64,000 nucleotides of DNA from IMG/VR virus record IMGVR_UViG_3300017991_000003, positions 129,019 through 193,018 of that record; one strand, 5' to 3'. The position numbers were made by a program, and so were the translations under genes. The first letter of the stretch is position 1. The number at the start of each line of letters is the position of its first letter. Below are positions 1 to 64,000 of this stretch, one piece after another. The notes under the pieces were generated by a model. That model did no database searches, was not told the origin of the DNA, and worked only from the letters and a program-made list of their open reading frames with translations. Source of the DNA: a virus.

Positions 1-512
1 TCGGGGTTGGCCGGCCGTGCCGGCGGGACCTTCCAGCCCAAGTTGGTGAAGGGTAGCAGCCTGTCGGCCACCTCCCAGTTCCAGATGCGGGCGTACCGGT
101 CAGACGTCCACGAACGCAGCGTCAGGACGTCCTCCCCGTCCTGGTGGAAGAGGAGCTGCTTGACGGGTTCGTCGTCGACGTCCTGGGCTTGGAGGTTGTA
201 GTTGAGGTTCTGCGCGGCCATGGAAGTCGGCAGCCGGCGCATGTAGTCGGCAGGAACCCGCATGGATCGGCACAACTGCCCAAAGGCGTAGTGCGTCATC
301 ATCGCGGGCTGCCCGTTGGCGCCGACTAGGCGTAGGTCACGCTGGCCTTCGTCGCCCACCTCCCGCACACGCAGGACGCTGGGACGAGCAGCTGATTCGA
401 TAGCACGCTCGGCGTGCTCGTAGGCGGCGACGCGCGCTTCTTGAATGGTCCAGAAGCGCTCATCGTCAGGGCGGGTGAGCCATTGGCTCGCCGCGGTCAT
501 GATCTCGGTCAT
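1..512 (-). CDS. hypothetical protein, runs off the left edge of the window (C-terminus not in window)
   Basis: Reverse-complement translation from ATG at 510-512 gives an open frame to position 1 (MTEIMTAASQWLTRPDDERFW...HYAFGQLCRSMRVPADYMRRLP...). GC3-rich codons. Faint resemblance to DUF932-type mobile-element proteins, unverified. Confidence 0.5.
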   Translation of the reverse strand, partial: MTEIMTAASQWLTRPDDERFWTIQEARVAAYEHAERAIESAARPSVLRVREVGDEGQRDLRLVGANGQPAMMTHYAFGQLCRSMRVPADYMRRLPTSMAAQNLNYNLQAQDVDDEPVKQLLFHQDGEDVLTLRSWTSDRYARIWNWEVADRLLPFTNLGWKVPPARPANP

Positions 513-524
513 ATTGTCCGTGGG

Positions 525-1055
525 TTAGATATCACAAGGACCCCAGTACAGCCGCTTGCGACGACGTGTTGAGAGGCCTGGGGGCGGTCGCAGTGTGGGG
601 TCTTGCTGTAGCGCGTCGTACATTAGGTCTTGTACCTGCTCGCCTAGCTTGATTTCTGTGACCCCGTTCCTGGAGCAGAAGAAACCAGAAGCGCCCTGCT
701 CGTAGGTTTTCAGGACTGCGGTGTAGCGCACCGCGATGAAGGTCACGACATCCGGAAGATCAAAAGTCTTCAGGAAGTCGTGGATGAGTTGAGCGGCAAA
801 CTGAGCTACGCCGTGTTGATCACCGTCGATACGTAGCCAGACATGTTGTGGGAGTGGCCTCTTGTCTTGATCGAGCATGGTAGGCTCAATAGTGATGATC
901 AGGTCTTGCTGCGGCGTGCCCGCTCTTGGAGTCGCGCTGACGGAGTGCCTTTGATCTGTGCCGGGCCGCCATTGAGCGATCTGTTGCTGCCACCACTGAA
1001 CGTGCGCTGGCGCTGGGGCGGGTACGGAGGTGCAGAGCTGTGTGTACCTATTCAT
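525..1055 (-). CDS. hypothetical protein (176 aa)
   Basis: Complete ORF in the track; stop/start overlap with the upstream gene at 1048-1055; same strand as neighbours. Confidence 0.5.
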   Translation of the reverse strand: MNRYTQLCTSVPAPAPAHVQWWQQQIAQWRPGTDQRHSVSATPRAGTPQQDLIITIEPTMLDQDKRPLPQHVWLRIDGDQHGVAQFAAQLIHDFLKTFDLPDVVTFIAVRYTAVLKTYEQGASGFFCSRNGVTEIKLGEQVQDLMYDALQQDPTLRPPPGLSTRRRKRLYWGPCDI

Positions 1056-1500
1056 TGACCTGCTGCTGCTGTTGCCGGGCCTGCTCGCGTTGATTCAGGA
1101 TGTACCGAACCCCGGCATCGCCTAGCTCGTGGATGCTCTTGAACTCGACCCCTTCTCTGCTGATGAGGGCGACGGACGCTACCTGCTCATTGAGTGCCGG
1201 CTTAGAGCACCATCCCACGACGATCACGTACCTGACGTCGTTGCGGTTGAAGTACTCTAGAAACTCGCTGACCTTGTTGGCGGCGGGCTCTAGCTCCGAG
1301 CCCTGGTCGTCACAGTAGAACCACACCTGTTGCGTCTCGATCTCGAAGTCGAACCGCCACTCGTCATCGATGTCGTAGTCCACCGCGTCGGCGTGCTCGG
1401 CGTGCTCAGCCTGCTGTGCCTTTACGTCGTACCACCAGTCGAGCTCCTCTTGATCGGTTACGGGGATCTCGAAGGAGAACTGGGAATAGTACTCAGCCAT
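1048..1500 (-). CDS. hypothetical acidic protein (150 aa)
   Basis: Complete ORF; Asp/Glu-rich; overlaps neighbours by 8 nt on both sides, consistent with translational coupling. Confidence 0.5.
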   Translation of the reverse strand: MAEYYSQFSFEIPVTDQEELDWWYDVKAQQAEHAEHADAVDYDIDDEWRFDFEIETQQVWFYCDDQGSELEPAANKVSEFLEYFNRNDVRYVIVVGWCSKPALNEQVASVALISREGVEFKSIHELGDAGVRYILNQREQARQQQQQVNE

Positions 1501-1777
1501 CAGCCGGCGCCTCCTCGGGCTTGTTCTTCTCGAGGAAGTCCTCGACGTACTCGTTGATGATGGTCATGGCCGACGCGGTGTCACCGGTGTCCTTGATGAG
1601 ATCGCTTGCCTTGAAGAGCACGTTGATCGGGCCCATGGCGTCGATCTTGTCGCGCGCCTCCATGAGCTCGCAGATCCAATCCACGATCTGGTCGTGGCGT
1701 TGGCGGACGATGGTGGTGCACCCGAGGATCTCGGAGAGGCGCTTCTCGACTTCGGCTTTGTGCTTGCTGTTGGTCAT
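1493..1777 (-). CDS. hypothetical protein (94 aa)
   Basis: Complete ORF; overlaps downstream gene start by 8 nt. Confidence 0.5.
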   Translation of the reverse strand: MTNSKHKAEVEKRLSEILGCTTIVRQRHDQIVDWICELMEARDKIDAMGPINVLFKASDLIKDTGDTASAMTIINEYVEDFLEKNKPEEAPADG

Positions 1778-1779
1778 GA

Positions 1780-1941
1780 CTAATCGGCCTCGGTGACGTC
1801 GACGGCCATGTGTACGGTGAGGGTGGAGGGGTCGTCTCCGCCGAGAATCTCTCGGATGGCCGCTTGCTGGTTCTCGGTCGGGACGAGCGTGACAGCGTCG
1901 TCGGTGTTGTTGAGGATGACGATGGAGTAGATGATTTCCAT
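1780..1941 (-). CDS. small hypothetical protein (53 aa)
   Basis: Internal ATG (MEIIYSIVILNNTDD...) of track ORF 1780..2412, whose N-terminal 157 aa are Arg/Pro-rich read-through of the upstream gene in another frame. Fills the gap between 1777 and 1944. Confidence 0.3.
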   Translation of the reverse strand: MEIIYSIVILNNTDDAVTLVPTENQQAAIREILGGDDPSTLTVHMAVDVTEAD

Positions 1942-1943
1942 GA

Positions 1944-2474
1944 CTACATCTGGATCTTGACGGCGGCGATGAGCCCGGTGAGGACCGGGTCGCCCAGCTG
2001 GGCGGCGTACGTCTCGAGAGCCTCGAGGAGGGACGGCAGCGCGTCCGCGCTCTGGCCGTTGGTAGCGGGAGCGGCCTTGGCCGGCTTGTCGAAGTCGAGC
2101 TGCCCCTGCTTGGCGCCGGCGTAGCGCAGCGGGTCCGCGATGCGGCCGGCGTCCTCGGGCGAGTTGCCCTCGGCCAGGGCCCGCAAGTACGGCCACGCGA
2201 GCCTGTTGCGGTTGCGGTTGCGGTCGATCAGCGTCTGGCCAAGCTCGGTCAGCTTGACGTTGTGGAAGCGCGAGTACTCGATTGCCCCCGTCTTGCGGAT
2301 CTGATCCCGACGCGAGCCGGCGCTGCTCAGTCGGCGGAGCGGGTCGTCGGGGATGGAGAACTGCATGGCGTGGTTGTCCGGCCAGCTTCCGGTCATCTCC
2401 TTGTGGTGCCACATGAAGAGCAGGGCGGTCAGCAGGTTCTGGGTCACGGGCTTGGGCTTGTCTTGAGTGGTCAT
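1944..2474 (-). CDS. hypothetical protein (176 aa)
   Basis: Complete ORF; non-repetitive composition; 4-nt overlap with upstream gene. Confidence 0.5.
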   Translation of the reverse strand: MTTQDKPKPVTQNLLTALLFMWHHKEMTGSWPDNHAMQFSIPDDPLRRLSSAGSRRDQIRKTGAIEYSRFHNVKLTELGQTLIDRNRNRNRLAWPYLRALAEGNSPEDAGRIADPLRYAGAKQGQLDFDKPAKAAPATNGQSADALPSLLEALETYAAQLGDPVLTGLIAAVKIQM

Positions 2475-2809
2475 AGGTGGTCGGGGTTCGGGACGGTGTT
2501 GGTGAGGAGGATGTGCATCCAGGTACGTAGGGACTGCCAGCAGGGGTCGATGTGCTTCCCTTGCTGTCTATCCCACGTCGCCAGGGCGTGGAGCGTGTTC
2601 ATCAGATTCATGGGAGGGCCCGGCAGGTACTCATCATCTTCGAGATGCTTGGGGCGCGCCCCCTCGACTAGGGCGTCGTAGCCCTTCTCGGTCACGAAGG
2701 TGATTTCTTGGAGGGCTACTCCCTCCCAGGTCTCGCCTCCGAAGTCGACCTGGACCGGGATGATCGGCGTACCCGGCTCGAGGTTTTGAAAGGTGAGGCT
2801 CATACCCAC
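2471..2809 (-). CDS. hypothetical protein (112 aa)
   Basis: Complete ORF; coupled by overlaps to both neighbours. Confidence 0.5.
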   Translation of the reverse strand: MGMSLTFQNLEPGTPIIPVQVDFGGETWEGVALQEITFVTEKGYDALVEGARPKHLEDDEYLPGPPMNLMNTLHALATWDRQQGKHIDPCWQSLRTWMHILLTNTVPNPDHL

Positions 2810-3339
2810 TTCTCCTCGATGAGCTTACGGAGGGCCTTCAGGCACATCCGCTGCCGACCGGCGGTCATACGCATCTTCGTGAATCGGTGACTATCGATCA
2901 ACCGATCAACAAGGATCAGGGCGAGGCCCTTGTTCTCGTCGCCCGCTTGAACAGGGATCGACATCTTCTTGGGCTTCTGCGCCTTCTTACGCCCTTTCTT
3001 GAGGGCCTTCACCGCAGCGGGCTCCGAGGCGTAGCGCATGGCGTGCTTGATGACCGGCCACTCGTCCGGGTGAGCTCCGACTTGCTGAGCCAGGCGTTTA
3101 CCAAGCTCGGTCAGCTCGCCACGGTCCCGGCCCACCGTACGCATCAGGCCCATGTTCTTGAGCTCGGCCTTGTAGGTTCCGACGGTCGACGCCTTGAGCA
3201 GCGTCTTACCAGTCCCGCGTGGGAACCGGCGTGTGATCTGAACGCAAGGCCATCGCTTGACCTGCTGCTGGTAGTGGTAGTAGAAGGCTAGCAGGTCCTG
3301 CTGCCGCTTGCTCAGCTCTCGGATTGTTTCGACAAGCAT
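2800..3339 (-). CDS. hypothetical basic protein, possible DNA-binding regulator
   Basis: Complete ORF. N-terminal LSKRQQDLLAFYY resembles the sigma-70 region-4 / LuxR-type HTH pattern; Lys/Arg-rich segment KKGRKKAQKPKK. First gene of the leftward operon. Confidence 0.45.
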   Translation of the reverse strand: MLVETIRELSKRQQDLLAFYYHYQQQVKRWPCVQITRRFPRGTGKTLLKASTVGTYKAELKNMGLMRTVGRDRGELTELGKRLAQQVGAHPDEWPVIKHAMRYASEPAAVKALKKGRKKAQKPKKMSIPVQAGDENKGLALILVDRLIDSHRFTKMRMTAGRQRMCLKALRKLIEEKWV

Positions 3340-3985
3340 GGGTAGGTGGTGGGGTAGAGGTGATCGACATGAGACTTATGCCACAGTCCCTGGTCTAAAA
3401 AGAGAGCCCAACCCGAGGGGGTTGAGCTCTCTGGAAGTGCCCGGGCCCGCCCCTTTCATCGCAGTCCAACGAGTGGGACAAGGGGGATGCCGTAAGGGCC
3501 CGGGCTTGTAGGTGCGGAGCCGTGCCAGGATCACGGCCCCGCGGTGCTGTGGAAGTAGCTTGGCCCCCCAAGGAGGTGGGATGAGCCGCCGTAGCTACGA
3601 TGAGGCTCGCAGTCGGGCATGGTGCTACCCGGCCAACAGCGTGGCGATACGCCGAGACCCGGATCGCCGCCGGATAAGGTGGCCCCCGTCGTGACGTGCT
3701 CAGCTCACGCTCGAGGGGTTGGAAGACCTGCCATCTAGGATCAGTGGGATCCCCATCCCTTTGCACTCCTCGGAGAGTGTGCCGCTCCTGCGGCTGATGT
3801 GATGGCAGGTGGAAGACACCCACAGGTAGCAAGAACCGGCCTGGATGACCTCTTCGTTGCCCTAGGACCGGGGTCAGAGCCTTCCGGGCGCGCCTGTGGG
3901 TGATTGGGAAAGCCGAGCACGTCATCAACGCCGCTTGTGCGTCTGCTTGGTTGGTGGAGACGTGTGACGCTGCTCGGCTTTTGTA

Positions 3986-4072
3986 TGGTGCAGGAAGGGG
4001 GACTCGAACCCCCACGCCCGGGTGGGCACGTGGACCTAAACCACGGGCGTCTACCGATTCCGCCACTCCTGC
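3986..4072 (-). tRNA. tRNA-Leu (anticodon TAG), CCA encoded
   Basis: Reverse complement reads GCAGGAGTGGCGGAATCGGTAGACGCCCGTGGTTTAGGTCCACGTGCCCACCCGGGCGTGGGGGTTCGAGTCCCCCTTCCTGCACCA. 7-bp acceptor stem with one G-U pair, anticodon loop TTTAGGT, long variable arm, T-loop GGGGGTTCGAGTCCCCC. Confidence 0.85.
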
Positions 4073-4146
4073 ATGTAAAGGCATCGATGACCCGTGGGAG
4101 AGTTTCCCCACTCTGTGTTGAGCCCACAGATCATCGATGTGATTGA

Positions 4147-4232
4147 TGGTGCGGGAGGAGGGACTCGAACCCTCACGCCCGAAGGCAGTGGATTTTGAAT
4201 CCACCGTGTCTACCGATTCCAACCACCCCCGC
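4147..4232 (-). tRNA. tRNA-Leu (anticodon CAA), CCA encoded
   Basis: Reverse complement reads GCGGGGGTGGTTGGAATCGGTAGACACGGTGGATTCAAAATCCACTGCCTTCGGGCGTGAGGGTTCGAGTCCCTCCTCCCGCACCA. Anticodon loop TTCAAAA, long variable arm, canonical T-loop. Confidence 0.85.
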
Positions 4233-4446
4233 AGAGGGAGTGCCCCGCCGGCCGGAGCCGACGGGGCGAGTGCCTGTCTTTCCAGACTGTCCGCCCCGTT
4301 CGTATCATGCGCTAGGGGCTCTCGACAGTTCACTACGCCGCCATGCGGACGTCGGTGTTGGCATTTGAAAGCCAGAAGGTACAGACGCCACCGGGCAACT
4401 ATTCTCTGCTCGTAACTATACCCGCGAGCACGTCGGGTTGAAAGGT

Positions 4447-4475
4447 GGGCTGCCGAGGACGCGCCTCGACAGCCC
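4447..4475 (-). terminator. candidate terminator hairpin downstream of the leftward lipoprotein operon
   Basis: Nested inverted repeat GGGCTG-C-CGAGG-acgcg-CCTCG-A-CAGCCC about 12 nt past the stop of gene 4487..5107; no clean U-tract. Confidence 0.3.
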
Positions 4476-4486
4476 GTGGGGGATCA

Positions 4487-5107
4487 TCAGAAGTCGGGAC
4501 GCAGCGTGTCTGCCGCGATCAACGTCAACTCCGGAGCGGACGGAGCTCCGGTCACGACAGCCTGGGGATCCATCTGCGCCACGGAGTGCAGCTCGTGCGT
4601 CTCCATGAGTCTAAGTAGCGCAAAGAATCCGTAGGCGCGCAGCTCGTCCTCTTCTGAGTCGGAGCGCGGCGCGTGCCTGATGAGGGCCCCCGGGACGAGG
4701 TCTGCGTCGGACAGCACCACCCAGTGATCTGTCCAGACAATCGGCTCCAGTTGAGGAACCAGCTGCGAAGCCACCAGGTCGGCTAGCCCTTCACTCAGCG
4801 GGAAGGGACGCTGAGGAGCGCACAGGTGCGTAAGCTCATGTGCGATCACGAAGCGCTGCCGGTACGGCGGCTGATCAAGCCAGTTCGGATGGAGCACGAG
4901 GTAGACCTCGTCCGCGGCATGGGCCACCAGAGCAAGCCTGTCGATCTCACTCGACACGCACACCTGGGGGACCACACCTCGGTCATGCCCGATCATCTGC
5001 ACCACCTGTGGACGCAGTTCATCGAGCAGACCCTCAGCACGCTCGACGGCTGGGTGAGCGCTGGCGCAGGCAGCCAGCGGCAGGCAGGAGATGATCAAGG
5101 ACTTCAC
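4487..5107 (-). CDS. putative lipoprotein with HExxH zinc-metallopeptidase motif
   Basis: GTG start at 5107 (GTGA overlap with upstream stop) gives VKSLIISCLPLAAC with a lipobox-like LAAC; HELTH motif in FVIAHELTHLC. The longer track ORF 4487..5257 has an Arg-rich N-terminus that looks spurious. Confidence 0.55.
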   Translation of the reverse strand: MKSLIISCLPLAACASAHPAVERAEGLLDELRPQVVQMIGHDRGVVPQVCVSSEIDRLALVAHAADEVYLVLHPNWLDQPPYRQRFVIAHELTHLCAPQRPFPLSEGLADLVASQLVPQLEPIVWTDHWVVLSDADLVPGALIRHAPRSDSEEDELRAYGFFALLRLMETHELHSVAQMDPQAVVTGAPSAPELTLIAADTLRPDF

Positions 5108-6006
5108 GGGATCGGAACCCCCTGCTTCTCGATGGTCAGCGGGGTCACGAACCGCTCGCCCTGCGCGTACTGCATCAGGTCGAAGCGGATGCTCTCGAGC
5201 AGTCCCTCGCTGCCGAGGGGTAGGAGGCCGGCGTCGATGACGACCTCGCTGCCCCACAGCGCGGAGCCGGCCCGGGTCTTGGACCAGGCCAGGGCGTGCT
5301 GGCTGCCGTCTTGGTAGCCGAGGCTACCGCTGGCGACCATGTCGGAGCTGTCGTTCAGCGCCCGGATCAGGAGCTTGCCCTGCCCGTGGTCGACGTAGGC
5401 GGTGACGGTGTAGGCCCAGAGAACGTCGTCGATCAGCTGGTTGATGGCCCAGTCCTCGCCGCCTGTGAGGTACCAGGCCTGCACGATGGCGTGGGCCTCG
5501 ACCTCGCTGGCGGCGGTCACCAGGAACTCACCGTAGGCGTCCATGTCGTCCTGGTGGTCGTAGGCGTCCACGGACGTCAAGGAGACCAGGAACTGCTGGA
5601 GCTCGTGGGGCTTGCTGAGATCGATGATCACCTGGTTGCCGCCGAGGGGACCGGACGTGGGTCGGCCGACGAGCTCGAGCTGCTGGGTCGCGTCGGCCAA
5701 GGTGCCTGAGAAGGTGGTGACCACGGAGCCCTCCGGAAGGAGGACCGCCGTACCGGGGGCGTACACCCCGGCGTAGCGGGCGCCGGACTTGGTGATGACC
5801 TCGACCCGGAGGTTGGTCGGGATGTCGGCCGGCACGTCACCTTGGAGGGTGCCGTCACCCTTCTTCTCCAGGCTGGCTTCCCAGCCCGAGAGCTGGACGG
5901 TGATGCCGTCACCCTCTTCGAGGTCGAGGACTTCCTCAGTCGCCGTACAGGCGACGAAGCTGAACATCAGCAGGATGAGGAGGATGAACGTGTGTTGGAT
6001 GCGCAT
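5104..6006 (-). CDS. putative secreted lipoprotein (301 aa)
   Basis: Internal ATG at 6006 gives MRIQHTFILLILLMFSFVACTATEE, a signal-peptide-like hydrophobic stretch ending in a lipobox-like VAC. The upstream 35 aa of the track ORF are not signal-like. Confidence 0.55.
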   Translation of the reverse strand: MRIQHTFILLILLMFSFVACTATEEVLDLEEGDGITVQLSGWEASLEKKGDGTLQGDVPADIPTNLRVEVITKSGARYAGVYAPGTAVLLPEGSVVTTFSGTLADATQQLELVGRPTSGPLGGNQVIIDLSKPHELQQFLVSLTSVDAYDHQDDMDAYGEFLVTAASEVEAHAIVQAWYLTGGEDWAINQLIDDVLWAYTVTAYVDHGQGKLLIRALNDSSDMVASGSLGYQDGSQHALAWSKTRAGSALWGSEVVIDAGLLPLGSEGLLESIRFDLMQYAQGERFVTPLTIEKQGVPIP

Positions 6007-6091
6007 GGCGTCTCCTGTTGGGTTGGGTGGGAACAGTGGAGGCTCGAAGCCTCGGGGTATCAGTAGACTCGTGACACAAACCCGATAAGGT

Positions 6092-6532
6092 TTACAGCGA
6101 ATCCAGGGCATCTAGGGCGTCTGTGAGGCCCTCAGCAGCCTCTTGAGCAGCGTCCGCCTTGGCGCTCTTCTTCCGCTTCTTCCCCTTCTTCTTGTGATGC
6201 AGGGCGGCCAGGCGAGCCCCCTGCTCCCGCTGAGCGTCCGTCACGGACTCCTCGCATAGGGTCTTGTACTCCGCCTCGGTGGGGATGACGCCCTCGGGTC
6301 GCGTCTTGGTGTCCGCGTAGGGGCGGTGGGCCCAGAAGAAGCAGACGTGGTCCGGGCAGTTCTTGATGGCGTCCCGGTAGCCCTCGTTGCCGACACAGGC
6401 TCGGCAGTTGAGGTCGACAGCGGATCGGAGGCTGCTACCGTGATCAGCTTTGACGGCGACGGTGGGGCGGGCGAGGCGGACGTCGTTCTCGACGCAATCG
6501 ATGATGTCAGGCTTGGTGGTCATGTGTGGCAC
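6092..6532 (-). CDS. hypothetical Cys-rich basic protein (146 aa)
   Basis: Complete ORF; six Cys including CRAC and CPDHVC; Lys-rich HHKKKGKKRKKSAK near the C-terminus suggests nucleic-acid binding. Divergent from the rightward operon starting at 6608. Confidence 0.5.
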   Translation of the reverse strand: MPHMTTKPDIIDCVENDVRLARPTVAVKADHGSSLRSAVDLNCRACVGNEGYRDAIKNCPDHVCFFWAHRPYADTKTRPEGVIPTEAEYKTLCEESVTDAQREQGARLAALHHKKKGKKRKKSAKADAAQEAAEGLTDALDALDSL

Positions 6533-6607
6533 TGGCTAGGAGTGTCAGGGTGGGAAAACTGTCTCCATATCTTGACAGAGGGGCGCCGGCTAGGCACGAT
6601 CCCTGGC
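6533..6607. promoter_or_regulatory. divergent intergenic region with inverted repeat CTGTC-N10-GACAG and TTGACA hexamer
   Basis: 75-bp gap between divergent gene starts 6532 (-) and 6608 (+); contains ctgtctccatatcttgacag. Promoter elements not confidently assignable. Confidence 0.3.
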
Positions 6608-7123
6608 ATGGAAACGACAACGACAGAGGCCCGCCCTGAGCTACAGCTTCGGCCGTTGGCCGGGCGGGTGATGATTCGAGTGGACGAGGCCCCCACGATG
6701 AGCGCAGGTACGCGAGGCCGTCAGGTCTATCTACCCGAGAGCGTCCAGAAGGAGGAGAAGGCGAACTACCGGTTCGGTACGGTCGTGGCCCTAGGGGACC
6801 CCGCGCTGCATCCGAAGACCGGCAGGCCGATCCCGTGGGCTGTGCATGTAGGCACCAAGGTCTGCTTCCAGTTCGGGGCTGACCTTACAGGTGAGCGAGA
6901 GCTCCAGTACACAGGAGGCGTGGCCCATGCGGTGTGCTTTGCTGAGGATCTGATTTACGCCATCGAGGATGATTATGAGATTCAGCCGACTCCCGTATGC
7001 CCCAACAGCGTAGGGGTTGCGCTACGCCGCGCTCTGATGAACGACGACTGGCTGACCGAGGAGCAGGTTGACACCCTGAGCCGGCGGCTCGCGTGCACGA
7101 TTGCCGGGGTTGTGCCCGCGTGA
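6608..7123 (+). CDS. GroES-like co-chaperonin (Cpn10 family) with C-terminal extension
   Basis: ATG at 6608; LRPLAGRVMIRVDEAPTMSAG...FGTVVALGDPA...PWAVHVGTKVCF...AEDLIYAIED aligns by eye with GroES (IRPLHDRVIVKR..TKSAGGIVL..GEVLAVGNG..VKVGDIVIF..ESDILAIVE). Confidence 0.6.
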   Translation: METTTTEARPELQLRPLAGRVMIRVDEAPTMSAGTRGRQVYLPESVQKEEKANYRFGTVVALGDPALHPKTGRPIPWAVHVGTKVCFQFGADLTGERELQYTGGVAHAVCFAEDLIYAIEDDYEIQPTPVCPNSVGVALRRALMNDDWLTEEQVDTLSRRLACTIAGVVPA

Positions 7124-7758
7124 GAATCGGCCGCACTTCCGATCTAGCGCCCTGGCCGCTCTTCATCGGCTTCTACACCCCGGAGTACGAGGAAGAGGCC
7201 GGGGAGCTTCGTAAGACCCTGGACGCGTTCGGGCTGCCACACGAGATCGAACCCGTCGAGTCCACGGGTAGCTGGTGGCTCAACACGCAGATCAAGGCTC
7301 AGATCATTTTGCTCAAGCTACGGGATCACCTGGGTCGACCGCTGGTCTACCTGGACTGCGATGCCCGAGTCAGGCAGGCTCCTACCTTGTTCCGCTCCCT
7401 GCATCACCAGTGCGACTTCGCGGCTCACTTCCGACCGGATCGACGATTCGAATGCGGTCGAGAGCTTTTGAGCGGGACGCTGTACTTCAGCGGCTCGCCG
7501 GCTTGCCAGGGCCTGGTACAGGCTTGGATCGATGAGAATGAGCGCCAGGCTGCGATCAAGAGTAGCAACAAGCTCCGCCTCATGGATCAGAGAACCTTGC
7601 AGACGGTCCTGGCTAAGGAGATCGAGGAGTACGGTCTTATGTTCACCGAGCTCCCTGCTACCTACGTTCAGATCTTCGACATCATGCGCGACGCCGGCGA
7701 CCCGGTGATCGAGCATCTCCAGGCCAGCCGCCGATTGAGGAACAAGGTTGGTCACTAG
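7120..7758 (+). CDS. putative glycosyltransferase (nucleotide-diphospho-sugar transferase-like, GT-A fold)
   Basis: GTG at 7120 overlaps the upstream TGA (alternative GTG at 7093). LVYLDCDARV and overall pattern resemble DxD-type sugar transferases; weak. Confidence 0.4.
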   Translation: MRIGRTSDLAPWPLFIGFYTPEYEEEAGELRKTLDAFGLPHEIEPVESTGSWWLNTQIKAQIILLKLRDHLGRPLVYLDCDARVRQAPTLFRSLHHQCDFAAHFRPDRRFECGRELLSGTLYFSGSPACQGLVQAWIDENERQAAIKSSNKLRLMDQRTLQTVLAKEIEEYGLMFTELPATYVQIFDIMRDAGDPVIEHLQASRRLRNKVGH

Positions 7759-7770
7759 ACTCATGACTCA

Positions 7771-8529
7771 ATGAAGCGACTGATCTACCAGGTCTGCGTT
7801 GGCCCGCCTGACCCGCTCTACGACAAGTGCACGCGCACTGTTGCGGCCTACTGCAAGCGCCTCGGCATCGCGTACATCAAGCAGACCGAGCCGGTCCTGA
7901 AGATCCGCCCGAACCCCGCTACGAGCGGGAGAAGCCAGAACGCTGTTGAACGACTAGGGTACCTGCCGATCTTCGAGAAGGAGAACGCACTCGCCCACCT
8001 TGGTGAGTTCGATCAGGTGGCCATTATCGACTCCGATATCTGGATCAGGGAGGAGGCACCCAACATCTTCGAGGAGCTCGAGGAGGGTGTTGACTTCATG
8101 GGGGTGGTCGAGCGAACCGCACCCATCACGCCGCAGTATGATCGGAAGCTCAAGAGCTACGCGCGCGGCCAGTACGGTCGTCCGGACTTCCCCTTCATGA
8201 ACATGGGGCTCATGCTCATGAACAAGAGCCTGCGCCGCTTCTGCCCCGAGCCTCCTCGGGAGTTTCTGGCGCGTCCGGAGTTCCAGGCCTTCGTGGATGG
8301 GCGGGGGGCCTACAAGTGGAGCACGGACCAGACCCTGCTCAACACCTGGTTGACCAGCGATCCCGACATGGTCGTGAAGCCTCTCGACTGGCGGTGGAAC
8401 GCCCTGTACGGGGCGCTGGTGCCCGGGTCGATAGAACAGGCCCACTTCGTTCACTTCTTCCTCAAGAACCACCTGGATAGCCAGGATCCCGACAAGCTCC
8501 TTCAGACACAAGGCCGCAAACGCGTTTAG
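7771..8529 (+). CDS. glycosyltransferase family 8-like protein
   Basis: AIIDSDIWI (DxD), FMNMGLMLMN, STDQTLLNTWL and HFVHFFLK match the order of conserved GT8 motifs. Confidence 0.55.
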   Translation: MKRLIYQVCVGPPDPLYDKCTRTVAAYCKRLGIAYIKQTEPVLKIRPNPATSGRSQNAVERLGYLPIFEKENALAHLGEFDQVAIIDSDIWIREEAPNIFEELEEGVDFMGVVERTAPITPQYDRKLKSYARGQYGRPDFPFMNMGLMLMNKSLRRFCPEPPREFLARPEFQAFVDGRGAYKWSTDQTLLNTWLTSDPDMVVKPLDWRWNALYGALVPGSIEQAHFVHFFLKNHLDSQDPDKLLQTQGRKRV

Positions 8530-8533
8530 CCCC

Positions 8534-9211
8534 ATGAGCAAAGTACCACCCCTATTCATTCACGTACCGAAGACCGGTGGCATGTCCGTGCACCATGGAC
8601 TAGGCCGCCTGATCCGAGAGACGCTGTCTCGAGACAAGCTGAAGTCTCTGGACTACGCGGCGACGATCGAGCAGCACATGCGCTCCAAGGGTGAGCCTAC
8701 TCCGGGGTACCGTCATGCCCGGTGGCGTGACGTCAAGCCGGGGTGGCGGGATAAGGGCCGCTGTTTCACGGTGCTGCGCAATCCGTGGTCCCGTGTGGTC
8801 AGTCGCTACCGGTTCGGACTCAATACCTGGGCGACGCGTCCCTACAACTACACGAACTTCGAGGAGTTTCTTGCGGAGCATGAGGAGTGGGGCCAAGAGC
8901 CGTACTACTGGCACCGCGCCGTGCGGGGCTGGTACCCTGCGGTGGATCACGTGACGGACGGCCAGGGCAACCTCAAGTGCGATGTTCTGCGTACGGAGCA
9001 CCTGGACGATGACATCTGGGCCTACTTCGGGAAGCGGCTACCTCCGCGCCGACGCAACGTCACGCGCGGCGATGCCGTGGACTACAAGACCTTCTACGAC
9101 GATCGAACCATCCAGCTGGTGGCAGACTGGTATGCCGAGGACATTGAGATGTTCGGCTTTGACTTCGACACGCCGGCGACGAAGAACCTGTGGGAGGGCC
9201 TAGGAGCATGA
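8534..9211 (+). CDS. sulfotransferase (PAPS-dependent, carbohydrate sulfotransferase-like)
   Basis: N-terminal LFIHVPKTGGMSV matches the 5'-phosphosulfate-binding motif (PKTGTT-like); TVLRNPWSRVVSRY matches the 3'-phosphate-binding motif (RDPxxRxxS). Confidence 0.65.
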   Translation: MSKVPPLFIHVPKTGGMSVHHGLGRLIRETLSRDKLKSLDYAATIEQHMRSKGEPTPGYRHARWRDVKPGWRDKGRCFTVLRNPWSRVVSRYRFGLNTWATRPYNYTNFEEFLAEHEEWGQEPYYWHRAVRGWYPAVDHVTDGQGNLKCDVLRTEHLDDDIWAYFGKRLPPRRRNVTRGDAVDYKTFYDDRTIQLVADWYAEDIEMFGFDFDTPATKNLWEGLGA

Positions 9212-9765
9212 TGGTTGGCAAGAACCAGGGCAGTCTCCTGGTTGTGCAGCAGATCCCAGAGAACAGCGTGGGTGCCGAGCTCGGCGTCTGGCGCGGGGAC
9301 ACATCAGCCCGCTTCCTAGCTAGCGGTAAGATCAAGCACTTGCACCTGGTGGATGCTTGGAGTCCCGACCCTTACTACGGCATCGAAGGCTACCGAGAGA
9401 AGTACGCCAAGCTGGTCGGATCGGGTGATCTCGACGCCTTTCGCGCCTACTACGACGCGGTCCTAGCCGGTGTCCGCAGGCGGTTTCAAGGCCAGCCCGT
9501 TACGATCCACCAAACCACTGTGCACGAGTTTCTGACTGAGCCCCCGGAGGATCTCGACTGGGTCTACGTGGACGCGAGTCACGAGTACCTCGACGTCCTT
9601 GATGATCTCGAGCGCTGTGCCCGTCACGTGGATCTGATCTTTGGGGATGACTACGGCAACAAGCCAGGGGTGGTTCGCGCTGTCGACGAGTTTGATCGGA
9701 CGCACCCCGAGTGGCACCTCCAGGTCCTGGGCAAGAACCAGTACCGCCTCGATAGGAAGGTCTGA
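9208..9765 (+). CDS. class I SAM-dependent methyltransferase (O-methyltransferase, Methyltransf_24-like)
   Basis: ATG at 9208 overlaps upstream TGA (ATGA). GAELGVWRGDTS glycine-rich motif, VDAW, DLDWVYVDASHEY and GDDY resemble the TylF/MycF-type fold. Confidence 0.55.
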   Translation: MMVGKNQGSLLVVQQIPENSVGAELGVWRGDTSARFLASGKIKHLHLVDAWSPDPYYGIEGYREKYAKLVGSGDLDAFRAYYDAVLAGVRRRFQGQPVTIHQTTVHEFLTEPPEDLDWVYVDASHEYLDVLDDLERCARHVDLIFGDDYGNKPGVVRAVDEFDRTHPEWHLQVLGKNQYRLDRKV

Positions 9766-10271
9766 TGCACCCATCAAGCAAGGCCAATATGAGGGAGGCC
9801 TGGGCACTCGTTCCCGACCCCCACCGCGTCGGGGACGTCCTTGATGTAGGCGGCGGTCGTGGCGGGGAATACCAGGAAATCTGGAAAGGGTGTGCTAGCT
9901 ACCGAACGGCTGACATTGCAGGTGACTGCGACCTCTTGATGCCTGGTGAGTACGAGATTCCACTTCCGGATGATTCGATCGATGTGGTGATTAGCGGCCA
10001 GACACTGGAGCATGTCCGCAACCCTTTCCGCCTCGTCACCGAGATGCGCCGGGTACTGAAGCCCGGTGGCTACGTGGTGATCATCGCCCCGTCCGCGGGC
10101 CCGGCCCATTTCAAGATCGACTGCTGGCGCTTCGTCCGGGATGCGTTCCGGGCCATCGCCCACGAGTGCGATCTAGAGGTTGTTGCCGATTGGATCTATA
10201 CCGGGGACTCTGGCCGAGGTCCTAACAAGCAGTGGAACGATCACACCTTCGTGGGGAGGAAGCCCGAGTGA
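9765..10271 (+). CDS. class I SAM-dependent methyltransferase (Methyltransf_11-like)
   Basis: VLDVGGGRG (motif I), DVVISGQTLEHV and LKPGGYVVI (motif III-like); 1-nt overlap with upstream stop. Confidence 0.6.
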   Translation: MHPSSKANMREAWALVPDPHRVGDVLDVGGGRGGEYQEIWKGCASYRTADIAGDCDLLMPGEYEIPLPDDSIDVVISGQTLEHVRNPFRLVTEMRRVLKPGGYVVIIAPSAGPAHFKIDCWRFVRDAFRAIAHECDLEVVADWIYTGDSGRGPNKQWNDHTFVGRKPE

Positions 10272-10969
10272 ATGCGTATGCCATCACGCTCTTCGGTAAC
10301 GAGACCAGCACCCAGAGCGTTGACAAGCTCTTTGAGTCCCATGTGGCGCTTGAGCAGCATTTCGATCTGATCCGCTTCCCGGCCATCACTCCTGACCAGA
10401 ACCAGGAGATCATGGCGGAGGAGCGCCTGGTGTGGACCTATCCCTGGGAAAACAACCGGCTGGATGGGATCACTGGCTTGAAGCTGCATCCCTACGCCAC
10501 ACGTGATCGGGGTGCGCGGATCGCCTGCTTCCTATCGCACTACCACCTCTGGAAGCTGGCCTGCGAGACTGGGGAGTGGGTGATGATCCTGGAGGACGAC
10601 ACGGTATTCACCAAGCACCTAGACCTAGACAGCCTGCCTTACCGTGAGTGGAGCGCCGTCGGCATCAACAACCCACTAGGGGCGACGCGTCGAGCGCCTG
10701 TGTTCCACGACAAGGTCGTGGCGCAGCGTCCGACTCCGATCATCGAGACCCCGTGGGTTGATGATGAAGTCAGGACCCCGCAGGGGCTGGCCGGCCACAG
10801 TGCCTACATGATCAGCCCTGAGCTGGCTAAGGACCTGATCCATCGAGCCCGTCATGCGGGTTGCTGGCCTAACGACGCATTGATGTGCAAGCAGCTGTAC
10901 CCTGGGAAGCTCGGGGTCACAACCGAGTTCTACACCCGAGTCCAGCAGACCCCGAGTACTCTGGCATGA
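10268..10969 (+). CDS. glycosyltransferase family 25-like protein
   Basis: GTG at 10268 (GTGA overlap). AYAITLFGNETS, IACFLSHYHLWKLA and VMILEDDTVF match GT25 (LPS/LOS glycosyltransferase) signature order. Confidence 0.55.
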   Translation: MNAYAITLFGNETSTQSVDKLFESHVALEQHFDLIRFPAITPDQNQEIMAEERLVWTYPWENNRLDGITGLKLHPYATRDRGARIACFLSHYHLWKLACETGEWVMILEDDTVFTKHLDLDSLPYREWSAVGINNPLGATRRAPVFHDKVVAQRPTPIIETPWVDDEVRTPQGLAGHSAYMISPELAKDLIHRARHAGCWPNDALMCKQLYPGKLGVTTEFYTRVQQTPSTLA

Positions 10970-11628
10970 AGGCGCGCGTCATCACCCTGATCCACAACAA
11001 GCGATCTGTTCAGGTAGCGAATCGGTGCATTGAGAGCGCTGCAAGGTTCGGCGTTGAGGTTGATATCTTCCCGGCCATCAGGGCGGCGGATAACCCCAAG
11101 GCCCTGATGTTCGAGCGGAAGTTCTCGATGAAGGGGTTTGAGGACAATGAGTACTCGCGTCTTGAGCCGTGCCTGGCTACGTTCCTCTCCCACTCTCGCC
11201 TATGGGAGCTTGCGGTGCTGCTAAAGGAGGCAGTCCTGATCCTCGAGCACGACGCTGTGTTCCAGGCTCCGCTCCCGGAGATGATCGAGGAGCGGGTGAA
11301 GATGCTCTGCAATCTGGGCAAACCGAGCTTCGGCTCCTTCAAGACCCCGAAAGAGGGGCTAGGCCCGTTCGTGTCCAAGCCCGGCGGCTATCTAGGCGGC
11401 GCCCACGCGTACCTGGTCCAGCCTGAGGCCGCTGAGGTGATGTTGGAGAAGGCCAAGACAGAGGCGGAGCCGGCCGATGTGTTCATCCAGAAGAAGCGCT
11501 TCCCCTGGATGACTGAGTACTACCCGTGGCCGGTGATCTGCGATGACTCCTTCTCCACCATCCAGAAGCCCGCAGGTTGCACGGCCAAGCACAACAAGGT
11601 CGAGATCATCGATCAGGATGAATCGTGA
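10966..11628 (+). CDS. glycosyltransferase family 25-like protein (second copy, divergent)
   Basis: ATG at 10966 (ATGA overlap). MKARVITLIHNKRS, ATFLSHSRLWELA and VLILEHDAVF mirror the GT25 pattern of the adjacent gene. Confidence 0.55.
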   Translation: MKARVITLIHNKRSVQVANRCIESAARFGVEVDIFPAIRAADNPKALMFERKFSMKGFEDNEYSRLEPCLATFLSHSRLWELAVLLKEAVLILEHDAVFQAPLPEMIEERVKMLCNLGKPSFGSFKTPKEGLGPFVSKPGGYLGGAHAYLVQPEAAEVMLEKAKTEAEPADVFIQKKRFPWMTEYYPWPVICDDSFSTIQKPAGCTAKHNKVEIIDQDES

Positions 11629-11861
11629 GGCTGCTAAGTCGCGCCTACTGGGCGGAGGTCGTCGAGTGCGACTACTGCCCTAATCCTGAAGAACCGCCCG
11701 CGCTTGTTTGTGGTGTCTGCGGCGATACGGGGAAAGCCCCGCGATGGCGTCGGGCTTGGCGCGATGTCTTCCGGTGTAGTGCTCTGGTGGGCCATCCTGA
11801 TAGGAGCCCTGCTTGTGGGGGCGTTGGCTCAGTAAAAACAACGCGTTGTTTTGTCGGGTAG
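11625..11861 (+). CDS. small Cys-rich protein, possible zinc ribbon
   Basis: GTG start overlapping upstream stop; CDYC...CGVC pair of CxxC motifs; last gene of the rightward operon. Confidence 0.35.
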   Translation: MRLLSRAYWAEVVECDYCPNPEEPPALVCGVCGDTGKAPRWRRAWRDVFRCSALVGHPDRSPACGGVGSVKTTRCFVG

Positions 11862-11884
11862 GTAGCTAAAACAACGTGTTGTTA
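11835..11884. terminator. pair of AT-rich palindromes between convergent operons (candidate bidirectional terminator or operator)
   Basis: Perfect palindrome AAAACAACGCGTTGTTTT (11835-11852) and near-copy AAAACAACGTGTTGTT (11868-11883), conspicuously AT-rich in a GC-rich genome; sit between the 3' ends of the plus operon and the minus gene 11922..12179. Confidence 0.4.
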
Positions 11885-11921
11885 GGCACCCCAGCGCCCG
11901 AGGGCGCCGGGGGCCTGGTTC

Positions 11922-12179
11922 TCAGGGGCGGAGCCGCAGCCCCCGAGAGGTGACCAGCACCTTACGGTGCGGGACCTTGGGGAGCTTCGGCAGGGGCGGG
12001 AGGTCGACGTCGGTGTCGACGACCGCCTCCACCAGGGACTCGCCGTCCGCCCCGCTGATGTGGAGGCGGCGGTGCTCGCTGTTCTCGGTCACGTGGACCG
12101 AGCCCAGCGGGGTTTTGACCTTGGCGATGGTTCGCTCGGGGGCGATCCACGCCAAGATCTCGTCGAAGAACCCCATCAC
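11922..12179 (-). CDS. hypothetical protein (85 aa)
   Basis: Complete ORF, last gene of the leftward operon, coupled to the upstream gene by a 4-nt overlap. Confidence 0.45.
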   Translation of the reverse strand: MMGFFDEILAWIAPERTIAKVKTPLGSVHVTENSEHRRLHISGADGESLVEAVVDTDVDLPPLPKLPKVPHRKVLVTSRGLRLRP

Positions 12180-12358
12180 TTGCAGAGCAGCGGGTTCTTC
12201 CCCCGCTGCTTGATGCGGCGCACCCTCGCGCGGAGGGTGTGCTCGATGGAGAGGGGCTGCCCGCGGAGGCGGGAGGTGACGGCGATGTCTAGGCCGCGCA
12301 TGGGGGAGATCTTCCCCCGGCGGACCTTGAGCATCACCTGGCGACTGAGATTGCTCAT
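12176..12358 (-). CDS. small basic hypothetical protein (60 aa)
   Basis: Complete ORF; Arg/Lys-rich; 4-nt overlaps on both sides. Confidence 0.4.
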   Translation of the reverse strand: MSNLSRQVMLKVRRGKISPMRGLDIAVTSRLRGQPLSIEHTLRARVRRIKQRGKNPLLCK

Positions 12359-12555
12359 GTGGTCAGGTGGTCGGCGAAGGCCCAGGTGACGGCCTCCGCG
12401 AAGTTGGGGGTGAGGGTGGCGTAGCCCGTCTCTACGTGGGAGACGTGGGACTGACTGAACCCGATACGCGCAGCGAACTGCGCTTGGGACAGGCCCAGCC
12501 CCTTCCTGATCCAGCGGACCAGGCGGGGGCTGAGCTCGACGGTGGTGGCGATCAC
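12355..12555 (-). CDS. helix-turn-helix transcriptional regulator (XRE/Cro-CI family)
   Basis: LGLSQAQFAARIGFSQSHVSHVETG is a classic HTH_3 motif; 66 aa. Confidence 0.6.
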   Translation of the reverse strand: MIATTVELSPRLVRWIRKGLGLSQAQFAARIGFSQSHVSHVETGYATLTPNFAEAVTWAFADHLTT

Positions 12556-12839
12556 GACGCCTCCTCCGCGTCCGCCCAGGCTCGGGCGATCTGACGCATG
12601 GGAGCCCTCTGGGAGAGGGGCCGGACGGTCACGAGAGTGATGAGACGCTTGTGGCCGATCGTGATGAGCGGCTGCTCGTAGCCGCCCCGCGAGGCGGCCT
12701 CACGCACCTTCTTTTTGAAGGTGGTGAGCTGCGGGCTGTGAGCAGGCAGGCCGATCAGGGATTGACCTACTTCCTCGAACACCTCGCAGATGACCTCGGG
12801 CATGAGGGGCCGCAGCGGTTCTCGCATGGGGTTCTTCAT
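12552..12839 (-). CDS. hypothetical protein (95 aa)
   Basis: Internal ATG (MKNPMREPLRPLMPEVICEVFEE...) of track ORF 12552..13226; ATGA overlap with the stop of the upstream gene. The upstream 129 aa of the track ORF are Arg/His/Pro-rich read-through. Confidence 0.45.
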   Translation of the reverse strand: MKNPMREPLRPLMPEVICEVFEEVGQSLIGLPAHSPQLTTFKKKVREAASRGGYEQPLITIGHKRLITLVTVRPLSQRAPMRQIARAWADAEEAS

Positions 12840-13180
12840 CGGATCTCGAACCCCAGCTTTTCGGCGAGTTCGACCGTGGCGGTGCGGCTCGTGTGGTGGC
12901 GGGAGAACGCCACCTCGCCGGTGGCGAGGTCCACGTACCAGCGGTTGCCGCCGCCAATGCCGTAGATCGTCACGTGACCGGACTGGCCACGCATACGCAG
13001 GGCGTGGCCCCACGTGTATTGAGAGGACTCGGGGTCCTCGATGGAGTCCATCTGGCTCAGGAGCCAGGCGACCCCGTTTGCGTCGCGGCGCTCCTCGTCG
13101 TAGGTCGACGAGAAGCCCTCGACTTCTGCCATGTCGATGAGCGTCTCGGCGCTCATGATACGACCGGTCAGGGTGGTCAT
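12836..13180 (-). CDS. hypothetical protein (114 aa)
   Basis: Complete ORF, non-repetitive composition; first gene of the leftward operon, directly preceded by the 42-bp repeat. Confidence 0.5.
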   Translation of the reverse strand: MTTLTGRIMSAETLIDMAEVEGFSSTYDEERRDANGVAWLLSQMDSIEDPESSQYTWGHALRMRGQSGHVTIYGIGGGNRWYVDLATGEVAFSRHHTSRTATVELAEKLGFEIR

Positions 13181-13183
13181 GGT

Positions 13184-13225
13184 GTTGGGTGGTGAGGGTG
13201 TCTCCGGGTAGACATCCCCGGATCA
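13184..13225 (-). promoter_or_regulatory. 42-bp conserved upstream element, copy 1 (identical to 14851-14892)
   Basis: GTTGGGTGGTGAGGGTGTCTCCGGGTAGACATCCCCGGATCA, 3 nt upstream of the start codon at 13180. In gene sense it contains hairpin TCCGGG-gatgtcta-CCCGGA and a C-rich tract CACCCTCACCACCCAAC before ATG. Confidence 0.6.
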
Positions 13226-13339
13226 TTAGACTTATGCCCTAACCTCTCCCCCTCCTGGCGCTTTTGGTCCATACTGGGGGCACAACTTGACGCCCTTCGG
13301 GGCCGTCTCCCACGGATAACACAACTCCAGGAGAAGAGC

Positions 13340-14044
13340 ATGCTGCTCAACAACTTCAGCGTCCGCGTGCCTGAGGGACGCGAGCACCACCAGTACGTGG
13401 AGCTCCAGCACGACACCAAGTACAGCCTCGTCCTCGCCAACAAGAACACCGAGGACTGCGACGCCCGGGTAGAGATCGATGGGCAGGCTGTTGGGACCTG
13501 GCGGATCAAGGCCAAGTCCACGGTCCGGCTCGAGAGGCCGGTTGACTCGGAGGGTAGGTTTACCTTCTACAAACAAGGCACCGAGGAGGCGAGCAAGGCT
13601 CAGCTCGAGGCAGTCGGCGAGGACAAGCTCGGCCTGGTCTGCGTGTGGTTCACCCCGGCTAAGCGACAGCAGGTACCGCAGTGGATCAGTACCCCGCAGT
13701 GGGGCAGTCACTACCCGTCGCCTACGCCCCCGCCGATCCCCTTGGATTACCAAGTCGACTGCAACACGATCCAGACGGCTTTCTTCTGCGCGAGCTCTGC
13801 GGATATGCCTTCGATGAGCCAGAAGAGCGTGGGCTCGATCACGCGAGAGGCGCGCCTTATGTCTTCAGGAGGCACGGGCCTCTCGGGTAAGAGCACACAG
13901 CAGTTCGTTGAGGCTCAAGAGCTCGACCTAGACATGGATCGACAGACCTTCATCGCCCTGCGCCTCGTGTGCGTGGAGAAGGAGGAGTCGGACATCCGTC
14001 CTCTGGTGCAGCGAGCCACCCCTGTACCGCCGCCCCTGAAGTGA
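13340..14044 (+). CDS. hypothetical protein (234 aa), stand-alone rightward gene
   Basis: Complete ORF with GGAG 10 nt before ATG; flanked by leftward operons on both sides; Pro-rich segment PSPTPPPIPLDY. Confidence 0.5.
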   Translation: MLLNNFSVRVPEGREHHQYVELQHDTKYSLVLANKNTEDCDARVEIDGQAVGTWRIKAKSTVRLERPVDSEGRFTFYKQGTEEASKAQLEAVGEDKLGLVCVWFTPAKRQQVPQWISTPQWGSHYPSPTPPPIPLDYQVDCNTIQTAFFCASSADMPSMSQKSVGSITREARLMSSGGTGLSGKSTQQFVEAQELDLDMDRQTFIALRLVCVEKEESDIRPLVQRATPVPPPLK

Positions 14045-14058
14045 GGCAAAAAAGAAGG

Positions 14059-14081
14059 CTGGCACTGGCTCCCAGTGTCAG
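14059..14081 (-). repeat. inverted-repeat element copy E (CTGACACTGG-gag-CCAGTGCCA in minus orientation), terminator-like
   Basis: Plus strand reads ctggcactggctcccagtgtcag; on the minus strand it is followed by CCTTCTTTTTT (U-tract). Lies about 16 nt beyond the stop of gene 14097..14465 and shortly after the stop of plus gene 13340..14044. Confidence 0.5.
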
Positions 14082-14096
14082 TCTTCTTCTCGCGGC

Positions 14097-14465
14097 TCAC
14101 TCGGAGACGGCTCCAGCGGCTCGCATGGCCAGCGAGTGCAGGTAGTCGTACCGGTCCTTGAAGACATCGAAGGCCACAGTGCGGAGCTCGGCCTGGACCC
14201 AGGTGGCGTACTCGACCGGCGGTTCTTTCTGGATCAGCTCTTCAACGATCTCCCGAGGGAGGTAGGCGATGATCCAGTTCATGTCGTCCACGCGTCCCCC
14301 AGATCCCGGAGGTCCGAAGCCCAGCTGGTGCACAGCGTACTGAGCGCTTTCGATGAAGTCCTCGGGAACGTCGAAGTCGTCTCGCCGGCCAGCAGCGAGC
14401 ACCATGGCGGCCCAAGCCGCGTGGATACCTTGCCGGTACCCGCGCAGGTATTCGTCTTTAGTCAT
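14097..14465 (-). CDS. hypothetical protein (122 aa)
   Basis: Complete ORF; 8-nt overlap with upstream gene. Confidence 0.5.
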   Translation of the reverse strand: MTKDEYLRGYRQGIHAAWAAMVLAAGRRDDFDVPEDFIESAQYAVHQLGFGPPGSGGRVDDMNWIIAYLPREIVEELIQKEPPVEYATWVQAELRTVAFDVFKDRYDYLHSLAMRAAGAVSE

Positions 14466-14850
14466 GGTTAGGAGGGGTTTGGCAGGTCTGGTAGATGCGG
14501 GCCATCTGGTCGAGCGCCGTCAACCGGATGGTGATGATCTTGCGGGCCACGTTTGCGACGGTCGCGCCACTGCCCTGCCGCATCGACAGCTTGTGCGGCC
14601 GGGTCTGAAGGAGCTCAACGAGGTCCGTGTGAGCGAGGCGCTCGCGGAGGTCGGTGACGTACTCCGTGAGGAAGCCCTGAAGCTCCCCCGGCGGGTTGGC
14701 GGTCAGGACTGCCTTGGCCCTCGTGGGCGCGGTCCCGTCGAGCTGGCTCTGGAGGCGATCCCCGAAGGGAATCTGGGAGACCAGCTCGGCCCAGAGCCAG
14801 TCCCGGGCCAGGACCGCTGCCTGGCTGTAGATCTTGTCGGCGTGCTTCAT
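14458..14850 (-). CDS. hypothetical protein (130 aa)
   Basis: Complete ORF; start codon immediately adjacent to the second copy of the 42-bp element. Confidence 0.5.
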   Translation of the reverse strand: MKHADKIYSQAAVLARDWLWAELVSQIPFGDRLQSQLDGTAPTRAKAVLTANPPGELQGFLTEYVTDLRERLAHTDLVELLQTRPHKLSMRQGSGATVANVARKIITIRLTALDQMARIYQTCQTPPNHD

Positions 14851-14892
14851 GTTGGGTGGTGAGGGTGTCTCCGGGTAGACATCCCCGGATCA
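14851..14892 (-). promoter_or_regulatory. 42-bp conserved upstream element, copy 2
   Basis: Exact 42/42 match to 13184-13225, abutting the ATG at 14850. Similarity continues weakly for about 13 more nt (aaggactcatgac vs ttagacttatgcc). Confidence 0.6.
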
Positions 14893-15032
14893 AAGGACTC
14901 ATGACAGACCCAAGAGATGGGTTTGGCCCGCTAGTCCCTGGCACACATCCCGGCCTAGGCCCTAGACTTAGGACGAACCCTAAGGGCTCTTTCTGGGCCC
15001 CAAGTCCCCTTCTAACCGGATCCTGAGACACC

Positions 15033-15302
15033 ATGGACGCCGCCACTCTGTTCGAATCCCAGCTCCGCGAGAGCCTGGAGCGCCACAACACCCCCTCCAT
15101 CATGGACAAGATCGCCGCTTTCCACGCGGAGCAGGGCGATCTCGTCGAAGACGTTGTTGAGGAGCTCCCCCTGGAAGACCGACTCGCCAAGGTCGCTGAG
15201 GCCATCTCTGCTCGCCTGAACAGCGAGCCCGAGGAGCCCGAGGAGCCCGGGGAGGTCGAGGAGACCCCCGAGCAGAGCCTGCTCGAGCGCCTCCGCGGCT
15301 AG
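15033..15302 (+). CDS. small acidic hypothetical protein (89 aa)
   Basis: Complete ORF; Glu/Asp-rich with EPEEPEEPGEVEE; first gene of the rightward structural operon. Confidence 0.45.
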   Translation: MDAATLFESQLRESLERHNTPSIMDKIAAFHAEQGDLVEDVVEELPLEDRLAKVAEAISARLNSEPEEPEEPGEVEETPEQSLLERLRG

Positions 15303-15306
15303 ACCG

Positions 15307-15711
15307 GTGGATCTGGGGGTCGTTCAGGTCTCTGATCAAGTCCTGACCCCGGGCCTGGGGGACGCTCCGGTCCGGGTGTCAGGTCTTCGTGCCCTCGTAC
15401 AGCAGGCGGTCATCGAGCTCATCTCGAACCCCCTGCCGGAGCGAGGGCGCGGGGCTGGGCTAGCTCAGCTCGTTGCAGCCCTGCCTCCCCAGAACCAGGC
15501 ACAAGCTCGTGGCACCTTTGCGCAGGCCGTGAGCTCCGCCAAGACGCACATCTTGGCCAACCAGCGCTACGCTTCCAACCTCACCGCGAACGAGCGGCTG
15601 CAAGACATGACCCTGCTTCGGGCCGAGCTCAATGGGCTCGTCTGGGAGATCGACATCAGGATCACCAACGTAGCCGGCGAGTCCGCCACCTTTGCCCTGC
15701 CGGTCAGCTGA
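15307..15711 (+). CDS. hypothetical protein (134 aa)
   Basis: GTG start 4 nt after upstream stop; 1-nt overlap with the next gene. Confidence 0.45.
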   Translation: MDLGVVQVSDQVLTPGLGDAPVRVSGLRALVQQAVIELISNPLPERGRGAGLAQLVAALPPQNQAQARGTFAQAVSSAKTHILANQRYASNLTANERLQDMTLLRAELNGLVWEIDIRITNVAGESATFALPVS

Positions 15712-16778
15712 TGACGTCCCACAAGAGTACCCACAAGGACAAACTACCCGGCGGACTTGCGGACAAGATGCGAGATGCCGTCTTCGCGGCCTCCGCCCTC
15801 AAGGCGGGAACCAAGGTGGAGATGGAGCATACTGATGATCCGCAGCTAGCCAAGGAGGTAGCTAAGGACCATCTCGCCGAGGATCCGCAGTACTACAAGA
15901 AGCTGCGGAAGATGGAGAAGAAGGCCGGTGGCTACGCCACCGGCTCGGTTGAGGTCGCCTCGCAGGTAGGTCGTAGGGTCTTGCCCGCCTGGAGCCGGTC
16001 GAAGAAGATTCCCGCGGGAGCGAAGCGTGCCGCAGGTATGGTTAGGCAGCAGCCGTTCGCCCCTGGTGGGAAAAACAGCCTGATCCCCGCTTCGTCGACG
16101 ACTCGCAAGCCGCTCCCGACCTTCACCTCGACATCCAAGCCGATGAGCATGGCCAAGGCCGCGATGCTGCAAGGCATGGTGAACACGCTGGCTAAAGAGG
16201 CGGGGTGGGTGGATAAGCTCAAAGGCGGAGCCAAGAAGGCTCCCGGTGTGATCGCCCGAGAGGGCGCAGGCATCGCAACGTGGGGAGTCGGGGAAGGGGT
16301 GGCCAACAAGCTCATTCCCCGGTGGAAGCCCCCGACCCCGCGCGTGAAAGTGGCTGGGGTTGATAAGGAGGCCATCCTTCAGGCCTTGCTATGGGCGCCG
16401 GCCCTGTATGAAGGGGCCAAGGCCGCCGGCCGCGTAGCGGCTAAACCGTTCAAATCCCTCAAGCGTGGGCTAGCCCCGAAGAGCCCCAAGATCCAAGGAC
16501 CGCACCCTGAAGTGCGCGCTGCGAACACCCCTGAGGTGGCTAAGGTCGCGGTATGGGGGACGCTCGCCCGTGTGGCTACTAAGCTGGCCCCTCGATTGGC
16601 TAAGGTGGCTCCGAAGACGAGTGCCCGTCTAGCGACGGCTACGCCGCAATCTACCAAGGCGCTCGCAGGACGCGCCGGTAAGGCGGCTGCTAGGGATGCG
16701 GCGCTGGGAGCCGGTACGATGGGCGCAGCTAACGCGGCAAGCCACGTGGCCCGACCGAAACGCCCTAACCCTCTGTAG
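15711..16778 (+). CDS. Lys/Ala-rich basic protein (355 aa), possible internal virion or DNA-associated protein
   Basis: Complete ORF; repeated AKxxxK segments; conserved-looking N-terminal block KVEMEHTDDPQLAKEVAKDHLAEDPQYYKKL. Confidence 0.5.
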   Translation: MTSHKSTHKDKLPGGLADKMRDAVFAASALKAGTKVEMEHTDDPQLAKEVAKDHLAEDPQYYKKLRKMEKKAGGYATGSVEVASQVGRRVLPAWSRSKKIPAGAKRAAGMVRQQPFAPGGKNSLIPASSTTRKPLPTFTSTSKPMSMAKAAMLQGMVNTLAKEAGWVDKLKGGAKKAPGVIAREGAGIATWGVGEGVANKLIPRWKPPTPRVKVAGVDKEAILQALLWAPALYEGAKAAGRVAAKPFKSLKRGLAPKSPKIQGPHPEVRAANTPEVAKVAVWGTLARVATKLAPRLAKVAPKTSARLATATPQSTKALAGRAGKAAARDAALGAGTMGAANAASHVARPKRPNPL

Positions 16779-16787
16779 GGATTAGAG

Positions 16788-19700
16788 ATGGCTGAGTTCA
16801 AGGACTGCCAGAGCCCGAGCCCCCTGACCGGGCGGATCGGCCCCGATCTGATCGAAGAGGTTGGCGGGGTCTCTCTGGCAGGTGTGTTGGCAGGCACGGA
16901 GACGCTGCCGGTTGGTGCAATCCCTGTCACAGCCCCGCTTTATGACAGTCCGAGCCCTACAGGTACGGCTATTGGACTGCGGTTGGATTCGAGCCTGACG
17001 GTTGATGCCCAGGGCCGGCTCAGTATTGCTGGAGCCCCATCGCCCGCGGCCCACGCCTCGAGCCACGAGCCTGGCGGGTCTGATCCGATCACCCCTGCTG
17101 CCTTTGACGGGCTTATCACCCCGCCGGTCGCCACGACGGTTGTCCTTGGCGGTGTCAAGGACGGTGACGGCGTCTCGATCGCCGGTGACGGCACCCTGAC
17201 CCTCGATCTGGCCGCCGCCAGTGGCCTCGAGATCAGCGGCGGGACCCTGAGACTGGCACTGGGTACCGGTGTCAGCTTCAGCGGCAACGATCTGGTCCTG
17301 GACGAGGCCACGGACTCCACGCTGGGCGGCATCATCGCCGGCACGGGTCTATCAGTCAGCTCGGGTACGGCGAGCCTCAACGCCCCCCAAGTCACGGGAG
17401 CCTCCCTAGCGGGCAGCACTCTGGTCTGGGATACCAGCCCGAGTGCCCAGAGTCCCAGCCCTGCTCTGAGGCTTCCGGCGAGCTTCACGTACACCAAGGC
17501 GATCCCGCAGTCGCAGCTGCCGACCGCGGCCTACGGCAGCCCGGGCAGCTCGAGCCCCAGCCCGCAGCTCGGCCTTGTCCGCATCTATGGCCCGAGCGAG
17601 GGCCTGACGCTTAGCGATGGGCTCCTGTCGCTGGCGACTCCGATCAGCACGGATCACCTACCCACCGCTACTGGTCTAGGTGGGCGAGGCATCGTCCGCG
17701 CGGGCCTACTTGACGGTACGGGCGTCTACGTCTCCAACAGTACGACCGGCCAGCTGGCGATCCTGATTGACGCCACGTCGGACACGTTGGCGTTGTCGTC
17801 GAGCGGGATCAAGGTCAAGTCCAATCGCTTCCTGGCGCTGACTGGCACCGGTAACCTCCCCAGCCCCGCGGCGAGCCCGAGCCCGGGGACTGACGGCTGG
17901 ATGACCGGGTCGGTTCGATTCACCAACGACCTGGGTGAGCCTGCGATCCGCACCGGTAACCAGCGGATCCGCTACGAGTTCGGGGCCAGCCCGTCTCCCG
18001 GGGCGATCCTGGCATCGGCTGATCTAAGCGATCTACTAACGTACCAGGAGATCAGCACACTCATCTCCCAGGCTGAGCTTGGTGTCGAGGTTTGGACTCC
18101 TGGGCGACCTGTGCAGGCAGAGCCGGGTACGAGCCTAGGTGCGTTGGCGGAGCTCTCGGCCGGGGATCGGTTCCTTACGAGCACGTCGTCCAACACCAAC
18201 CCCGGCGGTGACTGGAATGCGCACAACTGCGTGTTCGCGGTCTGGACGGAAACGGCTCCCGATACCTTTACCTGGGTCTATGAGACCCCCACGGTCAACA
18301 CCTGGTTCACAGACGACGTAACTGGGGACACGTGGGCTGTTGTTGTCGGCTCCCCCTCCCCGAAGTCGCCCTCACCGAACCCGTCGCGAGAGGCTTTCCG
18401 GTATCGCGCTCGTCAAGATGACACAGCATCGACGGCCCGAGCTGGTCGCGTGCGTGTCCCGACGACCAGTGGCCTCGTCATGGACGGCGAGGATATTCGG
18501 CTATCCCTCGCCTCGGACATCGGGGTCAGTACGGGCCTGCGTCTGATCACCCGAGCTCGCAACAACGCGCTAGCTCTCGATCTCAGCCGGTCCCAAGGGA
18601 TCTTGGAGCTCAACTCCGACGGGCGCCTTCAGGTTGCCGCGTCCTCGATCCAGGCCACGGAGATCGCGGACAACACCATCGTCCTCGACAACCTGGCCGC
18701 GGATCAGGTGACAGGCGGTACCAAAGACTTCATCGCCACGCAGTACGACGGGCTATCCGTCCGGCTGGTGGGGGACTCGGAAGACTTCCGCGTCACTGGG
18801 GCGCCTGTCAGCACGGCTACGACCATTCTGATCCACACCGAGGACGGTATCGGTGTGGCGGAGGAGTCGATCAACACTGACGCTCTCTCGGACGAGGCGG
18901 TTAGCTACAGCAAACTCCTGATGCCCACGGCCTCCGGTCTGGAGGACAACGGGCAGGACAAGGTCCGGGTCAAGCTCCAGACCCGCAGCGGCCTCGAGCG
19001 AACGGTGGATGGCCTGGCGGTCAACATCCATGACGTGGTGGACGATGCCACGATTGAGCTCGACACATCCACGGGCGGCTTGCGCGTCAAGACAGGTAGC
19101 CTGACGTCGTCGTACTTCGCGTCGGGCCTGGCGATCTCGGCCTCGGTCCTCACGCTGGGAGCCCCTATGCTCTCGTCGAGCGGGCTCCTGACCTTCTGCT
19201 ACCAGAGCCCTCTGGTCCTGACCGGCAGCCCCGGCTGCTTGACGATCGGCGAAGGCTTGATCAGCTCGCCGTATCTCGGCACCGGGTCGGTCAGCTACGC
19301 CAAGCTCAAGCTGGCGAGCCCCTCCGGCATCACGCAGACGGCCGGCGGTATCAAGGTCGACATCTCGACGGGTCTCGCCTTCAGCGGCAACCAGATCGTG
19401 GTCGACCAGGTGCCGGCAGACGCGATGGCACTGGATGCGGATTCGGCGTTGTACGCCGCTAGCCCGACCAGTCCGCTGACGCAGCTGGAGCTGAGCATCC
19501 GGGTCAGCAGCCCGTTCACGCAGACGGGTGGTACGCTGGATCTAGCGGACGAGGGTGTTCAGGTGAGTCACCTGGATCGCTCCAAGCTGCGCGGTAGCTT
19601 CCTGGCCAGCGGCCTCGAGGCCGGCCTAGGTACCCAGACCAGTCCCTTCGACTCTTGGGTCACGAGCCCGGCGTTCTACACCGGCTCGGACGCCCCGGGT

Positions 19701-20576
19701 ATGCGGGTGGCTACGCGGACGCGATCCGATCACGACTACCTGGATGCGGCGGGTCAGGGACAAGGCACGTTCGAGCCCTATAGCTTGACGCTGCTTCAAC
19801 TTGGTGGCACGCCCTCGGGCAGCGACTACCAGAACCGACTGGCCCCGACGCTCAACAGCATCGGTCTTCCGCACCTAGCCCTCGGCAACGAGACCCTGGC
19901 CCCCACGGACTCCGATCGGCTGCCGACTGGTTTCGGTAGCTACAAGGCGCTGGTCCAGAGCGGGAAGCTGCCCACGAGCCCGGTGACGAGCCGCGGCTGG
20001 GCAGTGGCTAACCTGTCGGAGAACATCCCAGCTGTCCGAGTCGGTCCGGGCCTCAGCATCACGGCTGCGGGCTTCGTGGTTCCGAGCGATGTCCAGGCGG
20101 ATCAGATCCTCCTGGGCACCACGTCTCGCGAGACCAGTCCGCGCGGGGTCTCGAGTCTTGCGCTTGTGCGTGACGGGGGATTGAGCAGCCCGGTCACGGA
20201 TGGGGCGCTGGCGCTCGGCTACGACGTATCGGACTTCGAGGTCACCTCGGCGCTTGGCCTTGGCCGACGTCAGGCGTACCAAGAGGAGTACACGGGCGCC
20301 TCGGTTCCCGCAGCGGCGAGCGGGTACTACACCTTCGCTCTGACGCTGGGGAGCTCGCAAGGCCTTGTGCCCGGCACGGTGTCGGTCCACGTCAACGGCC
20401 TACGTCTCGAAAGCCCCTTCTTCAGCTACACCAGCCCCTCGATCACCTCGAAGGAGGTGTACCTCAACGAGTCGGCAAGCCCTGGCCCCAACCTGGCCTA
20501 CACGTTGAGCCAGTCTACTAGCCCGGACGTTCTTGACCGGGTTGTCATTCGCTATCGAACCCGTCCGACCTCATGA
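16788..20576 (+). CDS. large fibrous structural protein (1262 aa) with recurring SPSP motifs
   Basis: Uninterrupted 3.8-kb ORF with Ser/Thr/Gly/Ala/Leu-rich fibre-like repeats (GTLTLDLAAASGLEISGGTLRLALGTG...) and at least eight S-P-S-P motifs with varying codons. Confidence 0.6.
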   Translation: MAEFKDCQSPSPLTGRIGPDLIEEVGGVSLAGVLAGTETLPVGAIPVTAPLYDSPSPTGTAIGLRLDSSLTVDAQGRLSIAGAPSPAAHASSHEPGGSDPITPAAFDGLITPPVATTVVLGGVKDGDGVSIAGDGTLTLDLAAASGLEISGGTLRLALGTGVSFSGNDLVLDEATDSTLGGIIAGTGLSVSSGTASLNAPQVTGASLAGSTLVWDTSPSAQSPSPALRLPASFTYTKAIPQSQLPTAAYGSPGSSSPSPQLGLVRIYGPSEGLTLSDGLLSLATPISTDHLPTATGLGGRGIVRAGLLDGTGVYVSNSTTGQLAILIDATSDTLALSSSGIKVKSNRFLALTGTGNLPSPAASPSPGTDGWMTGSVRFTNDLGEPAIRTGNQRIRYEFGASPSPGAILASADLSDLLTYQEISTLISQAELGVEVWTPGRPVQAEPGTSLGALAELSAGDRFLTSTSSNTNPGGDWNAHNCVFAVWTETAPDTFTWVYETPTVNTWFTDDVTGDTWAVVVGSPSPKSPSPNPSREAFRYRARQDDTASTARAGRVRVPTTSGLVMDGEDIRLSLASDIGVSTGLRLITRARNNALALDLSRSQGILELNSDGRLQVAASSIQATEIADNTIVLDNLAADQVTGGTKDFIATQYDGLSVRLVGDSEDFRVTGAPVSTATTILIHTEDGIGVAEESINTDALSDEAVSYSKLLMPTASGLEDNGQDKVRVKLQTRSGLERTVDGLAVNIHDVVDDATIELDTSTGGLRVKTGSLTSSYFASGLAISASVLTLGAPMLSSSGLLTFCYQSPLVLTGSPGCLTIGEGLISSPYLGTGSVSYAKLKLASPSGITQTAGGIKVDISTGLAFSGNQIVVDQVPADAMALDADSALYAASPTSPLTQLELSIRVSSPFTQTGGTLDLADEGVQVSHLDRSKLRGSFLASGLEAGLGTQTSPFDSWVTSPAFYTGSDAPGMRVATRTRSDHDYLDAAGQGQGTFEPYSLTLLQLGGTPSGSDYQNRLAPTLNSIGLPHLALGNETLAPTDSDRLPTGFGSYKALVQSGKLPTSPVTSRGWAVANLSENIPAVRVGPGLSITAAGFVVPSDVQADQILLGTTSRETSPRGVSSLALVRDGGLSSPVTDGALALGYDVSDFEVTSALGLGRRQAYQEEYTGASVPAAASGYYTFALTLGSSQGLVPGTVSVHVNGLRLESPFFSYTSPSITSKEVYLNESASPGPNLAYTLSQSTSPDVLDRVVIRYRTRPTS

Positions 20577-21112
20577 CTCTCAAGCGCGTCACTTGGGTAG
20601 GTGATCGTCACCGCCCCCGTCCTCGCTACCGCGGTTTCCGTCGCGGCGTCCCTCAGCTAGTGACCAAAGAGGTTGCTGATCTCATGATTCGGGATCACGG
20701 TCCTGATGTGATCGTGGCTGATCGACTAACTAAGGTGGCTGAGCATGTGGGCGTTGATGTCGAGCGTCGCGAGTTTGAGCAGACTACCCGCGGCGAGGGC
20801 GATGAGCGTCCGCGGTGGCGCGGTCCTGAGGCTAACGCTCCCGCGTACCGAGGCACCCCATCGCACCGGATCAACTTCTCGTGGTCGGCTCGAGGAGCTA
20901 CCTTTCGGCCTGTGCAATACCGAGTGTACCGCGGGACAAGCCTGGATAACCTCCAGCTCCTGACCACGCAGGACGCTGACTCAGCTCGAGTGAGCGTTGA
21001 TACCACAGTCGCGGGCCGCACGACGTACTACTACGGTGTGTCCTATGTCGACAACCGCGGCTTCGAGAGCGAGATCACGATCGCTGGATCAGCCACCACA
21101 CCCACTTTCTGA
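20573..21112 (+). CDS. hypothetical protein (179 aa), paralog A with FN3/Ig-like C-terminus
   Basis: ATGA overlap with upstream stop. Shares KRVTWVGDR, DLMIRD..VIVADRLTKVAEHVG, RWRGP, YRVYRGT and TYYYGVSYVDNRGFESE with the next gene. Confidence 0.5.
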   Translation: MTLKRVTWVGDRHRPRPRYRGFRRGVPQLVTKEVADLMIRDHGPDVIVADRLTKVAEHVGVDVERREFEQTTRGEGDERPRWRGPEANAPAYRGTPSHRINFSWSARGATFRPVQYRVYRGTSLDNLQLLTTQDADSARVSVDTTVAGRTTYYYGVSYVDNRGFESEITIAGSATTPTF

Positions 21113-21131
21113 CCTCTAACCCCACAGACTC

Positions 21132-21674
21132 ATGACGACCTCTATTCGAAAGCGGGTGAGCTGGTTCGGTGACCGGACCACGCGCATCCCCAAGCATCGC
21201 GGGCTTCACCCGAGCGGTACTCCGACGGAGATGCCTGAAGATGATGCCAACGACCTGATCCGAGACTATCCCAGTCACCTCGTGGTGGCTGACCCGATCA
21301 CGTTGGTTGCGGAGCACATCGGTGAAGAGGTGGACCGGAAGGAGTTCTACGACGCTGGATACCGCTCCTACGGTACGCAGCCTGTGAAGTGGAAAGGCCC
21401 TGCGGTGACCTCGGTCACGCCGACGGCCAGCCCGGCTACGTCGCCTACGATCGTGTGGGACGCGATGCCCGCTCGGTTTGCTCCTCAGAGCTATCAGCTG
21501 TACCGAGGTACCGCGGCAGCGCCGAAAACGACGCTGGTGGGCTCGACTACCCTCCTGACGCTCAGCGAGGCCCCGCCGGCTCAAGGCACCTACATCTACA
21601 GCGTGACCTACACGGATCCCCACGGGTATGAGAGCGACGTCGGTACGTCGGTGTCTCACTACTCGTCTCCGTGA
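21132..21674 (+). CDS. hypothetical protein (180 aa), paralog B
   Basis: KRVSWFGDR, DLIRD..LVVADPITLVAEHIG, KWKGP, YQLYRGT and TYIYSVTYTDPHGYESD; clear tandem duplicate of 20573..21112. Confidence 0.5.
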   Translation: MTTSIRKRVSWFGDRTTRIPKHRGLHPSGTPTEMPEDDANDLIRDYPSHLVVADPITLVAEHIGEEVDRKEFYDAGYRSYGTQPVKWKGPAVTSVTPTASPATSPTIVWDAMPARFAPQSYQLYRGTAAAPKTTLVGSTTLLTLSEAPPAQGTYIYSVTYTDPHGYESDVGTSVSHYSSP

Positions 21675-21697
21675 TACGATCCCACTAACGACACGTC

Positions 21698-22720
21698 ATG
21701 GTCCACATCAAACAGGTTCGTGGGGTCCCCAGCTATCTGAGCTTGGCGACCCCGCTCACCCCGCAGGGTGACACGGTGACCCAGGTCATCACTGGGCAGA
21801 AGACGTGGACCACGAGCGCGAGCACTAACGACCGTAGCGCGCTGGCCGCTAGTGTCCCCGGACGCTTCGACTCGAACGGTACGGACGAGGCTGCTGCGGC
21901 GTTGTTCGGGGCCTCAAGCGGTATCTTCCGCTCGACGCTCGGGTTCTGGGGTAACAGCGAGGCCAATGGCATGCTGTCCTGGGCGCCGATCGCCACCCCG
22001 GTCAATCAGGACTTCGGCCGGTTCATGATCACCAACAGCCGCACGGCTACTGGTGATGCTTGGGACCCCGCGACTAATGGTGGTGCGGATACCGGCGTCA
22101 GCGGCTTGGTGCAGTACTACGCGGAGTTCCCGGCGCTGCGGCAGTCCGTGCCTGTGGCTTCGCCATCTGACTACGCAGATGAGACGGGGCTACCGGCGCC
22201 TCCTCTTACTTTCGGCCACCTCAAGCTGTTCGCTCGTCAGGGCAACCCAGCCTACGGGTATGAGGCAAGCCCTGGGCGGGAGTTCGGGCTTAGCTACCTG
22301 TCCTACAGCGTTCCTTCGGGATCGATCGAAGAAGACATCGCGACATATCAGCGCGCTGATGTGCGGTACGGGGCGGCTCAGGTATCGCACATCCATGTGG
22401 ACACGTGGAGCCCGTCGACCACGATCTACCCCTTCGTGGCTCCGGGAGACGTTCGCATCACGCAGCTTGCTCTCATCGGGTCAGCAACCGTAGCCACATC
22501 TACCCTATCTGGCTACAACCACGCGCAGGTGAGTCCGGGCTACCTCTTCTCCGCAAGCCCTGTGTCGGCTATTGGCGCCGGCTCCCCGGTGAGCTACTCG
22601 CCTGATCAGTACCGAACGATGGCCCAGGGGGATTGGCTCAGCCTTAGCTGGGCCGGCTCCTCGAGCCCCCTCACCAACCTGACGATCAGCGTCTCCTATA
22701 ACCCCATCTATCCGAGCTGA
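21698..22720 (+). CDS. hypothetical structural protein (340 aa)
   Basis: Complete ORF; Ser/Thr/Gly-rich; within the structural operon. Confidence 0.5.
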   Translation: MVHIKQVRGVPSYLSLATPLTPQGDTVTQVITGQKTWTTSASTNDRSALAASVPGRFDSNGTDEAAAALFGASSGIFRSTLGFWGNSEANGMLSWAPIATPVNQDFGRFMITNSRTATGDAWDPATNGGADTGVSGLVQYYAEFPALRQSVPVASPSDYADETGLPAPPLTFGHLKLFARQGNPAYGYEASPGREFGLSYLSYSVPSGSIEEDIATYQRADVRYGAAQVSHIHVDTWSPSTTIYPFVAPGDVRITQLALIGSATVATSTLSGYNHAQVSPGYLFSASPVSAIGAGSPVSYSPDQYRTMAQGDWLSLSWAGSSSPLTNLTISVSYNPIYPS

Positions 22721-22722
22721 CT

Positions 22723-25011
22723 ATGTCGAAGAACCCCCTGAACCTGGGTAAGCACGCGGCACACTACGGTCAGATCGAAATGATCGACGGGGCCTACCTG
22801 CTGAAAGGCACCGCCACCACGTACATGGTCCTGTACGGTGCCGGCACTGCGCTGGATCGGGGTCAGGTGACTGTGCTGGACGCTATTTCCGGTTACGCAG
22901 TGATCGACCGAGCTCTGGTAGGGGTACGCGGGGCTGGTAAGCTCAAGCCCGCAGCGCCGGTCGCGGCGATAAGCCATGAGGTCAAGGTGAGCGCTAAAGG
23001 CCCCATCCTGTCGACCTTGTATGAGGATGTCATTGACGGCATCACCCGCCGCCGGGAGCACGCCTACTGGGTTGAGGGTAACTGCGTGCATGTGCTGATC
23101 TCTCAGCAGGGCGCGGGATCAACCGAGTATGAGTCCAACTACTCAGGGGTCTACGGCGGTCGCTTTGATGATGAGCTCGCCGCGGATCTGGTGGAGATGA
23201 CGGGCACGCTGACGGTCCCCACTGTGTCGGCGATGATCAAGGAGTCGGGAGAGCCCGAGAAGCCGCGGTTCTTCTCGCACATGATGGACCTTGGCTGGTC
23301 ACACGCTTCGGCGTTTGATCTGCCTAACCCAGCTGTGGTCGAGGATCCACACGCCTGGACGTACTCTACTGCGGGTAAGTACAAGAAGAACACCGCTGGA
23401 GCCCTGCAAGGGCCTCTTCAAGAGATGCTGCTGGGGTCCGCGTCGTATGACATCGTCGACTGCTTGGTCCACCCAGCACAGTCCGCTCCCCGTATTCCCA
23501 AGCGATCACTACAGCCTTGGACGCTCTTGACCAGTCGCGGCGAGTCGTGGGATCACTTCGAGAAGTACCTCGAGTGGCGTGCGGAGATGGGTATGACCAG
23601 TGGGGTGATCTACCCCATGTTCTGGTGGCAGGAGATCAACTACCCTCCGAGCGTGGTTCAGGCCAACGGCCAGCACTGGTATCCCGCCGGCGATCACGAG
23701 GGTTTCGCCAGCTTCTGCGCTATGGCCCGTGCGCTTGGCTTCGACGTCGGCGGCTACACCTTGTGGGGCATTCAGAAGGAGACTGTCCCTAACTACAACC
23801 CAGGTGATCGGGTACTCGAGAGCAGCGGTGCCCCGCGCCCGTCGGTGTGGGAGTCCAATGTGTGGCTTAGTCGGGAAGAGCAGACGCAGAAGTACATGGA
23901 CCTGTACCTGCCTAAGCTTCGAGATGAGTACCACTGGAGCATGATCTTCTACGACGTGGAGACCTACGCAGATCCCACGCACGGCAACGGGGATCACGTG
24001 GACATGACGGCCGGCAGCCTGTGCGGAACGCTGGCTGGCTGCATCGCTGCGCGTCGAGAATGGATGCAGTACGGACAGGACGTCCTAGGCCCGGACGCGT
24101 TTGCTCATGGCGAAGGTAGTCGAGGCGGCTACCTAAATGATCAGGAGTACCTGTGGGCCGGTGTGATGACTGGCTTGAACAAGTCGATCAACACCAACAG
24201 CGGTAAGGAGGAGATCCAGACCACCGACCCTGATCGCACGATGCTCAGCTGGCCTATGGCTCTTGAGTACGTGTGGGCCGTGGAGAACCAGGTGTTCGCT
24301 CATACGCCTAACTTCCCAGGACGCACCTTCTCCCCCAACGACGCGAGTCTCCAAGACCCCGGAGTCGGCGGCCTCTTCCCATTCAGTGTGAAGATGGTGG
24401 ATGCGCTACGAGCTGTGAACTTGATGCACGGCCGTATGGGTGCTCTTCCGATCAATGGACAAGGGCACGAGGCTTTCCTGTCAAAGCGCGAGCAGGTCAA
24501 GGAGTACTACATCGCCTCGGCGATCTCAGCCTTCACGCGTGACCTCAGCGTCCCCACGATCCACTACCACAGCGACGAGCACGGCTATGAGACCTTCTCG
24601 CAGCGCTACGCTCGTACAGGTCTAGACGGCTTCCGCCGTACACGTGTACGCCTGGTCTTCGAGTCAGGTCTCGAGGTCTATGTGAGCCTGGACAAGCAGC
24701 CGTGGGTTCTGCCTGACCGGTTTGGTGTGACGATCGAGGAGTTCGGCTACTTCTGCTTTGGGTCGGTCAACAACACGCTGGTGGTGGGCGGTAGTTGCTC
24801 CGCTCCCGTCACAGGCAACAAGCGGGTTGACTTCGTCATGATCCCCGGCGTGCTCACGGCGGTGGATGGTCGCGGTGAGGTGACGAACTTCCTCGGCATG
24901 CCCGTGCCCGGAGGCCGGCTAGTGGTGCGCGACTACAAGAGGCAGTTCGTGATCAATGAGGGCACTGACGGGGTGCTGCACAAGTCGCTGACTACCTCGC
25001 ACGGGTTCTAG
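22723..25011 (+). CDS. large hypothetical protein (762 aa), possibly enzymatic (glycosidase-like) structural protein
   Basis: Complete ORF. Aromatic-rich central region (GVIYPMFWWQEINYPP, GGYTLWGIQKE, HWSMIFYDVETY) unlike the fibrous neighbours; function unverified. Confidence 0.5.
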   Translation: MSKNPLNLGKHAAHYGQIEMIDGAYLLKGTATTYMVLYGAGTALDRGQVTVLDAISGYAVIDRALVGVRGAGKLKPAAPVAAISHEVKVSAKGPILSTLYEDVIDGITRRREHAYWVEGNCVHVLISQQGAGSTEYESNYSGVYGGRFDDELAADLVEMTGTLTVPTVSAMIKESGEPEKPRFFSHMMDLGWSHASAFDLPNPAVVEDPHAWTYSTAGKYKKNTAGALQGPLQEMLLGSASYDIVDCLVHPAQSAPRIPKRSLQPWTLLTSRGESWDHFEKYLEWRAEMGMTSGVIYPMFWWQEINYPPSVVQANGQHWYPAGDHEGFASFCAMARALGFDVGGYTLWGIQKETVPNYNPGDRVLESSGAPRPSVWESNVWLSREEQTQKYMDLYLPKLRDEYHWSMIFYDVETYADPTHGNGDHVDMTAGSLCGTLAGCIAARREWMQYGQDVLGPDAFAHGEGSRGGYLNDQEYLWAGVMTGLNKSINTNSGKEEIQTTDPDRTMLSWPMALEYVWAVENQVFAHTPNFPGRTFSPNDASLQDPGVGGLFPFSVKMVDALRAVNLMHGRMGALPINGQGHEAFLSKREQVKEYYIASAISAFTRDLSVPTIHYHSDEHGYETFSQRYARTGLDGFRRTRVRLVFESGLEVYVSLDKQPWVLPDRFGVTIEEFGYFCFGSVNNTLVVGGSCSAPVTGNKRVDFVMIPGVLTAVDGRGEVTNFLGMPVPGGRLVVRDYKRQFVINEGTDGVLHKSLTTSHGF

Positions 25012-25013
25012 CT

Positions 25014-25035
25014 AAAAAAGAGCCCCGAAGGGCTC
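25014..25035 (-). terminator. intrinsic terminator (hairpin plus U-tract on the minus strand), possibly bidirectional
   Basis: Plus strand AAAAAAGAGCCCCGAAGGGCTC; on the minus strand GAGCCCTTCGGGGCTC is followed by TTTTTT. About 20 nt beyond the stop of leftward gene 25057..25560 and a few nt after the stop of plus gene 22723..25011. Confidence 0.55.
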
Positions 25036-25056
25036 CTAGACCTTGTTCGGGCCTAA

Positions 25057-25560
25057 CTAGGGCGAGCTCTCGTTGATGCGTAGCTGGGCTACGATCGGCC
25101 AGTACAGGCAGTTCGAGACGCTGTTGTAGACGACATACGAGATGTGATCTCGAGGCTCAGCTCGTCGATTGACGCTCTGCGCAATGAAGCGAGCTTGTCG
25201 GCAGTCTGCACGCTGTAGCGCGGGAAGCAGCCAACCAGCAGGCTCTGTGCGGGATCCCTCTTTCCGTGGGACGCGTCCGGCTTCGATCGTGGCGACGACC
25301 GTACCTGTTCGACGACCTGTCTTGGACGAGGGTCGCCAAACCACCTGATCCCCTACCGCGAAGTCCGCGTAGCCACGCAAGGCTGGGAGGATCGGAACAG
25401 GTTGAAGGTACCAATACACGGTGGCGTCTGTGGCGTAGCGCGGGTTCGTTTCGTAGTAGCGCTTCTTGGCCATGTCCAGGCGGCGGATGGCCGCGGCCTC
25501 TGAGTACAGAACGACACCGATGGGGGTGTCGTTCTGCATCAGAACGTATGCGAGCTTCAT
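25057..25560 (-). CDS. hypothetical protein (167 aa), paralog of 25956..26513
   Basis: Complete ORF. Shares VGDQVVWRPSSKTGRRTGTVVATIEAGRVP and RDHISYVVYNSVSNCLYWPIVAQLR with VGSRVTWKSSSSGYTTQKTGQVVAIVPAGVRP and RNHVSYLVLVGNHLYWPRVSALR. Confidence 0.5.
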   Translation of the reverse strand: MKLAYVLMQNDTPIGVVLYSEAAAIRRLDMAKKRYYETNPRYATDATVYWYLQPVPILPALRGYADFAVGDQVVWRPSSKTGRRTGTVVATIEAGRVPRKEGSRTEPAGWLLPALQRADCRQARFIAQSVNRRAEPRDHISYVVYNSVSNCLYWPIVAQLRINESSP

Positions 25561-25712
25561 CCTTGATCAGCGTCGCAGTTGGTGCACAGCTTGACCGGAG
25601 CGGTCTTGCAGCCGTCGTCGACCGCAGCGTCCTCCTCTACGTGCCCGCAGTACAGGCACTTGAAGACGAGGACCTCGTAGTGGTCTTCCGTTCGGATGGT
25701 GTCGAGGTACAT
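25557..25712 (-). CDS. small zinc-ribbon-like protein (51 aa)
   Basis: Hand-translated, below the track's size cutoff: MYLDTIRTEDHYEVLVFKCLYCGHVEEDAAVDDGCKTAPVKLCTNCDADQG with CxxC...C...CxxC. Stop overlaps the ATG of the downstream gene (ATGA). GC3-rich. Confidence 0.4.
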   Translation of the reverse strand: MYLDTIRTEDHYEVLVFKCLYCGHVEEDAAVDDGCKTAPVKLCTNCDADQG

Positions 25713-25735
25713 GGGTGGTGTCAAGGGATGGGCGG

Positions 25736-25966
25736 TCAGAGGGAGTACCGACTCGGCCGGCCGCAGTGCTTGCAGTACATCTGGCTGTACAGCCGGAACT
25801 TGAGCATGACGAGCTCGCCTGAGTCACCGGGCCGCGGCATCTCCGCCCCGGAGGGTTGGATGCCTTCGTCGGCCTTACAAGTCCAACTGTGGTTGCCGAA
25901 CAGACAGCCAAGGGCGACTCCTAGGCGTTTGATGCGCGCCCAGAGCCTGGTGAGCCTAGCAGACAC
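25736..25966 (-). CDS. small Cys-containing hypothetical protein (76 aa)
   Basis: Track ORF with C...C...CxxC (YCKHCG); overlaps the upstream gene end by 11 nt; true start uncertain. Confidence 0.3.
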   Translation of the reverse strand: MSARLTRLWARIKRLGVALGCLFGNHSWTCKADEGIQPSGAEMPRPGDSGELVMLKFRLYSQMYCKHCGRPSRYSL

Positions 25967-26513
25967 GATCGACCTCCTTCATGTAGGGCTCCTTGTGAGT
26001 GTGCCGGCCGGTCATGGTCTGGCAGTCGATGAGGCGAGCAGGCCTGAGAGCCGATACACGCGGCCAGTACAGGTGGTTACCGACGAGGACGAGGTAGGAC
26101 ACGTGATTGCGTCCGTACCCGCCTCCGAGCTTGGCAGTGCTGTAGCGATCGAGGCCCAATCTCTTGAGCTTGTCGTTCAGCAGCCCGCCGTGAGAGCACT
26201 GACCACGTGTCGGACGCACGCCTGCCGGGACGATCGCAACGACCTGTCCGGTCTTCTGAGTGGTGTAACCACTTGAGGAACTCTTCCAGGTCACCCTGGA
26301 CCCGACGATGAAGTCAGACTGCAACTCCTCTGTGTGCTGCTTAGCCAGAAGGAGGAGCTTCTCGACACCGCGCGGAGCGTGCTTCTTGAGGAACTCATCG
26401 AGCTCTCGTAGGTGTATCGTCTCGGTCGCGCAACCAGTAGCTGCGATCGTGAGGCGGGGAGGCAAGATCACATCGTCTTGGATGTGAACTTGGTCAGTGA
26501 AGTGGTGCTCCAT
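25956..26513 (-). CDS. hypothetical protein (about 185 aa), paralog of 25057..25560
   Basis: Internal ATG (MEHHFTDQVHIQ...) of track ORF 25956..26888, with GGAGG about 11 nt upstream. The N-terminal 125 aa of the track ORF are Arg-rich read-through. Confidence 0.5.
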   Translation of the reverse strand: MEHHFTDQVHIQDDVILPPRLTIAATGCATETIHLRELDEFLKKHAPRGVEKLLLLAKQHTEELQSDFIVGSRVTWKSSSSGYTTQKTGQVVAIVPAGVRPTRGQCSHGGLLNDKLKRLGLDRYSTAKLGGGYGRNHVSYLVLVGNHLYWPRVSALRPARLIDCQTMTGRHTHKEPYMKEVDRVC

Positions 26514-27127
26514 CAGAAGCCTCCGAACAGGGAGTTGGCATTGTCGATCCGCAGCGCCGCGGCCACGGTTTCGAAGCCTCCGGAGAACTCGCTTAGGGCG
26601 CGAGCGATCAAGGCATCGGCATCGGCGGCAGTCATGGGGCTGTTGAGATCCCGACAGATAAACACGCCAAAGAAACCACCGCCATCCTCGAAACTGGAGA
26701 ACGTCAGCCGCGTGACGCCGCTGATGTTGTTGTAGGTGACCAAGGCGCGCTCCCGCTGGGACTCGGTCAGCAGCGGGTTGAGGGGGCGGGCGGCCATCAG
26801 GAGCAGTCGGGGCACCTCGTTCTCTACCTGAGGCTCGTCGATCGCGCCGCTGAGGAAGAAGAGGGTGCCTTCGACTCGTTCGGTCCACCCGAAGGCGGTG
26901 CTCTGGTCTTCTCCCTCGGTGATGGGGATGACGGCCTCGCGGTGCTTGAAGGCTTTCGAGATCTCGCGAGCGTTGGCCTTGGTCGTGAAGTCCTCGTTGT
27001 AGTAGTAGGTGTCCTTCTCAGCCGGCACGACTGCCAGCTGACCTTGGAGAGGCGACTTCTGGTCGGAGGACAGGCAGGTGATGAAGAGCGAGGCGACGAG
27101 CGTCAGTGCGAGGTTGGTGTATTTCAT
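26513..27127 (-). CDS. putative secreted lipoprotein (204 aa)
   Basis: N-terminus MKYTNLALTLVASLFITCLSSDQ is signal-peptide-like with a possible lipobox Cys. Confidence 0.5.
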   Translation of the reverse strand: MKYTNLALTLVASLFITCLSSDQKSPLQGQLAVVPAEKDTYYYNEDFTTKANAREISKAFKHREAVIPITEGEDQSTAFGWTERVEGTLFFLSGAIDEPQVENEVPRLLLMAARPLNPLLTESQRERALVTYNNISGVTRLTFSSFEDGGGFFGVFICRDLNSPMTAADADALIARALSEFSGGFETVAAALRIDNANSLFGGF

Positions 27128-27168
27128 GGTTGGGTAGTGTTGTTAGGCGTTGGGGTTTACTGTGTGGG

Positions 27169-27354
27169 TCACGGCCTCACCCCACGGATCTTGTAGTAGG
27201 CCAAGGCGCAGGCCCCGAGGGGCCATAGCGCGACGGCACTGAAGGTCGGGGTGCCCTTCATCCGGGCACGGTCACAGGTCTTGGCGAGGGCCAGGAGTTC
27301 GTGGGAGACGACGGCTCCAAGGGCGTAGAGGGTGGTGAGGGCGAGGTAGATCAC
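27169..27354 (-). CDS. small membrane protein (61 aa, two predicted TM helices), holin-like topology
   Basis: GTG start overlapping upstream stop (GTGA): VIYLALTTLYALGAVVSHELLALAKTCDRARMKGTPTFSAVALWPLGACALAYYKIRGVRP. The longer track ORF 27169..27600 has an implausible Arg/Pro-rich N-terminus. Confidence 0.35.
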   Translation of the reverse strand: MIYLALTTLYALGAVVSHELLALAKTCDRARMKGTPTFSAVALWPLGACALAYYKIRGVRP

Positions 27355-27743
27355 GGCTTGTCCTCCGGTGCGGGTGTAGGTGGGGCGGGGATGGGGAGGT
27401 AGCCGACGTACCAGGAGTCGTCCGCGTTGAAGTACTCTCCGTAGCGACAGGTAGATGTCCATTCGGTTCCGTCCCACCGGGCGACAACACAGGCCAGGGA
27501 GTCGCGCTCGCATAGCAAGACCTCGCGCCCGTCCCGAGGCGCACTCTCCATGTCCCGCCACTCGGTAGCCTCGGCAAGCTGGCGGCGGGCCTCGCGCCAC
27601 ATCTTCATCGCGGCCCTCCGGCGCTCTTGGTCGTGCTGGGCGTCGGCCTCCAGGTCGGCCACTAGGGCCAGGAGGGCACCGCGGCGCCCCGTGAACATGG
27701 TGGCCTTGGCCAGCAGCGCCCGCGCCTCGTCGAGCCTACTCAT
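27351..27743 (-). CDS. hypothetical protein (about 130 aa)
   Basis: Track ORF 27351..27788; start taken at MSRLDEARALL (alternative ATG at 27788); Trp-rich C-terminal half. Confidence 0.4.
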   Translation of the reverse strand: MSRLDEARALLAKATMFTGRRGALLALVADLEADAQHDQERRRAAMKMWREARRQLAEATEWRDMESAPRDGREVLLCERDSLACVVARWDGTEWTSTCRYGEYFNADDSWYVGYLPIPAPPTPAPEDKP

Positions 27744-28395
27744 CGCTTCCTCCCAGGCCAGCGGCCCGTGCGGCGGCGCGGGCTTCAAAGAGACTGTTGT
27801 AGTGGATGTGGGGTTCGTCGAGCCACCGCTCGACCTTGCCGAACAGCTCCTCCCCCGCCGCGACCTTGGCCCTCAGGGCGGCCCAGGCTTCACGCGGGTT
27901 GGCGTTGGGGCACAGGTCTTCGTGCATCACGGAGTCGCAGCCGTCCAAGCAGTCAGGCCCCTCGTTGATGATGGCGGTCAGCCGTTCGACCTCGGCGCGG
28001 GTTTCGGCAAGCTGCGCGGAGGCTTTGACCGCTTCGTCCCAGCCGCGCTCGGGCTCGGTGTGGGCGAGGGCGGCGTCGATGTCGTCGATCCTCCCGGTGT
28101 CGTCGTCGCAGAAGTCGCACTCGTAGAACTTGGCGAGGAGCCAGCGAACGTCCTCCTCTAGCACCCGGACGCGCTCGGCCAGGGCGTCGCGATCGCGCCA
28201 GAGCCCGGCCAGAGCCTCATTGGAGATCGGGGACTCGACGACCCGCTCGCGCTCGGTGGATTCGCGGGCGATAGCGTCTCGGAGGGCCCGGCGATCCGAC
28301 GCCATCTCGGGCGAGTCCTCGTCGTAGTTGATCGCGGTGCAGATCAGGTTGTCGATGCACTCCTCGACGCTCGGGGTGGAGTGATTAGTGGTCAT
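27736..28395 (-). CDS. hypothetical acidic Cys-containing coiled-coil protein (219 aa)
   Basis: Internal ATG (MTTNHSTPSVEECIDNLICTAIN...) with GGAG about 12 nt upstream; contains CDFC and CLDGC motifs; upstream part of the track ORF is Pro/Ser/Arg-rich read-through. Confidence 0.45.
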   Translation of the reverse strand: MTTNHSTPSVEECIDNLICTAINYDEDSPEMASDRRALRDAIARESTERERVVESPISNEALAGLWRDRDALAERVRVLEEDVRWLLAKFYECDFCDDDTGRIDDIDAALAHTEPERGWDEAVKASAQLAETRAEVERLTAIINEGPDCLDGCDSVMHEDLCPNANPREAWAALRAKVAAGEELFGKVERWLDEPHIHYNSLFEARAAARAAGLGGSDE

Positions 28396-29359
28396 TTTGA
28401 ATCTCCGGGGCGGTGTGGTCAGTACAGAAACGGCTACCCTCAATGGTGTCGGCGTTGCACCGGGGCTCCCCGATAGGGTGGACGGGACACTTGCCCGGGG
28501 CGGCGGGCTCGGTGCGGGCGGCCTCCTCGTCGAGGCGCTCCTCGTCGTCCACGAACTTGCACGACGGGCAGAACGGGCCGGGGTGGTTATGCCCGGCGGT
28601 GAACGGACCAACCGTGTCGTCGCAGGACACGCAAGTCAGGGGCCCATCCGGGGCGGCGGGGCGGTTATCCCACCATGCAGCACCTTTCGGGTTGCCGTGG
28701 CCGCACCCATCCTCCGAGGAGCCGCACTCCTCACAGAAGGTGTCGCCCGGCAGCGGCTGATCATGCAGGTCGCACGGCCCCGCCTCGAACGGTAGGCGTT
28801 TGAAGCGGGTGGCGTTCACCGCCTCGATGGCTCGCTCGGACCACGGGTTGACCTCGGGCTCGGTGCGGGCCAGGGCGGTGTCGAGGCGTTCCCAGAAGTC
28901 CCCAGGCGCGGGGCGGGAAAAGTAGCTCATCTTGGGCGACCGGGAGTGCTGTTTCATCTCGGCACCAAGCGCCTCCAGCGCCCGGATCCGCTCGGCCAGG
29001 GCGTTGCGCTCGGCTTCGAGTTCCCGCTCGCGCTCGGCGGACTCGACGCGGAGTTTGACGTACCCAGCGCCCACCTCTTCGAGCTTGCGTTGGAGGTCGG
29101 CCTCGCGTTCGGCGGACTCCTCGACCTGTACGGCCATGACCTTCACGCAGTCGTTCACGTTGTCGTGCGGGCAGTCGCCGGTCGCGCAGCCGTGCCATTG
29201 GGGCTCGCGCTCGGCGGGCTCGCGGCCAGCACGGATCAGGCGGGCGGCATTGTGGTAGTTAGCCTGGTCCTCCGTGTTGCCTTGTAGGCGCGACTCCTCC
29301 TCTCGGAGCGCCAGGAACTCCAGCGTCCACTCGAGGCTCGGGGTGGGGTGGTTACTCAT
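28385..29359 (-). CDS. hypothetical coiled-coil protein with Cys-rich C-terminal domain (324 aa)
   Basis: Internal ATG (MSNHPTPSLEWTLEFL...) with GGAG upstream; central Glu/Arg/Ala-rich heptad-like region; C-terminal CxxC clusters (FCEECGSSEDGCGHG, CVSCDD, FCPSCK). Confidence 0.45.
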   Translation of the reverse strand: MSNHPTPSLEWTLEFLALREEESRLQGNTEDQANYHNAARLIRAGREPAEREPQWHGCATGDCPHDNVNDCVKVMAVQVEESAEREADLQRKLEEVGAGYVKLRVESAERERELEAERNALAERIRALEALGAEMKQHSRSPKMSYFSRPAPGDFWERLDTALARTEPEVNPWSERAIEAVNATRFKRLPFEAGPCDLHDQPLPGDTFCEECGSSEDGCGHGNPKGAAWWDNRPAAPDGPLTCVSCDDTVGPFTAGHNHPGPFCPSCKFVDDEERLDEEAARTEPAAPGKCPVHPIGEPRCNADTIEGSRFCTDHTAPEIQNDH

Positions 29360-29516
29360 CGGTCTGCTCCGGTGTGTAGGGGTTGTCGGTCGGGTCCTGG
29401 CCGAAGGCGTGGTTCCACCCCAAAGCGTACGCCTCGGCCTTCGCGGCCTGGATCGCGGCGTAGAGGGCGGACTCGGCGGCGTCGCGGTCCCGCATCCTCC
29501 AAGGGCGTGGGTCCAT
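29352..29516 (-). CDS. possible small protein (54 aa)
   Basis: Internal ATG (MDPRPWRMRDRDAAESALYAAIQAAKAEAYALGWNHAF...) of track ORF 29352..29894; fills the gap between flanking genes; weak. Confidence 0.25.
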   Translation of the reverse strand: MDPRPWRMRDRDAAESALYAAIQAAKAEAYALGWNHAFGQDPTDNPYTPEQTDE

Positions 29517-29574
29517 GCAATACTGCGACTGCGCCGAGATGGCCTGGCGGACCTCCTTCTCGCACGGTCGGGGG

Positions 29575-29898
29575 CTATCCACGGGCGGCCTCCTGCGCGG
29601 CCCGACGGACCGCATCCAGCTCCTTCTTCCTGGTTGCCGCCCAGTCCTTCGCTTTGAAGTAGGCGGACTCGGCCACGCGCAGCGCCCGGTCCCACGCCTC
29701 GGCCTCCGTCGGACACCAATCCTCGATCGAGACCGTGGTGAGGTGCTCGGTGGCGCGGCACCGCTCCACGCGGATCTGCTTCGCGGTCCGCTTGAGGACG
29801 GGGACGACGAAGCACTTGGGTGTCGGGTCGTTGTAGCTCGCGGACCGCACAACGTAGTGGAACTCTTCGTCTTGGTTCGGGGTCGGTTGGTCACTCAT
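29575..29898 (-). CDS. hypothetical protein (107 aa)
   Basis: Internal ATG (MSDQPTPNQDEEFHYVV...) with AGGAGG 8-13 nt upstream; the 5' end (ATGAGTGACCAACCGACCCCGA) is nearly identical to that of gene 28385..29359. Confidence 0.45.
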   Translation of the reverse strand: MSDQPTPNQDEEFHYVVRSASYNDPTPKCFVVPVLKRTAKQIRVERCRATEHLTTVSIEDWCPTEAEAWDRALRVAESAYFKAKDWAATRKKELDAVRRAAQEAARG

Positions 29899-29935
29899 CG
29901 GTCTTGTCCTCCTTGGGGTCGAGCCAGGGGGCGGC

Positions 29936-30133
29936 TCATTGGAAATCCTCATGCCCCGAGTCGCGGAGCCTCTTGATTTCGCCCTGTGCCCAGTCCAGGC
30001 ACTCACGAGAGTGGGCAATCAGCGCTTCAGCCTTGTGAATCGACTCCCTGTGCTTCTTGACCCATGCTGTGAGGCTGTCACGTATGGATTCGTCGCGCGG
30101 GCGAAGCCCATGGAATCTGTAGAAGGCGATCAT
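29936..30133 (-). CDS. hypothetical protein (65 aa)
   Basis: Complete ORF; 4-nt overlap with upstream gene. Confidence 0.4.
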   Translation of the reverse strand: MIAFYRFHGLRPRDESIRDSLTAWVKKHRESIHKAEALIAHSRECLDWAQGEIKRLRDSGHEDFQ

Positions 30134-30375
30134 CGCGGGCCCTCCTGCTCCAGGTGGGCGTCGATCAGGTCCAGCATTTCCAGGGCATCCTGGAGGGCTT
30201 CCTCCTTAGAGTAGCGCCACTCCCTCTCCCCGCTGTAGGAGAGGAAACCCTGCCAGAACCCGCCGGCCATGCGGTCGAGGCGGTCTCGGCGGACTTCTTT
30301 CGGAGATTGAGGGGCCGGCAGGACCCCCTCGGCGACGAGGTTCCTCACGACAAACTCAATGTCATTGCTATTCAT
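30130..30375 (-). CDS. hypothetical protein (81 aa)
   Basis: Complete ORF; coupled by overlaps on both sides. Confidence 0.4.
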   Translation of the reverse strand: MNSNDIEFVVRNLVAEGVLPAPQSPKEVRRDRLDRMAGGFWQGFLSYSGEREWRYSKEEALQDALEMLDLIDAHLEQEGPR

Positions 30376-30739
30376 CGCTTCCCCCCTGCTCCCCGAGGAG
30401 CGCGGCGAGGCGAGTTGAAACGGTAGCGGTGTGGTTCGTCTTCATTGGATACCCCACGTGGTGCAGGAAGGGTTGCAGCTGGAACAACACCTCCCGGGCC
30501 TCAAGGGCGTAGGCCAGGAGGGCGGGGGCGGCGGCAAGAAGTGCGACGAAAGCGTCCAACTCTTTACGAGGCACATCATGAGGCGCACTACACGACGCCA
30601 TGAACTTGTTCTCCTTCGTGGGCTTGTCTAGCCGCACGGAGTCGCGAAGCGTGTAGATCAGGCGGTCTTCGACAAGGAGTTCGGGTATGTGTCCGGCCAG
30701 TGCGTCCAGGTCGAGCTCGTTGTAGTGGGTGGGGTTCAT
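30368..30739 (-). CDS. hypothetical protein (about 123 aa)
   Basis: Internal ATG (MNPTHYNELDLDALAGH...) of track ORF 30368..30808; the longer form would overlap the upstream regulatory region. Confidence 0.45.
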   Translation of the reverse strand: MNPTHYNELDLDALAGHIPELLVEDRLIYTLRDSVRLDKPTKENKFMASCSAPHDVPRKELDAFVALLAAAPALLAYALEAREVLFQLQPFLHHVGYPMKTNHTATVSTRLAALLGEQGGSDE

Positions 30740-30801
30740 TGTTCGGTCCGTGGTAAGAGAAACAGGCGTCAGTGGACTTATGCCACGGACGCCTGCTCTA
30801 T

Positions 30802-30824
30802 CTGGCACTGGTACCTAGTGTCAG
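30802..30824 (-). repeat. inverted-repeat element copy F (CTGACACTAG-gta-CCAGTGCCA in minus orientation)
   Basis: Plus strand ctggcactggtacctagtgtcag; the TGA stop codon of the HTH gene 30821..31021 is the TGA inside the element. Confidence 0.45.
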
Positions 30825-31021
30825 CCTTCGTACAGCTTCTGGACCGATGTCCCCAGCGCCTTGGCGATCTTGCTCATGGTCGGCCACTTAGGGATGAAGC
30901 GGCTGTGCTCGGCAGCGTTGATGTACTGACGCTCTTTACCTACACGTCGACCCAGCTCAGCTTGGCTCATATTTTTAGCCTCGCGTAGCTGGGCGATTCG
31001 ATCTCCGGGGGAGTCACTCAT
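30821..31021 (-). CDS. helix-turn-helix transcriptional regulator (XRE/Cro-CI family)
   Basis: MSQAELGRRVGKERQYINAAEHSRFIPKWPTMSKIAKALG is a typical HTH_3 motif; 66 aa. Confidence 0.6.
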   Translation of the reverse strand: MSDSPGDRIAQLREAKNMSQAELGRRVGKERQYINAAEHSRFIPKWPTMSKIAKALGTSVQKLYEG

Positions 31022-31025
31022 GGGG

Positions 31026-31883
31026 CTACAGCAGGCTCGAGAACTTCAGTTGATCACCCGCGATGCTGACCGTGGGCTCAACGCCTGTGATCTCTGCGTA
31101 GGCAGAGACCATTCCAGCTAGCTCCATCACAGGTAGTACGTCCTTGTCGTTGTGGACCCAGGCCTGAAGACATAGGCGCCGGGTCCGGTTTTCTCCATGA
31201 ACACCCGCGACCGTGGTCTGAAGGACGATCGACGGGCTTAGGAGGCCTAGATCGGCCAGCTGTCCCAGAATATTGCGAAGGACTCCTGCGAGGTCCTTCT
31301 CCTCCGTGTTGGCAGGTTCCGCAGTATCGGGATCTTCCGCCTCGGTGTCCCACGAGCTGAGAGCGTCAAGCGTGTCCTCAGCGGCCAGAGGCTCGTCATC
31401 CTCGTCATCAGCCGGACCCAGGTCTGGGACAGGCCGGCGATCGCCAAGCTCGTTGAGCCACAACCACGTTGTGGCGTAGGCAATAAGGACCCCCGTGTGG
31501 AACGGATGCTCCTCGAGCCTGCCGATCGTGTCTGCGATGCCGGGGAAGGCCTCGATCATTGCCTGAGCCAGCGGAGTCGAGGTCTCGGAGTGGCTTAGCT
31601 GATCATCGGCCTCGGCTTGATCACTGAGGGTAGGGCCTTCGACGCCGAGGCTACCGAAGGGGTTATCTCCAAACTCGGCCTCGAGGGCGCCGTGAATGTG
31701 TTGGAAGCCGGCAAGCCGTCCGCGGGTCTCATCATCACCGTCAGGACCGAAGCCCTTGGCAATCTGCCCGAGCAGAGGGAAGTCCTGACTGGTGAGCGAG
31801 ATATCGAGAGAATCGAGCTCGTGCTCGGGATTACGCGGCGGGTCCGCCAGGGCGATGGCGTTGATGAGTGGTTGGATGTCCAT
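31026..31883 (-). CDS. hypothetical acidic protein (285 aa)
   Basis: Complete ORF; strongly Asp/Glu-rich (DDEDDEPLAAEDTLDALSSWDTEAEDPDTAEP); first gene of the leftward module, divergent from the structural module. Confidence 0.5.
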   Translation of the reverse strand: MDIQPLINAIALADPPRNPEHELDSLDISLTSQDFPLLGQIAKGFGPDGDDETRGRLAGFQHIHGALEAEFGDNPFGSLGVEGPTLSDQAEADDQLSHSETSTPLAQAMIEAFPGIADTIGRLEEHPFHTGVLIAYATTWLWLNELGDRRPVPDLGPADDEDDEPLAAEDTLDALSSWDTEAEDPDTAEPANTEEKDLAGVLRNILGQLADLGLLSPSIVLQTTVAGVHGENRTRRLCLQAWVHNDKDVLPVMELAGMVSAYAEITGVEPTVSIAGDQLKFSSLL

Positions 31884-31941
31884 GGGCTGGTCTTAGGAGG
31901 AAGGCCTGGCTCGCAGTGCAAGATAGACACCGCTACGAGGC

Positions 31942-34029
31942 TTGTCAACATTCCTATACGACCTTCTAGGCATGGTTCCTGGCCGACTCGGTGTCTATAA
32001 TCCGTTGAGCCTGCGCACCTTAGACCCGGAGCACGCAAACAAGATGGCGGCCGAAACTCCGAATAGGTTCAGTGTCCCAGTTGAGACGCTGATCCTTCAA
32101 CTGCTCGAGGAGCAGCACCCTCAACTACATGTCGCCCCCGGGTCGGCTACCTATGACACCCTCGTCACCCCGATGGCGTTGGTGCTTCAGCCGTTCCGCG
32201 ACTACCTGCGCGTGATTCAGAGGAACCAGAGCCTCAAGAACGCGCAGACCATGCTGCCCGAGGAGCTGGACCGCCTGGCCAGTAACTTCCTGGTCGACCG
32301 TCGCCAAGGTACCAAGGCACTCGGGGTTCAGCGGGTGCTTTTCCCCACGCTCCAGCAGGTGTCCGTGCCGGCTTCCGCGCGCTTCACGGACGACAACGGC
32401 AACAGGTACCAGCCGGTGACCTCGGTTCAGGTGAGCACCACCACCTTGGCTAATAACGTGGTGGCTGCTACCGGGGAGTACTACGTGGATGTCCCGGTCA
32501 TCGCTGAGCAGCCTGGGGAGGGCAGCGCCGCCCTCGCCGGGGCTGTGACCCAGTTCAGCGGTATTCCCGGAGCGGCACGTACGTTCAACGCGTCTGACTA
32601 CTTCCAGGGCTCGGCTGGCGAGAGCAACAGCCAGCTCGTGGCCCGCATCAAGAGCAGTGTGGCTAACCGAGAGCTGGTCAAGGCCGCCTCGATCGAAGCC
32701 CTCCTGCTTGAGACTTTCCCCAGCATCAGGGACCTGGCTGTCCGGGGCTATGGGGATAGTCTGATGACCCGCGATACGGTGGATGTGGTCCTGGCCAGCC
32801 ACAAGCTGTTCGAGCAGAGCTTTGCCCAGAAGGTGAACCTACCTCTGGACTCTGAGGGCGAGGTTCAGTGGATCACGGACGCTGGAGAGGAGATCACGGC
32901 CCCCATCGGCGGGTTCGTGGGCGCTGTCTACGACCTGACGGGTAAGGACTTCAACGCCCTCAACGTCACCTTGGACGGCCAGATCTACGAGGTCGTGAGT
33001 GCCCAGCCGGGCAACAAGCTCCGCTTCCTGAACTCGGACGACCCCGACGCGGTCAACAACGATTACCGCATCACCCGCGTCGAGGAGGTGCCTGTGGCCC
33101 CCGGCGGGGACGCTGTGAAGGTCTTGCGGCTCGATCGAGCGCTCTCTGATACCGCTGAGGTCGACGTCTCCACCAATCTCGACAGCGTGCCGTATACCGT
33201 GATCGGCCGGTTCAATACCAGCCGCTTCCATGTGGGCGGTAAGGTGGATGTCTACGTGGACTCCACAGCTGATATCGAGCAGACGGTCACGGTCAGCAAC
33301 CTACCCGCGGTCAACGACCAGACCCTGGATGTGGGCGAGATCCCGCTGACTCAGAGCTTCATCAACGACAACGGCGCCAACCTTTTCGAAGGTAACACAG
33401 GCTTTACAGCTCCGGTAATCGCTGTGACCAAGGTCGAGCAGCTGGATCCCACCAACAGCAGCGTAGTGATTCGGGAGCTCACCCCTGACGTCCACTACGT
33501 CCAGGTCACCGCAGCGAGCCGCGGCCGCTTCACGCAGGCCACCAACGACGTACTGGTCATCCGAGGTACCGAGGTTGACCCAGTCACCGGCGAGGAGGTC
33601 CCTCTCTTCGTGGGGCAGCGGCTCAAGGTCACCTACATCACCAACCCGGACATTCCTTTGATTCAGGACTTCGTAGATGCCTCGGATCAGAGGGACTTGA
33701 CCAAGGACATTCAGATCCTCACGCCGACCGTGGTGCTCTTGAATCTGGATCTTGAGTACGCAGGTACCTTGCCTGTGGGTGATGTTCAGACGATCATCAG
33801 GGAGTACATCGAATCCAAGGGCCTCGGCGCCTCGGTCTCGGTGAACGAGATCGTCACGGTCCTCTCTTACTTCGGGGTTACGGACGTCACCATGCCGGTA
33901 CGCCTACGCAGCCGACAGGCCACAGGAAGCGGCTCCTTCACTTTCAACGAGAGCGAGGATCGCCTCTCCGTCGACAGCAACTCGGTGTTCGTGCCTGACT
34001 CGGGCCTGAACATCACCAAGGTCGGGTAA
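31942..34029 (+). CDS. structural protein (695 aa), possibly baseplate or tail component
   Basis: Complete ORF at the head of the long rightward structural operon; beta-rich composition; no specific motif verified. Confidence 0.5.
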   Translation: MSTFLYDLLGMVPGRLGVYNPLSLRTLDPEHANKMAAETPNRFSVPVETLILQLLEEQHPQLHVAPGSATYDTLVTPMALVLQPFRDYLRVIQRNQSLKNAQTMLPEELDRLASNFLVDRRQGTKALGVQRVLFPTLQQVSVPASARFTDDNGNRYQPVTSVQVSTTTLANNVVAATGEYYVDVPVIAEQPGEGSAALAGAVTQFSGIPGAARTFNASDYFQGSAGESNSQLVARIKSSVANRELVKAASIEALLLETFPSIRDLAVRGYGDSLMTRDTVDVVLASHKLFEQSFAQKVNLPLDSEGEVQWITDAGEEITAPIGGFVGAVYDLTGKDFNALNVTLDGQIYEVVSAQPGNKLRFLNSDDPDAVNNDYRITRVEEVPVAPGGDAVKVLRLDRALSDTAEVDVSTNLDSVPYTVIGRFNTSRFHVGGKVDVYVDSTADIEQTVTVSNLPAVNDQTLDVGEIPLTQSFINDNGANLFEGNTGFTAPVIAVTKVEQLDPTNSSVVIRELTPDVHYVQVTAASRGRFTQATNDVLVIRGTEVDPVTGEEVPLFVGQRLKVTYITNPDIPLIQDFVDASDQRDLTKDIQILTPTVVLLNLDLEYAGTLPVGDVQTIIREYIESKGLGASVSVNEIVTVLSYFGVTDVTMPVRLRSRQATGSGSFTFNESEDRLSVDSNSVFVPDSGLNITKVG

Positions 34030-34035
34030 CCCTAC

Positions 34036-37000
34036 ATGACTTCGGACAAGGTCTTTCAGTCGGACTCGCTCTTCGACTACCTCCCCAGCTACTGGAAGAG
34101 CTCGTTCGGCGACCGCCCGGTCCTCGAGACGGTCTACGAGGCCCTCGTGCGGTCCATGGACGTGGACTGGGTGCGCCTATTCGCTGCTAACGACACGCGC
34201 GAGCTCGCCACCACTCCTGTCACCACCACCCACACGCTAGTCCACCAGCCTCTGGGCAGCTGGACGAGCCTAGAGGTGGCTCACGGTCACTACCATACGT
34301 GGCTGGACTGGCCGGCGGCCACTGGGAGCCCCGAGACCTATGTGATTCGACTGGAGGACCACGTCCTCACGCGTCCGCGGCTGTTCTTCGACGGCCGGGC
34401 CATCCCCAGCTTCCTCTATCGCCTGGATACGAGCCACTGGTCTAGTGGCGGCTCGGTGGTCTACGGCACCACCATCACGTTCGACAAGGCTCAGCTCGAT
34501 TCCTTCCTCGACGGTAGCTATCTGAGCCTGCAAGGCCAGTCAGGCGAGAATACGAGCCAGGAGTGGACCCCTGCTGATGTCATCGAGCGGCTCGGGATCC
34601 TCGCCTACAGGGATCAGCGCCCCTTCACGGGGTCTGGAGACGCCTCCACCACCGCGTTTGAGTTCACGATCGGAGGGTCCGCGGCTGTCGTAGAGGCTTT
34701 TGACGCAATGGCTTACGTCGAGAGCATCGACGTCACAAGCCGTGTCACGGTCGCCGCCGTTACAGGCGGTTTCAGCATCACTCCCAAGCCCGCAGGCGGC
34801 TTTGGGGCCGGGATGCTGCTTCAAGCCACGTTTGACGACGACTCCCAGCAGCTCGTTGAGCTCGACAGCGGTACCGGTTCTGTGACACTACGAACCAGTG
34901 CCAGCTCCGTGACTGGGGTTCGGCTCTTCGTGAACATCCCCCTGGGGGAGCAGCACTACACCGTCACCTCGAGCGCTGTTGAGCTGCTCGGTGGCGCTGT
35001 GTTCCCTGGCGGTACGATCCTCAGAGTCAAGGACGCCAAGGGCATCCAGTCCAAGACGCTCACCGAGCCGCGCTCCCGGGTCACCTTTGACCGGGACATC
35101 GACACCAACAGCGCTCAGGTCCTCTACCAGGGCACCGATGTGCTCGCCACCGAGGTCTCGACCAGCGGCATCACCTTCGAGCGCCCCCTCAATAGCGGCG
35201 CCCGATGGCGTGTGGATGCTCCTGTGGTGGTGGATCACGACCACGCCCTCTACCGCACAGCTACGGACGGTACGGCCAACATCGCTATCCCCACGGCCCG
35301 CCCGCTGACACTGGCAGGCAGTGCCACAGATGAGGATTACCCCATCCTCCTGTTCGTGGACGGCGTGCTTCAGGACCCGAGCACCTACAGTCCCAGCTCC
35401 ACGGTCAACCTGGTCCTCCAGTCGCCGCTCCCCTCGGGAATCCCAGTGGATGTGTGGTACGTGGACCAGGAGGAGCCGGCTGAGCACCTGCACAGCGAGC
35501 TCAGTGATGTGGTCCCCCTCTCGGTCCCCGAGCAGTACAGCGTCAGCTACAGTCAGGCTGAGACCTTCGACGACACCACCTGGCCCCTCACGGTCTTCAG
35601 GGACGGCTTCCTGGAGAACGACCCTGACCAGATCCGCACGGTCGACGGCCAGTTCCTTCAGTTCACTGACGCGCTGACCCCGGGCATCAGGGTGGCGGCC
35701 GACGGTCTGCGCACAGAGTTCCGGTACGCCCACACCATCCCCCATAGGGAGGACCTGGACTACGGCTACCGTGGGGACATCCAGGAGATCGGCACGCTCC
35801 AGGACGGGGTGATGAGCCCCAGCTCGGTCAAGAGCCCGGACACCGGCTTCAGCCTCACCCCAGCGGCCAGCCCGGCTGAGACAGCTACCCTCAAGGCGTC
35901 CATCACCTGGGACGAGGCGTGGCTAACCGGTGTGAAGGTGGATGAGCACCTGCTCGAGACCACCTGGGGTGATCCTGTGGGTATCAAGCGACCGGTCAGC
36001 TCGACCCGCTACCGCAACCTGCTCATGGCTGTGTACGCAGCCTACCGCGGCCCCAGCTTCGTCGACAGCCTCGTCAACGTCAGCTCTATCCTCCTAGGCT
36101 CGGCCTTCCTACCCACCGCTGGCGTGAGTGGGGGCATCACGCGCTCCTCCACCGGCGTCCAAGTCCTCATCGAGCCCACGGACCCCAAGGAGAGCCCGTA
36201 CACCGTTGACCTGCTCCCTGGTGAGGAGCATCGCATCCTGCCGGCTCCCCGTGAGATGTCTCGGCTCCGCGCGGTCAACAGCCTCGCCACTGTTAGTGAC
36301 CGTAGTCTGGACGACATCCCCTGGCTCGCCTTCATGGCCCAGGACGTGGCTGAGGACTACTCGTACGCCAAGCGGCTGGATGTCAGGAGCTCGAGCAGCT
36401 TCAGCAGCATCCCGGCCGGCTACGACAAGACCACCGGCCACCTCACCGACTACAGCGTCAACTACAACGACCAAGAGGTGTGGGTCGGTGATCTCATCAA
36501 GCTGACACTGGTTGCCAGTGCCAGTCCCACGTCTATCATTCAAACCTACACGAGTGATGGCACGTCTCCTCAACAGGTGCAGCGGCTCGTCTACGACTCG
36601 AGCCAACCGACAGCCCGCCTCAGGGCGCATGTCGCCTCACCGGCGGTAAGTACTTACAAACCCGGCCATTACGTCAATCTAGAGGGTGCTGGGAGCCCCT
36701 GGGACACCCTCACCGGCGAGTACTACCAGCTCACCAACGTCAGCCCCGGCTACGCAGCTAGCACTACCAGGCTCACGGCTGAGTGGATCAGCAGTCACGC
36801 TGCTCCCACCATCACGGCTGTCGACTACACGGCGTCTCCTTATCCCGAGCTCCAAGGCTACAACCTCAGCCAGAGCACGAGCACGCCTGACTTCCAGTCC
36901 TACACGCAGTTCACCACGGTGCAGGAGGTCCTCGGGGATCACACCATCCGGGTGAGCTTCGACGCTACCAGTGAGGTCACCGGCTACGGCGATGAGACTT

Positions 37001-40000
37001 ACGGTGAGCTAGGCTTCGGCGGTGGGGTGCTGGACCCTGTGCCCTCGGCCTACACCATCTGGAGCCGGCGCACCCGCCAGCTAGACACCTACCTATCCCT
37101 GGACCAGGCGCTCGATGAGAGCGTGGCCCTGGTCCCTGGTGAGACGGTCCAGATCCTCAACGAGGAGCTCAGCGCTCTCCTGTCCACCCACGTCTTCGCC
37201 ATGGAGCTAGCGTGGGATCGGATGACGGACCGGGAGACCCTGGAGGACCTCAAGGTCGTCATCGACCGCATCCGGCCTGCTGAGACGCGCGCCCTGGTCT
37301 ACACCGAGGGCTTCCCGACCCTCAGCCTGGAGATGACTGGCTCGCTCATCGGAGGCAGCCCCGACATCACCGAGACCCTGGCCGACTCGCTCTTCCTGGA
37401 GGAGAGCTGGATGGGCACGGGGTCGACCGCACTGCTCACCCCGGAGCTCAACTACCTCTACCGCCCCTGGCAGCACCGCTTCGGTCCTCGCCTCGAGTCC
37501 CAGCTCAAAGAGCCGCCGGCAAGTCCTGTGGTGGGTGGCTTCTACGCCGTGGCTCCCGTAGGCCAGGCCAGCCATCTTGGCGTGTGGGCCAGTGTGTACG
37601 GATCCAAAGGCCTGGAGGGCCAGGTCCTCCGCCGCGGGTCCCCGGATGAGTGGTTGGTTGACAGCGGCTTCAGTCCCGCTCCGGGGTGGGCGCTCGATTT
37701 CAGCTCGGGTGTGCGCCGGCTCAACTCCGGCCCCTTCACCCACAACGAGGGCAGCCCGCTCACCATGCGGGCCCTGGTCTACGTCCCCAGTGGTAGCTAC
37801 AGCGAGGCAGGCACGGTCTATGTGGGCCAAGCGAGCCCCATGCTGCCCTTCGGCTTCGAGGTCCAGAGCCCTGGCCTGACCCTGGCGCCCTTCTTCCAAG
37901 TCCACAGCAGTGAGACCAAGGCACTGGGTAGCCCCACCAACTACTACGACCGCTGGCTGGATCTGGTGGGCGTGTACCGAGAGGGTGCGGCCAGCTACTG
38001 GTACACCGACCTGTACCTGGATGGGACGCTGATCGCCACGAGCAGCCCCACGGGCGCCGCGTCTCTGACACTGGCTCCCAGTGCCACATTCAGCCTCACG
38101 CTGGGTGGCACGACCCAGTCGACCCCCACCCAGAGCCCCAGCTTCAAGGGCTACCTGGACGAGTACCGCCTGTACCTGGGTACCGAGCTCTCGAGCCCCG
38201 AGATCACGACCCTGTACAACGCCGGCTCCCCTGTGATGCCCTCGATCGGGGTCACGGACGCTGGTAGCCCCATCGCACCGGCCGGGATCACCGCCTGGTA
38301 CGTGGGCCAGGAGCATGATCCGGCTACGGTCATCGATCTGAGCGGTAATGGGTACAACGCTAGCCGCCAGACGGCCACGCTGGGCGACGAGAACCAGGAC
38401 TGGCGGGTGGCCGGGTACCTTCAGACCCGCTACCGCCTCTTCGGCGACACCTACGAGATCAAGCTGGGCGGCTACTACGTCGACCAGGGCAAGCTCACGA
38501 CCACGCTGCTCGGTACGCCCCCGAGTCTGCTTAGCGACTCGCCTGACTCGCAGACCGCCGCTATCGATGCTGGCGGCCAGCCTCTCCTGATCCCCGGGGT
38601 CTTCGGCTTCAAGGACGTGGTCTACACGAACCAGACCCGCTGGCTGCACTACAAGGACCTCGAAGGCTGGATCATCACCCTGGCTAACCCCCAGGCGCCA
38701 GGCTCGGCTATCTCGGTGGACCAGGAGGGCAACCTAGGCTCCCAGAGCCCCACCACGGCCCTTGCCTCGCCCCTGAGCATCACCGGTAGCCGCCTGACCC
38801 TCACCTGCGCCGCGGGTAGTGGTGGTGCTGTGACCCAGCTGGAGCTCGATGGTAGCCCGCTGCTGGTCAACACCCTCAAGGGCCAGCTGACCCAGTGGTC
38901 CTGCCGCTACCTGGGCAGGGGCTTCGAGCGTACTGTGAGCGAGGCCGGCAAGATCAGCCGCCCCGTGGCTCAGCCGTCCAACTCCGACTTCATCTCCAAG
39001 GAGTCCGGGGACACGGCGATCCGCACGGCGAGCTACCTCGGCAACATCCAGGGCACGATGACCTACGACGGGACGCTCTACGACTCGAGCGCCACCCGCC
39101 TGGACAAGCTCATGGAGGTCGGCTTCAACGCCAACCCCAACGTGATCCGCGTCGACGCCATCTTCGATCGGGATCAGAGCACCAAGGACGGCTCCTGGTA
39201 CAGCCAGTTCACCATGAGCCTGGTCCCGGAGCTCAACGTGGCCTGGCTCTACCAGCCTGGGGTCGACTCCGTGCCGCTCCCCGCCGTGTTCAACGGCGAC
39301 GTGAACTACCAGACCAACTGGGTGGGTGGTGCGATCTACACCAACGCGGCCCAGGACAAGGCTGTGGGCGTGTTCCACCGCCGGCCGAACACGGATACGG
39401 GCTGGTTCCAGTCCCAGGTGCTCCCGGCCCCTGCGTCGGCTGTTTCCAAGAGCAGCCCGGGCAGCACGTCGTATTCGGTGCTCAACGATCAGGAGTTCCT
39501 GGGTGATTACCCCGGCGCGGCTGACAGCATCTGGCGCACGGAGCGCTACATCGTGTCCGGTACGCTCACAGAGGTCGTCGGGGGGTTCAACCAGCTCGCC
39601 TATGAGCTGGAAGGCATTGAGCCCATCGTTACGGGGCCCGAATCGGCCACCTACATCGAGTTCACAAGCCTCCCGGACCCTCTGACGCTCGGCGACACCT
39701 TCTCGGTGACCGCTCAGGCCTTTGGTCCGGGCGGGTTGATCGACCCGAACTTCGATCGGCAGGCCTATCTGACCCTCCTGACGCCTGGTGGCACGCTCAC
39801 GGGCACCACTACGGGTACGTTCGCCTCCGGTGAGGTCACGTTCAGTGGTCTCGAGGTCTCCCCGGGCGGTACCTGGTTCCTCCAGGTCGACTCGGGCGGC
39901 CTAGCGCCAGGCCAGGCAGCCATCCAGGTCAACAACCCCGCTCCGTACGCCTCGAACCCCACGGCTTGGGCCATCAGCCCGGCCCAGGTGCCTCTCACGC

Positions 40001-43000
40001 TGTACGGTACGGACTTCCTGGACACCTCGTTCGTGGTCTACTCGAACTGGGGCGGTACTCCGAGCCCCTATCCGTCGACGCTGACCTACGTGAGCCCGGG
40101 TGAGGTGCAGTTCACGCCTCCCCAGGAGATCCTGGACAGCTACCCGAACACGCTGACGCTCTCGGTCCACAACCCCGGGCCTGGTGGCGGCTCTACGGGT
40201 GAGCTCCCGCTTACGATCGGCAGCCCCGGCGTACCGAGCCCGGTTGTCCCGAGCCCCGTGGCCGACTTGCTGCTGTTCACGGCCCCGCCTAGCCTGCCCA
40301 TCACCCCGCGCGTGGGTGAGAACACGCTGATTGGCGGTTATGCGGCGGACTCCACGCTGTCTCTGGCGCTGGATGTGGACGCTACGGGCGCCGTGACGGT
40401 CAGCCCGAGCGCCCAGCCGGCGGGTTCGAGCATCGGCGGCACCCTGACCCAGTCCCTGGGCGCCTCGATCCCCGGTTACGTGTTCTTCCCGAACCTAACC
40501 TTTGATACCGCAGGCACTTACACGCTCAACCTGGTCCACGAGAGCCCCGCGGTCATCGCCCAGACGCCGTTGGCGCTCAACCTGAGCGTCCTGAACCCGG
40601 TCCCGACGCTCACTAGCATCGACCCGGACAACATCGACCAGGGTGCGCAGACCCTGACGCTACGGGCGCTGGGCTCGAACTTCGTGAGCGGTGACTCCAG
40701 CATCTACTGGAACGGTCTCCAGCGGACCACGACCTATGTGAGCCCAGGTGAGCTACGTACTACGCTGACCGCGGCGGACTTCCTGGTGCCCCAGGTGGTG
40801 GGTGTGAAGGTCAACACGGCCCAAGGCGGTGGTGACTCGAGCACGATCCCCTTCACCATCAACGGCGCGCCTGGCTCTGGCCTCACTGAGGAGGACCTGA
40901 GCCCCACGATCATCGTCCTGAGCCCCTCGGCGTACCAGCGGGTGCTGCCCACGCAGGGTCCTGTGATCACTACCGAGGAAGGTGTGTCCCTGCACCGGGC
41001 CTTGGAGCAGACTGGCCTCGCTACGGCAGGCACTCCTATCCACGCCTACGACGGATCGGTGGGCGCTATCGAGGTCGTCGAGGTCCGAGCCGGTGCCTAC
41101 AAGGCGATGGCCACCGGTGACGACGTCTTCAAGAGCGACAAGAACCGCAACGTGGCGGTCCCGCACGCGCCTGATTCCGACCACCCGCTCATCATCCGAG
41201 CGGCCAAGTGGTCCGCGGCTCGTGCCCCTGAGCCGGACATGGTGGGTGATCCTGAGCCGTACGTGCTCGTGGCCCGTTTCCCTGACTTCGGTAGCGAGGA
41301 CGTGATCTTCCACGACCGGTCGCTCGAGAGCAGTCATTGGCACTGGTACGACCCGATCCTGTTCCTGGGTAGCCGGGGCGGGATGCTGATCGCCGACAAC
41401 AAGATCTACGGCGCCAACGACCCCACCATCCCGTGGCTGGGCTGGCACATGTACCGGCCGAAGGTCCTGGGCCGCTACGACCACCGGGTGTACCGCCTGG
41501 ATTCGGATCGCTGGATCGTGGGCCCGGGCCCTGACACAGCCTCGATCACCCAGTACGACACCACGGGCGTCGAGATCAGCCCCAAGTCCTGGGACCTCGA
41601 TGACCTGCACCGGGCTCGCTTCGGCAAGCGCCTGACCAGCTCCAACGGCATCACGTCGGGCTTCGCTTCGCTGACCTCGGTGCCTGCGGGCCAGATCACG
41701 GCCACCCACGTGGGCGTGTTCGGCAACGATGCGGACACGCTCTACCGCGTGGGCGTGGCTAGCACGGCCGGCGGCCTGATCCAGACCGATCTGGGTCTCC
41801 TGAGCGTCTTCTCGTCTGATGCGGCCCTGACGACTAGCGACTTCATCGCCTCGGCGCCCTTCGATCCCATCACGAGCCCCAACCAGTACGCCAGCCCTCC
41901 GTCCCTGAGCTACAGCATGGACGTGACCTGGCAGTCCAGCAGTACGTTTGATGCTGTGCCCGGGGCCGGGGGTACGATCCAGTTCTACGACCGCAAGGAT
42001 GACGAGACCCTGTCGCCCAGCACGCTGCTCACCGCGGGCGGTACGGTCAACGTGCCCCTCGAGCAGGGCATCGGCGCCGCTTTCATGGCCTTCACGGGCC
42101 GTGGCTGCTACGTCCTCAAGACCACGGTCAAGGACGAGTGGGGCAACCCGGTCCCCGACCCGGAGGACCCGGATAAAGATCTGACTCGGAACAGCATTAT
42201 CCAGGTCACGAACCACGGGATGAGCGACAGCCCGACGAGCCTGGAGGTGGTCTATGACCTGCCTGATCAGGAGATGCTGTGGTTCTCCAACATCACCTGG
42301 GCCGCAGGGCAGAACATCGGCTTCATGGGCCCGTTCAGCCTGCTGCTGGAGGCGCGCACGAGCTCGGGCGCCCTCTCGATGGAGGTGGACGGTACGGTCC
42401 AGGTTCTGATCGACAGCTTCGAGACCGTGGAGGGCACCGCCATCGGCACGCCCTTCCTCTCCTCGAACGAGATCACGCACATCATGCGCGGCGGGGTCTG
42501 CCACATCCGGGACCTGCACCCCTACATCACGAGCATCAACCCCGAGTCCTTCCAGGCGTTCCTGGATCAGAACTCGGCCTCCAACTACGCGATCCTCACC
42601 CTCACCCTCACGCCGTTCGGCACGGGCACGGGGCTAGACAGCCAATCTACTACTTACCAGATCGGCGTGTGGCCTCCGGGGGCCCAGCGCGGTGAGAGCC
42701 CGGGCTCGATCCCTGTGCCCTTCTCGGTCTATCCGTGGGGCGCGCGTCTGACGGACAAGGAGTGGCTAGGCCCGAACCTCAACGAGTTCGCGCTCACTCT
42801 GGCGCCCTCGGACACGATCCAGGGCATGGAGAGTGGTGCACCGGTCAACGCCAAGGTCAAGACGGCTATCGGCCTGCCCTTCTGGGCCGGCTGGCCGGGC
42901 TCGCCTGGGCACCCCAACTACCGCCCGGGTTACGAGAACATCTGGCCCAAGCCCGAGCACACGCCTGGGCTCGAGTACATCGGCTACCCGACCTTCGACG

Positions 43001-44256
43001 TCCAGCCCAAGTGGGGTCTCGCGCCCTTCTACACGAGCGACTGGATTTTCGACGGCGGTGTGATCATGAACGTGGGCGTCGAGCATGGCGTCTACCTCCA
43101 CAACACGGTCGGCGACACGCGCTTCAGCAACACGATCATCACTCGCGTGGGTCGGACGGCCATCCAGAAGGCCGATCGACGCATCGAGAACCCCTACGAC
43201 CCGGTCCTTGTCGGCACGGGCGGGGACACGGGCGGCCCAGGTCAGGGTCAGGTCATCTACCGCAACGTGCAGGCATCCGAGACGGCGCTGAACGACGGTG
43301 GCGGGTCCTACACCATCGTGGGCCACGGCCCCGACGGGCAGATCACGATGGAGAACTGCTCCATCCGGCAGGGCTTCGACGACCAGCTTGCCGCTCACCG
43401 CTACATCAGCGGCAACGGCATGTTCGGCACCATGTTGACGGTCTGGGGCGGCTGGTTCCCGGGCTACTCGGACCATAGCTTCTGCCTGACGGGCATGGGC
43501 TATCAGTTCGACGGCCTGCGCCGGTGGCATCCGTTCTTGCGTAAGGCCGACGGTAGTTCGGTGTTCACCAACGACGAGTACCTCACCCACCTGACCAACA
43601 AGTACGACGTGCTGGGTCTTTCGGGCGTGCTTGGGGACTACGGTGGTGTCCCGGTTCCGACACCTCCCCACTACACCAACCTGCTCTACGGCGCCCCGAT
43701 GTTCTCCTACGGGGGCGTGCAGGACCTGGGCCTGACTCTGGGCCAGGAAGCGGCCGGTATTCGCGAGCCCGTCTTCACGGGTACGGACGCGACCTACGGG
43801 ATGGGTAGCCCCACCTACGCGAGCTTCCATCAGACGGGCACGCTCACGATCACGGGGTGCCTCTTCGAAGCTAACCACCCGAACGCCACGAGCGACGCCG
43901 AGGTTACCTGGTCGCAGCCCCTGCCCAGCCTCAACCCCTACGGCTCGATCTACAAAGGCGGTACCTACAGCTCGGCGCCGGCGCTGCTCGTCAGTGACGT
44001 GCGCATCCTGACCCTCCAGGACAACATCATTCACCAGACGGGCAACCAGGCGATCCAGTTCGACGAAGTGGCCTACGTCTGGGACAGCCCCCAAGCCAAG
44101 GCCACGGGCAAGGCGACGAAGCTCATCACCAAGAACGCCGCTATCTGGCAGATCCTGGGCGGCAACAACGAGCTGATCTCCGCCGCGGTGGTCAAACGCT
44201 ATGGCCAAGACGCTCCGGCGGAACTTGTGAGTCAGCTAACGAGCCCGAGCACCTAA
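34036..44256 (+). CDS. giant fibre/adhesin-like protein (3406 aa) with Ig-like (IPT/TIG-like) and LamG-like segments
   Basis: Single 10.2-kb open frame with GC3-rich codons. Two IPT/TIG-like segments (PTLTSIDPDNIDQGAQTLTLRALGSNF...TYVSPGEL...; APYASNP...TLTYVSPGEV...) and a LamG_3-like signature (SFKGYLDEYRLYLGTELSSPEITTLYNAG). Antisense ORFs inside are artefacts. Confidence 0.65.
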   Translation: MTSDKVFQSDSLFDYLPSYWKSSFGDRPVLETVYEALVRSMDVDWVRLFAANDTRELATTPVTTTHTLVHQPLGSWTSLEVAHGHYHTWLDWPAATGSPETYVIRLEDHVLTRPRLFFDGRAIPSFLYRLDTSHWSSGGSVVYGTTITFDKAQLDSFLDGSYLSLQGQSGENTSQEWTPADVIERLGILAYRDQRPFTGSGDASTTAFEFTIGGSAAVVEAFDAMAYVESIDVTSRVTVAAVTGGFSITPKPAGGFGAGMLLQATFDDDSQQLVELDSGTGSVTLRTSASSVTGVRLFVNIPLGEQHYTVTSSAVELLGGAVFPGGTILRVKDAKGIQSKTLTEPRSRVTFDRDIDTNSAQVLYQGTDVLATEVSTSGITFERPLNSGARWRVDAPVVVDHDHALYRTATDGTANIAIPTARPLTLAGSATDEDYPILLFVDGVLQDPSTYSPSSTVNLVLQSPLPSGIPVDVWYVDQEEPAEHLHSELSDVVPLSVPEQYSVSYSQAETFDDTTWPLTVFRDGFLENDPDQIRTVDGQFLQFTDALTPGIRVAADGLRTEFRYAHTIPHREDLDYGYRGDIQEIGTLQDGVMSPSSVKSPDTGFSLTPAASPAETATLKASITWDEAWLTGVKVDEHLLETTWGDPVGIKRPVSSTRYRNLLMAVYAAYRGPSFVDSLVNVSSILLGSAFLPTAGVSGGITRSSTGVQVLIEPTDPKESPYTVDLLPGEEHRILPAPREMSRLRAVNSLATVSDRSLDDIPWLAFMAQDVAEDYSYAKRLDVRSSSSFSSIPAGYDKTTGHLTDYSVNYNDQEVWVGDLIKLTLVASASPTSIIQTYTSDGTSPQQVQRLVYDSSQPTARLRAHVASPAVSTYKPGHYVNLEGAGSPWDTLTGEYYQLTNVSPGYAASTTRLTAEWISSHAAPTITAVDYTASPYPELQGYNLSQSTSTPDFQSYTQFTTVQEVLGDHTIRVSFDATSEVTGYGDETYGELGFGGGVLDPVPSAYTIWSRRTRQLDTYLSLDQALDESVALVPGETVQILNEELSALLSTHVFAMELAWDRMTDRETLEDLKVVIDRIRPAETRALVYTEGFPTLSLEMTGSLIGGSPDITETLADSLFLEESWMGTGSTALLTPELNYLYRPWQHRFGPRLESQLKEPPASPVVGGFYAVAPVGQASHLGVWASVYGSKGLEGQVLRRGSPDEWLVDSGFSPAPGWALDFSSGVRRLNSGPFTHNEGSPLTMRALVYVPSGSYSEAGTVYVGQASPMLPFGFEVQSPGLTLAPFFQVHSSETKALGSPTNYYDRWLDLVGVYREGAASYWYTDLYLDGTLIATSSPTGAASLTLAPSATFSLTLGGTTQSTPTQSPSFKGYLDEYRLYLGTELSSPEITTLYNAGSPVMPSIGVTDAGSPIAPAGITAWYVGQEHDPATVIDLSGNGYNASRQTATLGDENQDWRVAGYLQTRYRLFGDTYEIKLGGYYVDQGKLTTTLLGTPPSLLSDSPDSQTAAIDAGGQPLLIPGVFGFKDVVYTNQTRWLHYKDLEGWIITLANPQAPGSAISVDQEGNLGSQSPTTALASPLSITGSRLTLTCAAGSGGAVTQLELDGSPLLVNTLKGQLTQWSCRYLGRGFERTVSEAGKISRPVAQPSNSDFISKESGDTAIRTASYLGNIQGTMTYDGTLYDSSATRLDKLMEVGFNANPNVIRVDAIFDRDQSTKDGSWYSQFTMSLVPELNVAWLYQPGVDSVPLPAVFNGDVNYQTNWVGGAIYTNAAQDKAVGVFHRRPNTDTGWFQSQVLPAPASAVSKSSPGSTSYSVLNDQEFLGDYPGAADSIWRTERYIVSGTLTEVVGGFNQLAYELEGIEPIVTGPESATYIEFTSLPDPLTLGDTFSVTAQAFGPGGLIDPNFDRQAYLTLLTPGGTLTGTTTGTFASGEVTFSGLEVSPGGTWFLQVDSGGLAPGQAAIQVNNPAPYASNPTAWAISPAQVPLTLYGTDFLDTSFVVYSNWGGTPSPYPSTLTYVSPGEVQFTPPQEILDSYPNTLTLSVHNPGPGGGSTGELPLTIGSPGVPSPVVPSPVADLLLFTAPPSLPITPRVGENTLIGGYAADSTLSLALDVDATGAVTVSPSAQPAGSSIGGTLTQSLGASIPGYVFFPNLTFDTAGTYTLNLVHESPAVIAQTPLALNLSVLNPVPTLTSIDPDNIDQGAQTLTLRALGSNFVSGDSSIYWNGLQRTTTYVSPGELRTTLTAADFLVPQVVGVKVNTAQGGGDSSTIPFTINGAPGSGLTEEDLSPTIIVLSPSAYQRVLPTQGPVITTEEGVSLHRALEQTGLATAGTPIHAYDGSVGAIEVVEVRAGAYKAMATGDDVFKSDKNRNVAVPHAPDSDHPLIIRAAKWSAARAPEPDMVGDPEPYVLVARFPDFGSEDVIFHDRSLESSHWHWYDPILFLGSRGGMLIADNKIYGANDPTIPWLGWHMYRPKVLGRYDHRVYRLDSDRWIVGPGPDTASITQYDTTGVEISPKSWDLDDLHRARFGKRLTSSNGITSGFASLTSVPAGQITATHVGVFGNDADTLYRVGVASTAGGLIQTDLGLLSVFSSDAALTTSDFIASAPFDPITSPNQYASPPSLSYSMDVTWQSSSTFDAVPGAGGTIQFYDRKDDETLSPSTLLTAGGTVNVPLEQGIGAAFMAFTGRGCYVLKTTVKDEWGNPVPDPEDPDKDLTRNSIIQVTNHGMSDSPTSLEVVYDLPDQEMLWFSNITWAAGQNIGFMGPFSLLLEARTSSGALSMEVDGTVQVLIDSFETVEGTAIGTPFLSSNEITHIMRGGVCHIRDLHPYITSINPESFQAFLDQNSASNYAILTLTLTPFGTGTGLDSQSTTYQIGVWPPGAQRGESPGSIPVPFSVYPWGARLTDKEWLGPNLNEFALTLAPSDTIQGMESGAPVNAKVKTAIGLPFWAGWPGSPGHPNYRPGYENIWPKPEHTPGLEYIGYPTFDVQPKWGLAPFYTSDWIFDGGVIMNVGVEHGVYLHNTVGDTRFSNTIITRVGRTAIQKADRRIENPYDPVLVGTGGDTGGPGQGQVIYRNVQASETALNDGGGSYTIVGHGPDGQITMENCSIRQGFDDQLAAHRYISGNGMFGTMLTVWGGWFPGYSDHSFCLTGMGYQFDGLRRWHPFLRKADGSSVFTNDEYLTHLTNKYDVLGLSGVLGDYGGVPVPTPPHYTNLLYGAPMFSYGGVQDLGLTLGQEAAGIREPVFTGTDATYGMGSPTYASFHQTGTLTITGCLFEANHPNATSDAEVTWSQPLPSLNPYGSIYKGGTYSSAPALLVSDVRILTLQDNIIHQTGNQAIQFDEVAYVWDSPQAKATGKATKLITKNAAIWQILGGNNELISAAVVKRYGQDAPAELVSQLTSPST
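38065..38086 (+). repeat. inverted-repeat element copy A (CTGACACTGG-ctc-CCAGTGCCA) inside the giant CDS
   Basis: In frame within the LamG-like region, encoding SLTLAPSAT; 25 of 28 nt identical to copy B including flanks. Confidence 0.5.
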
Positions 44257-44304
44257 CCTCTGAGTACGGCTTCCCTTACACTAACCCCCGGTAGGCACCA
44301 GTCT

Positions 44305-44326
44305 CTGACACTGGTAGCCAGTGCCA
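44305..44326 (+). repeat. inverted-repeat element copy B (CTGACACTGG-tag-CCAGTGCCA) downstream of the giant ORF
   Basis: Begins 48 nt after the stop at 44254-44256 and about 20 nt before the next start at 44346; 10-bp stem with 3-nt loop. Confidence 0.5.
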
Positions 44327-44345
44327 CACTCCTGAGAACGACCCA

Positions 44346-45785
44346 GTGAAGAAGCTCCGATTCGCCGATGGCCTGAAGCCGCTCACGTCGGACATGGACT
44401 CCATCCATGACCTGACGGAGGATGCGCTGGGTACCGTGATCCAGGCCCTTACCAGCGGCTCCAGCGGTAAGGTGCTGTTCGACAACGTACCGCCGTCCGG
44501 TACGTATGACTCGGGAACCGGTACGATCACGGTCACCGTCCAGGCGCAGTACTATGCGGTGGGTGGTGTGGTGCTTCAGCAGCCCGAGACCGAGATCAGC
44601 GTGGCGGCCGGCACGACAGACATGCAGATCGGCGTCTTCCTCGTGGCGGGGACGGAAGGCACTCAGGCTCTGCGGAACTTCCTCTCGATCGACCCCGATA
44701 CCGCTCAGGTCATCCAGCAAGACCTCAACCATGAGATCTTCGTCTCGGACGCCTCCCGAGTGGTCCTGACAACGGTCTCCGATCTTGTGTCCAGCGTGCC
44801 GGAGCCTACTCTGGCGGCTGACGACAGCGGCTGGGTCCGTGTGGGCACCCTCCGCTTTACCGTGGCTACGGGTGCCATTACGGTGTCGAAGAACACGACC
44901 GACGTGTACACCCTGCCGGGTGGTACGACGGTCCCGGTCGCAGACCATGGTGAGACCCACCTTCCGGATGGCGCTGATCCCCTCCCTGTGAGCGCCTTGA
45001 GTGGCGGAGCTTCGGGTGGTAGCACCGCTGGTCTACTCCCGGAGGGTGGTCTCACCGCTTTGCTAGACGCTGTGCAGTCCGTGCTCCCTGCGGACTCGGC
45101 GCCCTACATCCAGGTCCTGACGACCGGCGACAACTCGGTCGACGGCTCGGACATCGACTCCAAGACGGTCACCCTCGACCTCAAGCTGCACGAGTCGATC
45201 ACCACCAAGGACTCTGGTGGCACAACCAAGCTCGCCGTCAACCACGCCCCGGCCTCTGCGCTGAAAGGCACGAGTGACAGGAGCGCGCGTGAGGACCACA
45301 TCCACCCCCTCGTGGAGTCGGGGTTCATCTTCCAGCAGATCACCCTGGACCTCACCACGGACAAGCTCGGCACGGTTATTCCCTACACGGTGACTGCCGC
45401 GGCTTCCGGTCAGCCCACCGCGACCGTGGCCAAGATCCTCTCGGTCACGGCCATGTGGCAACCACCCAACATCAAGGCGGGTTACGAGAACCGCAGCGTG
45501 GATAGTGGCTGGAACGTCGTGAGCTACGCTGGCTCCCTGGGGACGCTGGGATGCCGCGCCCTTGTGACTGGCAAGAACACCTTCGAGCTCGAGGTCGGCA
45601 CTCTCGGTGCTGCGCACGCCTCAGATGCGGCCATTCAGGCCATCAACGACTCGGACGGCGACGGCTCTGACGCCTGGACCAACCCCATCTACCCCACAAG
45701 CGGCGAGTTCGCCAAGACCGGCAAGATCTTCCTCTTCGTGCTTGCCTTGCGGGCCGGCTCGGTGGTCCTTGAAGACGGTCAGTGA
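44346..45785 (+). CDS. tail-fibre-like structural protein (479 aa)
   Basis: GTG start; Thr/Ser/Gly/Val-rich; follows the giant ORF. Confidence 0.5.
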   Translation: MKKLRFADGLKPLTSDMDSIHDLTEDALGTVIQALTSGSSGKVLFDNVPPSGTYDSGTGTITVTVQAQYYAVGGVVLQQPETEISVAAGTTDMQIGVFLVAGTEGTQALRNFLSIDPDTAQVIQQDLNHEIFVSDASRVVLTTVSDLVSSVPEPTLAADDSGWVRVGTLRFTVATGAITVSKNTTDVYTLPGGTTVPVADHGETHLPDGADPLPVSALSGGASGGSTAGLLPEGGLTALLDAVQSVLPADSAPYIQVLTTGDNSVDGSDIDSKTVTLDLKLHESITTKDSGGTTKLAVNHAPASALKGTSDRSAREDHIHPLVESGFIFQQITLDLTTDKLGTVIPYTVTAAASGQPTATVAKILSVTAMWQPPNIKAGYENRSVDSGWNVVSYAGSLGTLGCRALVTGKNTFELEVGTLGAAHASDAAIQAINDSDGDGSDAWTNPIYPTSGEFAKTGKIFLFVLALRAGSVVLEDGQ

Positions 45786-45786
45786 C

Positions 45787-46086
45787 ATGGACATCTACTG
45801 GTACAAAATCCCGGCCATTGAGAACTGGTTCGGGATGATCCCTAAGAGCGCTGTCCCGCCCTCCATGCTCGATGACGTTATAGACGCCGCTGAGGCTGCT
45901 TTTTCGGCAAATGGGTGGGATATGAGCATCAAGAGTGGGCCGTACTTCTTTGCCATCCCTGCGCCGACGTATGTGGGGATCGGCTACCTAGTCCAGCAGG
46001 CGGATGGGCTAGTGTACGTGGGCTCGGAGTACCCGTTCACACATCTAGAGAGCGCGGCCATCGCTCACGGAGTAGAGACAGTCTGA
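45787..46086 (+). CDS. hypothetical protein (99 aa)
   Basis: Internal ATG (MDIYWYKIPAIENWFG...) 1 nt after the upstream stop; the track's longer form has a Pro/Ser/Thr/Arg-rich N-terminus overlapping the previous gene. Confidence 0.45.
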   Translation: MDIYWYKIPAIENWFGMIPKSAVPPSMLDDVIDAAEAAFSANGWDMSIKSGPYFFAIPAPTYVGIGYLVQQADGLVYVGSEYPFTHLESAAIAHGVETV

Positions 46087-46634
46087 TGGACGCCTCCTCC
46101 AGCATTCAATCGGCCATGACTGGTCGGTTGCGGCTCTACAAGAGCACCGAGCGGCCAACGCTGGACGGTTGGGAGGACCTGGACCTCGTCCTTGACCGAC
46201 CCAACCTCGTGGTGGATACCGCTCAGACGGCCCTTCTGGGCCTTCTTCAGCGTCAGTTCACTGACTACGCCCCGGCGTACATCGTTCTGGGAGCGGGTGG
46301 CGACCTTGAACAGGTCTCGAAACAGGACTTCGGATCTCGCGTTGCCCCTGCGGTCACCGATACGGAGGTCCGAGAAGTCGTCGCCCGTCTTCCTATCCTT
46401 CAAATCACCCCAGACGACTCTGACGACACGAGCTGGGACTACGTGACCATCGCGCGGCCCCACGAGGCCAACACCACAAGCCTCAATGAGCTGGGGCTGG
46501 AGACGGCGAACAACACGCTGATCGCCCACGTGGTCACTGATCCTGACGCCGGCGAGTCCCGCGCCAAGAAGTACGTCAAGAGCAGCCTCGAGTACCTCGT
46601 GGTCCGGTGGACCATGACCTTCACCCTGAGCTAA
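46086..46634 (+). CDS. hypothetical protein (182 aa)
   Basis: Internal ATG (MDASSSIQSAMTGRL...) overlapping the upstream TGA by 1 nt (TGATG). Confidence 0.45.
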   Translation: MDASSSIQSAMTGRLRLYKSTERPTLDGWEDLDLVLDRPNLVVDTAQTALLGLLQRQFTDYAPAYIVLGAGGDLEQVSKQDFGSRVAPAVTDTEVREVVARLPILQITPDDSDDTSWDYVTIARPHEANTTSLNELGLETANNTLIAHVVTDPDAGESRAKKYVKSSLEYLVVRWTMTFTLS

Positions 46635-48976
46635 TGTCCCAGTCGATCTCCACTGCCTATCACGCGCTCGACACGTCGAGGCTCCAGAACACGCGCTTCG
46701 ATGGCGTGGTGCAGCCCGGGGTCTATGAGGGCTACAGAGCGCGCGCCAACTCGGGCCAACAGAACCTGATCGACCTCACGACCGGAGACGATGACGCGAG
46801 CGTCCTTGTTACCTCCGAAGGTGTGCGCGTTGAGGAGAGCGCTACGGTCTTTGCCGCGGTCCAGGTCGATTCGGCCGATCCGAGCCTGACCCGCATCGAT
46901 CTGCTCGTGGCTGAGTACCAGTACACGACGGACACGACGCAGACGCAGACCTACAAGCTCATCAAGGGCAAGAACCAGACGAACCTGAGCGCTGACCCCG
47001 TGCGCCCCACGGTGGAGAGTGACTATCAGGTGGCCCTGGCTTGGATCACGGTCCGTCCCCAGAAGAGCACTGGCGGGGCCATCCAGGCGAAGATCGAGAA
47101 CACCGACATCATCCACGTCCCCAAGGCGGCGTGGGCAGAGGCTCCTTCGGAGCTGTCGGGCCTCAAGCCGGAGATCGATCCCAACGACGCGCGCCGGCTC
47201 TTCGTCCATCAGGGTGTGATGCCCAACGTGGACGGCACCCGGGTCATCCAGTTCCTGGGCGGCTACAGCGACGTCATCGACCCGGACACCCTCGATAACC
47301 TCCAGGAGTACTGGTACACGTTCGGCGTCGATGATCAAGGCGATGTGGAGGTCATCGGCTCGGCGGCCACCCAAGCGGCTCTGCCTGACCTCACCAACAG
47401 CAGCCTGCCTGTGGCTCAGGTGCGGGCGCAGAAGATCGGTGGCCAGATCCAGCTCCAAGAGCTGGTGGACATTCGCTTCTCGTTCAGCCGTCAACTGGCC
47501 CAGGACCAGGAGGGCTACAACTACCGGGACCTTCTGGCCAACTCCGTCTTCCGGTACCTGCGGGTCGACACGTTCACGGACGACTCGCTGCTTGATCTCG
47601 ACTCCGTGGAGCTAGCCACAACTGAAGATGCTAGTGACCTCACGGCTGAGATTGATAGCAGCGACACCAGCCTGACCGTCACGTGGTCAGGAACGACGTC
47701 GGTGCCGTCCGAAGAGGTGGCTATCGTCACCACGAACCTGCTCTCCGGCACTGCGATCTCCAAGATCGAGCACTTCATGCTTGCCGTGGAGGCCGGCTTC
47801 GAGAACCTCGAGTTCCGCTACAGCACGAGCTCGGCTACGAGCGGGTTCAGCACTACGCGGCACAGCCCCGGCGAGATCGTCCGCATCCCGTTCAACGGCG
47901 CGACCAAGCTCTACATCAAGTTCCTGATCCCCGTCTCGGGGTTCAGCTCGGGCGAGGCCAAGATCTTCAGCTACGGCGCCCTGATCAACTTGAGTGGTGG
48001 CGCTGTCAACGCGACGACCCTGGGTGACCTAGGTCTCCTGGCTTTCCCCTACTCGGTCAACAACCTGGTGGCCAACGGCAGCTTCTACTACTGGAGCCGG
48101 CCGCTGTCCGACGGGACCGAGCCTGACCTGACCAGCCAGGATGAGCAGAGCTTCGCGCTCAGCTCCGAAGACGACTATCCGCTGGTGGCCGACGGCTGGC
48201 AGATGACCAAGTTCCCGACCCCTGTGGCCGGTGAGGTGGTCAAGCGCATCATTCGGGACCAGGGCGATAACACCGCTGCTACGGCGATCGAGATCACGAC
48301 CTCGGCCGCTGACGAGGCTGGCGCGGTCAACGTCATGGAGTACCGGATCCCGGTGGGCGCGGAGATGCAGGGGCAGTACCTGACCCTAGCCGCGGCCTTC
48401 GAGACCACGACGCCCCAGTCCCTTGCTGTGGGGCTCGCCATGTACCGGCGCACCTCCAGCGGCCTGACGCTCAAGGAGAAGGACGAGACCTACGCCAAGA
48501 CAACCAGCGGCGAGATCTACGTGCGCTCCAGCTCTGCCATCGGCCCCGACGTGGACCAGATCAGCGTCTACGTGCTCATGATCGCCAGCACGGCCGAGGT
48601 CACGCATAGGCTCTGGGATGTGCGCACGGCGGCTGGTGAGTTCTCGAGCCTCCCGATGCTCAAGGTGGTCGATGCCCCTGACGTCCTGCGCCAGTACTAC
48701 GAGCGTGGGCGCATCTACACGGCGCAGAACGTCACCGAGAACGTCCAGGTAGGCGCCGCGACCCAGTTCGGGGCCACCAAAGCCGAGAGCCTCGGCACCC
48801 TGGTGGGGCGCACGGTGCCTGTGAGTAGCGCCAACCGCTCGACCAACGTCGGCGACCTCATCTACTCGGCGGATCGTCACGGTCTGCTCATCACCGCAAC
48901 CTCGAGCTCTTCGGGCGTGTCCACTGTGGACGCTGATTGGGAGAGCTTCGTCAAGTTCGAGTCCAGCGTCCTATGA
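46634..48976 (+). CDS. tail-fibre-like structural protein (780 aa)
   Basis: ATG at 46634 overlapping upstream TAA (TAATG); large beta-rich protein. Confidence 0.55.
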   Translation: MSQSISTAYHALDTSRLQNTRFDGVVQPGVYEGYRARANSGQQNLIDLTTGDDDASVLVTSEGVRVEESATVFAAVQVDSADPSLTRIDLLVAEYQYTTDTTQTQTYKLIKGKNQTNLSADPVRPTVESDYQVALAWITVRPQKSTGGAIQAKIENTDIIHVPKAAWAEAPSELSGLKPEIDPNDARRLFVHQGVMPNVDGTRVIQFLGGYSDVIDPDTLDNLQEYWYTFGVDDQGDVEVIGSAATQAALPDLTNSSLPVAQVRAQKIGGQIQLQELVDIRFSFSRQLAQDQEGYNYRDLLANSVFRYLRVDTFTDDSLLDLDSVELATTEDASDLTAEIDSSDTSLTVTWSGTTSVPSEEVAIVTTNLLSGTAISKIEHFMLAVEAGFENLEFRYSTSSATSGFSTTRHSPGEIVRIPFNGATKLYIKFLIPVSGFSSGEAKIFSYGALINLSGGAVNATTLGDLGLLAFPYSVNNLVANGSFYYWSRPLSDGTEPDLTSQDEQSFALSSEDDYPLVADGWQMTKFPTPVAGEVVKRIIRDQGDNTAATAIEITTSAADEAGAVNVMEYRIPVGAEMQGQYLTLAAAFETTTPQSLAVGLAMYRRTSSGLTLKEKDETYAKTTSGEIYVRSSSAIGPDVDQISVYVLMIASTAEVTHRLWDVRTAAGEFSSLPMLKVVDAPDVLRQYYERGRIYTAQNVTENVQVGAATQFGATKAESLGTLVGRTVPVSSANRSTNVGDLIYSADRHGLLITATSSSSGVSTVDADWESFVKFESSVL

Positions 48977-49608
48977 GCCAGGTTCAGCCAGTTCGCAGCG
49001 GTACTGTCGTACTAAGCGGCGTCTTCGAGAAGATCACCACGGAGGGTGACAGCTCGAACTTCCTAGGCTCCAACGCGGGCCTCAGCCAACTTTTCCGTGC
49101 CACTGAGGACACTGGGAGCTCGGTCGACCACAGCTACGGCGTGCTGGTCACCGATGTTGACTCGGTTACGGACGGGTATGGCAACACCCTCTACACCTAC
49201 GACTTCACGCTGGACTTCAACTACTTGGTTGGTGCCAAGCAGCTGATCGTGCAGCTCAAGACCACGCCTACGGCCACCCAACCGGTCGCAGGCTTTGTGA
49301 CGCTCCCCTCCAAGGAGCTGATCGACACGGACCCCGCAGCCAATGCTTGGGATCCCTACTACGAGGAGATCGACTCGACCACCGTGCGGGTTCACAACAT
49401 CCTCGACTCGCGCATCATCCTTGCGCTGATTCCGCACACGGCCATCCCGGCTACCAACAAAGAGAAGATCACGGTCCAGAATCAAGGCAACAACGAGGCT
49501 ATCGAGCTCGAGGGTGCTGGTGACGGCGTGATCTTCCGAACGCCTAACGGGAGCCGCTGGTTGTTCCGAATCGATGATTCTGGAACCACTGCCATCGTGC
49601 CCCGGTAA
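48973..49608 (+). CDS. hypothetical structural protein (211 aa)
   Basis: ATG at 48973 (ATGA overlap), MSQVQPVRSGTVVL... Confidence 0.5.
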   Translation: MSQVQPVRSGTVVLSGVFEKITTEGDSSNFLGSNAGLSQLFRATEDTGSSVDHSYGVLVTDVDSVTDGYGNTLYTYDFTLDFNYLVGAKQLIVQLKTTPTATQPVAGFVTLPSKELIDTDPAANAWDPYYEEIDSTTVRVHNILDSRIILALIPHTAIPATNKEKITVQNQGNNEAIELEGAGDGVIFRTPNGSRWLFRIDDSGTTAIVPR

Positions 49609-49611
49609 GTC

Positions 49612-50328
49612 ATGTGCGACGTCATCGCCCCTCTTGGAGTCAGCCTGTTCTTGATGACGGCTGCTTTCATCTATGCTGTTTTTCAGAACAAGAAACTACG
49701 GCAGGCTCCAAGGTGCATATTCCCCTCGTCGGCCTGCCCGCATGACGGTCACAAGAACAAGGTGATGCGTGAGAAGGCCGTGGCCTTCGAGGCCGCTTTC
49801 AACAACGCGGCACACGGCATGGCGGTCGTCGACATCGACGGGAGCTGGGTACGCGTGAACGATGCCCTTATCGACATGCTTGGGTACACGCGAGAGGAGC
49901 TCGTGTCCGGGATGACGTTCCAAGACGTCACGCATCCGGACGATCTCGACAAAGACCTGAAGCTGATGCAAAAGCTCCAGGACGGTCATATTCGGAAGTA
50001 TCACCTGGCCAAGAGGTACATCCGCAAGGACGCTCACGTGATCTACATCATGCTGTCCGTCAGCCTGATCCGTAACCTGAGTGATCATCCGCTGTTCTAT
50101 GTCTCGCAGATTATCGAGCGCACCGCAGACCAGGTGGAGCTCGATCGACTGCGGGAAGAGGCCCGCCGGTGGCGTTCTGAGGCGCTTTTGTGGGAGCAGC
50201 GCCTAGAGTCTACCCGGCAGCGCCATAACGAGGCGTTGGATCGGCTGATCCAGCCCTCGAGTGCTCCCTCCGTCGAAGAGCCGAGCACGTCTCAGCCGTC
50301 CACTAAGCCGCACCAGGATCATGACTAA
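49612..50328 (+). CDS. membrane-anchored PAS-domain protein with C-terminal coiled coil (238 aa)
   Basis: N-terminal hydrophobic helix (APLGVSLFLMTAAFIYAVF); PAS-like core FEAAFNNAAHGMAVVDIDGSWVRVNDALIDMLGYTREELVSGMTFQDVTHPDD...KDAHVIYIMLSVSLI...FYVSQIIERT; 5' region looks lower in GC than neighbours by eye. Confidence 0.6.
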   Translation: MCDVIAPLGVSLFLMTAAFIYAVFQNKKLRQAPRCIFPSSACPHDGHKNKVMREKAVAFEAAFNNAAHGMAVVDIDGSWVRVNDALIDMLGYTREELVSGMTFQDVTHPDDLDKDLKLMQKLQDGHIRKYHLAKRYIRKDAHVIYIMLSVSLIRNLSDHPLFYVSQIIERTADQVELDRLREEARRWRSEALLWEQRLESTRQRHNEALDRLIQPSSAPSVEEPSTSQPSTKPHQDHD

Positions 50329-50743
50329 CGAACCGGCCTCAAGACAACAAGTGGATACGCTGATCAAAGCTGTAGAGGGGCTCGCAGCCAAGGTAGACGC
50401 AAATACCGTGGCCATCGCCGAGCGTGGTTCGGACTTCCGAGCTATGAAGGCGGAGCTTGAGCGTGTGCGCCAGCAGGTGCATGACACCCATCAGTACATC
50501 CACACAGGCAATGGTCGTGAGGCCTTGTCGACGCGGATGCTTGTGGCGGAGCGTGAGTTGGCCGAGCTTGTGGCCAAGGCGCTAGCCAGGGAGCAGCTGG
50601 AGGCTGAGGAGCGCCTCACCAAGGACGCGGAGGCCCGGGCCTACGCCCGCAGCATCCGAATCGCCATCTTGACGAGTGCTGCGGCCCTACTAGGGGTGGG
50701 GATCAACATCGTGTACTTGATGGCGTCCGGGGGCGCGTCGTGA
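50321..50743 (+). CDS. coiled-coil protein with C-terminal transmembrane anchor (140 aa)
   Basis: ATG at 50321 (8-nt overlap with the PAS gene); heptad-like Ala/Glu/Arg-rich region; C-terminal IRIAILTSAAALLGVGINIVYLMASGG. Topology resembles XhlA-type phage membrane proteins, unverified. Confidence 0.45.
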   Translation: MTNEPASRQQVDTLIKAVEGLAAKVDANTVAIAERGSDFRAMKAELERVRQQVHDTHQYIHTGNGREALSTRMLVAERELAELVAKALAREQLEAEERLTKDAEARAYARSIRIAILTSAAALLGVGINIVYLMASGGAS

Positions 50744-51063
50744 TTGAGCACCTGCTAGCTGGCCTACTCGATGGACTCGAGAAGGAGGCCGGCCGTGCGC
50801 CGCGTGCTCCTGAGTACAAGGTCCTCGATAAACATCGAGTTGCCTTGACGCCTGGCGAGCGCGCCTACGTCATGGACAACAAGGCCGTCTGGCACCGCGC
50901 GTGGAAGAACGGCAAGCAGGTGCCCAGTCCTGCTGTCTGGAAGGCTGTCATGCCCGACGGTAAGGTTTGGTACGTGACCAACACGCATCGGGTTATGAAC
51001 GCGCGCCCCACGGTGCGTGGGGCTGTTAGCCGCTACCACAAGTTCATCAAGACCACGGCATGA
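50740..51063 (+). CDS. hypothetical protein (107 aa)
   Basis: GTG start overlapping upstream TGA; Trp/Lys-containing small protein. Confidence 0.4.
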   Translation: MIEHLLAGLLDGLEKEAGRAPRAPEYKVLDKHRVALTPGERAYVMDNKAVWHRAWKNGKQVPSPAVWKAVMPDGKVWYVTNTHRVMNARPTVRGAVSRYHKFIKTTA

Positions 51064-52142
51064 GCCAGCGCTTCGCCACCACCCACCAGGCGGTCAACCT
51101 CCTGCGTAACGGGAGCCTCGAGATGGTCGAGGCCCTGGACAGCGGTGCGCAGAAGCCCCATTTCTGGTCATTCGACGCCCTGATCCACGAGGCGCTTCAA
51201 GATGCGGTCGTGGTAAACACCTTCGAGGTCCTTCAGGAGGATCCTGGACCGGCCCCGGCTAGCCGGTTTCGTGTGGAGCTTGTCACGGGCGAGCCCTCCA
51301 AGCTCTATCAGGACACGACCCGGGACGCCTCGGTCCACGTCCAGGATTTCCCGGTCCCGCTAGCGCCGTCGTTGAAGCCGGCGCTGCCGCAGGGCCACTT
51401 TTCTACCGAGGTCCACGCCCTCCCCAAGGGGGATTACACGCTCTCCTTCGATGTTCGGGCCTACCAAGGCACCGTGTCGATCGATCCAGCTGCTTGGGAC
51501 CTCGTCGGAGCGGTGCAGACGCCGACCTACCCCACTGGCCAGACTTCCGTGACACTGGGAGCTAGTGCCATCTGGCGCCGGATCACCATCCAGTTCTCGG
51601 TCGACTACGCCCTGGGCGGTGTCGGGCTCCAACTAGAGCGCACAACGTCCTCCGGTCTGGCTGTGGTAGAGATCGGCAACGTCATGTTGGCTCAGGGGCA
51701 CTACCGCTACCTTCCGTACACCGGCGACCCGCTCCTCTCGGCCATCCCCAAGGGGGCGATCATCCTCACCATGGGGTCTGTGTGCCCTCCTGGCTTCGAG
51801 GAGATCGGCGAGGATGGTCTTGAGCCTCTGCCTGAGTGGGTGGCTGATGAGCCCAACATCCTGGCACGCAAGGGTAACTACCCGCGCGAGGGCACGGAGC
51901 TAGTGGGAACGACCTCGCATACTGTGGATGCTGTCGAGATCACTCCGGGCACCACGGATGCGCTCGAGTTCTCCGGTCCCGACAGCAAGGTGGTTGATGG
52001 GACTCTCGTCGACACCTCCAAATCCAATCCGGCGACGGACGAGCCCGGCGGGTCTCAGGGCGTCCCGGAGCATGATCACACGATTGAGACGGCAGGTACG
52101 CGGCCGGTGAGCCGCGGCTACCTCCTTTGCCGGCGCATCTGA
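51060..52142 (+). CDS. tail-fibre/receptor-binding-like protein (360 aa), member of a three-gene paralog set
   Basis: N-terminal NLLRNGSLEMVEA; C-terminal AIILTMGSVCPPGFEEIG followed by PEHDHTIE and an ending GYLLCRRI, shared in pattern with 52142..56359 and 56363..57481. Confidence 0.55.
   Translation: MSQRFATTHQAVNLLRNGSLEMVEALDSGAQKPHFWSFDALIHEALQDAVVVNTFEVLQEDPGPAPASRFRVELVTGEPSKLYQDTTRDASVHVQDFPVPLAPSLKPALPQGHFSTEVHALPKGDYTLSFDVRAYQGTVSIDPAAWDLVGAVQTPTYPTGQTSVTLGASAIWRRITIQFSVDYALGGVGLQLERTTSSGLAVVEIGNVMLAQGHYRYLPYTGDPLLSAIPKGAIILTMGSVCPPGFEEIGEDGLEPLPEWVADEPNILARKGNYPREGTELVGTTSHTVDAVEITPGTTDALEFSGPDSKVVDGTLVDTSKSNPATDEPGGSQGVPEHDHTIETAGTRPVSRGYLLCRRI
51549..51570 (+). repeat. inverted-repeat element copy D (degenerate, GTGACACTGG-gag-CTAGTGCCA) inside a CDS
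   Basis: In frame within gene 51060..52142, encoding SVTLGASAI; same phase as copy A. Confidence 0.4.
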
Positions 52143-55100
52143 TGGAAGTGAACACCCTCAACCAGCGCAACGCGCTGAACCTCCTGCGTAACGGCTCCTT
52201 CTCGCAAGGAGTCGCGCACTGGTGGGGGAGCTATCTACGCCACAAGCGCAGCTCCGGAGGCCAGACGCTGGGCTCCAATGCTCCTGAGTATGCTCTGGAG
52301 GTCTTCCAGGCCCAGGACACGAGCTATCCAGACTCGGTGACGCCCGGGGCGCATCAGTGGGTGGATCGCCCGGATCTATTCACCTATCCCAGCCAGCGGC
52401 TGGTGAGCGGCCTGCGCCTCATTCCTTTTACGGATGATCGAGCGCTGCTCCAGGTCGTGCCGGAGCTGACGGCGATGGATGGGGTCGTCCTCGCTGAGCC
52501 GGACGCTGCGGAGATCCCGACCTACTCCGATATCTTCCAGCACCCGTTCGTGCACCTGGAGCCGGATGGGACGCGTGTGAACATCGAGGCGGGTTCGGTC
52601 CTGCCTCTCACGGATACCCGGCGCCCGGAGTCGAGCGGCCTGTACCGTGTGGGCTCCTTCCTGGAGAACCGGAATGGAACCGGTGTGGCGTCGGACTATG
52701 ACCCGTCCAACTACCACGAGTACACCTACCACGGCCTGGAGATCAATCCGCTGAGCGGAGGCTCGTACAAGGCTCTGATGACCCACGAGACGAGCGGCGT
52801 GGTCACGGCCGCCATCACCGCGGAGGCGTCGGGCCTGTACACCGTGGTGACGATCTCGGTCGACAAGGACGTGGTGCGCGGCTTGGATCGCGAGCAGCCT
52901 GGGTACACCCCGGAGCTTGGCTTGGCGGTCGGTGATGTGTTCACCATGACCGAGCCGGTGCTGCGCTCGGGCGTGATCACTCAGGTGGCGATCTCGGACG
53001 ACCAGACGGTCGTGACGCTCATCCCACTCGCTAACTATGGCGACTACGTGGTCACCCCGTTCGTGGAGGACGTGACCCCGGAGGCCTGGTCGATCTACGC
53101 CACGTCGGTCGCTACGGTGCGGCGCACCATGCCGCTGTACGCCTACGACTTCACCCTGGGCTACACCTGCCGGATCAACGACGGCTACTCAGCCCCGGCC
53201 GAGACCTCGATGGTGGCCCGGACTCTTTCGGGCACGGGGACTCTTGTGGGCACAGGCACGGTCGGCGCTGAGATCCCGCGCATCGGCGGCAAGCGCAAGA
53301 TCGTCAACCTCCTAATCGACGAGGACACGGTCGACGGGGCGTGGCAACGCCGGCTCGAACGTCACTTCCGGGAGGCCTCGGCTCCGCTGGAGGGGCGTAT
53401 CGACCTCTCGGTCCTGCCCCCGGCCGGCTCCGAAGACAGCTACCCCACTCCAACCAGCAAGCTGCCTGACTCGGTCTACTGGTACTTCTTCACGGACCTG
53501 GATGGGGAACTTCCGAACCTCAACGATCCGCCGGAGTCGATCGAGGACACGCCGCACTTCCAGATCAACATCCCGGTCGACGAGAACAACCTGCCTCCGG
53601 CTGAGTGGCTGGCCGGCAACAAGGAGTTCACGGTCACGCCCTTCGGCGACACGTCCGAGCTCGAGGAGCAGTTCTCCTGGATCATTCCGCTGCTGCTCGT
53701 TCCTAGCTTCACGGCGCAGGCAGCGCTGCTAGAGGTCCCCGACGAGACCTATCCGGCTCTGCTGAAGCTCTACGTCGCCTGGGATACCGACGAGTTCGGC
53801 GCCTTCCCTAGCGTGGATGGCTTCAACATCGGCTGGAACAGCACAGTGACGGCTACCTGGGGCTTCAACGTCAAGGGTCTGAACGGCTCTGGTGCGCGCG
53901 CTCTGGTCTCGGACGTCTTCATGACCCACGGGGATCAGGCGCAGCGGCTCGAGAAGCTCGATGACACGGCCCTGCCTGTCACAGGCCCGCTCACCGATGA
54001 TGTCTCGATCGATCCCCTGCGCCACGGGGTCGATCTCTTGGAGAACGTGATCCCGCCCGGGGCGGTGGTCCTCTACGCCGGCGGCGGTACCTGCCCTCCG
54101 GGCTTCAAGCGAGTGGAGAGCTTCCCCGACGCCGCTGTAGCGGGAATCGGCTCGGACGCTGATCTGACCCTCACTGACGCAACCGTCGTCTACGACACGG
54201 CCCGTGATCGGACCAAGATCACCTGGACGGGTCGGGAGTTCCCGCTCTATGACGATGACGGGGGTGTGATCCCGATCCCTGAGCTCGCTCTCTCGGTCAG
54301 CAAGCCGATTCCAGGCATCCCGGACTCTCTCCAGGAGGTCAAGTTCACGCCGAGCCAGCAGGTGGTACAGCCGGGCATGGCGGTTCGTGTCCCTGAGTTC
54401 CTCATGGACTCGACGATCACCGAGACCGACCCGCTGTTCTCTTCGGAGACCCTCGGCAAGGCCATGCGCGCTGTAGGTGGCTGGGCGCAGCTGCATCGCC
54501 CCGAGGAGCCACTATTCAGCCGACTCGGTGTCGAGCTGTGGTTCCAGACCCAGAGCAGCATCACGACTTCTGGCGATGAGCGCCTGTCGTGGATCTTCCG
54601 CCAGGCCAAGAAGGTCGGCGATGATGTGATCAGCTGGGGCCTTCTGTACGTCACGTCTGGCACGGACGGGGGCAAGCTCGAGTGGCGTGTCGAGACGGTC
54701 GGCTCCCTGGGTGCCCGCACAGACGTCTATCGCATGACCACGGCGGCCCTTCCGGTTAGCGGATTCGCCGGTGACTGGATGCACATCATCGTGGAGTTCA
54801 GCGCGCCCAACTCCGGTACGGTCGGCGAGCCGGGCCAGGGCGTGACCCCTGATGTGCGCATCACCTTCAGCGATACGGAGGACTCCTACGGCACGCTGAT
54901 CGAGAGCCACAACTTCGGCGTGGTACAGGCAGGGGCTGATCTGGCCAAGGGCGCCGTGCTGCGGCTAGGCCACACCCCCGAGGTAGATGGCGCGCTGGGG
55001 ACGAGCTCCTATACCGACCCGGTGACCGGGAACCTGATCACCCTGGCCGCCAAGCACATCGACAACTTCCGCGTCTTCGATCTCTCTAGTCAGGAGATGA

Positions 55101-56359
55101 CCGAGTCGGAGCGTGTGGCTCTGTGGAATAGCGGGAAGGGTCTGGCCCTGGCACCGGCCGAGCTCCAGAGTCGTCTTGTCACCGAGGTGCGCTTCGATGA
55201 GGGCTACGGCTCCACGGCTGTGGACTCGGCCCCGGTCAACTGGACAGAGCCCGTCCAGCTGCAAGGCGCCGCCTCGTGGACTACGGGTCACGTGCTGGCC
55301 TTGGGCGGCTCAGACTTCGGGACGGACGACTACCGCGCGCCCTTCGAGGACAAGGCGCGTAGCTACCTCGTCACCAAGGTCGAGTCGATTCTGGTCGAGG
55401 CCGAGGGCGCCTTCGCCAGCGGCATCCCCTACAACCCCTCGGCCAACCCGGTTGGTAACGGGCTCGGGGACGTGCTGTACCCCTTCTCGGTGTCTGAAGA
55501 CGATCTGATGGAGGGGGATAAGACCATCATGCCGCTCGGCCCGGGCCTCACAGGCCAGTCGGCCACCTTCGATGGTGGGGCGGTGCTTTCTGGGCAGTTC
55601 TGGAACGGCACGTCGAGCGGAGGGCTGTTCTCGACGATCACGATGCGGAACTTCGGATCGCAGCCGTCAGATTGGAACCCGCAGGTGGGCGACGTCTACT
55701 TCCTCCAGTGGGAGAGCTCAGACAACCCCGGCCTGGCCCTCGGATGGTTCCCGGCACGTCTGACCGACATCACGATCGAGACGGGTATCCCGGTGTACCG
55801 CTACTACACCTTCCAGCGGTATGACGGGCGCAAGATCCAGCTGACCCCGGCCGAGTACCAGCAGCTCAGTTACGAGGACGCGTTGTCCGGGGACAAGGGC
55901 ACGATCACGGTCCGCCCGGTCAAGCTCTTTGGCGACGGGGAGCAGGTTGTGGCATCGGAGACCGGTGCCATCACTCCGCAGGCTGTGACCATCTCGGAGA
56001 CCTTCTACAACTCGACGCGCTACTGGGTGGTACGCCGGCTGAGCAACAACCTCGAGCTCGAGGTCAAGGGCGACCTATCCATCCCCACCGGTCAGACTGA
56101 GATCCATGTCGAGGCCACGGGCTATCTGCGCTACGATGATCCTGAGGACAAGATGGACTACGGCGCAGGCGGACACAGTCACCGGGTGGGTGGCGCTCTC
56201 ACGGCTACCGACGATTTGATCCCCAGGATCTCCGAGACCGGTTCCCTGGCGTCCGAGCCCTATCAGGCTGTGGCGCAGGATCACGACCATGGGTTCCAGA
56301 GCGTCTTCCGGTTCCCGCTGCCCAAGTTCCGCCTATTCACGGCCTGCCAGAAGCTCTAG
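52142..56359 (+). CDS. giant tail-fibre/adhesin-like protein (1405 aa) with LamG-like signature
   Basis: ATG at 52142 (TGATG overlap). N-terminal NLLRNGSFSQGVAHWW; LamG_3-like signature (HIDNFRVFDLSSQEMTESERVALWNSG); C-terminal VVLYAGGGTCPPGFKRV, GGHSHRV, QDHDHGF, ending FTACQKL. Confidence 0.6.
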   Translation: MEVNTLNQRNALNLLRNGSFSQGVAHWWGSYLRHKRSSGGQTLGSNAPEYALEVFQAQDTSYPDSVTPGAHQWVDRPDLFTYPSQRLVSGLRLIPFTDDRALLQVVPELTAMDGVVLAEPDAAEIPTYSDIFQHPFVHLEPDGTRVNIEAGSVLPLTDTRRPESSGLYRVGSFLENRNGTGVASDYDPSNYHEYTYHGLEINPLSGGSYKALMTHETSGVVTAAITAEASGLYTVVTISVDKDVVRGLDREQPGYTPELGLAVGDVFTMTEPVLRSGVITQVAISDDQTVVTLIPLANYGDYVVTPFVEDVTPEAWSIYATSVATVRRTMPLYAYDFTLGYTCRINDGYSAPAETSMVARTLSGTGTLVGTGTVGAEIPRIGGKRKIVNLLIDEDTVDGAWQRRLERHFREASAPLEGRIDLSVLPPAGSEDSYPTPTSKLPDSVYWYFFTDLDGELPNLNDPPESIEDTPHFQINIPVDENNLPPAEWLAGNKEFTVTPFGDTSELEEQFSWIIPLLLVPSFTAQAALLEVPDETYPALLKLYVAWDTDEFGAFPSVDGFNIGWNSTVTATWGFNVKGLNGSGARALVSDVFMTHGDQAQRLEKLDDTALPVTGPLTDDVSIDPLRHGVDLLENVIPPGAVVLYAGGGTCPPGFKRVESFPDAAVAGIGSDADLTLTDATVVYDTARDRTKITWTGREFPLYDDDGGVIPIPELALSVSKPIPGIPDSLQEVKFTPSQQVVQPGMAVRVPEFLMDSTITETDPLFSSETLGKAMRAVGGWAQLHRPEEPLFSRLGVELWFQTQSSITTSGDERLSWIFRQAKKVGDDVISWGLLYVTSGTDGGKLEWRVETVGSLGARTDVYRMTTAALPVSGFAGDWMHIIVEFSAPNSGTVGEPGQGVTPDVRITFSDTEDSYGTLIESHNFGVVQAGADLAKGAVLRLGHTPEVDGALGTSSYTDPVTGNLITLAAKHIDNFRVFDLSSQEMTESERVALWNSGKGLALAPAELQSRLVTEVRFDEGYGSTAVDSAPVNWTEPVQLQGAASWTTGHVLALGGSDFGTDDYRAPFEDKARSYLVTKVESILVEAEGAFASGIPYNPSANPVGNGLGDVLYPFSVSEDDLMEGDKTIMPLGPGLTGQSATFDGGAVLSGQFWNGTSSGGLFSTITMRNFGSQPSDWNPQVGDVYFLQWESSDNPGLALGWFPARLTDITIETGIPVYRYYTFQRYDGRKIQLTPAEYQQLSYEDALSGDKGTITVRPVKLFGDGEQVVASETGAITPQAVTISETFYNSTRYWVVRRLSNNLELEVKGDLSIPTGQTEIHVEATGYLRYDDPEDKMDYGAGGHSHRVGGALTATDDLIPRISETGSLASEPYQAVAQDHDHGFQSVFRFPLPKFRLFTACQKL

Positions 56360-56362
56360 GTC

Positions 56363-57481
56363 ATGGCGACTCCAGACGTACCCACGTACCACAACCTCGC
56401 TGCCAGCAGCCGTAGCCGGCTGAATCTGGTGAGCAACGGGGGCTTCACGGCCTACTCCGGGGGGTTGGGCGTCGTGGAGGACACGTTGGCGCTTCGTAAG
56501 GGCGGGGATGCCGAGGTCGTGCGGCAGGATCTGATCGACAAGCGGCTCTACCAGGACGTGAGTGCCTCGTTCTCGGTCCCTGCGGAGGCTGGTGGAGAGA
56601 ACATCCTGGGCCATTGGGACATCTACGGCACCGATGGCGCTCTCGAGGTCGCCCCTGTCGACGACCAGACCGACCAGGTGATCCCTTCGCAGGACGGAGG
56701 CAACCTGATGCGGGTTTCCTTCACGTCCGCGGGCACGATCACCATGGATCAGCGGCTCGAGGACACCGCTCCGCTGCGTGGACAGATCCTGAGCGTCACG
56801 TACACGGGTCGCAGCTTCACTCAATCCGTGCTGGTCGACGCCCAGGTGGTCGTTGACGGCGAGGTGGTCTCCAATCTACAGCAGCAGTCCAAGACCTTCG
56901 GTGCCCGGCGCCGGCCGCTCTTCACAGCGACCATTCCGAGCACTGCCAAGGAGGTCCTGATCCGCTTCGAGCTCTCTGGAGGGCCTGGAAGCGCGGTTGG
57001 ATTCGCTGGAATCGCCGTTTTCCTGGGGGATACGGGCCCGACGGCGGCCTACACCCCTAGCGTGGCTGATCTCACAGTGTCCTCGGGCACGGTGATCCTG
57101 TGGAGTGGTGAGACCTGCCCGGCGGGGTACCGTACCCTGCCTGGGAGCACGGAACGCATGGCCTTGCTCACGGGGGGACCGGCAAACTTTATGTCGGCCG
57201 GGGGCGAGGCCACCTTCACCGGTGGTCAGGACACCCATGATCACCACCCTGATGGGGCCGCAGATACTCTGGAAGCCCCTTTGACAAGCGCACACGACAC
57301 CGACACGCCGATCCCCTTCGAGAAGCAGACCGCGGTCCACGGTGTGGAGTTCGGATCTCAGGATCAGTACCCCGGTGAGAAGCCCGTGTACGCTCTAGGC
57401 GTCGAGCACACCCACAAGACGCGCTCGGACATGACGTCGATCCCACCCTGCTTCCCGGTGCGCTACTGCGTCAAGATCTGA
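56363..57481 (+). CDS. tail-fibre/receptor-binding-like protein (372 aa), paralog set member
   Basis: N-terminal SRLNLVSNGGFTAYSG; C-terminal VILWSGETCPAGYRTLPG, DTHDHHPDG, EHTHKT, ending VRYCVKI. Confidence 0.55.
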   Translation: MATPDVPTYHNLAASSRSRLNLVSNGGFTAYSGGLGVVEDTLALRKGGDAEVVRQDLIDKRLYQDVSASFSVPAEAGGENILGHWDIYGTDGALEVAPVDDQTDQVIPSQDGGNLMRVSFTSAGTITMDQRLEDTAPLRGQILSVTYTGRSFTQSVLVDAQVVVDGEVVSNLQQQSKTFGARRRPLFTATIPSTAKEVLIRFELSGGPGSAVGFAGIAVFLGDTGPTAAYTPSVADLTVSSGTVILWSGETCPAGYRTLPGSTERMALLTGGPANFMSAGGEATFTGGQDTHDHHPDGAADTLEAPLTSAHDTDTPIPFEKQTAVHGVEFGSQDQYPGEKPVYALGVEHTHKTRSDMTSIPPCFPVRYCVKI

Positions 57482-57750
57482 TGGCCCGTCCTGCTGTAAC
57501 CCTCTACTACCAGAGCAACTGCGGTTTCTGCCCAGATGCGATTGAGGGGTGTGCGGGCCTCGTAGAAGCCCTGGGTGCTCCTATCCTTATTCGTAAGCCG
57601 ACTTTGCAGGAAATGAAGTCCGGGCAGATCCCTGGCTATCCCGCCCTGTTCGTGCCGGCTGGGGTCCGAGGCCTCACCCGCCCCTATCTCCTGGTAGGTG
57701 CGGCCCTCCCCGACCTCCTTGACCAGTTGCTGAGCTCCACGGATGGCTGA
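57481..57750 (+). CDS. glutaredoxin/thioredoxin-fold protein (89 aa)
   Basis: VTLYYQSNCGFCPDAIEG has a CxxC active-site motif at the position expected after beta-strand 1; 1-nt overlap upstream and 8-nt overlap downstream. Confidence 0.5.
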   Translation: MARPAVTLYYQSNCGFCPDAIEGCAGLVEALGAPILIRKPTLQEMKSGQIPGYPALFVPAGVRGLTRPYLLVGAALPDLLDQLLSSTDG

Positions 57751-60700
57751 CCTCCGGATTCTCACCGAACTCCTTCCCCTGGCCTTCGCCGGCGAGGCGT
57801 ACTCTGTGCGCCTTCAGGCGCGGGGCGGGACCGCTCCGTACACCTGGTCGGTTCAGTCGGGCACCCTGTTCACCGGGATGTCGCTGGATTCGAGCACTGG
57901 AGAGCTCACCGCGGCTGCCAGCGCGCTACTAGGTACCGAGGTAGGGGATCGTACGATCACGTTCCGCGTCACGGACAGCCTAGCGGCTACGCATGACCTC
58001 GAGGTGACGCTGACGCTGCGCCCGGCGAACTACCGCCGAGCCACGGCGCTCATGCTGGACCCGCGCCTGGAGCGCATGCTGTCCATCTGGGATGTCGGCG
58101 TGGCCACCCGCGCTCAGATCACGGCACACTTCGCCCAAGGGCCGAAGTTCACCAGCATCACGCCGGCGGGGACATTCAAAGAGGACGTCTGCGTTCACTA
58201 CGCGGACCAGATCTGCTACGGCCAGACTCCCGCCAGCCCCGCGAGCCCCGGTGCGAGCCCCGGCCAGACGGTCTGGGACAAGATCCAAGAGCTCGATGGC
58301 GGCGGTAAGGTCCTCGCCGAGCCCAAGATCATCACGGTCAGCGCCTACAGCTCGACCGAGATCAATACGAGCCCGCAAGAGGTGGTGGGTTTTGGGCCTG
58401 ACGACGATCTCTTGGGCGAGGGCCTGGGTGTGCGCGTCGTCGGTATGGACGAGGGTCCGGTCTACGGTAGCCCTGAGAACACGCTGGGCTATTTCGCCCT
58501 GGGCCAGCGCTTCACGCTTCCGGCTGAGGCGAGCCCCTCGAGCGTCACCCTGTACCTCAACCGGTTCAGCAGCCCCGCCAGTCCGGGTAACCTGACCGTC
58601 GGCCTGTCGCTGGCGAGCCCGGGTAACATCCAGATCCCCGCTGGTTCGTCCTACGCTGCGTTCGGCGACGGCTCCGCGGTGGTGGCCTCCGGTACGCTGA
58701 GCCTTGCGACGGTCTCGAGCGACGCCTCCCGAACCAGCTGGACCTCGGCGCACGCCTACGACATCCCCCTCACGCTTCAGAGCCCTTTCACGGGTCTGGA
58801 TGCGAACCGCAACTACTACCTGACGATCGCTGCTGACTTCGCCGGCAGCCCGTTCCTGGAGATTGCGGCCAGTGTGGACGACGTGACGAGCCTTGTGGCG
58901 GGCAGCGAGGCCATCGCCCTCACCACGGCCTTCGCCACCTCGAGCCCGTACTACAGCCCCACCTCGGCGGCGAGTCCTGCCCTCAAGGCGCCCTTCGAGC
59001 TTGCTACTAGCCCGCAAAACGTGACCGGGTTGGCCTTCGGTCTCAACGCTGGCTGGACCGGTGCGACTGTCGGCATCGTCACGCTTGCCGAGGTGGATCC
59101 CTACTCCGGGAGCCCGGCGACCAACGACCGGTACTGGGTGGGTGAATCCACGGCCACGGCCGCCGATGTGCGGGCCATGGCCTTCCAGTTGATCGACGGC
59201 TACGACCGCACCGGCTCGAGCCCGGTCCTGGACAAGACCAACTTCAACGAGTACGTCGATGCGTACGGCAACCAAGCCAGCATCGTCGAGGCTCAAACCA
59301 CCGCAGGGGCTGAGATCAACCCCAGCGGCGGTGGACAGACAGACGCCGACGGCTTTCTCTCGTCCGGTGGCGCGAAGCTCAGGGTCCAACTTCTTCCCAA
59401 CTCTCGCGGTACTGTTCCTGAGCTTCCCTTCCGAGTGCTTGCGGGAAGCCGTCGGCTGCTTTCCAACCTAGGCGCGGACAGCCTGATCCGCACCGCCAAC
59501 AAGACCGGCTCGACCGATGCTGAGGTCCTGGCGGCGCTGAACCTCACGAGCGCTTCCAACCCGCTTCTCAGTCTCAGCCAGACGCTCAAGCCTGACTCCT
59601 CGGGCAACCTGGAGCTCACGGTCAACAGCGGTGCGTTGGCGTGGAACCTGAACCCCGGCTCCTACACGGCTGAGCTTCAGTTCAACGCCCAGCTCCGGGC
59701 GGCGGCTCTTGGAAGCCCCTCCGGCTCGGTCGACTTCGACAGCAACGGTGTTCTGACTCTGGACGCGGCGGACAGCACGATCACGCTGACACCGGTTCCC
59801 GGTTCCAACAAGATCCAGATCGCTGCCCAGGTCGGCATCACGACCCTCAACACCGTCGACCCCGACGGCTCGGGCAACCTGACCCTGGTGGCGGACGAGG
59901 ACTCGAGCCACGCAGGCCAGACCTTCATCACGGTCTCGGCTGGCTCGGCCCCCAACACCGTCGAGATCGGCACCGCCATTCCGGACGCCACGACCAGCCT
60001 CGCTGGTCTGCTCTCCACCACGGACAAGCAACGCCTGGACGCGCTGTACGCTGGTAGCGACGACGTGACGACGGCAGGCACTGGTGCGCTGGCTGGTGGT
60101 CATGCCCACGAGGCCACTGCGCTCAACCTGGGCCGCACGCTGACCGGCTATTCGACGCTCCTGAGCTCGATGAACATCGCCGATGCGCTCGAGGCCCTGA
60201 ACATGGTGCTCTACGCCCAGTTCAGCCCGGCGTCCGAGGCTCCGAACCTCGCCACGGCGACCACGAGCTTCTCGGCCTTTGCTACCGGCTACCTAGCGGA
60301 CGACTCGAGCACCATCGACTACTCGAGCCCCGGCTACGCGGCTGGTGATCTAGTCACCACGCTGGTCGAGAGCACCGCTGCGACGGTCTTCACGGTCACC
60401 AGCGCCCCCTTCGGTAACCCGGGCAACTCCGGTACGGTCAAGGCCCAGCTCTATGACAGCCCCGGCGCTACGAGCCCTTGGGTCACGCTAGACACCATCG
60501 ATCTGGACCAGACCTACTCGAACTCCCTGTCGGCGATCGGAGGCAGCCCGCCGAACTACACGTCGGTGGCGAGCCACATGCAGGCCAACCCGCTCAACGA
60601 GGCGGGCAGCCCGACCACCAAGATCAGCTTCCAGGCGGTCTCCTATAGTGGCCTGAGCACGGCCGGCGCCCCTGTCTTCCAGCTCCAGGTCAAGACGACC

Positions 60701-62281
60701 CCGGTGCTGTCGGACATGCAGAACGCGCTTGGCTACAACCAGGTGCGCCTGTTCCAGGACACCGGTGCGACGACCCATGCCTCGACCGCGGTCACGCTGG
60801 TCAAGGACAACTACCAGGGTGTGAGCGATCCGATCATCAACCAGTCGGACCTCGTACCGCTCTCGAGCGTCACTCCCGTGTGGGTCAGTGGTGTGCCGCA
60901 CTACGCCGCGGCGACCGATCCGGCTTTCCGCGTGGATGCGGACAGCTTGTTCGACATCGCGTACATCCAGCAGCCTGTGCGGGTCTGGGATACGGCGGAC
61001 AGCCCGACCGAGATCACGTTCAACTACTACGATGCGGCTGCTGCCAGCCCGTCGGACGCTACCTGGATCCCGAGCCCCTCGACGCCCTTCCGTCTGGGTG
61101 TCGTGGGTGAGCCGTATGCGGTGACCGCTGAGGACATGACCTTCCTGGTCGGTACCGATGAGGTCTCGAGCCGGCTCCTGACCCTGGAAGTCTCCGATCC
61201 GCACGGCGTCCAAGCCTCCCAGGCCTTCGCCTACTTCGATGCGGCGTCCAGCCCGGGCCGCCTGATGCACTTGGGTCGTGGCGGCCTCTCGAGCGGCAAC
61301 CTGACGACCGAGTACTTCACCAACGAGAAGTACCGCCTGGACATCAATGACTACGCCGGGGTCGACTTCGCAAGCCCCGTGGCTAGCCCGAGCTTCACGT
61401 CGATCACCGTCCAGCCCTCTGGCAACGGCACGACCGATGCGGACACCTACGGCTGGCCCAACGAGTACGCGCTGACCACCTTCTCGGCCACGAACACCTG
61501 GAACGCGACGACCGGTAGCCCCAGCGCCGAGTTCCGAAGCGGTGTGAGTGTGACCTACGCGGCTGGTACTCTCAGCAGCCTGCCTGCTGCGGTGACCGAC
61601 TTGGGTCTTGTGCACCCTGGCTACTGCTCGCTCTACAACTTCGACGAGAACCTGTACGCCCCGGCGGCTGCGAGTCCCTACAACACGTACGCGGCCCACA
61701 GCAGCCCGCTGGGCTACTACGACGCTTACAGCGCGCAGGGCTCGGTGGTCTACCACCGCCTCTTCCAGAGCTCGACGGCCACCAACCAAGGGCGTCTCAG
61801 GATCTACGGCTACAAGCGCGGTACGGCCAGCCCGACGCCGACGGTCCTCTCCTATGAGAACGTCGGCAGTCCGATCACGCTGAGCGACTTCACGGGATCC
61901 TTCCTCAATGTCGGCCCGGCTTCGAGCCCGACCCCGACGATGAGCGGTATCAGCCTTGAGGTCAAGTTCCCGAGCGCCACCAAGACGCCCAAGGACAACC
62001 CTGGCGCGACTGGCTGGCTCGACATGCTGACGACCCCCGGCTCGAGCCTCTACGCGCTCGGCGAGGACGGCTACGGGTGCGCTGACACCTCGGTCCACAG
62101 CCCCGGCATGGTCCAGGGCGCTGGCTACGTGGATGTCTACTGGCGCTCCGGCTCCTTCACCACCGGCCTGAGCAGCAACCAGGCGGTGGTTCGTGTGGGC
62201 ATCCACGACAAGGAGTGGGTGATCACCAACATGCAGATGCTCAACCAGAGCACGGACACCCCCTGGACCAACGGCGCCTGA
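57743..62281 (+). CDS. giant fibre/adhesin-like protein (1512 aa)
   Basis: Single 4.5-kb open frame; Ser/Thr/Ala/Gly/Pro-rich with many ASP/SPxSP motifs; antisense ORFs inside are artefacts. Confidence 0.6.
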   Translation: MADLRILTELLPLAFAGEAYSVRLQARGGTAPYTWSVQSGTLFTGMSLDSSTGELTAAASALLGTEVGDRTITFRVTDSLAATHDLEVTLTLRPANYRRATALMLDPRLERMLSIWDVGVATRAQITAHFAQGPKFTSITPAGTFKEDVCVHYADQICYGQTPASPASPGASPGQTVWDKIQELDGGGKVLAEPKIITVSAYSSTEINTSPQEVVGFGPDDDLLGEGLGVRVVGMDEGPVYGSPENTLGYFALGQRFTLPAEASPSSVTLYLNRFSSPASPGNLTVGLSLASPGNIQIPAGSSYAAFGDGSAVVASGTLSLATVSSDASRTSWTSAHAYDIPLTLQSPFTGLDANRNYYLTIAADFAGSPFLEIAASVDDVTSLVAGSEAIALTTAFATSSPYYSPTSAASPALKAPFELATSPQNVTGLAFGLNAGWTGATVGIVTLAEVDPYSGSPATNDRYWVGESTATAADVRAMAFQLIDGYDRTGSSPVLDKTNFNEYVDAYGNQASIVEAQTTAGAEINPSGGGQTDADGFLSSGGAKLRVQLLPNSRGTVPELPFRVLAGSRRLLSNLGADSLIRTANKTGSTDAEVLAALNLTSASNPLLSLSQTLKPDSSGNLELTVNSGALAWNLNPGSYTAELQFNAQLRAAALGSPSGSVDFDSNGVLTLDAADSTITLTPVPGSNKIQIAAQVGITTLNTVDPDGSGNLTLVADEDSSHAGQTFITVSAGSAPNTVEIGTAIPDATTSLAGLLSTTDKQRLDALYAGSDDVTTAGTGALAGGHAHEATALNLGRTLTGYSTLLSSMNIADALEALNMVLYAQFSPASEAPNLATATTSFSAFATGYLADDSSTIDYSSPGYAAGDLVTTLVESTAATVFTVTSAPFGNPGNSGTVKAQLYDSPGATSPWVTLDTIDLDQTYSNSLSAIGGSPPNYTSVASHMQANPLNEAGSPTTKISFQAVSYSGLSTAGAPVFQLQVKTTPVLSDMQNALGYNQVRLFQDTGATTHASTAVTLVKDNYQGVSDPIINQSDLVPLSSVTPVWVSGVPHYAAATDPAFRVDADSLFDIAYIQQPVRVWDTADSPTEITFNYYDAAAASPSDATWIPSPSTPFRLGVVGEPYAVTAEDMTFLVGTDEVSSRLLTLEVSDPHGVQASQAFAYFDAASSPGRLMHLGRGGLSSGNLTTEYFTNEKYRLDINDYAGVDFASPVASPSFTSITVQPSGNGTTDADTYGWPNEYALTTFSATNTWNATTGSPSAEFRSGVSVTYAAGTLSSLPAAVTDLGLVHPGYCSLYNFDENLYAPAAASPYNTYAAHSSPLGYYDAYSAQGSVVYHRLFQSSTATNQGRLRIYGYKRGTASPTPTVLSYENVGSPITLSDFTGSFLNVGPASSPTPTMSGISLEVKFPSATKTPKDNPGATGWLDMLTTPGSSLYALGEDGYGCADTSVHSPGMVQGAGYVDVYWRSGSFTTGLSSNQAVVRVGIHDKEWVITNMQMLNQSTDTPWTNGA

Positions 62282-62284
62282 TCA

Positions 62285-62306
62285 CTGACACTGCTGGCCA
62301 GTGCCA
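62285..62306 (+). repeat. inverted-repeat element copy C (CTGACACTGc-tgg-CCAGTGCCA) immediately after the 1512-aa ORF
   Basis: Begins 3 nt after the TGA at 62279-62281. Read in the upstream gene's frame, the post-stop sequence encodes SLTLLASASYQPS then TGA. Confidence 0.5.
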
Positions 62307-62349
62307 GCTATCAACCCTCTTGATATCCTCCGGATATACCGAAAACGCT

Positions 62350-62580
62350 ATGAAACACGTTGATCAACTCCTCTTCGGCTTCGTCGACGGTCTGGAGAAG
62401 CTAGCTCTAGATGAAGACGGCGGCTCCGACACCATGATGCCTCCCTCGACCAAGACCATGGGCGAGGAGAAGGAGTCCAAGCTCAAGCGCAAGAAGCGCA
62501 AGCAAGAGGACGAGATGAAGGGCAAGCAGACCAAGGAGACCGAGGTCGAGGACGAGGAGGAGCGTGGCGACGATGACTGA
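62350..62580 (+). CDS. small highly charged Lys/Glu-rich protein (76 aa)
   Basis: Internal ATG (MKHVDQLLFGFVDGLEKL...) of track ORF 62215..62580; preceded by palindrome ATATCC-tcc-GGATAT. Confidence 0.45.
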   Translation: MKHVDQLLFGFVDGLEKLALDEDGGSDTMMPPSTKTMGEEKESKLKRKKRKQEDEMKGKQTKETEVEDEEERGDDD

Positions 62581-63010
62581 TCACGACAAGCAGAAGGCCA
62601 AGAAAGACGCCTATCGAGGTGCCGCAGGCGCCGTTGGTGGGGCAGGCCTAGCCGCCGCGAGCTGGAAGGGTCTTTCCAAGCTGTACGAGAGCGGGCGGGT
62701 CGGGAAAACCATGCAGCGCGGTATGCGGGGCTTCTCCCCAAAGAAGCGGAGAGCCGCGATGGCCGCTGTGATGACTGCTGGGGCTGTGGACGGTACTCGG
62801 TGGGCTGCTCGTCAAGCGGCCAAGGACAGCGAGAAGACCGCTGCCCTACTCGAAGGCTTCCTCTCCAAGCTGGCCGAGGCCGTGGGGGAGGAGGAGACGA
62901 CTGAGTCCGTGACCGAAGGCGCTCCTACTACGCCAGAGCCTGAGAAGGCCAAGCCGAGTGAGGATCCCGCCGCGCTCGAGAAGCTGAAGAAGCAGAAGAA
63001 GGCCAAGTAA
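62573..63010 (+). CDS. Lys/Ala-rich basic protein (145 aa)
   Basis: ATG at 62573 (alternative GTG at 62564); C-terminal KKQKKAK; composition similar to 15711..16778. Confidence 0.45.
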   Translation: MTDHDKQKAKKDAYRGAAGAVGGAGLAAASWKGLSKLYESGRVGKTMQRGMRGFSPKKRRAAMAAVMTAGAVDGTRWAARQAAKDSEKTAALLEGFLSKLAEAVGEEETTESVTEGAPTTPEPEKAKPSEDPAALEKLKKQKKAK

Positions 63011-63023
63011 CCTTTCATAACCC

Positions 63024-63953
63024 ATGGCCCTGTCCGACCTTACGCTTGAGTCCTATGTCACGAGCCTCATCAAGAGGGCTCAGGGGCAGGGGCATACCTC
63101 GGAGTCTTTCGGGCTCTACGAGGACCCTGCTCCGCGGGGTGGTGCTGGGTCGACGATCCCGAGTCACCCGGTCCTGCACGCCAACCAGATCATCGGCGAG
63201 ACCCTGGTTCTTCCCCCGCCGGATCTGGGGCACCTGGGCGACAACGGGACCATCAAGCAGTTCGGCAACCAGTTCGTGACGACGCCCTGCGTCTGCCTGT
63301 CCCTGACAGAGCTGACGACGGTGGGGGACAGCCGGGCATGGCTGGCTCTAGACGGTACGGACTTCACCACGGATGAGCTGTGGGCGCTCAAGGACCCGGG
63401 CGTGGGGTTCCTCGATGCGTGGGTCAACGGTGATGTCGACCCCTCCACGGTCGCCAACGCCAACGGGGAGACCTACAAGGCGCGGTTCTGGTGGGGGGAT
63501 CCTGAGCCCATCAATGAGATCGACTTCGCGGTCCACCCCAGCAAGCCCTTCTGGGATCCCAGCACGGGCATCTTGGTCTGGGCCAAGGGCAGCCCCTACG
63601 ATTCGATCATCGCCCCGGGCTCGACCCTGTGGTTCTCGGGGTACCTCTACACGGGCTCGACGGTCAAGGATCTCCTGAACGCCGCTGGGGGTACGGGAAA
63701 CCCCTGGACGCGCGTGATCGGCTGCATCAACGGCGGCACAGCCGGCGTAGGCATCCAAGGTACGGGTGTGACCTACGACCTCTCGACCGAGGTCATCAAC
63801 ACGTCCACGGCGCTGGTGTTCCAAAACGGCCTTTTGCTCAAGCCGACGGCCGACTACACCTTCCCGACCACCACCTCCATTCGTTTTACCCAGACTCGGC
63901 GTCTGCTGGCGGGCAACGACGAGATCCAGATCCAGTACGAGGTGGCGTCCTGA
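63024..63953 (+). CDS. hypothetical structural protein (309 aa)
   Basis: Complete ORF; Gly/Thr/Trp-rich beta-type composition; last complete gene in the window. Confidence 0.5.
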   Translation: MALSDLTLESYVTSLIKRAQGQGHTSESFGLYEDPAPRGGAGSTIPSHPVLHANQIIGETLVLPPPDLGHLGDNGTIKQFGNQFVTTPCVCLSLTELTTVGDSRAWLALDGTDFTTDELWALKDPGVGFLDAWVNGDVDPSTVANANGETYKARFWWGDPEPINEIDFAVHPSKPFWDPSTGILVWAKGSPYDSIIAPGSTLWFSGYLYTGSTVKDLLNAAGGTGNPWTRVIGCINGGTAGVGIQGTGVTYDLSTEVINTSTALVFQNGLLLKPTADYTFPTTTSIRFTQTRRLLAGNDEIQIQYEVAS

Positions 63954-64000
63954 CCCCGTAGGGGGCCAGTACACTCTCATTGAGGGCCCAAGGACATGAC

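Follow-up and report, generated by a model that had tools for sequence, protein, structure and literature searches.

A predicted PAPS-dependent sulfotransferase in a glycosyltransferase operon of an uncultured large phage, and the gene cassette that carries it in marine phages

Viral sulfotransferases are often listed as "auxiliary metabolic genes" without known function, and a gene of this kind in a viral metagenomic record of IMG/VR (IMGVR_UViG_3300017991_000003) raises the question of what such a phage enzyme would sulfate. The gene lies at positions 8534..9211 (+ strand) of the 64,000-nucleotide stretch that was analyzed as a whole, hereafter the window. An earlier note on this DNA had proposed a phage-encoded sulfotransferase with two PAPS-binding motifs, had considered sulfated glycans to be rare in bacteria, and had left the acceptor as an open question.

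The sulfotransferase and its phage setting

The ORF (ATG start, TGA stop) encodes 225 amino acids, and two public metagenome gene calls give a protein identical to its product. The HMM search suggested in the earlier note was run and returned Pfam Sulfotransfer_2 (PF03567; E-value 5.9e-6), scoring 27.0 bits against a curated gathering cut-off of 22 bits and covering residues 7–210 of the protein and positions 12–252 of the 252 in the profile; Sulfotransfer_1 matched below threshold over the 3′-PB region. In PHROGs, phrog_3347 matched the full length of the protein (E-value 4.1e-9), and NCBIfam contained no model for it. Most of the 650 homologues found at E ≤1e-3 carry a precomputed PF03567 assignment. 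The two PAPS-binding motifs are present as claimed, LFIHVPKTGGMSV at residues 7–19 (nt 8552–8590) and TVLRNPWSRVVSRY at residues 79–92 (nt 8768–8809). The former contains the 5′-PSB motif P12-K13-T14-G15-G16-M17-S18 (nt 8567–8587, + strand), a PKxGxT/S loop that includes the catalytic lysine, and the latter the 3′-PB motif, in which R82 is followed by a serine eight residues on (S90; nt 8777–8803, + strand). In an alignment of 56 sequences sharing 43–62% identity, residues F8, H10, P12, K13, G16, H61, R82, N83, P84, W85, S90, R91, and H127 were invariant. H61, in the segment RHARW (nt 8714–8716, + strand), is a candidate catalytic histidine, judged solely from its invariance and spacing. It lies 21 residues ahead of R82, which we take to be similar to the His-to-Arg spacing in SULT1E1, and its segment presumably resembles the HADW segment of HS6ST.

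When the alignment profile was searched against the PDB, it retrieved human SULT1C2 (2ad1; E-value 1.3e-5), with RNPWsRVVS placed on RNPKDnMVS in the 3′-PB segment. An AlphaFold2 model built with the same alignment (pLDDT 92.0, pTM 0.89), which supplied the structure prediction that the earlier note had recommended, has the alpha/beta sulfotransferase fold with a P-loop-like PAPS site, and the top 31 matches of this model in a Foldseek search of the PDB were all PAPS-dependent sulfotransferases. A PDB search with the single sequence had returned designed TIM barrels at an E-value of about 2e-6. These matches were spurious: they arose from a single short YRxxxWRDxKxxW match occurring four times over in these symmetric proteins, and with the family profile as query the barrels were gone.

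Because every defining feature that could be examined was found, the protein is assigned, from its sequence and predicted fold, to the PAPS-dependent sulfotransferase superfamily and to Pfam Sulfotransfer_2, as a PAPS-type sulfotransferase with an intact predicted donor site. With both a family match and a P-loop-like fold in hand, the sulfotransferase interpretation of the earlier note therefore stands. The subfamily has no characterized or solved member. Homology gives no guide to the substrate class, since the nearest solved structures share less than 20% identity with the protein and its Pfam score, at 27 bits, is modest. The name of phrog_3347, "Galactose-3-O-sulfotransferase," is likewise not a substrate assignment, because no Gal-3-O-sulfotransferase Pfam family was listed at E ≤0.1, at which Sulfotransfer_2 and the sub-threshold Sulfotransfer_1 were the only matches. 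Neither sequence similarity nor close structural similarity to the Stf0/LpsS-type lipopolysaccharide (LPS) sulfotransferases was found.

The claim that the gene is phage-encoded was also borne out. The window has a GC content of about 0.63 and contains a baseplate-wedge match in PHROGs (phrog_6, E-value 1.4e-17), two tRNA-Leu genes, and giant ORFs of 1262–3406 amino acids; no cellular housekeeping genes were found in it. Neither a megablast search of the window against 50,697 phage records nor a tblastn search with its baseplate protein returned a match. Nearly all of the large ORFs lacked any PHROGs or Pfam assignment, and PDB sequence searches with the 340-, 762-, and 1262-amino-acid proteins yielded nothing useful. 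The identical sulfotransferase protein occurs on contigs of up to 193 kb; an exact 46-mer taken from its gene had no match in IMG/VR. The closest relative of the window phage in IMG/VR is a syntenic 183-kb contig (L172), which has in common with the window the frame of the module described below and the downstream genes for proteins of 134, 1262, and 340 amino acids. A 145-kb contig (L004) encodes a sulfotransferase 63% identical to that of the window and keeps the order of the surrounding eight genes gene for gene. We accept the window as part of an uncultured large phage from an undescribed high-GC lineage.

An eight-gene operon and a conserved cassette

The sulfotransferase gene is the fourth of eight genes on the + strand (6698–11628) that overlap by 4 or 1 nt or are separated by gaps of at most 12 nt, and it is co-transcribed with three or four glycosyltransferases (GTs) and two methyltransferases. 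The first gene (6698..7123) encodes a GroES/Cpn10-like protein of 141 amino acids, for which the Pfam Cpn10 score (26.5 bits against a cut-off of 21.1) was computed on the longer ORF 6326–7123, the start at 6698 being the gene call in public records. A homologue with 51% identity occupies the same position in L004, and the gene occurs in the high-GC lineage only. The second gene (7120..7758) encodes a 212-amino-acid putative GT-A glycosyltransferase with an invariant D79-x-D81. This assignment is weak: the Pfam Nucleotid_trans match is sub-threshold (E-value 0.075), hhalign gave a 37% probability against the GT8-like family with the DxD motifs aligned, and a PDB sequence search was without a match. 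Homologues of this protein are encoded in L004, L172, and L093, and a pairwise comparison with the 224-amino-acid putative GT of the T4-like loci found no similarity. The third gene (7771..8529) encodes a GT8-like retaining GT-A glycosyltransferase of 252 amino acids with an invariant D87-x-D89; across loci, it is the constant partner of the sulfotransferase and usually lies directly upstream.

Downstream, the gene for a 185-amino-acid SAM methyltransferase (Methyltransf_24; 9208..9765; PF13578, 35.2 bits against a cut-off of 26.3) starts within the sulfotransferase stop, with an overlap of 4 nt (ATGA). It is followed by a second SAM methyltransferase gene (Methyltransf_11, 168 amino acids; 9765..10271; PF08241, E-value 7e-14) and by two GT25 glycosyltransferase genes, GT25a (233 amino acids; 10268..10969; PF01755, E-value 8e-13) and GT25b (220 amino acids; 10966..11628; PF01755, E-value 1.6e-9). 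No transmembrane segments were found in any of the eight proteins, and the module contains no flippase, polymerase, initiating phosphoglycosyl transferase, or exporter. A search of the window found no promoter-like site for the operon.

Searched with the sulfotransferase alignment, IMG/VR yielded relatives on at least 315 viral contigs. Among the best 80 of these loci (41–50% identity, GC 0.32–0.65), the GT8-like gene was present in 76, GT25a in 67, GT25b in 63, and a Methyltransf_24-type gene in 63; two further downstream genes, for a weakly Nucleotid_trans-like and a weakly MptE-like protein, were kept in 54 and 51 of the 80. Absences of partner genes in this set of 80 fell mostly at contig ends. 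The core of the GT8-like gene, the sulfotransferase, and two GT25 genes recurs in at least 315 IMG/VR contigs, T4-like marine myoviruses included. One abundant carrier lineage is a T4-like marine myovirus of about 150 kb with a GC content of 0.37, the RNaseH of which shares 43–46% identity with those of OM43 phage Melnitz, Pelagibacter phage HTVC008M, and Synechococcus myoviruses. When 10 kb on either side was compared between the window lineage and this T4-like lineage, the module genes alone were common to both, so the cassette is portable. When the 50,697 deposited phage genomes were searched by tblastn, neither the GT8-like nor the GT25a protein found a match, and the sulfotransferase had two matches only, at 23% identity, in uncultured huge phages. 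In the locus L009, the T4-type late-promoter motif TATAAATA was absent from the module and its count in the locus was at chance level; sigma-70-like sites were not enriched, and two good ones lay in intergenic regions bordering this set of genes.

When the GT8-like gene was used for sampling, it was found on at least 556 IMG/VR contigs. In the 48 of these loci with at least 3 kb downstream, GT25 was kept in 44, whereas a sulfotransferase of the window type was present in only nine. In L172, the genes for the 212-amino-acid protein, the GT8-like protein, and both GT25 enzymes are kept, and the sulfotransferase and two methyltransferase genes are replaced by another methyltransferase, a weak GT8 paralogue, a weak GT25-like gene, and a Methyltransf_24/CmcI-like gene. 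Other occupants of the same slot are a different Sulfotransfer_2 gene together with a Sulfotransfer_4 gene (43 and 73 bits; L190), a polysaccharide pyruvyl transferase (52.9 bits; L175), and a full-length UDP-sulfoquinovose-synthase-like protein (L194; NF041015, E-value 1.4e-111, its 373 bits lying below the equivalog cut-off of 575); GalE-like epimerases occupy the slot in other phages. The sulfotransferase is an optional decorating gene in a hypervariable slot within a fixed GT frame, and anionic substituents recur in that slot. Since three anionic routes (sulfate, pyruvate ketal, and a sulfoquinovose-synthase-like enzyme) are found there, these data suggest that negative charge itself is the selected trait.

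The existence of a phage sulfotransferase is not new by itself, because such genes have already been listed as auxiliary genes in phrog_3347 and reported as auxiliary metabolic genes in viromes (PMC8290583; PMC10580990). The gene alone is ordinary. More interesting as a lead are the cassette, with its conserved frame and variable slot, and how widely it is spread among uncultured marine phages; a limited full-text literature search turned up no description of either. Seen in this conserved context, here a set of eight small soluble proteins, an annotation that said little becomes a hypothesis open to experiment.

The acceptor and its carrier

A scan with one genome per species collected 259 cellular relatives of the sulfotransferase. 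Those with 40–51% identity belong to Stappiaceae (Roseibium, Labrenzia, and Stappia), Breoghania, and Rhodobacteraceae. In at least nine Roseibium and Labrenzia loci (Roseibium: L250), the gene is surrounded by a deoxy-sugar polysaccharide cluster with an NTP-transferase, a 4,6-dehydratase, an RmlC-like protein, C- and O-methyltransferases, an acetyltransferase, GT2, and GT4. In Rhodobacter sp. Har01 (L251), it closes an operon that reads GT4, MT11, MT21, GT25, GT4, GT25, sulfotransferase, with its start overlapping the GT25 stop; operons of this type occur in at least six other Rhodobacteraceae or related loci, and the Methyltransf_11 protein of the window shares 40% identity with the MT11 of the Rhodobacter operon. 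The Stappia and Breoghania orthologues are solitary, so the enzyme is not strictly dependent on its cassette partners. The impression that the cellular orthologues are generally solitary came from querying with window proteins only, at E ≤1e-5; inspection of the neighborhoods and tblastn searches with the cellular neighbors proved it wrong for most Roseibium and Rhodobacteraceae loci. Within the cellular set, the complete phage-type core (GT8-like, sulfotransferase, GT25a, and GT25b) was found only on three low-GC "MAG" contigs (L028, L029, and L041), which look like mis-binned phage DNA.

These cellular loci also bear on the statement in the earlier note that sulfated glycans are rare in bacteria. 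It is too strong for marine bacteria, in which sulfotransferases recur in SAR11 surface-polysaccharide islands (bioRxiv 10.64898/2026.04.03.716430) and the cellular orthologues sit in polysaccharide clusters. The question of the acceptor, which that note left open, has been narrowed to a glycan: the cellular orthologues mostly lie in polysaccharide clusters, which makes a glycan the likely acceptor, and the position of the phage gene amid a conserved operon of glycosyl- and methyltransferases makes it most likely that the enzyme sulfates a phage-directed sugar chain. A non-glycan or lipid alternative would be either a small metabolite, sulfated independently of the neighboring genes, or an anionic membrane glycolipid, other than LPS or glycoprotein, made by the cassette. 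We consider this improbable in view of the near-obligate synteny with GTs in phages (among the best 80 of at least 315 loci), the start/stop overlaps inside the operon, and the polysaccharide clusters around most cellular orthologues.

We propose that the gene probably encodes a soluble cytoplasmic PAPS-dependent O-sulfotransferase, of a predicted Sulfotransfer_2/heparan-sulfate-6-O-sulfotransferase-like type, that serves as an optional decorator of a glycan built by the neighboring GTs. The GT8-like enzyme, the two GT25 enzymes, and probably the fourth GT-A would assemble a short oligosaccharide from host UDP-sugars, which the two SAM methyltransferases would O-methylate. The sulfotransferase would then transfer sulfate from host-made PAPS to a hydroxyl of the sugar; a motif scan of the window for the PAPS pathway returned out-of-frame noise only, and the donor would therefore be made by the host. 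In the active site, K13 and the PKTGG loop would hold the 5′-phosphosulfate and R82 and S90 the 3′-phosphate, with H61 as the probable general base. The product would be an anionic, methylated glycan in the cytoplasm of the infected cell.

As to the carrier of this glycan, we lean slightly, and tentatively, toward a glycolipid of the host envelope, of the LPS/LOS-core type, built at the inner face of the membrane. GT8 and GT25 are classical families of the LOS outer core, and LgtC was a strong structural match of the GT8-like protein. The operon enzymes look like peripheral proteins of the cytoplasm, and the cellular sulfotransferase operons point in the same direction. Sulfated LPS has a precedent in Sinorhizobium meliloti, through LpsS of a different family (PMC12445080), and remodeling of the host surface is the standing hypothesis for the LPS clusters of cyanophages (PMC12801897). 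If the envelope glycolipid is the carrier, the surface of the infected cell would be changed, and lytic marine phages could rewrite receptors during infection.

Several of our observations argue against an envelope carrier and favor placement of the glycan on the virion itself. Virus-encoded, host-independent glycosylation is known from chloroviruses, mimiviruses, and some mycobacteriophages, and a cassette of this nature could decorate capsid, tail, or fiber proteins in the cytoplasm before lysis, with the sulfotransferase adding negative charge; we regard this as nearly as likely as the envelope carrier. If virions are the carrier, virus-encoded glycosylation, together with sulfation, would be extended to marine phages. 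In structural comparison, the GT8-like protein came closest to the chlorovirus capsid-glycan enzyme A64R, and among the top 120 matches listed for the GT8-like family there was no named cellular member. The frame GTs seem to be phage-specific, and the constant GT set is kept across phages with GC contents of 0.31–0.65, a range that suggests very different hosts (as inferred from GC alone). The T4-like carriers are presumably strictly lytic. In addition, Ser/Thr-rich giant proteins follow the module in the window lineage, and the fibril-glycan clusters of giant viruses join GTs, methyl- and pyruvyl-transferases, and sulfate metabolism (PMC9614988). A broader form of this idea, in which a portable phage-specific cassette gives the virions a coat of anionic glycans in hundreds of lineages of uncultured marine phages, both T4-like ones and large phages unrelated to them, strikes us as rather unlikely; the slot genes suggest that such coats would be sulfated, pyruvylated, or, from one slot gene, sulfoquinovose-bearing. 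If it is true, the gene would supply the first demonstrated case of a sulfotransferase that modifies a phage particle, the cassette would be a bacterial-virus counterpart of chlorovirus and mimivirus self-glycosylation, and virion stickiness, host recognition, or decay in seawater would probably be affected.

T-even phages carry sugars on hydroxymethylated bases, and the cassette GTs could likewise add sugars to hydroxymethylated bases of the phage DNA, which the sulfotransferase and methyltransferases would decorate further, thereby evading restriction. This function is very improbable. LPS-related phage GTs from metaviromes do build mono- to tri-saccharides on 5hmC (bioRxiv 10.1101/2023.12.21.572611), the Methyltransf_24 protein matches phrog_2675, labeled "DNA methyltransferase," and a 5′-deoxynucleotidase gene lies upstream in some T4-like loci. 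However, neither the precomputed Pfam assignments of all called genes at positions 1–19211 of the window nor our own scans identified a C5-methyltransferase, TET/5mYOX, or thymidylate-synthase-like hydroxymethylase, and the slot contains polysaccharide-specific enzymes (pyruvyl transferase and sulfoquinovose synthase); DNA hypermodification is unlikely because of this lack of nearby 5hmC-pathway genes and the nature of the slot enzymes. The cellular orthologues, moreover, are located in ordinary polysaccharide loci. To our knowledge, four to eight GTs exceed the requirements of any known DNA glycan.

Comparison with known systems

Among known sulfotransferases, the Sulfotransfer_2 carbohydrate enzymes, such as the heparan-sulfate 6-O- and 2-O-sulfotransferases (PDB 5t03 and 3f5f), share 15–19% identity with the phage enzyme. 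The latter differs from them in its bacterial or phage origin and in being a compact protein of 225 amino acids with no membrane anchor and no lumenal location. The full-length profile match, phrog_3347, is phage-borne like the window gene and is placed by PHROGs in the category "moron, auxiliary metabolic gene," whereas the OM43-phage examples among the reported viral sulfotransferases belong to Sulfotransfer_3, a family different from that of the window enzyme. The rhizobial enzymes LpsS (S. meliloti; PMC12445080) and NodH sulfate a surface or signal glycan of alphaproteobacteria in a PAPS-type reaction and provide a precedent for sulfated LPS, but the window sulfotransferase is not of the Stf0/LpsS type. 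The cellular operon of the Har01 type resembles the phage cassette in its orthologous sulfotransferase (43–51% identity), two GT25 genes, and MT11; it differs in having GT4 enzymes and no GT8-like protein, and its GT25s are only 26–32% identical to those of the phages.

For viral systems, glycosylation of mycobacteriophage virions is reportedly the subject of Freeman et al. 2023. The A064R/A061L genes of PBCV-1 and the fibril glycan clusters of Megavirinae are examples of virus-encoded virion glycosylation (PMC9614988), and the window operon, like the A064R system, combines a GT structurally akin to a capsid-glycan GT with an associated O-methyltransferase. These systems, in contrast, belong to eukaryotic viruses or actinophages, and the identity is only 13%. 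The cyanomyoviruses P-SSM2, S-SCSM1, and S-SCSM2R contain LPS or "cell wall synthesis and modification" clusters that have been proposed to remodel the host surface (PMC12801897). Like the carriers of the cassette, these are T4-like marine phages with clustered GTs (GT25 included), epimerases, and methyltransferases, and the clustering of several GTs with sugar-modifying enzymes that marks a phage glycan-modification cluster is found in the eight-gene operon as well. The cassette of the window is nevertheless unlike the cyanomyovirus clusters: its GT8-like and GT25a proteins had no sequence match in the 50,697 phage records searched, and it is set apart by its fixed frame, its variable slot, and sulfation.

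Gene content at the variable decoration position in other phages

The position that the sulfotransferase holds in the window was occupied in the T4-like marine phage locus L194 by a full-length UDP-sulfoquinovose-synthase-like gene (10783–11922), which matched NF041015 with an E-value of 1.4e−111; its score of 373 bits fell short of the equivalog cut-off (575). This locus lies on a 152.7-kb IMG/VR contig (IMGVR_UViG_3300033183_000354), and a GalE-like epimerase gene was found near the synthase-like gene. The synthase-like gene would be a second route to a sulfur-containing anionic sugar. In two other phage loci, the same position contained two sulfotransferases unlike that of the window (L190, 13118–14199; Sulfotransfer_2, 43 bits, and Sulfotransfer_4, 73 bits) or a polysaccharide pyruvyl transferase (L175, 12848–13549; 52.9 bits). 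Among the phage genes at this position, anionic decoration keeps recurring. In one T4-like lineage (L009), the sulfotransferase and methyltransferase genes are separated by an inserted gene (8686–9087) whose 133-aa product is lipoprotein-like, carries a glycine-zipper motif, and gave a sub-threshold Rick_17kDa_Anti match.

Occurrences in bacterial chromosomes and metagenome-assembled genomes

The solitary sulfotransferases of two Stappia species (L011 and L026, at about 8001–8744) shared 72% identity, and every gene flanking them was 94–98% identical. Either the Stappia sulfotransferase has been replaced or it is evolving much faster than the genes around it. The complete phage-type core, consisting of the GT8-like, sulfotransferase, and two GT25 genes, was present on each of three contigs binned as Microbacteriaceae (L028, GC 0.43), Flavobacteriaceae (L029, GC 0.31), and Rhodobacteraceae (L041, GC 0.37); all three probably derive from phages and were wrongly assigned to bacterial genome bins.

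Surroundings of the glycan operon in the window

The first gene of the operon is GroES/Cpn10-like in both high-GC phages, that of the window (6698–7123, +) and the relative L004, whose copy shows 51% identity. Divergent from the operon is a 300-aa ORF (5104–6006, −) that had no family match; its N-terminus, MRIQHTFILLILLMFSFVAC, resembles a lipoprotein signal peptide, and this phage protein may be directed to the envelope. An adjacent pair of tRNA-Leu genes (3986–4072 and 4147–4232, −; anticodons tag and caa) was also detected. Downstream, the operon is followed by a DUF5661 protein (15711–16778) and then by two lysine-poor proteins with about 22% Ser/Thr (1262 aa, 16788–20576, and 340 aa, 21698–22720, both +), which had no family, PHROG, or PDB match. 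In the relative L172, Ser/Thr-rich proteins directly follow the module (16497–19976). If the glycan ends up on virions, these Ser/Thr-rich proteins are candidate acceptors.

The presumed tail/baseplate region contains a baseplate-wedge homologue (31942–34029) upstream of three giant ORFs of 3406 aa (34036–44256), 1410 aa (52127–56359), and 1512 aa (57743–62281), all on the + strand and none with a PHROG match; the only family signal was a sub-threshold TIG/IPT match in the 3406-aa ORF. Among these ORFs lies a gene for a 238-aa PAS-domain protein (49612–50328, +; PF00989, E-value 8e−11), a sensor-type domain that is unusual for a phage structural block.

Follow-up and report, generated by a model that had tools for sequence, protein, structure and literature searches.

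An exact repeat in the genome of a large metagenomic phage consists of two short control cassettes, each with a promoter-like box, a hairpin in the RNA and a leader poor in G. They belong to a family that has at least 11 members in this ~193-kb phage and 6 in the one relative that could be detected. Each begins with a 16-nt box, which is followed by a hairpin (in about half of the cassettes) and then by a G-poor (ACC)n-like leader that leads to the ATG. Judged from the sequence, the family is moderately likely to represent a lineage-specific promoter-leader cassette that departs from the sigma-70 consensus and serves small units of early or middle type (non-structural). The phage itself may represent an undescribed lineage of giant phages, with hosts probably in the Planctomycetota. 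The window is the whole stretch of 64,000 nt that was analysed; cassettes of this phage are numbered c1 to c11 and those of the relative r1 to r6.

The preliminary description reported an exact 42-bp repeat at two sites, both directly upstream of leftward start codons (13180 and 14850). Both observations hold. The 42-mer is found at 13184-13225 and 14851-14892 only, with none expected in shuffled sequences. The exact identity covers 43 nt (13183-13225 = 14850-14892), and similarity extends over 54 nt at 93%. Copy 2 adjoins its ATG directly, and copy 1 is offset from its own by 3 nt (ACC). By third-position GC, the coding frames are those of the leftward genes that begin at 13180 (114 aa) and 14850 (130 aa), and independent gene calls for the source contigs agree on both. 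In the c1 unit, the first gene is followed by genes for proteins of 95, 66 (the HTH protein), 60 and 85 aa, and the unit ends at 11922. The 130-aa protein of the c2 unit has a sole match among 5.8 billion proteins, which is itself. The complete identity of the two cassettes, in a region rich in ORFans, is best explained by a recent duplication or gene conversion of the cassette. The genes that follow the three hairpin copies are mutually unrelated, so the repeat stops at the ATG.

Table 1. Cassette elements and associated genes in the window (positions are those of the window).
Feature	Position	Strand	Description
Repeat, copy 1	13183..13225	-	43 nt; TGA of box, hairpin and G-poor leader
Repeat, copy 2	14850..14892	-	43 nt, exact
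c1 box GGCATAAGTCTAATGA	13223..13238	-	promoter-like
c1 hairpin UCCGGG-GAUGUCUA-CCCGGA	13203..13222	-	starts 2 nt past G of TGA
c1 leader GACACCCUCACCACCCAACACC	13181..13202	-	one G; predicted unpaired; no Shine-Dalgarno sequence
c1 unit, first gene	12836..13180	-	114 aa, no family match
c1 unit, XRE-type HTH gene	12355..12555	-	HTH_3, E 5e-10
c2 box GTCATGAGTCCTTTGA	14890..14905	-	
c2 hairpin	14870..14889	-	same sequence as c1 hairpin
c2 leader GACACCCUCACCACCCAAC	14851..14869	-	adjoins ATG
c2 unit, first gene	14458..14850	-	130 aa, ORFan
c2 unit, second gene	14097-14465	-	122 aa
c3 box GGCATAAGTCTCATGT	3367..3382	-	just 3' of intrinsic terminator; ATG at 3339
c4 box GGCATAAGTCCACTGA	30769..30784	-	ATG at 30739, 29 nt downstream; no hairpin
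c5 box GTCACGAGTCTACTGA	6060..6075	-	ATG at 6006
c5 hairpin GAGGCU-UCG-AGCCUC	6039..6053	-	sequence unrelated to c1, similar place
c7 box GTCATGAGTCTAGTGA	7752..7767	-	anomalous: antisense into rightward gene 7120-7758

The box has the consensus G-K-C-A-Y-R-A-G-T-C-Y-N-N-T-G-A and carries about 22 bits of information over its 16 nt. Its G1, C3, A4, T9 and final TGA do not vary, and G8 is kept in almost all copies. An 11-mer core of the box gives six exact matches, all on one strand, against 0.32 expected. With a weight matrix run over 84 kb, the instances score 26-31 and everything else scores below 12. A search for further copies, proposed when the repeat was first noticed, has in this way taken the element beyond the two operons to 11 cassettes in this phage. 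One of these is the “third version” described earlier at 3340-3382. It does share the 16-nt box and a CCACC leader (CACCUCUACCCCACCACCUACCC, up to the ATG at 3339), but its hairpin is absent.

In the two phages, 16 of the 17 boxes face the opening gene of a small non-structural unit, frequently right after a terminator, and lie 29-92 nt upstream of its ATG. At 15-25 kb and 32-72 kb, where blocks of structural genes lie, the weight-matrix scan found no cassette. A hairpin-plus-T-run terminator precedes c3, c6 and r1; the terminators at c6 and r1 are alike, and the sequence upstream of the other cassettes is not shared.

Further evidence comes from the relative, an 85.6-kb sequence recorded as NODE_76 of ENA ERZ28668946, whose exonuclease is 63% identical to that of the window phage. 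The box, the hairpin and the CACCACC leader all recur in it. Cassettes at matching positions are about 80-100% identical between the two phages, and the proteins encoded downstream are 29-31% identical (31% for the c6 gene and the gene behind r2, 29% for the c10 and r4 genes). The cassette r1 lies at the place that matches c6, adjoining the 803/806-aa gene, and the two boxes are identical at 16 of 16 positions. A GGTACCT motif is found 49-50 nt 5' of the TGA in c6, c10, r1 and r2, with different intervening sequence. With 11 and 6 copies that are better conserved than the genes they serve, the earlier suggestion of a shared cis-regulatory element at the heads of transcription units is supported. 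No relative was found by megablast and tblastn among 50,697 phage records, where weak ThyX and exonuclease matches were the only ones. Protein-anchored scans of IMG/VR with the 130-aa and 114-aa proteins gave no match, and DNA pattern scans of viral and metagenome contigs returned only chance matches and one unrelated soil repeat. Distant homologues of the 803-aa protein occur in cellular contigs, not in phages.

The repeats might instead be remnants or active sites of cassette-mediated gene shuffling, with no regulatory role of their own. As direct repeats, c1 and c2 stand 1,667 bp apart around ORFan genes. In the relative, an additional ORF of 35 codons, missing in the window phage, lies between the tandem cassettes r1 and r2. 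The promoter-early stem-loop (PeSL) mobile regulatory cassettes of T4-like phages act in the same manner (PMC2839356, PMC4122927). PeSLs are themselves functional promoters, however, so that shuffling would add to a regulatory role rather than replace it. The strict orientation and position of the cassettes relative to start codons, the preservation of the box between phages with ~30-60% protein identity, and the covariation in the stem, which indicates selection on function, make a purely recombinational module very improbable.

The preferred model is that of a promoter joined to a leader. In this model, the 16-nt box would be the core promoter: CAYRAG would occupy the -10 position, and ahead of it, at -14, would stand a G that never varies. 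The invariant T-G-A six bases past CAYRAG would then be the start site, Y(-1)R(+1)R(+2). TGA fits the Y-R-R start element that has been reported across bacteria (PMC12641261). The transcript would begin 2 nt ahead of the hairpin, whose stem of 6-7 bp is maintained by covarying base pairs, and this 5'-proximal stem-loop may shield the 5' end and sequester the G residues of the leader. Finally, the G-poor (ACC)n-like tract would stay single-stranded up to the AUG, allowing the start codon to be selected without a Shine-Dalgarno sequence, as in most genes here. From the sequence, promoter activity, the start site, a function at the RNA level and a stabilising role for the hairpin may be inferred.

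Compared with an extended -10 element, the box has an invariant G at -14 and an invariant A at -11, and a T at -15 in about half of the copies. It departs from the sigma-70 consensus at -12, where it has C, and at -7, where almost all copies have G. The extended -10 is thus not matched, there is no conserved -35 element, and a sigma-70 promoter scan found nothing at any cassette. These departures would imply that the box is recognised by a factor under the direction of the phage or by a host sigma factor of an unusual type. A tentative extension of the model is that the box is read by a transcription factor, sigma-like protein or polymerase encoded by the phage, and that (ACC)n is a dedicated start signal independent of Shine-Dalgarno pairing; this may perhaps be the case. 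Pfam and PHROGs gave no sigma factor or RNA polymerase in the genes examined, and sequence searches of the PDB gave no match for the proteins of 285, 641 and 803 aa. The 803-aa protein was considered as a polymerase and rejected, as its model resembles a polysaccharide lyase or glycoside hydrolase.

Several other forms of promoter were considered and rejected. Read in the rightward direction, the box contains TAGACT as a -10 element, which would face gene ends or tRNAs in c3, c4 and c5. An archaeal host and a TATA-box reading disagree with the hairpin-plus-T-run terminators and with the tRNA-Leu genes, which have an encoded CCA and are of bacterial type. N4-type hairpin promoters, which the virion RNA polymerase reads on the template strand, have a stem of 5-7 bp and a loop of 3 nt. 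The loops here are 7-8 nt long, and on the template strand A and C would be mismatched where r1 and r2 have their G·U pair.

Alternatively, the box may lie within longer transcripts, as an RNA site that a ribonuclease or RNA-binding protein of the host or phage cleaves or binds. The hairpin would then be the protective 5' end of a processed mRNA, or a translational operator. The box is the sole A/T-rich stretch within a leader of 63% GC and has a hairpin at a fixed distance after it, as such a site might. Moreover, c4, c5 and c11 sit between genes on the same strand with no obvious terminator ahead. In c8 and r5 the box lies inside the leader, 3' of a promoter-like site (TTGACA-N17) and 5' of a terminator-like leader hairpin; in these two, the box could act as an operator or RNA site rather than as a promoter. 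On the other hand, known sites of the RNase E type fall far short of the specificity of a 16-nt box of ~22 bits. Since c3, c6 and r1 come right after strong terminators, little read-through RNA should reach them. The fixed distance of 49-50 nt to the upstream module in four cassettes is a property of DNA or of the promoter kind, and the region has no match to a ribozyme or RNA family in Rfam. Neither processing at the box nor the corresponding roles of the hairpin are likely.

The hairpin TCCGGG-N8-CCCGGA that had been noted in both repeat copies is indeed present, with a folding energy of about -12 kcal/mol. Its stability does not exceed that of shuffled controls by a wide margin: compared with dinucleotide shuffles, longer fragments have a z-score of only -0.4 to -0.7, and the 45 nt that follow the TGA one of -1.7 to -2.1. 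Folding covered 15 cassettes, all but c11 and r6, and 9 of them have a hairpin. It starts 2 nt past the TGA, at +3 from the putative start, in c1, c2, c6, c10, r1, r2 and r3. Hairpins unrelated in sequence occupy a similar position in c5 and r4. No hairpin is found in c3, c4 and c9, nor in c11, which is outside the folded set. An intrinsic terminator or attenuator is not indicated, as the hairpin is followed by GACACCC or CACCACC with no U-run and is absent from the terminator scan. In a search of the region with Rfam 15, only two tRNAs reach the gathering score, and the cassettes have no match (E up to 5).

Comparison of the stems in c1, c6, r1 and r3 shows changes between U-A and G-C, G-C and A-U, and G-C and G·U, and their length and spacing vary. 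RNAalifold gives six pairs, one of them with both sides changed, from four distinct sequences in two genomes. Pairs were taken from individual folds and RNAalifold, since MAFFT misaligned the 3' arms of the hairpins. The spacing of the arms is 15 or 16 nt, with a 1-bp difference between c1 and c6. Because of the compensatory substitutions, the G·U pair and the variable arm spacing, an RNA structure is favoured over a palindrome bound by protein.

The same evidence bears on the proposal that the inverted repeat or the box is a DNA operator. Such a site would overlap the promoter or lie just 3' of it, and a phage repressor or activator of the XRE-type HTH class (12355-12555 or 30821-31021) would bind it and co-regulate the units. 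Two small XRE HTH genes are indeed found inside units headed by a box. The inverted repeat, at +3 to +22 of the putative start, would be in a classical repressor position, the box contains a direct repeat with 10-nt spacing (nTRAGTC...nTGAnnC), and c8 and r5 lie 3' of a sigma-70-like site, where an operator is expected. A palindromic operator for an HTH protein should keep its half-sites and spacing constant, however, and here neither is constant. The arms differ by 1 bp in spacing between c1 and c6, and the half-sites change symmetrically, with a G·T opposition in r1 and r2. The hairpins of c5, c10 and r4 are unrelated, c3, c4, c9 and c11 have none, and the box has no dyad symmetry. Binding of the repeat by the HTH proteins, as first envisaged, is thus disfavoured, and an operator in such a place is doubtful. 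The link of the repeat to the HTH gene at 12355-12555 goes no further than co-location.

Two further structures in the leader were rejected. A short upstream ORF could begin at an AUG in the hairpin loop, but this AUG is missing in the relative (r1-r3). The stop of this ORF overlaps the main AUG in c1 and c2; the c6 version is in frame. As a pseudoknot or switch, a further inverted repeat (UGUCU/AGACA) is sterically implausible, with no connecting loop, and it is unconserved in the relative.

The leader is predicted to be unpaired when folded. In c5, the hairpin is followed by CCCACCCAACCCAAC and then by the ATG at 6006. All five minus-strand copies of ACCCAAC lie within 16 nt of a start codon. 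A C-rich tract without a Shine-Dalgarno sequence had been reported before the two start codons of the repeat, together with translational control of the two operons as one possibility. The tract is real, but it is not particular to them: an SD-like 4-mer is found before 18 of 66 genes, where the background is 17%. The lack of Shine-Dalgarno sequences and the purine-poor tract hold across the genome, and probably in the host at large, and do not amount to translational control particular to these operons. Initiation without Shine-Dalgarno pairing is possible where the start region is unstructured (PMC3121790).

It is well known that large phages express and shuffle blocks of small early genes by means of repeated promoter-leader cassettes, and the principle is in that respect ordinary. 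In this phage and its relative, almost all proteins lack a known family, and the host is uncultured and probably a planctomycete. The cassette is a testable handle on the timing of genes in such a phage. Its conserved non-sigma-70 box can be used as bait for the factor that reads it, or as a marker for further members of the lineage in metagenomes. The leaders provide a natural example of start regions without Shine-Dalgarno sequences in a GC-rich genome. If the box should prove to be read by a phage-encoded factor, and (ACC)n to be a start signal, these would be the first defined expression signals of Planctomycetota viruses.

Elements of related architecture are found in other phages. The SAS and extended SAS of Cluster K mycobacteriophages, whose function was never tested (PMC3203893), are asymmetric repeats just 5' of start codons, before some non-structural genes and in one orientation, as here. 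Around half of the SAS copies have an imperfect inverted repeat ahead of them, with a spacer that varies; the resemblance to the cassettes is one of architecture only. There is no sequence similarity: the 13-bp SAS, GGGATAGGAGCCC, has a Shine-Dalgarno-like GGAG, whereas the leaders here are of CACCACC or ACCCAAC type with no GGAG, and the additional 16-nt box upstream is the best conserved part.

Compact phage promoters are also known from T7, in its class III promoters and gene 10 leader, and from T4, in its late promoters without a -35 element. Like the cassette, the T7 class III and T4 late promoters have a short conserved box, lack a -35 element and are repeated across the genome. In this class of promoters the transcript start lies beside a stable hairpin, as the putative start does here. 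The sequence of the box is unrelated to that of the T7 and T4 late promoters, and its temporal class appears to be early or middle, not late.

The hairpin resembles the 5'-terminal stem-loops that protect bacterial mRNAs such as ompA and papA (reviewed in PMC3997798). In both cases a hairpin about 2 nt from the 5' end, which is putative here, is followed by an unstructured start region. Pairing that is kept in evolution, as expected of such stabilisers, is likewise found here in a small sample.

PeSL cassettes are also conserved composites of ~50-60 nt with a promoter and a stem-loop. They too occur in many copies, placed before small ORFans where the genomes of large myoviruses vary, and are associated with gene gain and loss between close relatives, comparable to the 35-codon ORF between r1 and r2. 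Their promoters are near-consensus sigma-70 (TTGACA-N17-TATAAT), whereas the box here is not sigma-70-like. Their stem-loop lies upstream as a terminator, and the hairpin here lies downstream of the box, in the presumed transcript. Unlike PeSLs, the cassette has a conserved leader that continues to the ATG. The kind of element is familiar in phages, and its sequence is new.

An exact 42-bp repeat had been described at two leftward start codons, and both the repeat and its placement are borne out. The copies lie at 13184-13225 and 14851-14892, with 0 expected in shuffles. Identity in fact spans 43 nt (13183-13225 = 14850-14892), and similarity extends to 54 nt at 93% (repeat family D13). In mRNA sense, the second copy (c2) abuts its start codon directly (...CCACCCAAC-ATG), and the first (c1) is separated from it by ACC (...CCACCCAAC-ACC-ATG). 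The coding frames behind them are based on third-position GC, with which the gene calls recorded for the source contigs agree. For the 130-aa protein, no homologue turned up among 5.8 billion proteins.

Each repeat belongs to a cassette consisting of a 16-nt box, an optional hairpin, and a G-poor leader running up to the ATG. c1 and c2 form direct repeats that flank ORFan genes at a distance of 1,667 bp, and their identity fits a recent duplication or gene conversion and cassette-mediated shuffling. Likewise, tandem cassettes in the one related phage (r1 and r2) flank an extra 35-codon ORF, which fits the same process. From such arrangements the repeats could also be read as recombination modules only, a highly improbable explanation. 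The genes behind c1, c2, and c6, a cassette left of the window, are mutually unrelated. Thus, the repeat is not a duplicated gene but a regulatory module that stops at the start codon.

A scan for further copies, which the preliminary description had proposed, finds that the box, into which the ATG-distal end of the repeat runs, recurs as a family. Its core, RGACTYATGMC, has six exact matches in the window, all on the plus strand, compared with 0.32 expected. Read in the direction of the leftward genes, the box is G-K-C-A-Y-R-A-G-T-C-Y-N-N-T-G-A. With a weight matrix, box instances score 26-31 and everything else at most 12. Five further cassettes (c6 and c8 to c11) come from flanks of the same phage, fetched via edge genes. 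Every copy in this phage except c7 targets the first gene of a unit, with the ATG 29-92 nt downstream. Hairpin-plus-T-run terminators immediately precede c3 and c6, and the structural blocks contain no box copy. The degenerate third version reported before the gene at 3339 does carry a box (c3); its hairpin is absent.

Cassettes and other features. L-numbers are loci outside the window; L100 includes its left flank.
Feature	Position	Strand	Detail
c1 box	13223-13238	-	downstream start 13180
c2 box	14890-14905	-	downstream start 14850
c3 box	3367-3382	-	downstream start 3339
c4 box	30769-30784	-	downstream start 30739
c5 box	6060-6075	-	downstream start 6006
c7 box	7752-7767	-	no downstream start; points antisense into a gene
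c6	left of window		GGCATGTGTTTAGTGA-TCCGGAG-ATGTCTA-CTCCGGA-GACACCATCACCACCACCCACCCAG-ATG; third copy of hairpin element
r1	related phage		GGCATGTGTTTAGTGA-GCCGGGG-ATCTGTA-CCTCGGC-CACCACCACCC-ATG
r2	related phage		GGCACGAGTTCAGTGA, then same hairpin as r1
r3	related phage		GGCATGAGTCCTATGA-(G)AACCGG-AACCTGTA-CCGGC(TC)-CACCACCACCACCAC...
r4, r5, r6	related phage		further cassette copies
Coding frame behind c1	12836-13180	-	
Coding frame behind c2	14458-14850	-	
Exonuclease/HD operon leader	L093:19520-19670	-	
Exonuclease/HD operon leader	L094:9590-9770	+	
Quasi-palindrome, in window	6527, 14060, 17254, 30803, 34883, 35306, 36503, 38066, 44306, 51550, 62286		
Quasi-palindrome, outside window	L100:8905 and 15867		
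tRNA-Leu genes	3986-4072 and 4147-4232	-	anticodons TAG and CAA, encoded CCA
Giant ORF	34036-44256		3406 aa
Other giant ORFs	16788-20576, 52142-56359, 57743-62281		1262, 1405, 1512 aa

On the opposite strand the box reads RGACTYATGAC, which contains an ATG. At 21132 (box 21126-21136) and at L100:6982 (box L100:6967-6982), the gene calls let a divergent or rightward gene begin with this ATG. Together with the antisense c7, such cases may represent overlapping divergent signals or antisense transcription.

The related phage, recognized by a 63% identical homologue of the exonuclease of a neighbouring unit on its 85.6-kb contig, carries the same cassette architecture. r1 corresponds in position to c6, adjoining the 803/806-aa gene, and their boxes agree at 16/16 positions. 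The proteins are more distant: the c6 gene product shares 31% identity with that behind r2, the tandem cassette beside r1, and the c10 and r4 gene products share 29%. Judged from these alignments, constraint on the cassettes is much stronger than on the proteins they serve. A GGTACCT module lies 49-50 nt before the TGA of the box in c6, c10, r1, and r2, with differing intervening sequence. Such fixed geometry is typical of promoters.

When each cassette is folded from the G of the TGA, a stem begins at +3 in c1, c2, c6, c10, r1, r2, and r3. Its outermost pair is U-A in c1/c2 and c6 and G-C in r1/r2; the fifth is G-C, G-C, and G·U, respectively, and the sixth G-C, A-U, and G-C. The stem has 6 bp in c1/c2 and 7 bp in c6 and in r1/r2, and arm spacing varies by 1 nt. 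RNAalifold recovers it, with one pair changed on both sides. Unrelated hairpins occur in c5 and r4, and none in c3, c4, c9, or c11. In this small sample of four distinct sequences from two genomes, the changes and spacing favour selection on sense-strand pairing, that is, an RNA hairpin, and speak against a protein site of fixed palindromic sequence. Alternatively, one of the two XRE HTH proteins could use the box or inverted repeat as its operator, which appears unlikely. Hairpin stability is ordinary for the GC content, with z-scores of -0.4 to -2.9 depending on fragment and copy. Ideas built on the loop AUG and on a second inverted repeat of c1 were dropped because neither is conserved in the relative.

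The element is real and conserved, and is predicted to be functional. In the proposed mechanism, the box would be a compact promoter, with CAYRAG spanning -12 to -7, G invariant at -14, and TGA, six bases past the -10 position, serving as a Y-R-R start element. Such -10-to-start geometry and a preference for Y-R-R starts are described across bacteria (PMC12641261). The box departs from the sigma-70 consensus: position -7 carries G in place of the conserved T, and a -35 element is missing. In contrast, a canonical sigma-70-like TTGACA-17-TATCTT at 31920-31948 (-), upstream of a unit comprising a 285-aa and an XRE-HTH gene (31883 down to 30821), is a candidate early promoter of host type. This suggests a cascade in which host-type promoters would act first, followed by box-type promoters read with a phage factor. 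Pfam and PHROGs searches of the phage proteins examined found no sigma factor or polymerase; the 803-aa protein, tested as a candidate polymerase, resembles a polysaccharide lyase instead.

The leader of the exonuclease/HD operon (c8/r5) has the same layout in both phages: a TTGACA-N17 promoter-like site, the box, and a hairpin-plus-T-run terminator just before the ATG. It looks like an attenuator or antitermination arrangement. c8/r5, set between a promoter-like site and a conserved terminator-like hairpin, and the antisense c7 fit the promoter reading least well. A box inside longer transcripts might instead be an RNA processing or binding site, though the chance of this is small.

Downstream of the proposed promoter, the hairpin close to the 5' end would guard the transcript's end, a principle reviewed in PMC3997798, and thanks to the G-free tract the start codon would stay accessible even though a Shine-Dalgarno sequence is lacking (PMC3121790). 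From hairpin to ATG this tract is G-poor, rich in CACCACC or ACCCAAC, and predicted to be unpaired. All five minus-strand copies of ACCCAAC lie no more than 16 nt from a start codon. A C-rich leader lacking a Shine-Dalgarno sequence is not peculiar to these operons: 18 of 66 genes have an SD-like 4-mer in front, compared with 17% of random windows, and C/A-rich, G-poor sequence precedes most start codons, large structural genes included. Planctomycete-type cellular contigs show the same SD-poor, G-poor start regions.

Cellular homologues of the 803-aa protein (gene at L100:13367-15778, left of the window) come almost exclusively from Planctomycetota assemblies (at least 75 of 79 loci, L106-L184); therefore, the host is probably a planctomycete. 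Pfam and PDB sequence searches gave no match for the protein. Its model, a beta-sandwich with a helical domain, resembles PL26 lyase and GH38 enzymes and suggests a polysaccharide-degrading function. Two tRNA-Leu genes, which from their D-arms we take to be of bacterial type, argue for a bacterial rather than archaeal host. About 550 nt without a convincing ORF (3440-3985) separate them from a strong intrinsic terminator on the minus strand (3400-3435); this stretch has no Rfam match and could be a structured RNA of no known family.

The phage is known from metagenomes. Window positions 4458-24850 (20,393 nt compared) are identical to ENA ERZ27256773 contig k141_2423138 (174.7 kb), and a JGI 3300018080 contig differs from the window by one base. 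The longest contig carrying proteins of this phage is 193 kb. Nearly all proteins examined lack a Pfam or PHROGs match; one matches a T4-type baseplate wedge family, and a gp6-like wedge gene lies at 31942-34029. Giant ORFs sit beside this gene, and those of 1262, 1405, and 1512 aa match nothing in Pfam or PHROGs; the virion module is thus highly novel. A sugar/methyl modification cluster (7120-11861, +), with sulfotransferase-like, two methyltransferase, and two glycosyltransferase-25-like genes, lies within an otherwise ORFan early region.

A second repeat family is a 21-nt quasi-palindrome, TG(G/A)CACT-N7-AGTG(T/C)CA, with 13 copies. Twelve are asymmetric alike (one arm carrying GGCAC and the other GACAC), the copy at L100:8905 being symmetric, and 11 of the 12 read UGACACU...AGUGCCA in the sense of the local gene. 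Some copies lie at gene ends or in 5' leaders, and five inside the 1262-aa and 3406-aa ORFs. The family is absent from the 20 kb of the related phage examined. A simple terminator was rejected; a protein or RNA recognition site could be involved. Finally, the pattern scan matched by chance an unrelated repeat, TAAACGGTATTTTTGCCCCGGTGTCTCCGGGAGCGCACCCCCGGAACCCC, in L021, L051, L053, and about 20 other soil metagenome loci. On several contigs, inverted copies of it are separated by about 1.9 kb and look like insertion sequence ends.

Cassettes of this kind are ordinary for large phages; the sequence of this one is new. Two known systems come closest, PeSL cassettes in T4-like phages and SAS/ESAS repeats in Cluster K mycobacteriophages; on sequence-defined features it belongs to neither. 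PeSLs are likewise composite promoter plus stem-loop repeats before ORFans, with a link to gene shuffling, but their parts are in another order and their promoter is of sigma-70 consensus (PMC2839356, PMC4122927). SAS/ESAS repeats differ in sequence and contain a Shine-Dalgarno-like motif, but share the association with start codons, the optional upstream inverted repeat, and the restriction to non-structural genes (PMC3203893).

Follow-up and report, generated by a model that had tools for sequence, protein, structure and literature searches.

The element described here is carried by an uncultured jumbo phage with a genome of approximately 193 kb (193,018 bp) and was analyzed in a 64-kb stretch of that genome, referred to as the window. 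A 91.6-kb IMG/VR contig (L002-L004) has no proteins in common with the window but is another part of the same 193,018-bp genome, so the idea that the motif is common to two unrelated phages was rejected. Neither DNA nor protein searches identified GenBank phage relatives, and the large proteins had essentially no match in sequence searches of PHROGs, Pfam and PDB. The clade to which this phage belongs has no cultured member and its proteins are almost all unannotated. When window proteins were scanned, DNA-binding domains were detected in two HTH_3 proteins only, and a sigma-70-family factor is encoded in the same genome. A giant gene with structural-type features lies directly after a gp47/JayE-like baseplate gene. 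For comparative purposes, the window lineage (W) was set beside its three closest relatives (A, B and C) and with three outgroup loci (L043-L045, 66 kb in total).

A 23-bp near-palindrome is present in at least 17 copies in this genome, both at gene boundaries and inside the giant structural gene. The window has 13 copies (Table 1), and 4-5 more are found in other parts of the genome. When up to three mismatches to the pattern were allowed, 19 strand-matches were obtained, corresponding to 12 distinct window sites; a transition-tolerant pattern brings in the 13th, symmetric copy at 55949. Based on shuffled sequences, 0.04 copies are expected by chance in the window, compared to the 12-13 seen in 64 kb. 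The original prediction listed six copies, all of which were recovered with the same position and strand and at a frequency well beyond this expectation. Six was nevertheless too low a count, as the copies at 6527(-), 17254(-), 34882(+), 35305(+), 36502(+) and 59786(+), plus that at 55949, had been missed.

Table 1. Copies of the element in the window and adjacent features discussed in the text.
Feature	Position	Strand	Match to pattern	Context
Copy, CTGACACTCCTAGCCAGTGCCA	6527..6548	(-)	2 mismatches, inner stem lost	In a divergent intergenic region; ATG of gene 6092-6523(-) located 3 nt downstream; a weak hairpin and TTTT come before the copy
Copy	14060..14081	(-)	exact	Convergent intergenic region, 15 nt after the stop of gene 14097-14465(-)
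Copy	17254..17275	(-)	1 mismatch	Inside the 1,262-aa gene 16788-20576(+); missing from the homologous gene of relative C
Intrinsic-terminator-like hairpin with U-rich tail	30752..30798	(-)		Approximately 10 nt downstream of the 30803 copy
Copy	30803..30824	(-)	1 mismatch	TGA of the motif (30823-30821) is the stop codon of the HTH gene
HTH gene	30821..31021	(-)		66-aa XRE/Cro-type protein; Pfam HTH_3, E=2.7e-11
Giant gene	34036..44256	(+)		3,406-aa ORF; Ser-, Thr- and Gly-rich, structural-looking
Copy	34882..34903	(+)	3 mismatches; 1 to the transition-tolerant family pattern	Giant gene codon 282, in frame as CTG|ACA; window lineage only
Copy	35305..35326	(+)	1 mismatch	Giant gene codon 423; window lineage only
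Copy	36502..36523	(+)	exact	Giant gene codon 822
Copy	38065..38086	(+)	exact	Giant gene codon 1343
Copy	44305..44326	(+)	exact	Intergenic; giant-gene stop 48 nt upstream, and conserved GTG start of a 479-aa gene 19 nt downstream
Copy	51549..51570	(+)	2 mismatches	Inside the 360-aa gene 51060-52142(+), frame 0
Copy, GTGGCATCGGAGACCGGTGCCAT	55949..55971	undefined	symmetric, weak	Inside a 1,405-aa gene
Copy	59786..59807	(+)	weak, 3 mismatches	Inside a 1,512-aa gene; compensated 8:16 pair (C-G)
Copy	62285..62306	(+)	1 mismatch	Intergenic; TGA stop of the 1,512-aa gene 3 nt upstream; no counterpart in relative A

These sites are not randomly distributed. Five of the 13 window copies are intergenic, although intergenic DNA makes up only 5.5% of the window (p=4e-4), and four of these five are located 0-48 nt past stop codons. 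The other eight are intragenic, four of them within the 3,406-aa ORF. Because most copies lie inside genes, the element is not mainly a feature of gene 3' ends: this description fits four of the six copies originally listed (14060, 30803, 44305 and 62285), while 38065 and 51549 are inside ORFs. Of the 12 window copies of informative orientation, 11 point in the direction of transcription (p=0.003). The exception is 17254, the only copy antisense to the gene that contains it, while the orientation of the 55949 copy is undefined because its pair 4:20 is G-C. Three copies are found in convergent regions, the spacers vary from copy to copy, and the main divergent promoter region (31884-31971) contains none.

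All 12 of the oriented window copies are (-) to the left of approximately 32 kb and (+) to the right, and this switch coincides with a change in GC skew. Such a pattern might be expected of a DNA site with a non-transcriptional role, such as a centromere or KorB/ParB-like organising set, a polar Ter-like fork barrier, or a recombination or packaging signal. Sites of the parS type typically have conserved positions within genes and include one at the 3' end of a DNA-binding protein gene, and the placement of the element is similar; furthermore, it is sequence and not structure that appears to be read. We consider this explanation unlikely. The orientation is confounded with gene direction, and the link to replication or GC skew was not reproduced in L002, where GC skew fails to follow the strand of the motif. 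No ParA/ParB, Tus/RTP or recombinase domains were identified in the scanned proteins, and site-specific recombination between copies is excluded by their differing spacers. In addition, a non-transcriptional role leaves both the intergenic enrichment and the proximity to stop codons unexplained.

In its general form, the site consists of two invariant outer half-sites, xTGRYAC ... GTRYCAx, flanking a free 3-bp centre. Among 16 copies from this genome, there is little or no variation at positions 2-7 and 14-22 and the 3-nt centre is free, a conservation pattern typical of a site bound by a dimer. If folded, the element forms a 6-bp stem with a 3-nt loop, an A.C internal mismatch and a 3-bp base. 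The A.C mismatch, at pair 4:20 of the motif strand, is found in 14 of 17 aligned copies of this genome and in 14 of the 16 strong ones. The 10-bp stem and 3-nt loop originally described are therefore correct in that a hairpin can form, but the stem is interrupted at 4:20 and two inner pairs are lost in several copies: G9 and G10 are absent from 4 of 16, without a compensating change at C14 and C15. Outside of pairs 4:20 and 1:23, the non-Watson-Crick pairs on the sense strand number 10 G.U and 6 A.C; these positions have no strand bias, and G.U is not in excess relative to A.C on this strand. Several copies form only weak hairpins on the sense strand (-2.3 to -6.8 kcal/mol), and in 16/16 copies the opposite strand gives the better fold.

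These structural properties bear on the possibility that the element acts in RNA, as a transcribed hairpin that a phage-specific RNA-binding protein recognises or a phage-specific nuclease cleaves, for mRNA 3' or 5' end processing, stabilisation or factor-dependent termination. Several observations are consistent with this: the co-orientation with transcription, the four copies shortly past stop codons, the retention in relative A of the copy upstream of the 479-aa gene, the covariation of the arms, and the fixed A.C mismatch, which would be a natural recognition feature of a hairpin. Intrinsic terminators also adjoin the copies at 30803, B 5489, B 8645 and C 1987. An RNA-level function is a genuine alternative, though in our view a less likely one than recognition in DNA, given the weak sense-strand folds, the stronger folding of the opposite strand, the uncompensated loss of inner pairs while the C14/C15 sequence stays, the unconstrained loop and the lack of a G.U excess. 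The 17254 copy is antisense to its gene, and another copy (L039 13632) occupies the 23 nt that separate a pair of face-to-face intrinsic terminators, where RNA synthesis should be low. Neither an RNA-binding nor a nuclease domain was found in the window.

Another proposal is that the copies are ordinary Rho-independent terminators whose common stem sequence is coincidental. The presence of GC-rich hairpins past stop codons is suggestive of this, and the 14060 copy resembles a bidirectional terminator because its flanks lengthen the stem and a T-run comes next. This copy is the only one of approximately 17 followed by a U-tract, as the original prediction had observed; the terminator adjacent to the 30803 copy is a separate structure, with a conserved GGCATAAGTC motif in its loop and a compensatory change in its stem in relative C. 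Canonical terminators of unrelated sequence are found in this genome (for example at 25018-25037, 30752-30798 and L039 13590-13700), eight of the 13 window copies are inside ORFs, and neither the conservation of sequence over structure nor the lineage-specific variants described below would be expected of terminators. That the element is simply a terminator is thus extremely unlikely.

The intragenic copies, including the four within the first 4.1 kb of the giant gene, provide evidence that selection acts on the element at the nucleotide level. In-frame sense-strand copies use the threonine codon ACA, which accounts for 5.5% of Thr codons, and all but one use AGT, which accounts for 7.6% of Ser codons. 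Intragenic copies stand in for homologous codons without any indel. This last property argues against a REP/MITE-like miniature palindrome that is selfish or mobile, and against a repeat of host origin without phage function. REP elements are short, imperfect palindromes that are dispersed and often intergenic, and the element shares these characteristics. However, when 185,579 species genomes were scanned for the exact pattern, only 20 scattered single hits were found, approximately the number expected by chance, and no bacterial genome had more than one exact copy. A scan of JGI metagenomes similarly produced unrelated single hits only. No transposase or RAYT was seen, and positions are kept across lineages while the sequence shifts in concert. 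We therefore regard a mobile or host origin as very improbable.

The giant gene is also relevant to the possibility that the copies are N4-type hairpin promoters, with the 3,406-aa protein as the virion RNA polymerase that reads them; alternatively, they could be promoters recognised by the sigma factor of the phage. N4 early promoters are hairpins with a 5-7 bp stem and a 3-nt loop. The geometry of the element is similar, its template strand folds best, a giant protein and a sigma-70-family factor are encoded, and the copies are co-oriented with genes. Such a function is nonetheless extremely unlikely. The giant protein has no PHROG, Pfam polymerase or PDB match and lacks polymerase motif B and other motifs of T7-like or multisubunit RNA polymerases; with its structural-type composition and its position after the baseplate gene, it was rejected as an N4-like virion RNA polymerase. 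Conservation does not extend to the loop base, copies are also found inside late genes, and promoters at the three copies in convergent regions would produce only antisense RNA. With respect to the sigma factor, the spacing of the conserved blocks is unlike that of -35 and -10 elements, and CTGACA was rejected as a sigma-70 -35 element because no consistent -10 element is found downstream. A SECIS or readthrough role for an in-frame TGA was likewise rejected, as stops follow at once at the HTH gene and the TGA is mostly out of frame.

Each of the three closest relatives carries its own version of the palindrome, with both arms altered together. The outer arms are TGACAC...GTGCCA in the window, TGATAC...GTATCA in relative B and TGGTAC...GTACCA in relative A. 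The consensus sequences are CTGACACTGG/CCAGTGCCAG for W, CTGGTACCGG/CCGGTACCAG for A, CTGATACTGG/CCAGTATCAG for B and GTGGYACYRG/CYRGTRCCAC for C. In 24/24 aligned copies, T2, G3, A6, T18, C21 and A22 are invariant, while pair 5:19 is C-G in 17, U-A in 4 and U-G in 2. The arm covariation score was equalled by 0 of 500 shuffles, although covariation is equally expected from a hairpin. Relative B has two asymmetric copies, and these are of opposite orientation (n=2).

The comparison with related phages that the original prediction had proposed showed these variants at the same places. The site at the HTH stop codon is kept in W, B and C (three of four lineages). The site after the giant gene is common to W and A, with the variant of A at the same place as 44305. 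In the giant-gene alignment, lineage variants are found at column 823 (codon ~822) in W, A and B, and at columns 1366-1368 (window codon 1343, ~1345) in W, A and C; relatives A and C each have their own variant within 6 nt of the position aligned to 38065. Lineage-specific gains are seen beside these conserved places. Both the element and the HTH gene are found in 4/4 lineages of the subclade. By contrast, the three outgroup loci have neither the element nor the adjacent HTH gene, and no analogous dispersed motif was found in them. Because the closest relatives have their own versions at the same places, it is most likely that the element is targeted by a DNA-binding regulator encoded by the phage and is not an ordinary terminator. 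The earlier suggestion of a protein-recognised site is supported to this extent by the rarity of U-tracts, the free loop between invariant half-sites and the concerted variants.

Of the two HTH proteins originally put forward for binding assays, that encoded at 30821-31021 is a reasonable candidate, because its stop codon is linked to a copy of the element in three of four lineages and because gene and element are both absent from the outgroup loci. The predicted overlap with this stop codon was confirmed, as was the assignment of the protein to the HTH family. Nothing connects the second HTH protein (12355-12555) to the element. The recognition helix of the candidate is KERQYINAAEHS in the window and KERQYVHG(A/V)E(Q/R)G in the relatives, and a wider search for the family recovered only the four known lineages. 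The inverted half-sites, fixed spacing, free centre and concerted change between lineages are those generally expected of a dimeric HTH operator. Several observations argue against this assignment. First, a homodimer does not predict the fixed A4/C20 asymmetry found in this genome. Second, relatives B and C have identical recognition helices yet a different site consensus. Third, relative A has the HTH gene but no site at its stop codon. Finally, the half-site centres are separated by approximately 15 bp, a spacing not easily accommodated by a simple HTH dimer on one helix face, and the main divergent promoter region has no copy.

Taken together, we tentatively favor, at somewhat less than even probability, a model in which the dispersed copies serve as operators or roadblocks and are bound by a DNA-binding protein of the phage that co-evolves with them, probably the 66-aa XRE HTH protein. 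The family would be a set of cis-acting recognition sites for this sequence-specific protein, read in double-stranded DNA, most likely by a dimer of the HTH protein whose stop codon falls within one copy. The consequence would be transcriptional. The sites are located at the boundaries of transcription units, often beside intrinsic terminators and in one case directly upstream of a start codon, and are also found within the long late or structural operon. Bound protein may then act as an operator or roadblock in a stoperator-like manner, insulating or silencing units at some stage of infection, and the fixed A4/C20 asymmetry would give the sites polarity relative to RNA polymerase. A more speculative proposal, which we judge to be unlikely, is that a lytic jumbo phage here uses polar, sequence-specific sites as a system of barriers or insulators. 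Here a Cro-sized protein, or a factor reading the extruded or transcribed A.C-mismatch hairpin, would recognise the asymmetric palindrome and act directionally on RNA polymerase or replication forks. Site and reader would co-evolve rapidly to give each close lineage a private code, and intragenic copies would be selected in the 10-kb structural gene despite rare codons and amino-acid changes.

The closest parallel to the favored operator or roadblock model is found in the stoperators of Cluster A mycobacteriophages (L5 gp71, TipsytheTRex repressor). In these phages, a single short motif recurs more than 20 times across the genome, both in promoters and close to start and stop codons in small gaps between genes, with an orientation strikingly correlated with the direction of transcription (PMC9283540). 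Motif variants are reported to co-evolve with each phage's own binding protein across related phages (PMC6550527). The element is similar in its many dispersed copies and in its orientation. It differs in that the Cluster A site is a 13-bp asymmetric sequence rather than a 23-bp near-palindrome with covarying arms; in that the Cluster A reader is a monomer of approximately 183 aa with an HTH and a "stoperator" domain, whereas the only HTH proteins found here are 66 aa in length; and in that most copies here are intragenic, although intergenic DNA is strongly enriched in them. Consequently, the original term "stoperator-like" is apt for the dispersal and orientation of the copies, but a near-palindrome is not a stoperator in the strict sense of an asymmetric monomer site. 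Cluster A phages are also temperate, the reader serves as their immunity repressor and elongation is halted at the sites that it binds, while no integrase or other lysogeny gene was seen in the approximately 113 kb sampled here, leaving a stoperator-type role in immunity without support.

A second parallel is with the CIRs of Streptomyces phage ϕC31, conserved inverted repeats that are bound by the c repressor and are mostly intergenic, between a terminator and the next promoter. Like the element, they are highly conserved inverted repeats present in many copies in a high-GC phage, with a phage regulator as reader (putative in the present case). Unlike it, they are 17 bp in length, are intergenic in the early region and are not known to have a fixed asymmetry, and their repressor is a large, multi-isoform protein of a temperate phage. 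We know of no position-conserved intragenic CIRs in structural genes; a search of the open-access literature on CIRs and jumbo-phage palindromes found nothing usable. KorB OB sites of IncP plasmids and P1 C1 operators, some at promoters and others far off or inside genes, are similar in that a single protein has at least a dozen high-information sites distributed across a replicon. KorB (a ParB-type protein) and C1 belong to other families than the HTH candidate, however, and their sites are not known to be consistently oriented with respect to transcription. Intrinsic terminators, REP elements and N4 promoters share with the element a GC-rich, short-loop inverted repeat that often follows stop codons, but the element is not a host repeat, lacks the terminator U-tract in all but one copy, and, in contrast to N4 promoters, appears to be recognised by sequence with a free loop and is found at locations unsuited to promoters.

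Experimental work on dispersed, oriented regulator sites comes mainly from temperate actinophages, and a comparable architecture is now found in an uncultured clade of ~193-kb phages. The element offers a way to approach regulation and the boundaries of transcription units in phages from which no member has been cultured, and represents a case of putative regulatory sites maintained within a giant structural gene against codon preference. The four lineages constitute a natural experiment, each having a private site variant and a matching small HTH protein, so specificity-swap tests should be straightforward to design. We predict that the element works like a stoperator or ϕC31 CIR system while belonging to neither.

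The dispersed palindrome is real and statistically strong, and the set of copies is larger than originally predicted. When the window was searched with CTGACACTGG-N3-CCAGTGCCA (up to 3 mismatches), 19 strand-matches were obtained, which collapse to 12 separate sites (dinucleotide-preserving shuffles predict 0.04), and a transition-tolerant pattern picked up a symmetric 13th copy. The 23-bp site duplex is CTGACACTGGTAGCCAGTGCCAG. All six sites of the original prediction were recovered with their coordinates and strands, but that count was too low, six other matches to the pattern having been overlooked (see table). In a gene map from a codon-usage caller whose training set was the window's long ORFs, five of the 13 copies are intergenic, a strong enrichment given that intergenic DNA makes up 5.5% of the window (p=4e-4), and eight are intragenic, with four in the first 4.1 kb of the giant 3,406-aa ORF. 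The predicted placement at gene 3' ends holds for four intergenic copies (0-48 nt past a stop codon), but not for copy 6527, upstream of an ATG, or for the eight copies inside ORFs; the observation that a single copy has a U-tract stands.

Orientation was scored solely where neighbouring genes do not converge, and 11 of 12 scorable copies follow the direction of transcription (p=0.003), 17254 being the sole copy opposed to it. The orientation of the oriented window copies (12/12) also flips at ~32 kb, as might be expected if the DNA site served some purpose other than transcription, for example parS/KorB-like organisation or blocking of forks in a polar manner. However, this flip is confounded with gene direction and the skew in L002, a further part of the same genome, gives no support; we consider such a role unlikely. 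Three copies sit in convergent regions and the giant protein lacks polymerase features, both of which argue against N4-like or sigma promoters, an explanation that we find hardly credible.

No relatives of the window were found among 50,697 GenBank phages by DNA or protein search, and almost no family assignments were obtained for its proteins. The protein encoded upstream of the giant gene, a 685-aa gp47/JayE-like protein (JayE), was found in identical form on a 193,018-bp contig, with homologues on many contigs of 130-190 kb. The window genome (W) is also present in JGI sample 3300018080, and the only exact motif copies elsewhere in public sequence were on one 91.6-kb IMG/VR contig from that sample. 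This contig has no proteins in common with the window; two of its proteins, the terminase and one of 473 aa, map to a 193,018-bp contig, and it is therefore another part of the W genome, adding three exact copies and one weak copy. With one clear and one weak copy more in the 8-9 kb added on each side of the window, W has about 17-18 copies in the ~113 kb sampled. A scan of 185,579 species genomes returned 20 scattered single matches, about the chance level, and JGI metagenomes gave unrelated single matches only. A host repeat was rejected as the motif's identity on these grounds, and a mobile or host repeat is very improbable.

Over the 16 strong copies of W, positions 2-7 (TGACAC) are invariant, positions 14-22 (CCAGTGCCA) are nearly so and the central three bases vary freely. 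In 4/16 copies, G9 and G10 have been lost without a compensating change at C14/C15. The arms differ at one pair, 4:20, where A4 and C20 are each found in 16/16 copies; because this pair is a mismatched A.C on the motif strand but G.U on the opposite one, the complementary strand is the better folder in every copy. Sense-strand hairpins are weak in some copies (-2.3 to -6.8 kcal/mol). Canonical intrinsic terminators of unrelated sequence occur in W and several palindrome copies directly adjoin one; that the copies are themselves plain terminators is scarcely to be believed. Intragenic copies on the sense strand are translated in the frame CTG ACA CTG G...CC AGT GCC and employ the rare codons ACA (5.5% of Thr codons) and, in most cases, AGT (7.6% of Ser codons); selection therefore acts at the nucleotide level.

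JayE identity among W and its three closest relative lineages (A, B and C) is 78-80%, and each of the four has its own consensus of the element. A family pattern, TGRYACYRG-N3-CYRGTRYCA (up to 1 mismatch; chance expectation at most 0.05 per sequence), matched 12 times in W and, in A, B and C, 2-3 times per 15-22 kb; 66 kb from three remoter relatives, with JayE identity of 52-57%, gave zero copies. For A (130-kb contig), C (145-kb contig) and B, parts of the contigs were covered. Similarly, a small XRE HTH gene adjoins JayE in 4/4 lineages and is absent from this position in three outgroup loci. T2, G3, A6, T18, C21 and A22 do not vary over 24 aligned copies. Among these copies, pair 5:19 occurs as C-G in 17, U-A in 4 and U-G in 2; for pair 8:16 the counts are 17 U-A, 4 U-G and 3 C-G. 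None of 500 shuffles reached the observed covariation score, and all slid controls fell below it. Several sites are conserved in place; at column 823 of the giant-protein alignment, the palindrome is kept while arm changes alter the residues (LTLVASAS, LVLVAGTS, LILASTIS). Lineage-specific gains were found at codons 282 and 423 in W and codon 314 in C. Two near-identical lineage C assemblies differ at the same intragenic site (L042 6234, L047 5955) at position 4 (A vs G), the asymmetric position of the W site.

Copies of the palindrome, lineage consensus sequences and other features (plain coordinates refer to the window; L002-L004 and L039 are further parts of W)
Feature	Location	Remarks
Copy, originally predicted	14059-14081 (-)	Listed as 14060; intergenic; the one copy with a U-tract
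Copy, originally predicted	30802-30824 (-)	Listed as 30803; intergenic; the HTH_3 reading frame ends at its TGA; ~10 nt upstream of an intrinsic terminator
Copy, originally predicted	38065-38086 (+)	Intragenic
Copy, originally predicted	44305-44326 (+)	Intergenic
Copy, originally predicted	51549-51570 (+)	Intragenic
Copy, originally predicted	62285-62306 (+)	Intergenic
Copy, overlooked	6527 (-)	Intergenic; 3 nt 5' of an ATG, divergent region
Copy, overlooked	17254 (-)	Intragenic
Copies, overlooked	34882 (+), 35305 (+), 36502 (+), 59786 (+)	Intragenic
Copy, from transition-tolerant pattern	55949	Intragenic; symmetric
Exact copy	L002 9510	A sigma-70-family sigma-factor gene stops at its TGA
Exact copy	L003 6135	Convergent region past large terminase gene
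Exact copy	L004 5736	Close to 3' end of a gene
Copy	L039 13632	In 23-nt gap between two face-to-face terminators
Conserved site (W, B, C)	HTH stop codon or very next base	
Conserved site (W, A)	Giant gene/479-aa gene gap	19 nt ahead of conserved GTG start
Conserved site (W, A, B)	Giant-protein column 823	
Conserved site (W, A, C)	Giant-protein columns 1366-1368	6-nt offset
Conserved weak site (W, A)	342-aa gene	
W consensus	Window genome	CTGACACTGG/CCAGTGCCAG
A consensus	L005, L046, L050	CTGGTACCGG/CCGGTACCAG
B consensus	L040, L041	CTGATACTGG/CCAGTATCAG
C consensus	L042, L047-L049	GTGGYACYRG/CYRGTRCCAC
12-bp tandem iterons (A)	L005 2787-3052	CCTTTGCTAA / CCTTTACTAA; two clusters, nine copies, two inverted
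Promoter, sigma-70-type	31920-31948 (-)	TTGACA-17-TATCTT
Second motif	13182-13267, 3340-3400, 30750-30800 (all -)	
Second motif	L002 9324-9409; L040 5380-5440, 8590-8640; L042 1940-1980	
Sigma factor	L002 9528-10376 (-)	282 aa, sigma-70 family (Pfam regions 2, 3, 4); its stop is the motif TGA
Possible M78 peptidase	4487-5107 (-)	Weak IrrE/ImmA-type match (E=1.4e-4); in operon beginning 3 nt past copy 6527
Giant ORF	34036-44256 (+)	3,406 aa; rich in Ser, Thr, Gly; weak IPT/TIG match only
Two tRNA-Leu genes	3986-4232 (-)	Side by side; anticodons TAG, CAA
Glycan-modification-type cluster	8534-11628 (+)	Sulfotransferase, two SAM methyltransferases, two family-25 glycosyltransferases
DUF5661 protein	15711-16778 (+)	Long Lys/Ala/Pro-rich histone-H1-like tail; conserved in C
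Fibre-like protein	16788-20576 (+)	1,262 aa, many SPSP repeats; next after DUF5661 gene; conserved in C
PAS-domain protein	49612-50328 (+)	238 aa; amid structural-gene block

Covariation of the arms fits a hairpin or a dimer site alike. Recognition as RNA or as a single strand, or at least something other than a simple homodimer site, is suggested by W's fixed A4/C20 asymmetry, the orientation biased along transcription, the copies near stop codons and terminators, half-site centres ~15 bp apart, the identical recognition helices of B and C despite their different sites, and the lack of a copy at the HTH stop codon in A. Duplex DNA, in contrast, is favoured by the free centre with invariant outer blocks, by uncompensated loss of inner pairs with C14/C15 kept and by the absence of a sense-strand G.U preference (10 G.U vs 6 A.C among non-Watson-Crick pairs outside 4:20 and 1:23), the W pair 4:20 being A.C. 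It is also favoured by the copy between two terminators and by the copy antisense to its gene. In addition, each lineage has a homogeneous variant private to it, as is characteristic of sites that follow the specificity of a reader encoded by the phage, which again favours duplex DNA. We regard an RNA-level hairpin for processing, stability or termination as rather doubtful.

Our preferred reading, to which we give slightly less than an even chance, is that the dispersed copies serve as operators or roadblocks and that a phage DNA-binding protein co-evolving with them, probably the 66-aa XRE-type HTH protein encoded at 30821-31021 (-), binds there. The bound protein would work both at the borders of transcription units and inside the long structural operon, and the asymmetric half-sites would set the polarity of its action.

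Other features were observed in these genomes. The promoter at 31920-31948, a good match, drives an operon of a 285-aa gene and the HTH gene and diverges from the structural operon; no palindrome copies were found in the 89-nt control region that holds it. The L005 iterons, ~0.8-1.2 kb downstream of A's HTH gene, look like an origin or operator array and have no counterpart in the window. A second motif conserved in non-coding DNA, G(G/T)GGCAT(A/G)AGTC(Y)N(A)YTGA(Y), lies 42-57 nt 5' of start codons, directly past terminators or the palindrome, and in two cases within an ~85-nt conserved leader with the hairpin CCGGGGA-TGTCTA-CCCCGG; it resembles a promoter or leader specific to the phage, perhaps one for the phage sigma factor. 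The giant ORF is directly 3' of the gp47/JayE-like baseplate gene, and its homologues in relatives are 3,400-4,231 aa, some with weak Laminin_G_3 matches.

Phage phiC31 has conserved inverted repeats, which the element resembles. The closest functional likeness is to the stoperators and operators of Cluster A mycobacteriophages, which are many and dispersed, have an orientation tied to transcription, lie near start and stop codons and co-evolve with their repressor (PMC9283540; PMC6550527); the last property would apply here to the predicted reader. The element is not, however, a member of the stoperator family, which is defined by an asymmetric 13-bp site, a monomeric two-domain repressor and a temperate phage. 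In W, a 23-bp near-palindrome forms the site, copies are mostly intragenic, the candidate reader is 66 aa long and the ~113 kb sampled showed no lysogeny genes. The new evidence is conservation and concerted variation across a subclade of uncultured jumbo phages; a regulator-site function is inferred. Dispersed site sets for a phage regulator are a known kind of system; what is new is a near-palindrome of fixed polarity, with copies kept inside a giant structural gene, in a jumbo phage without signs of lysogeny.
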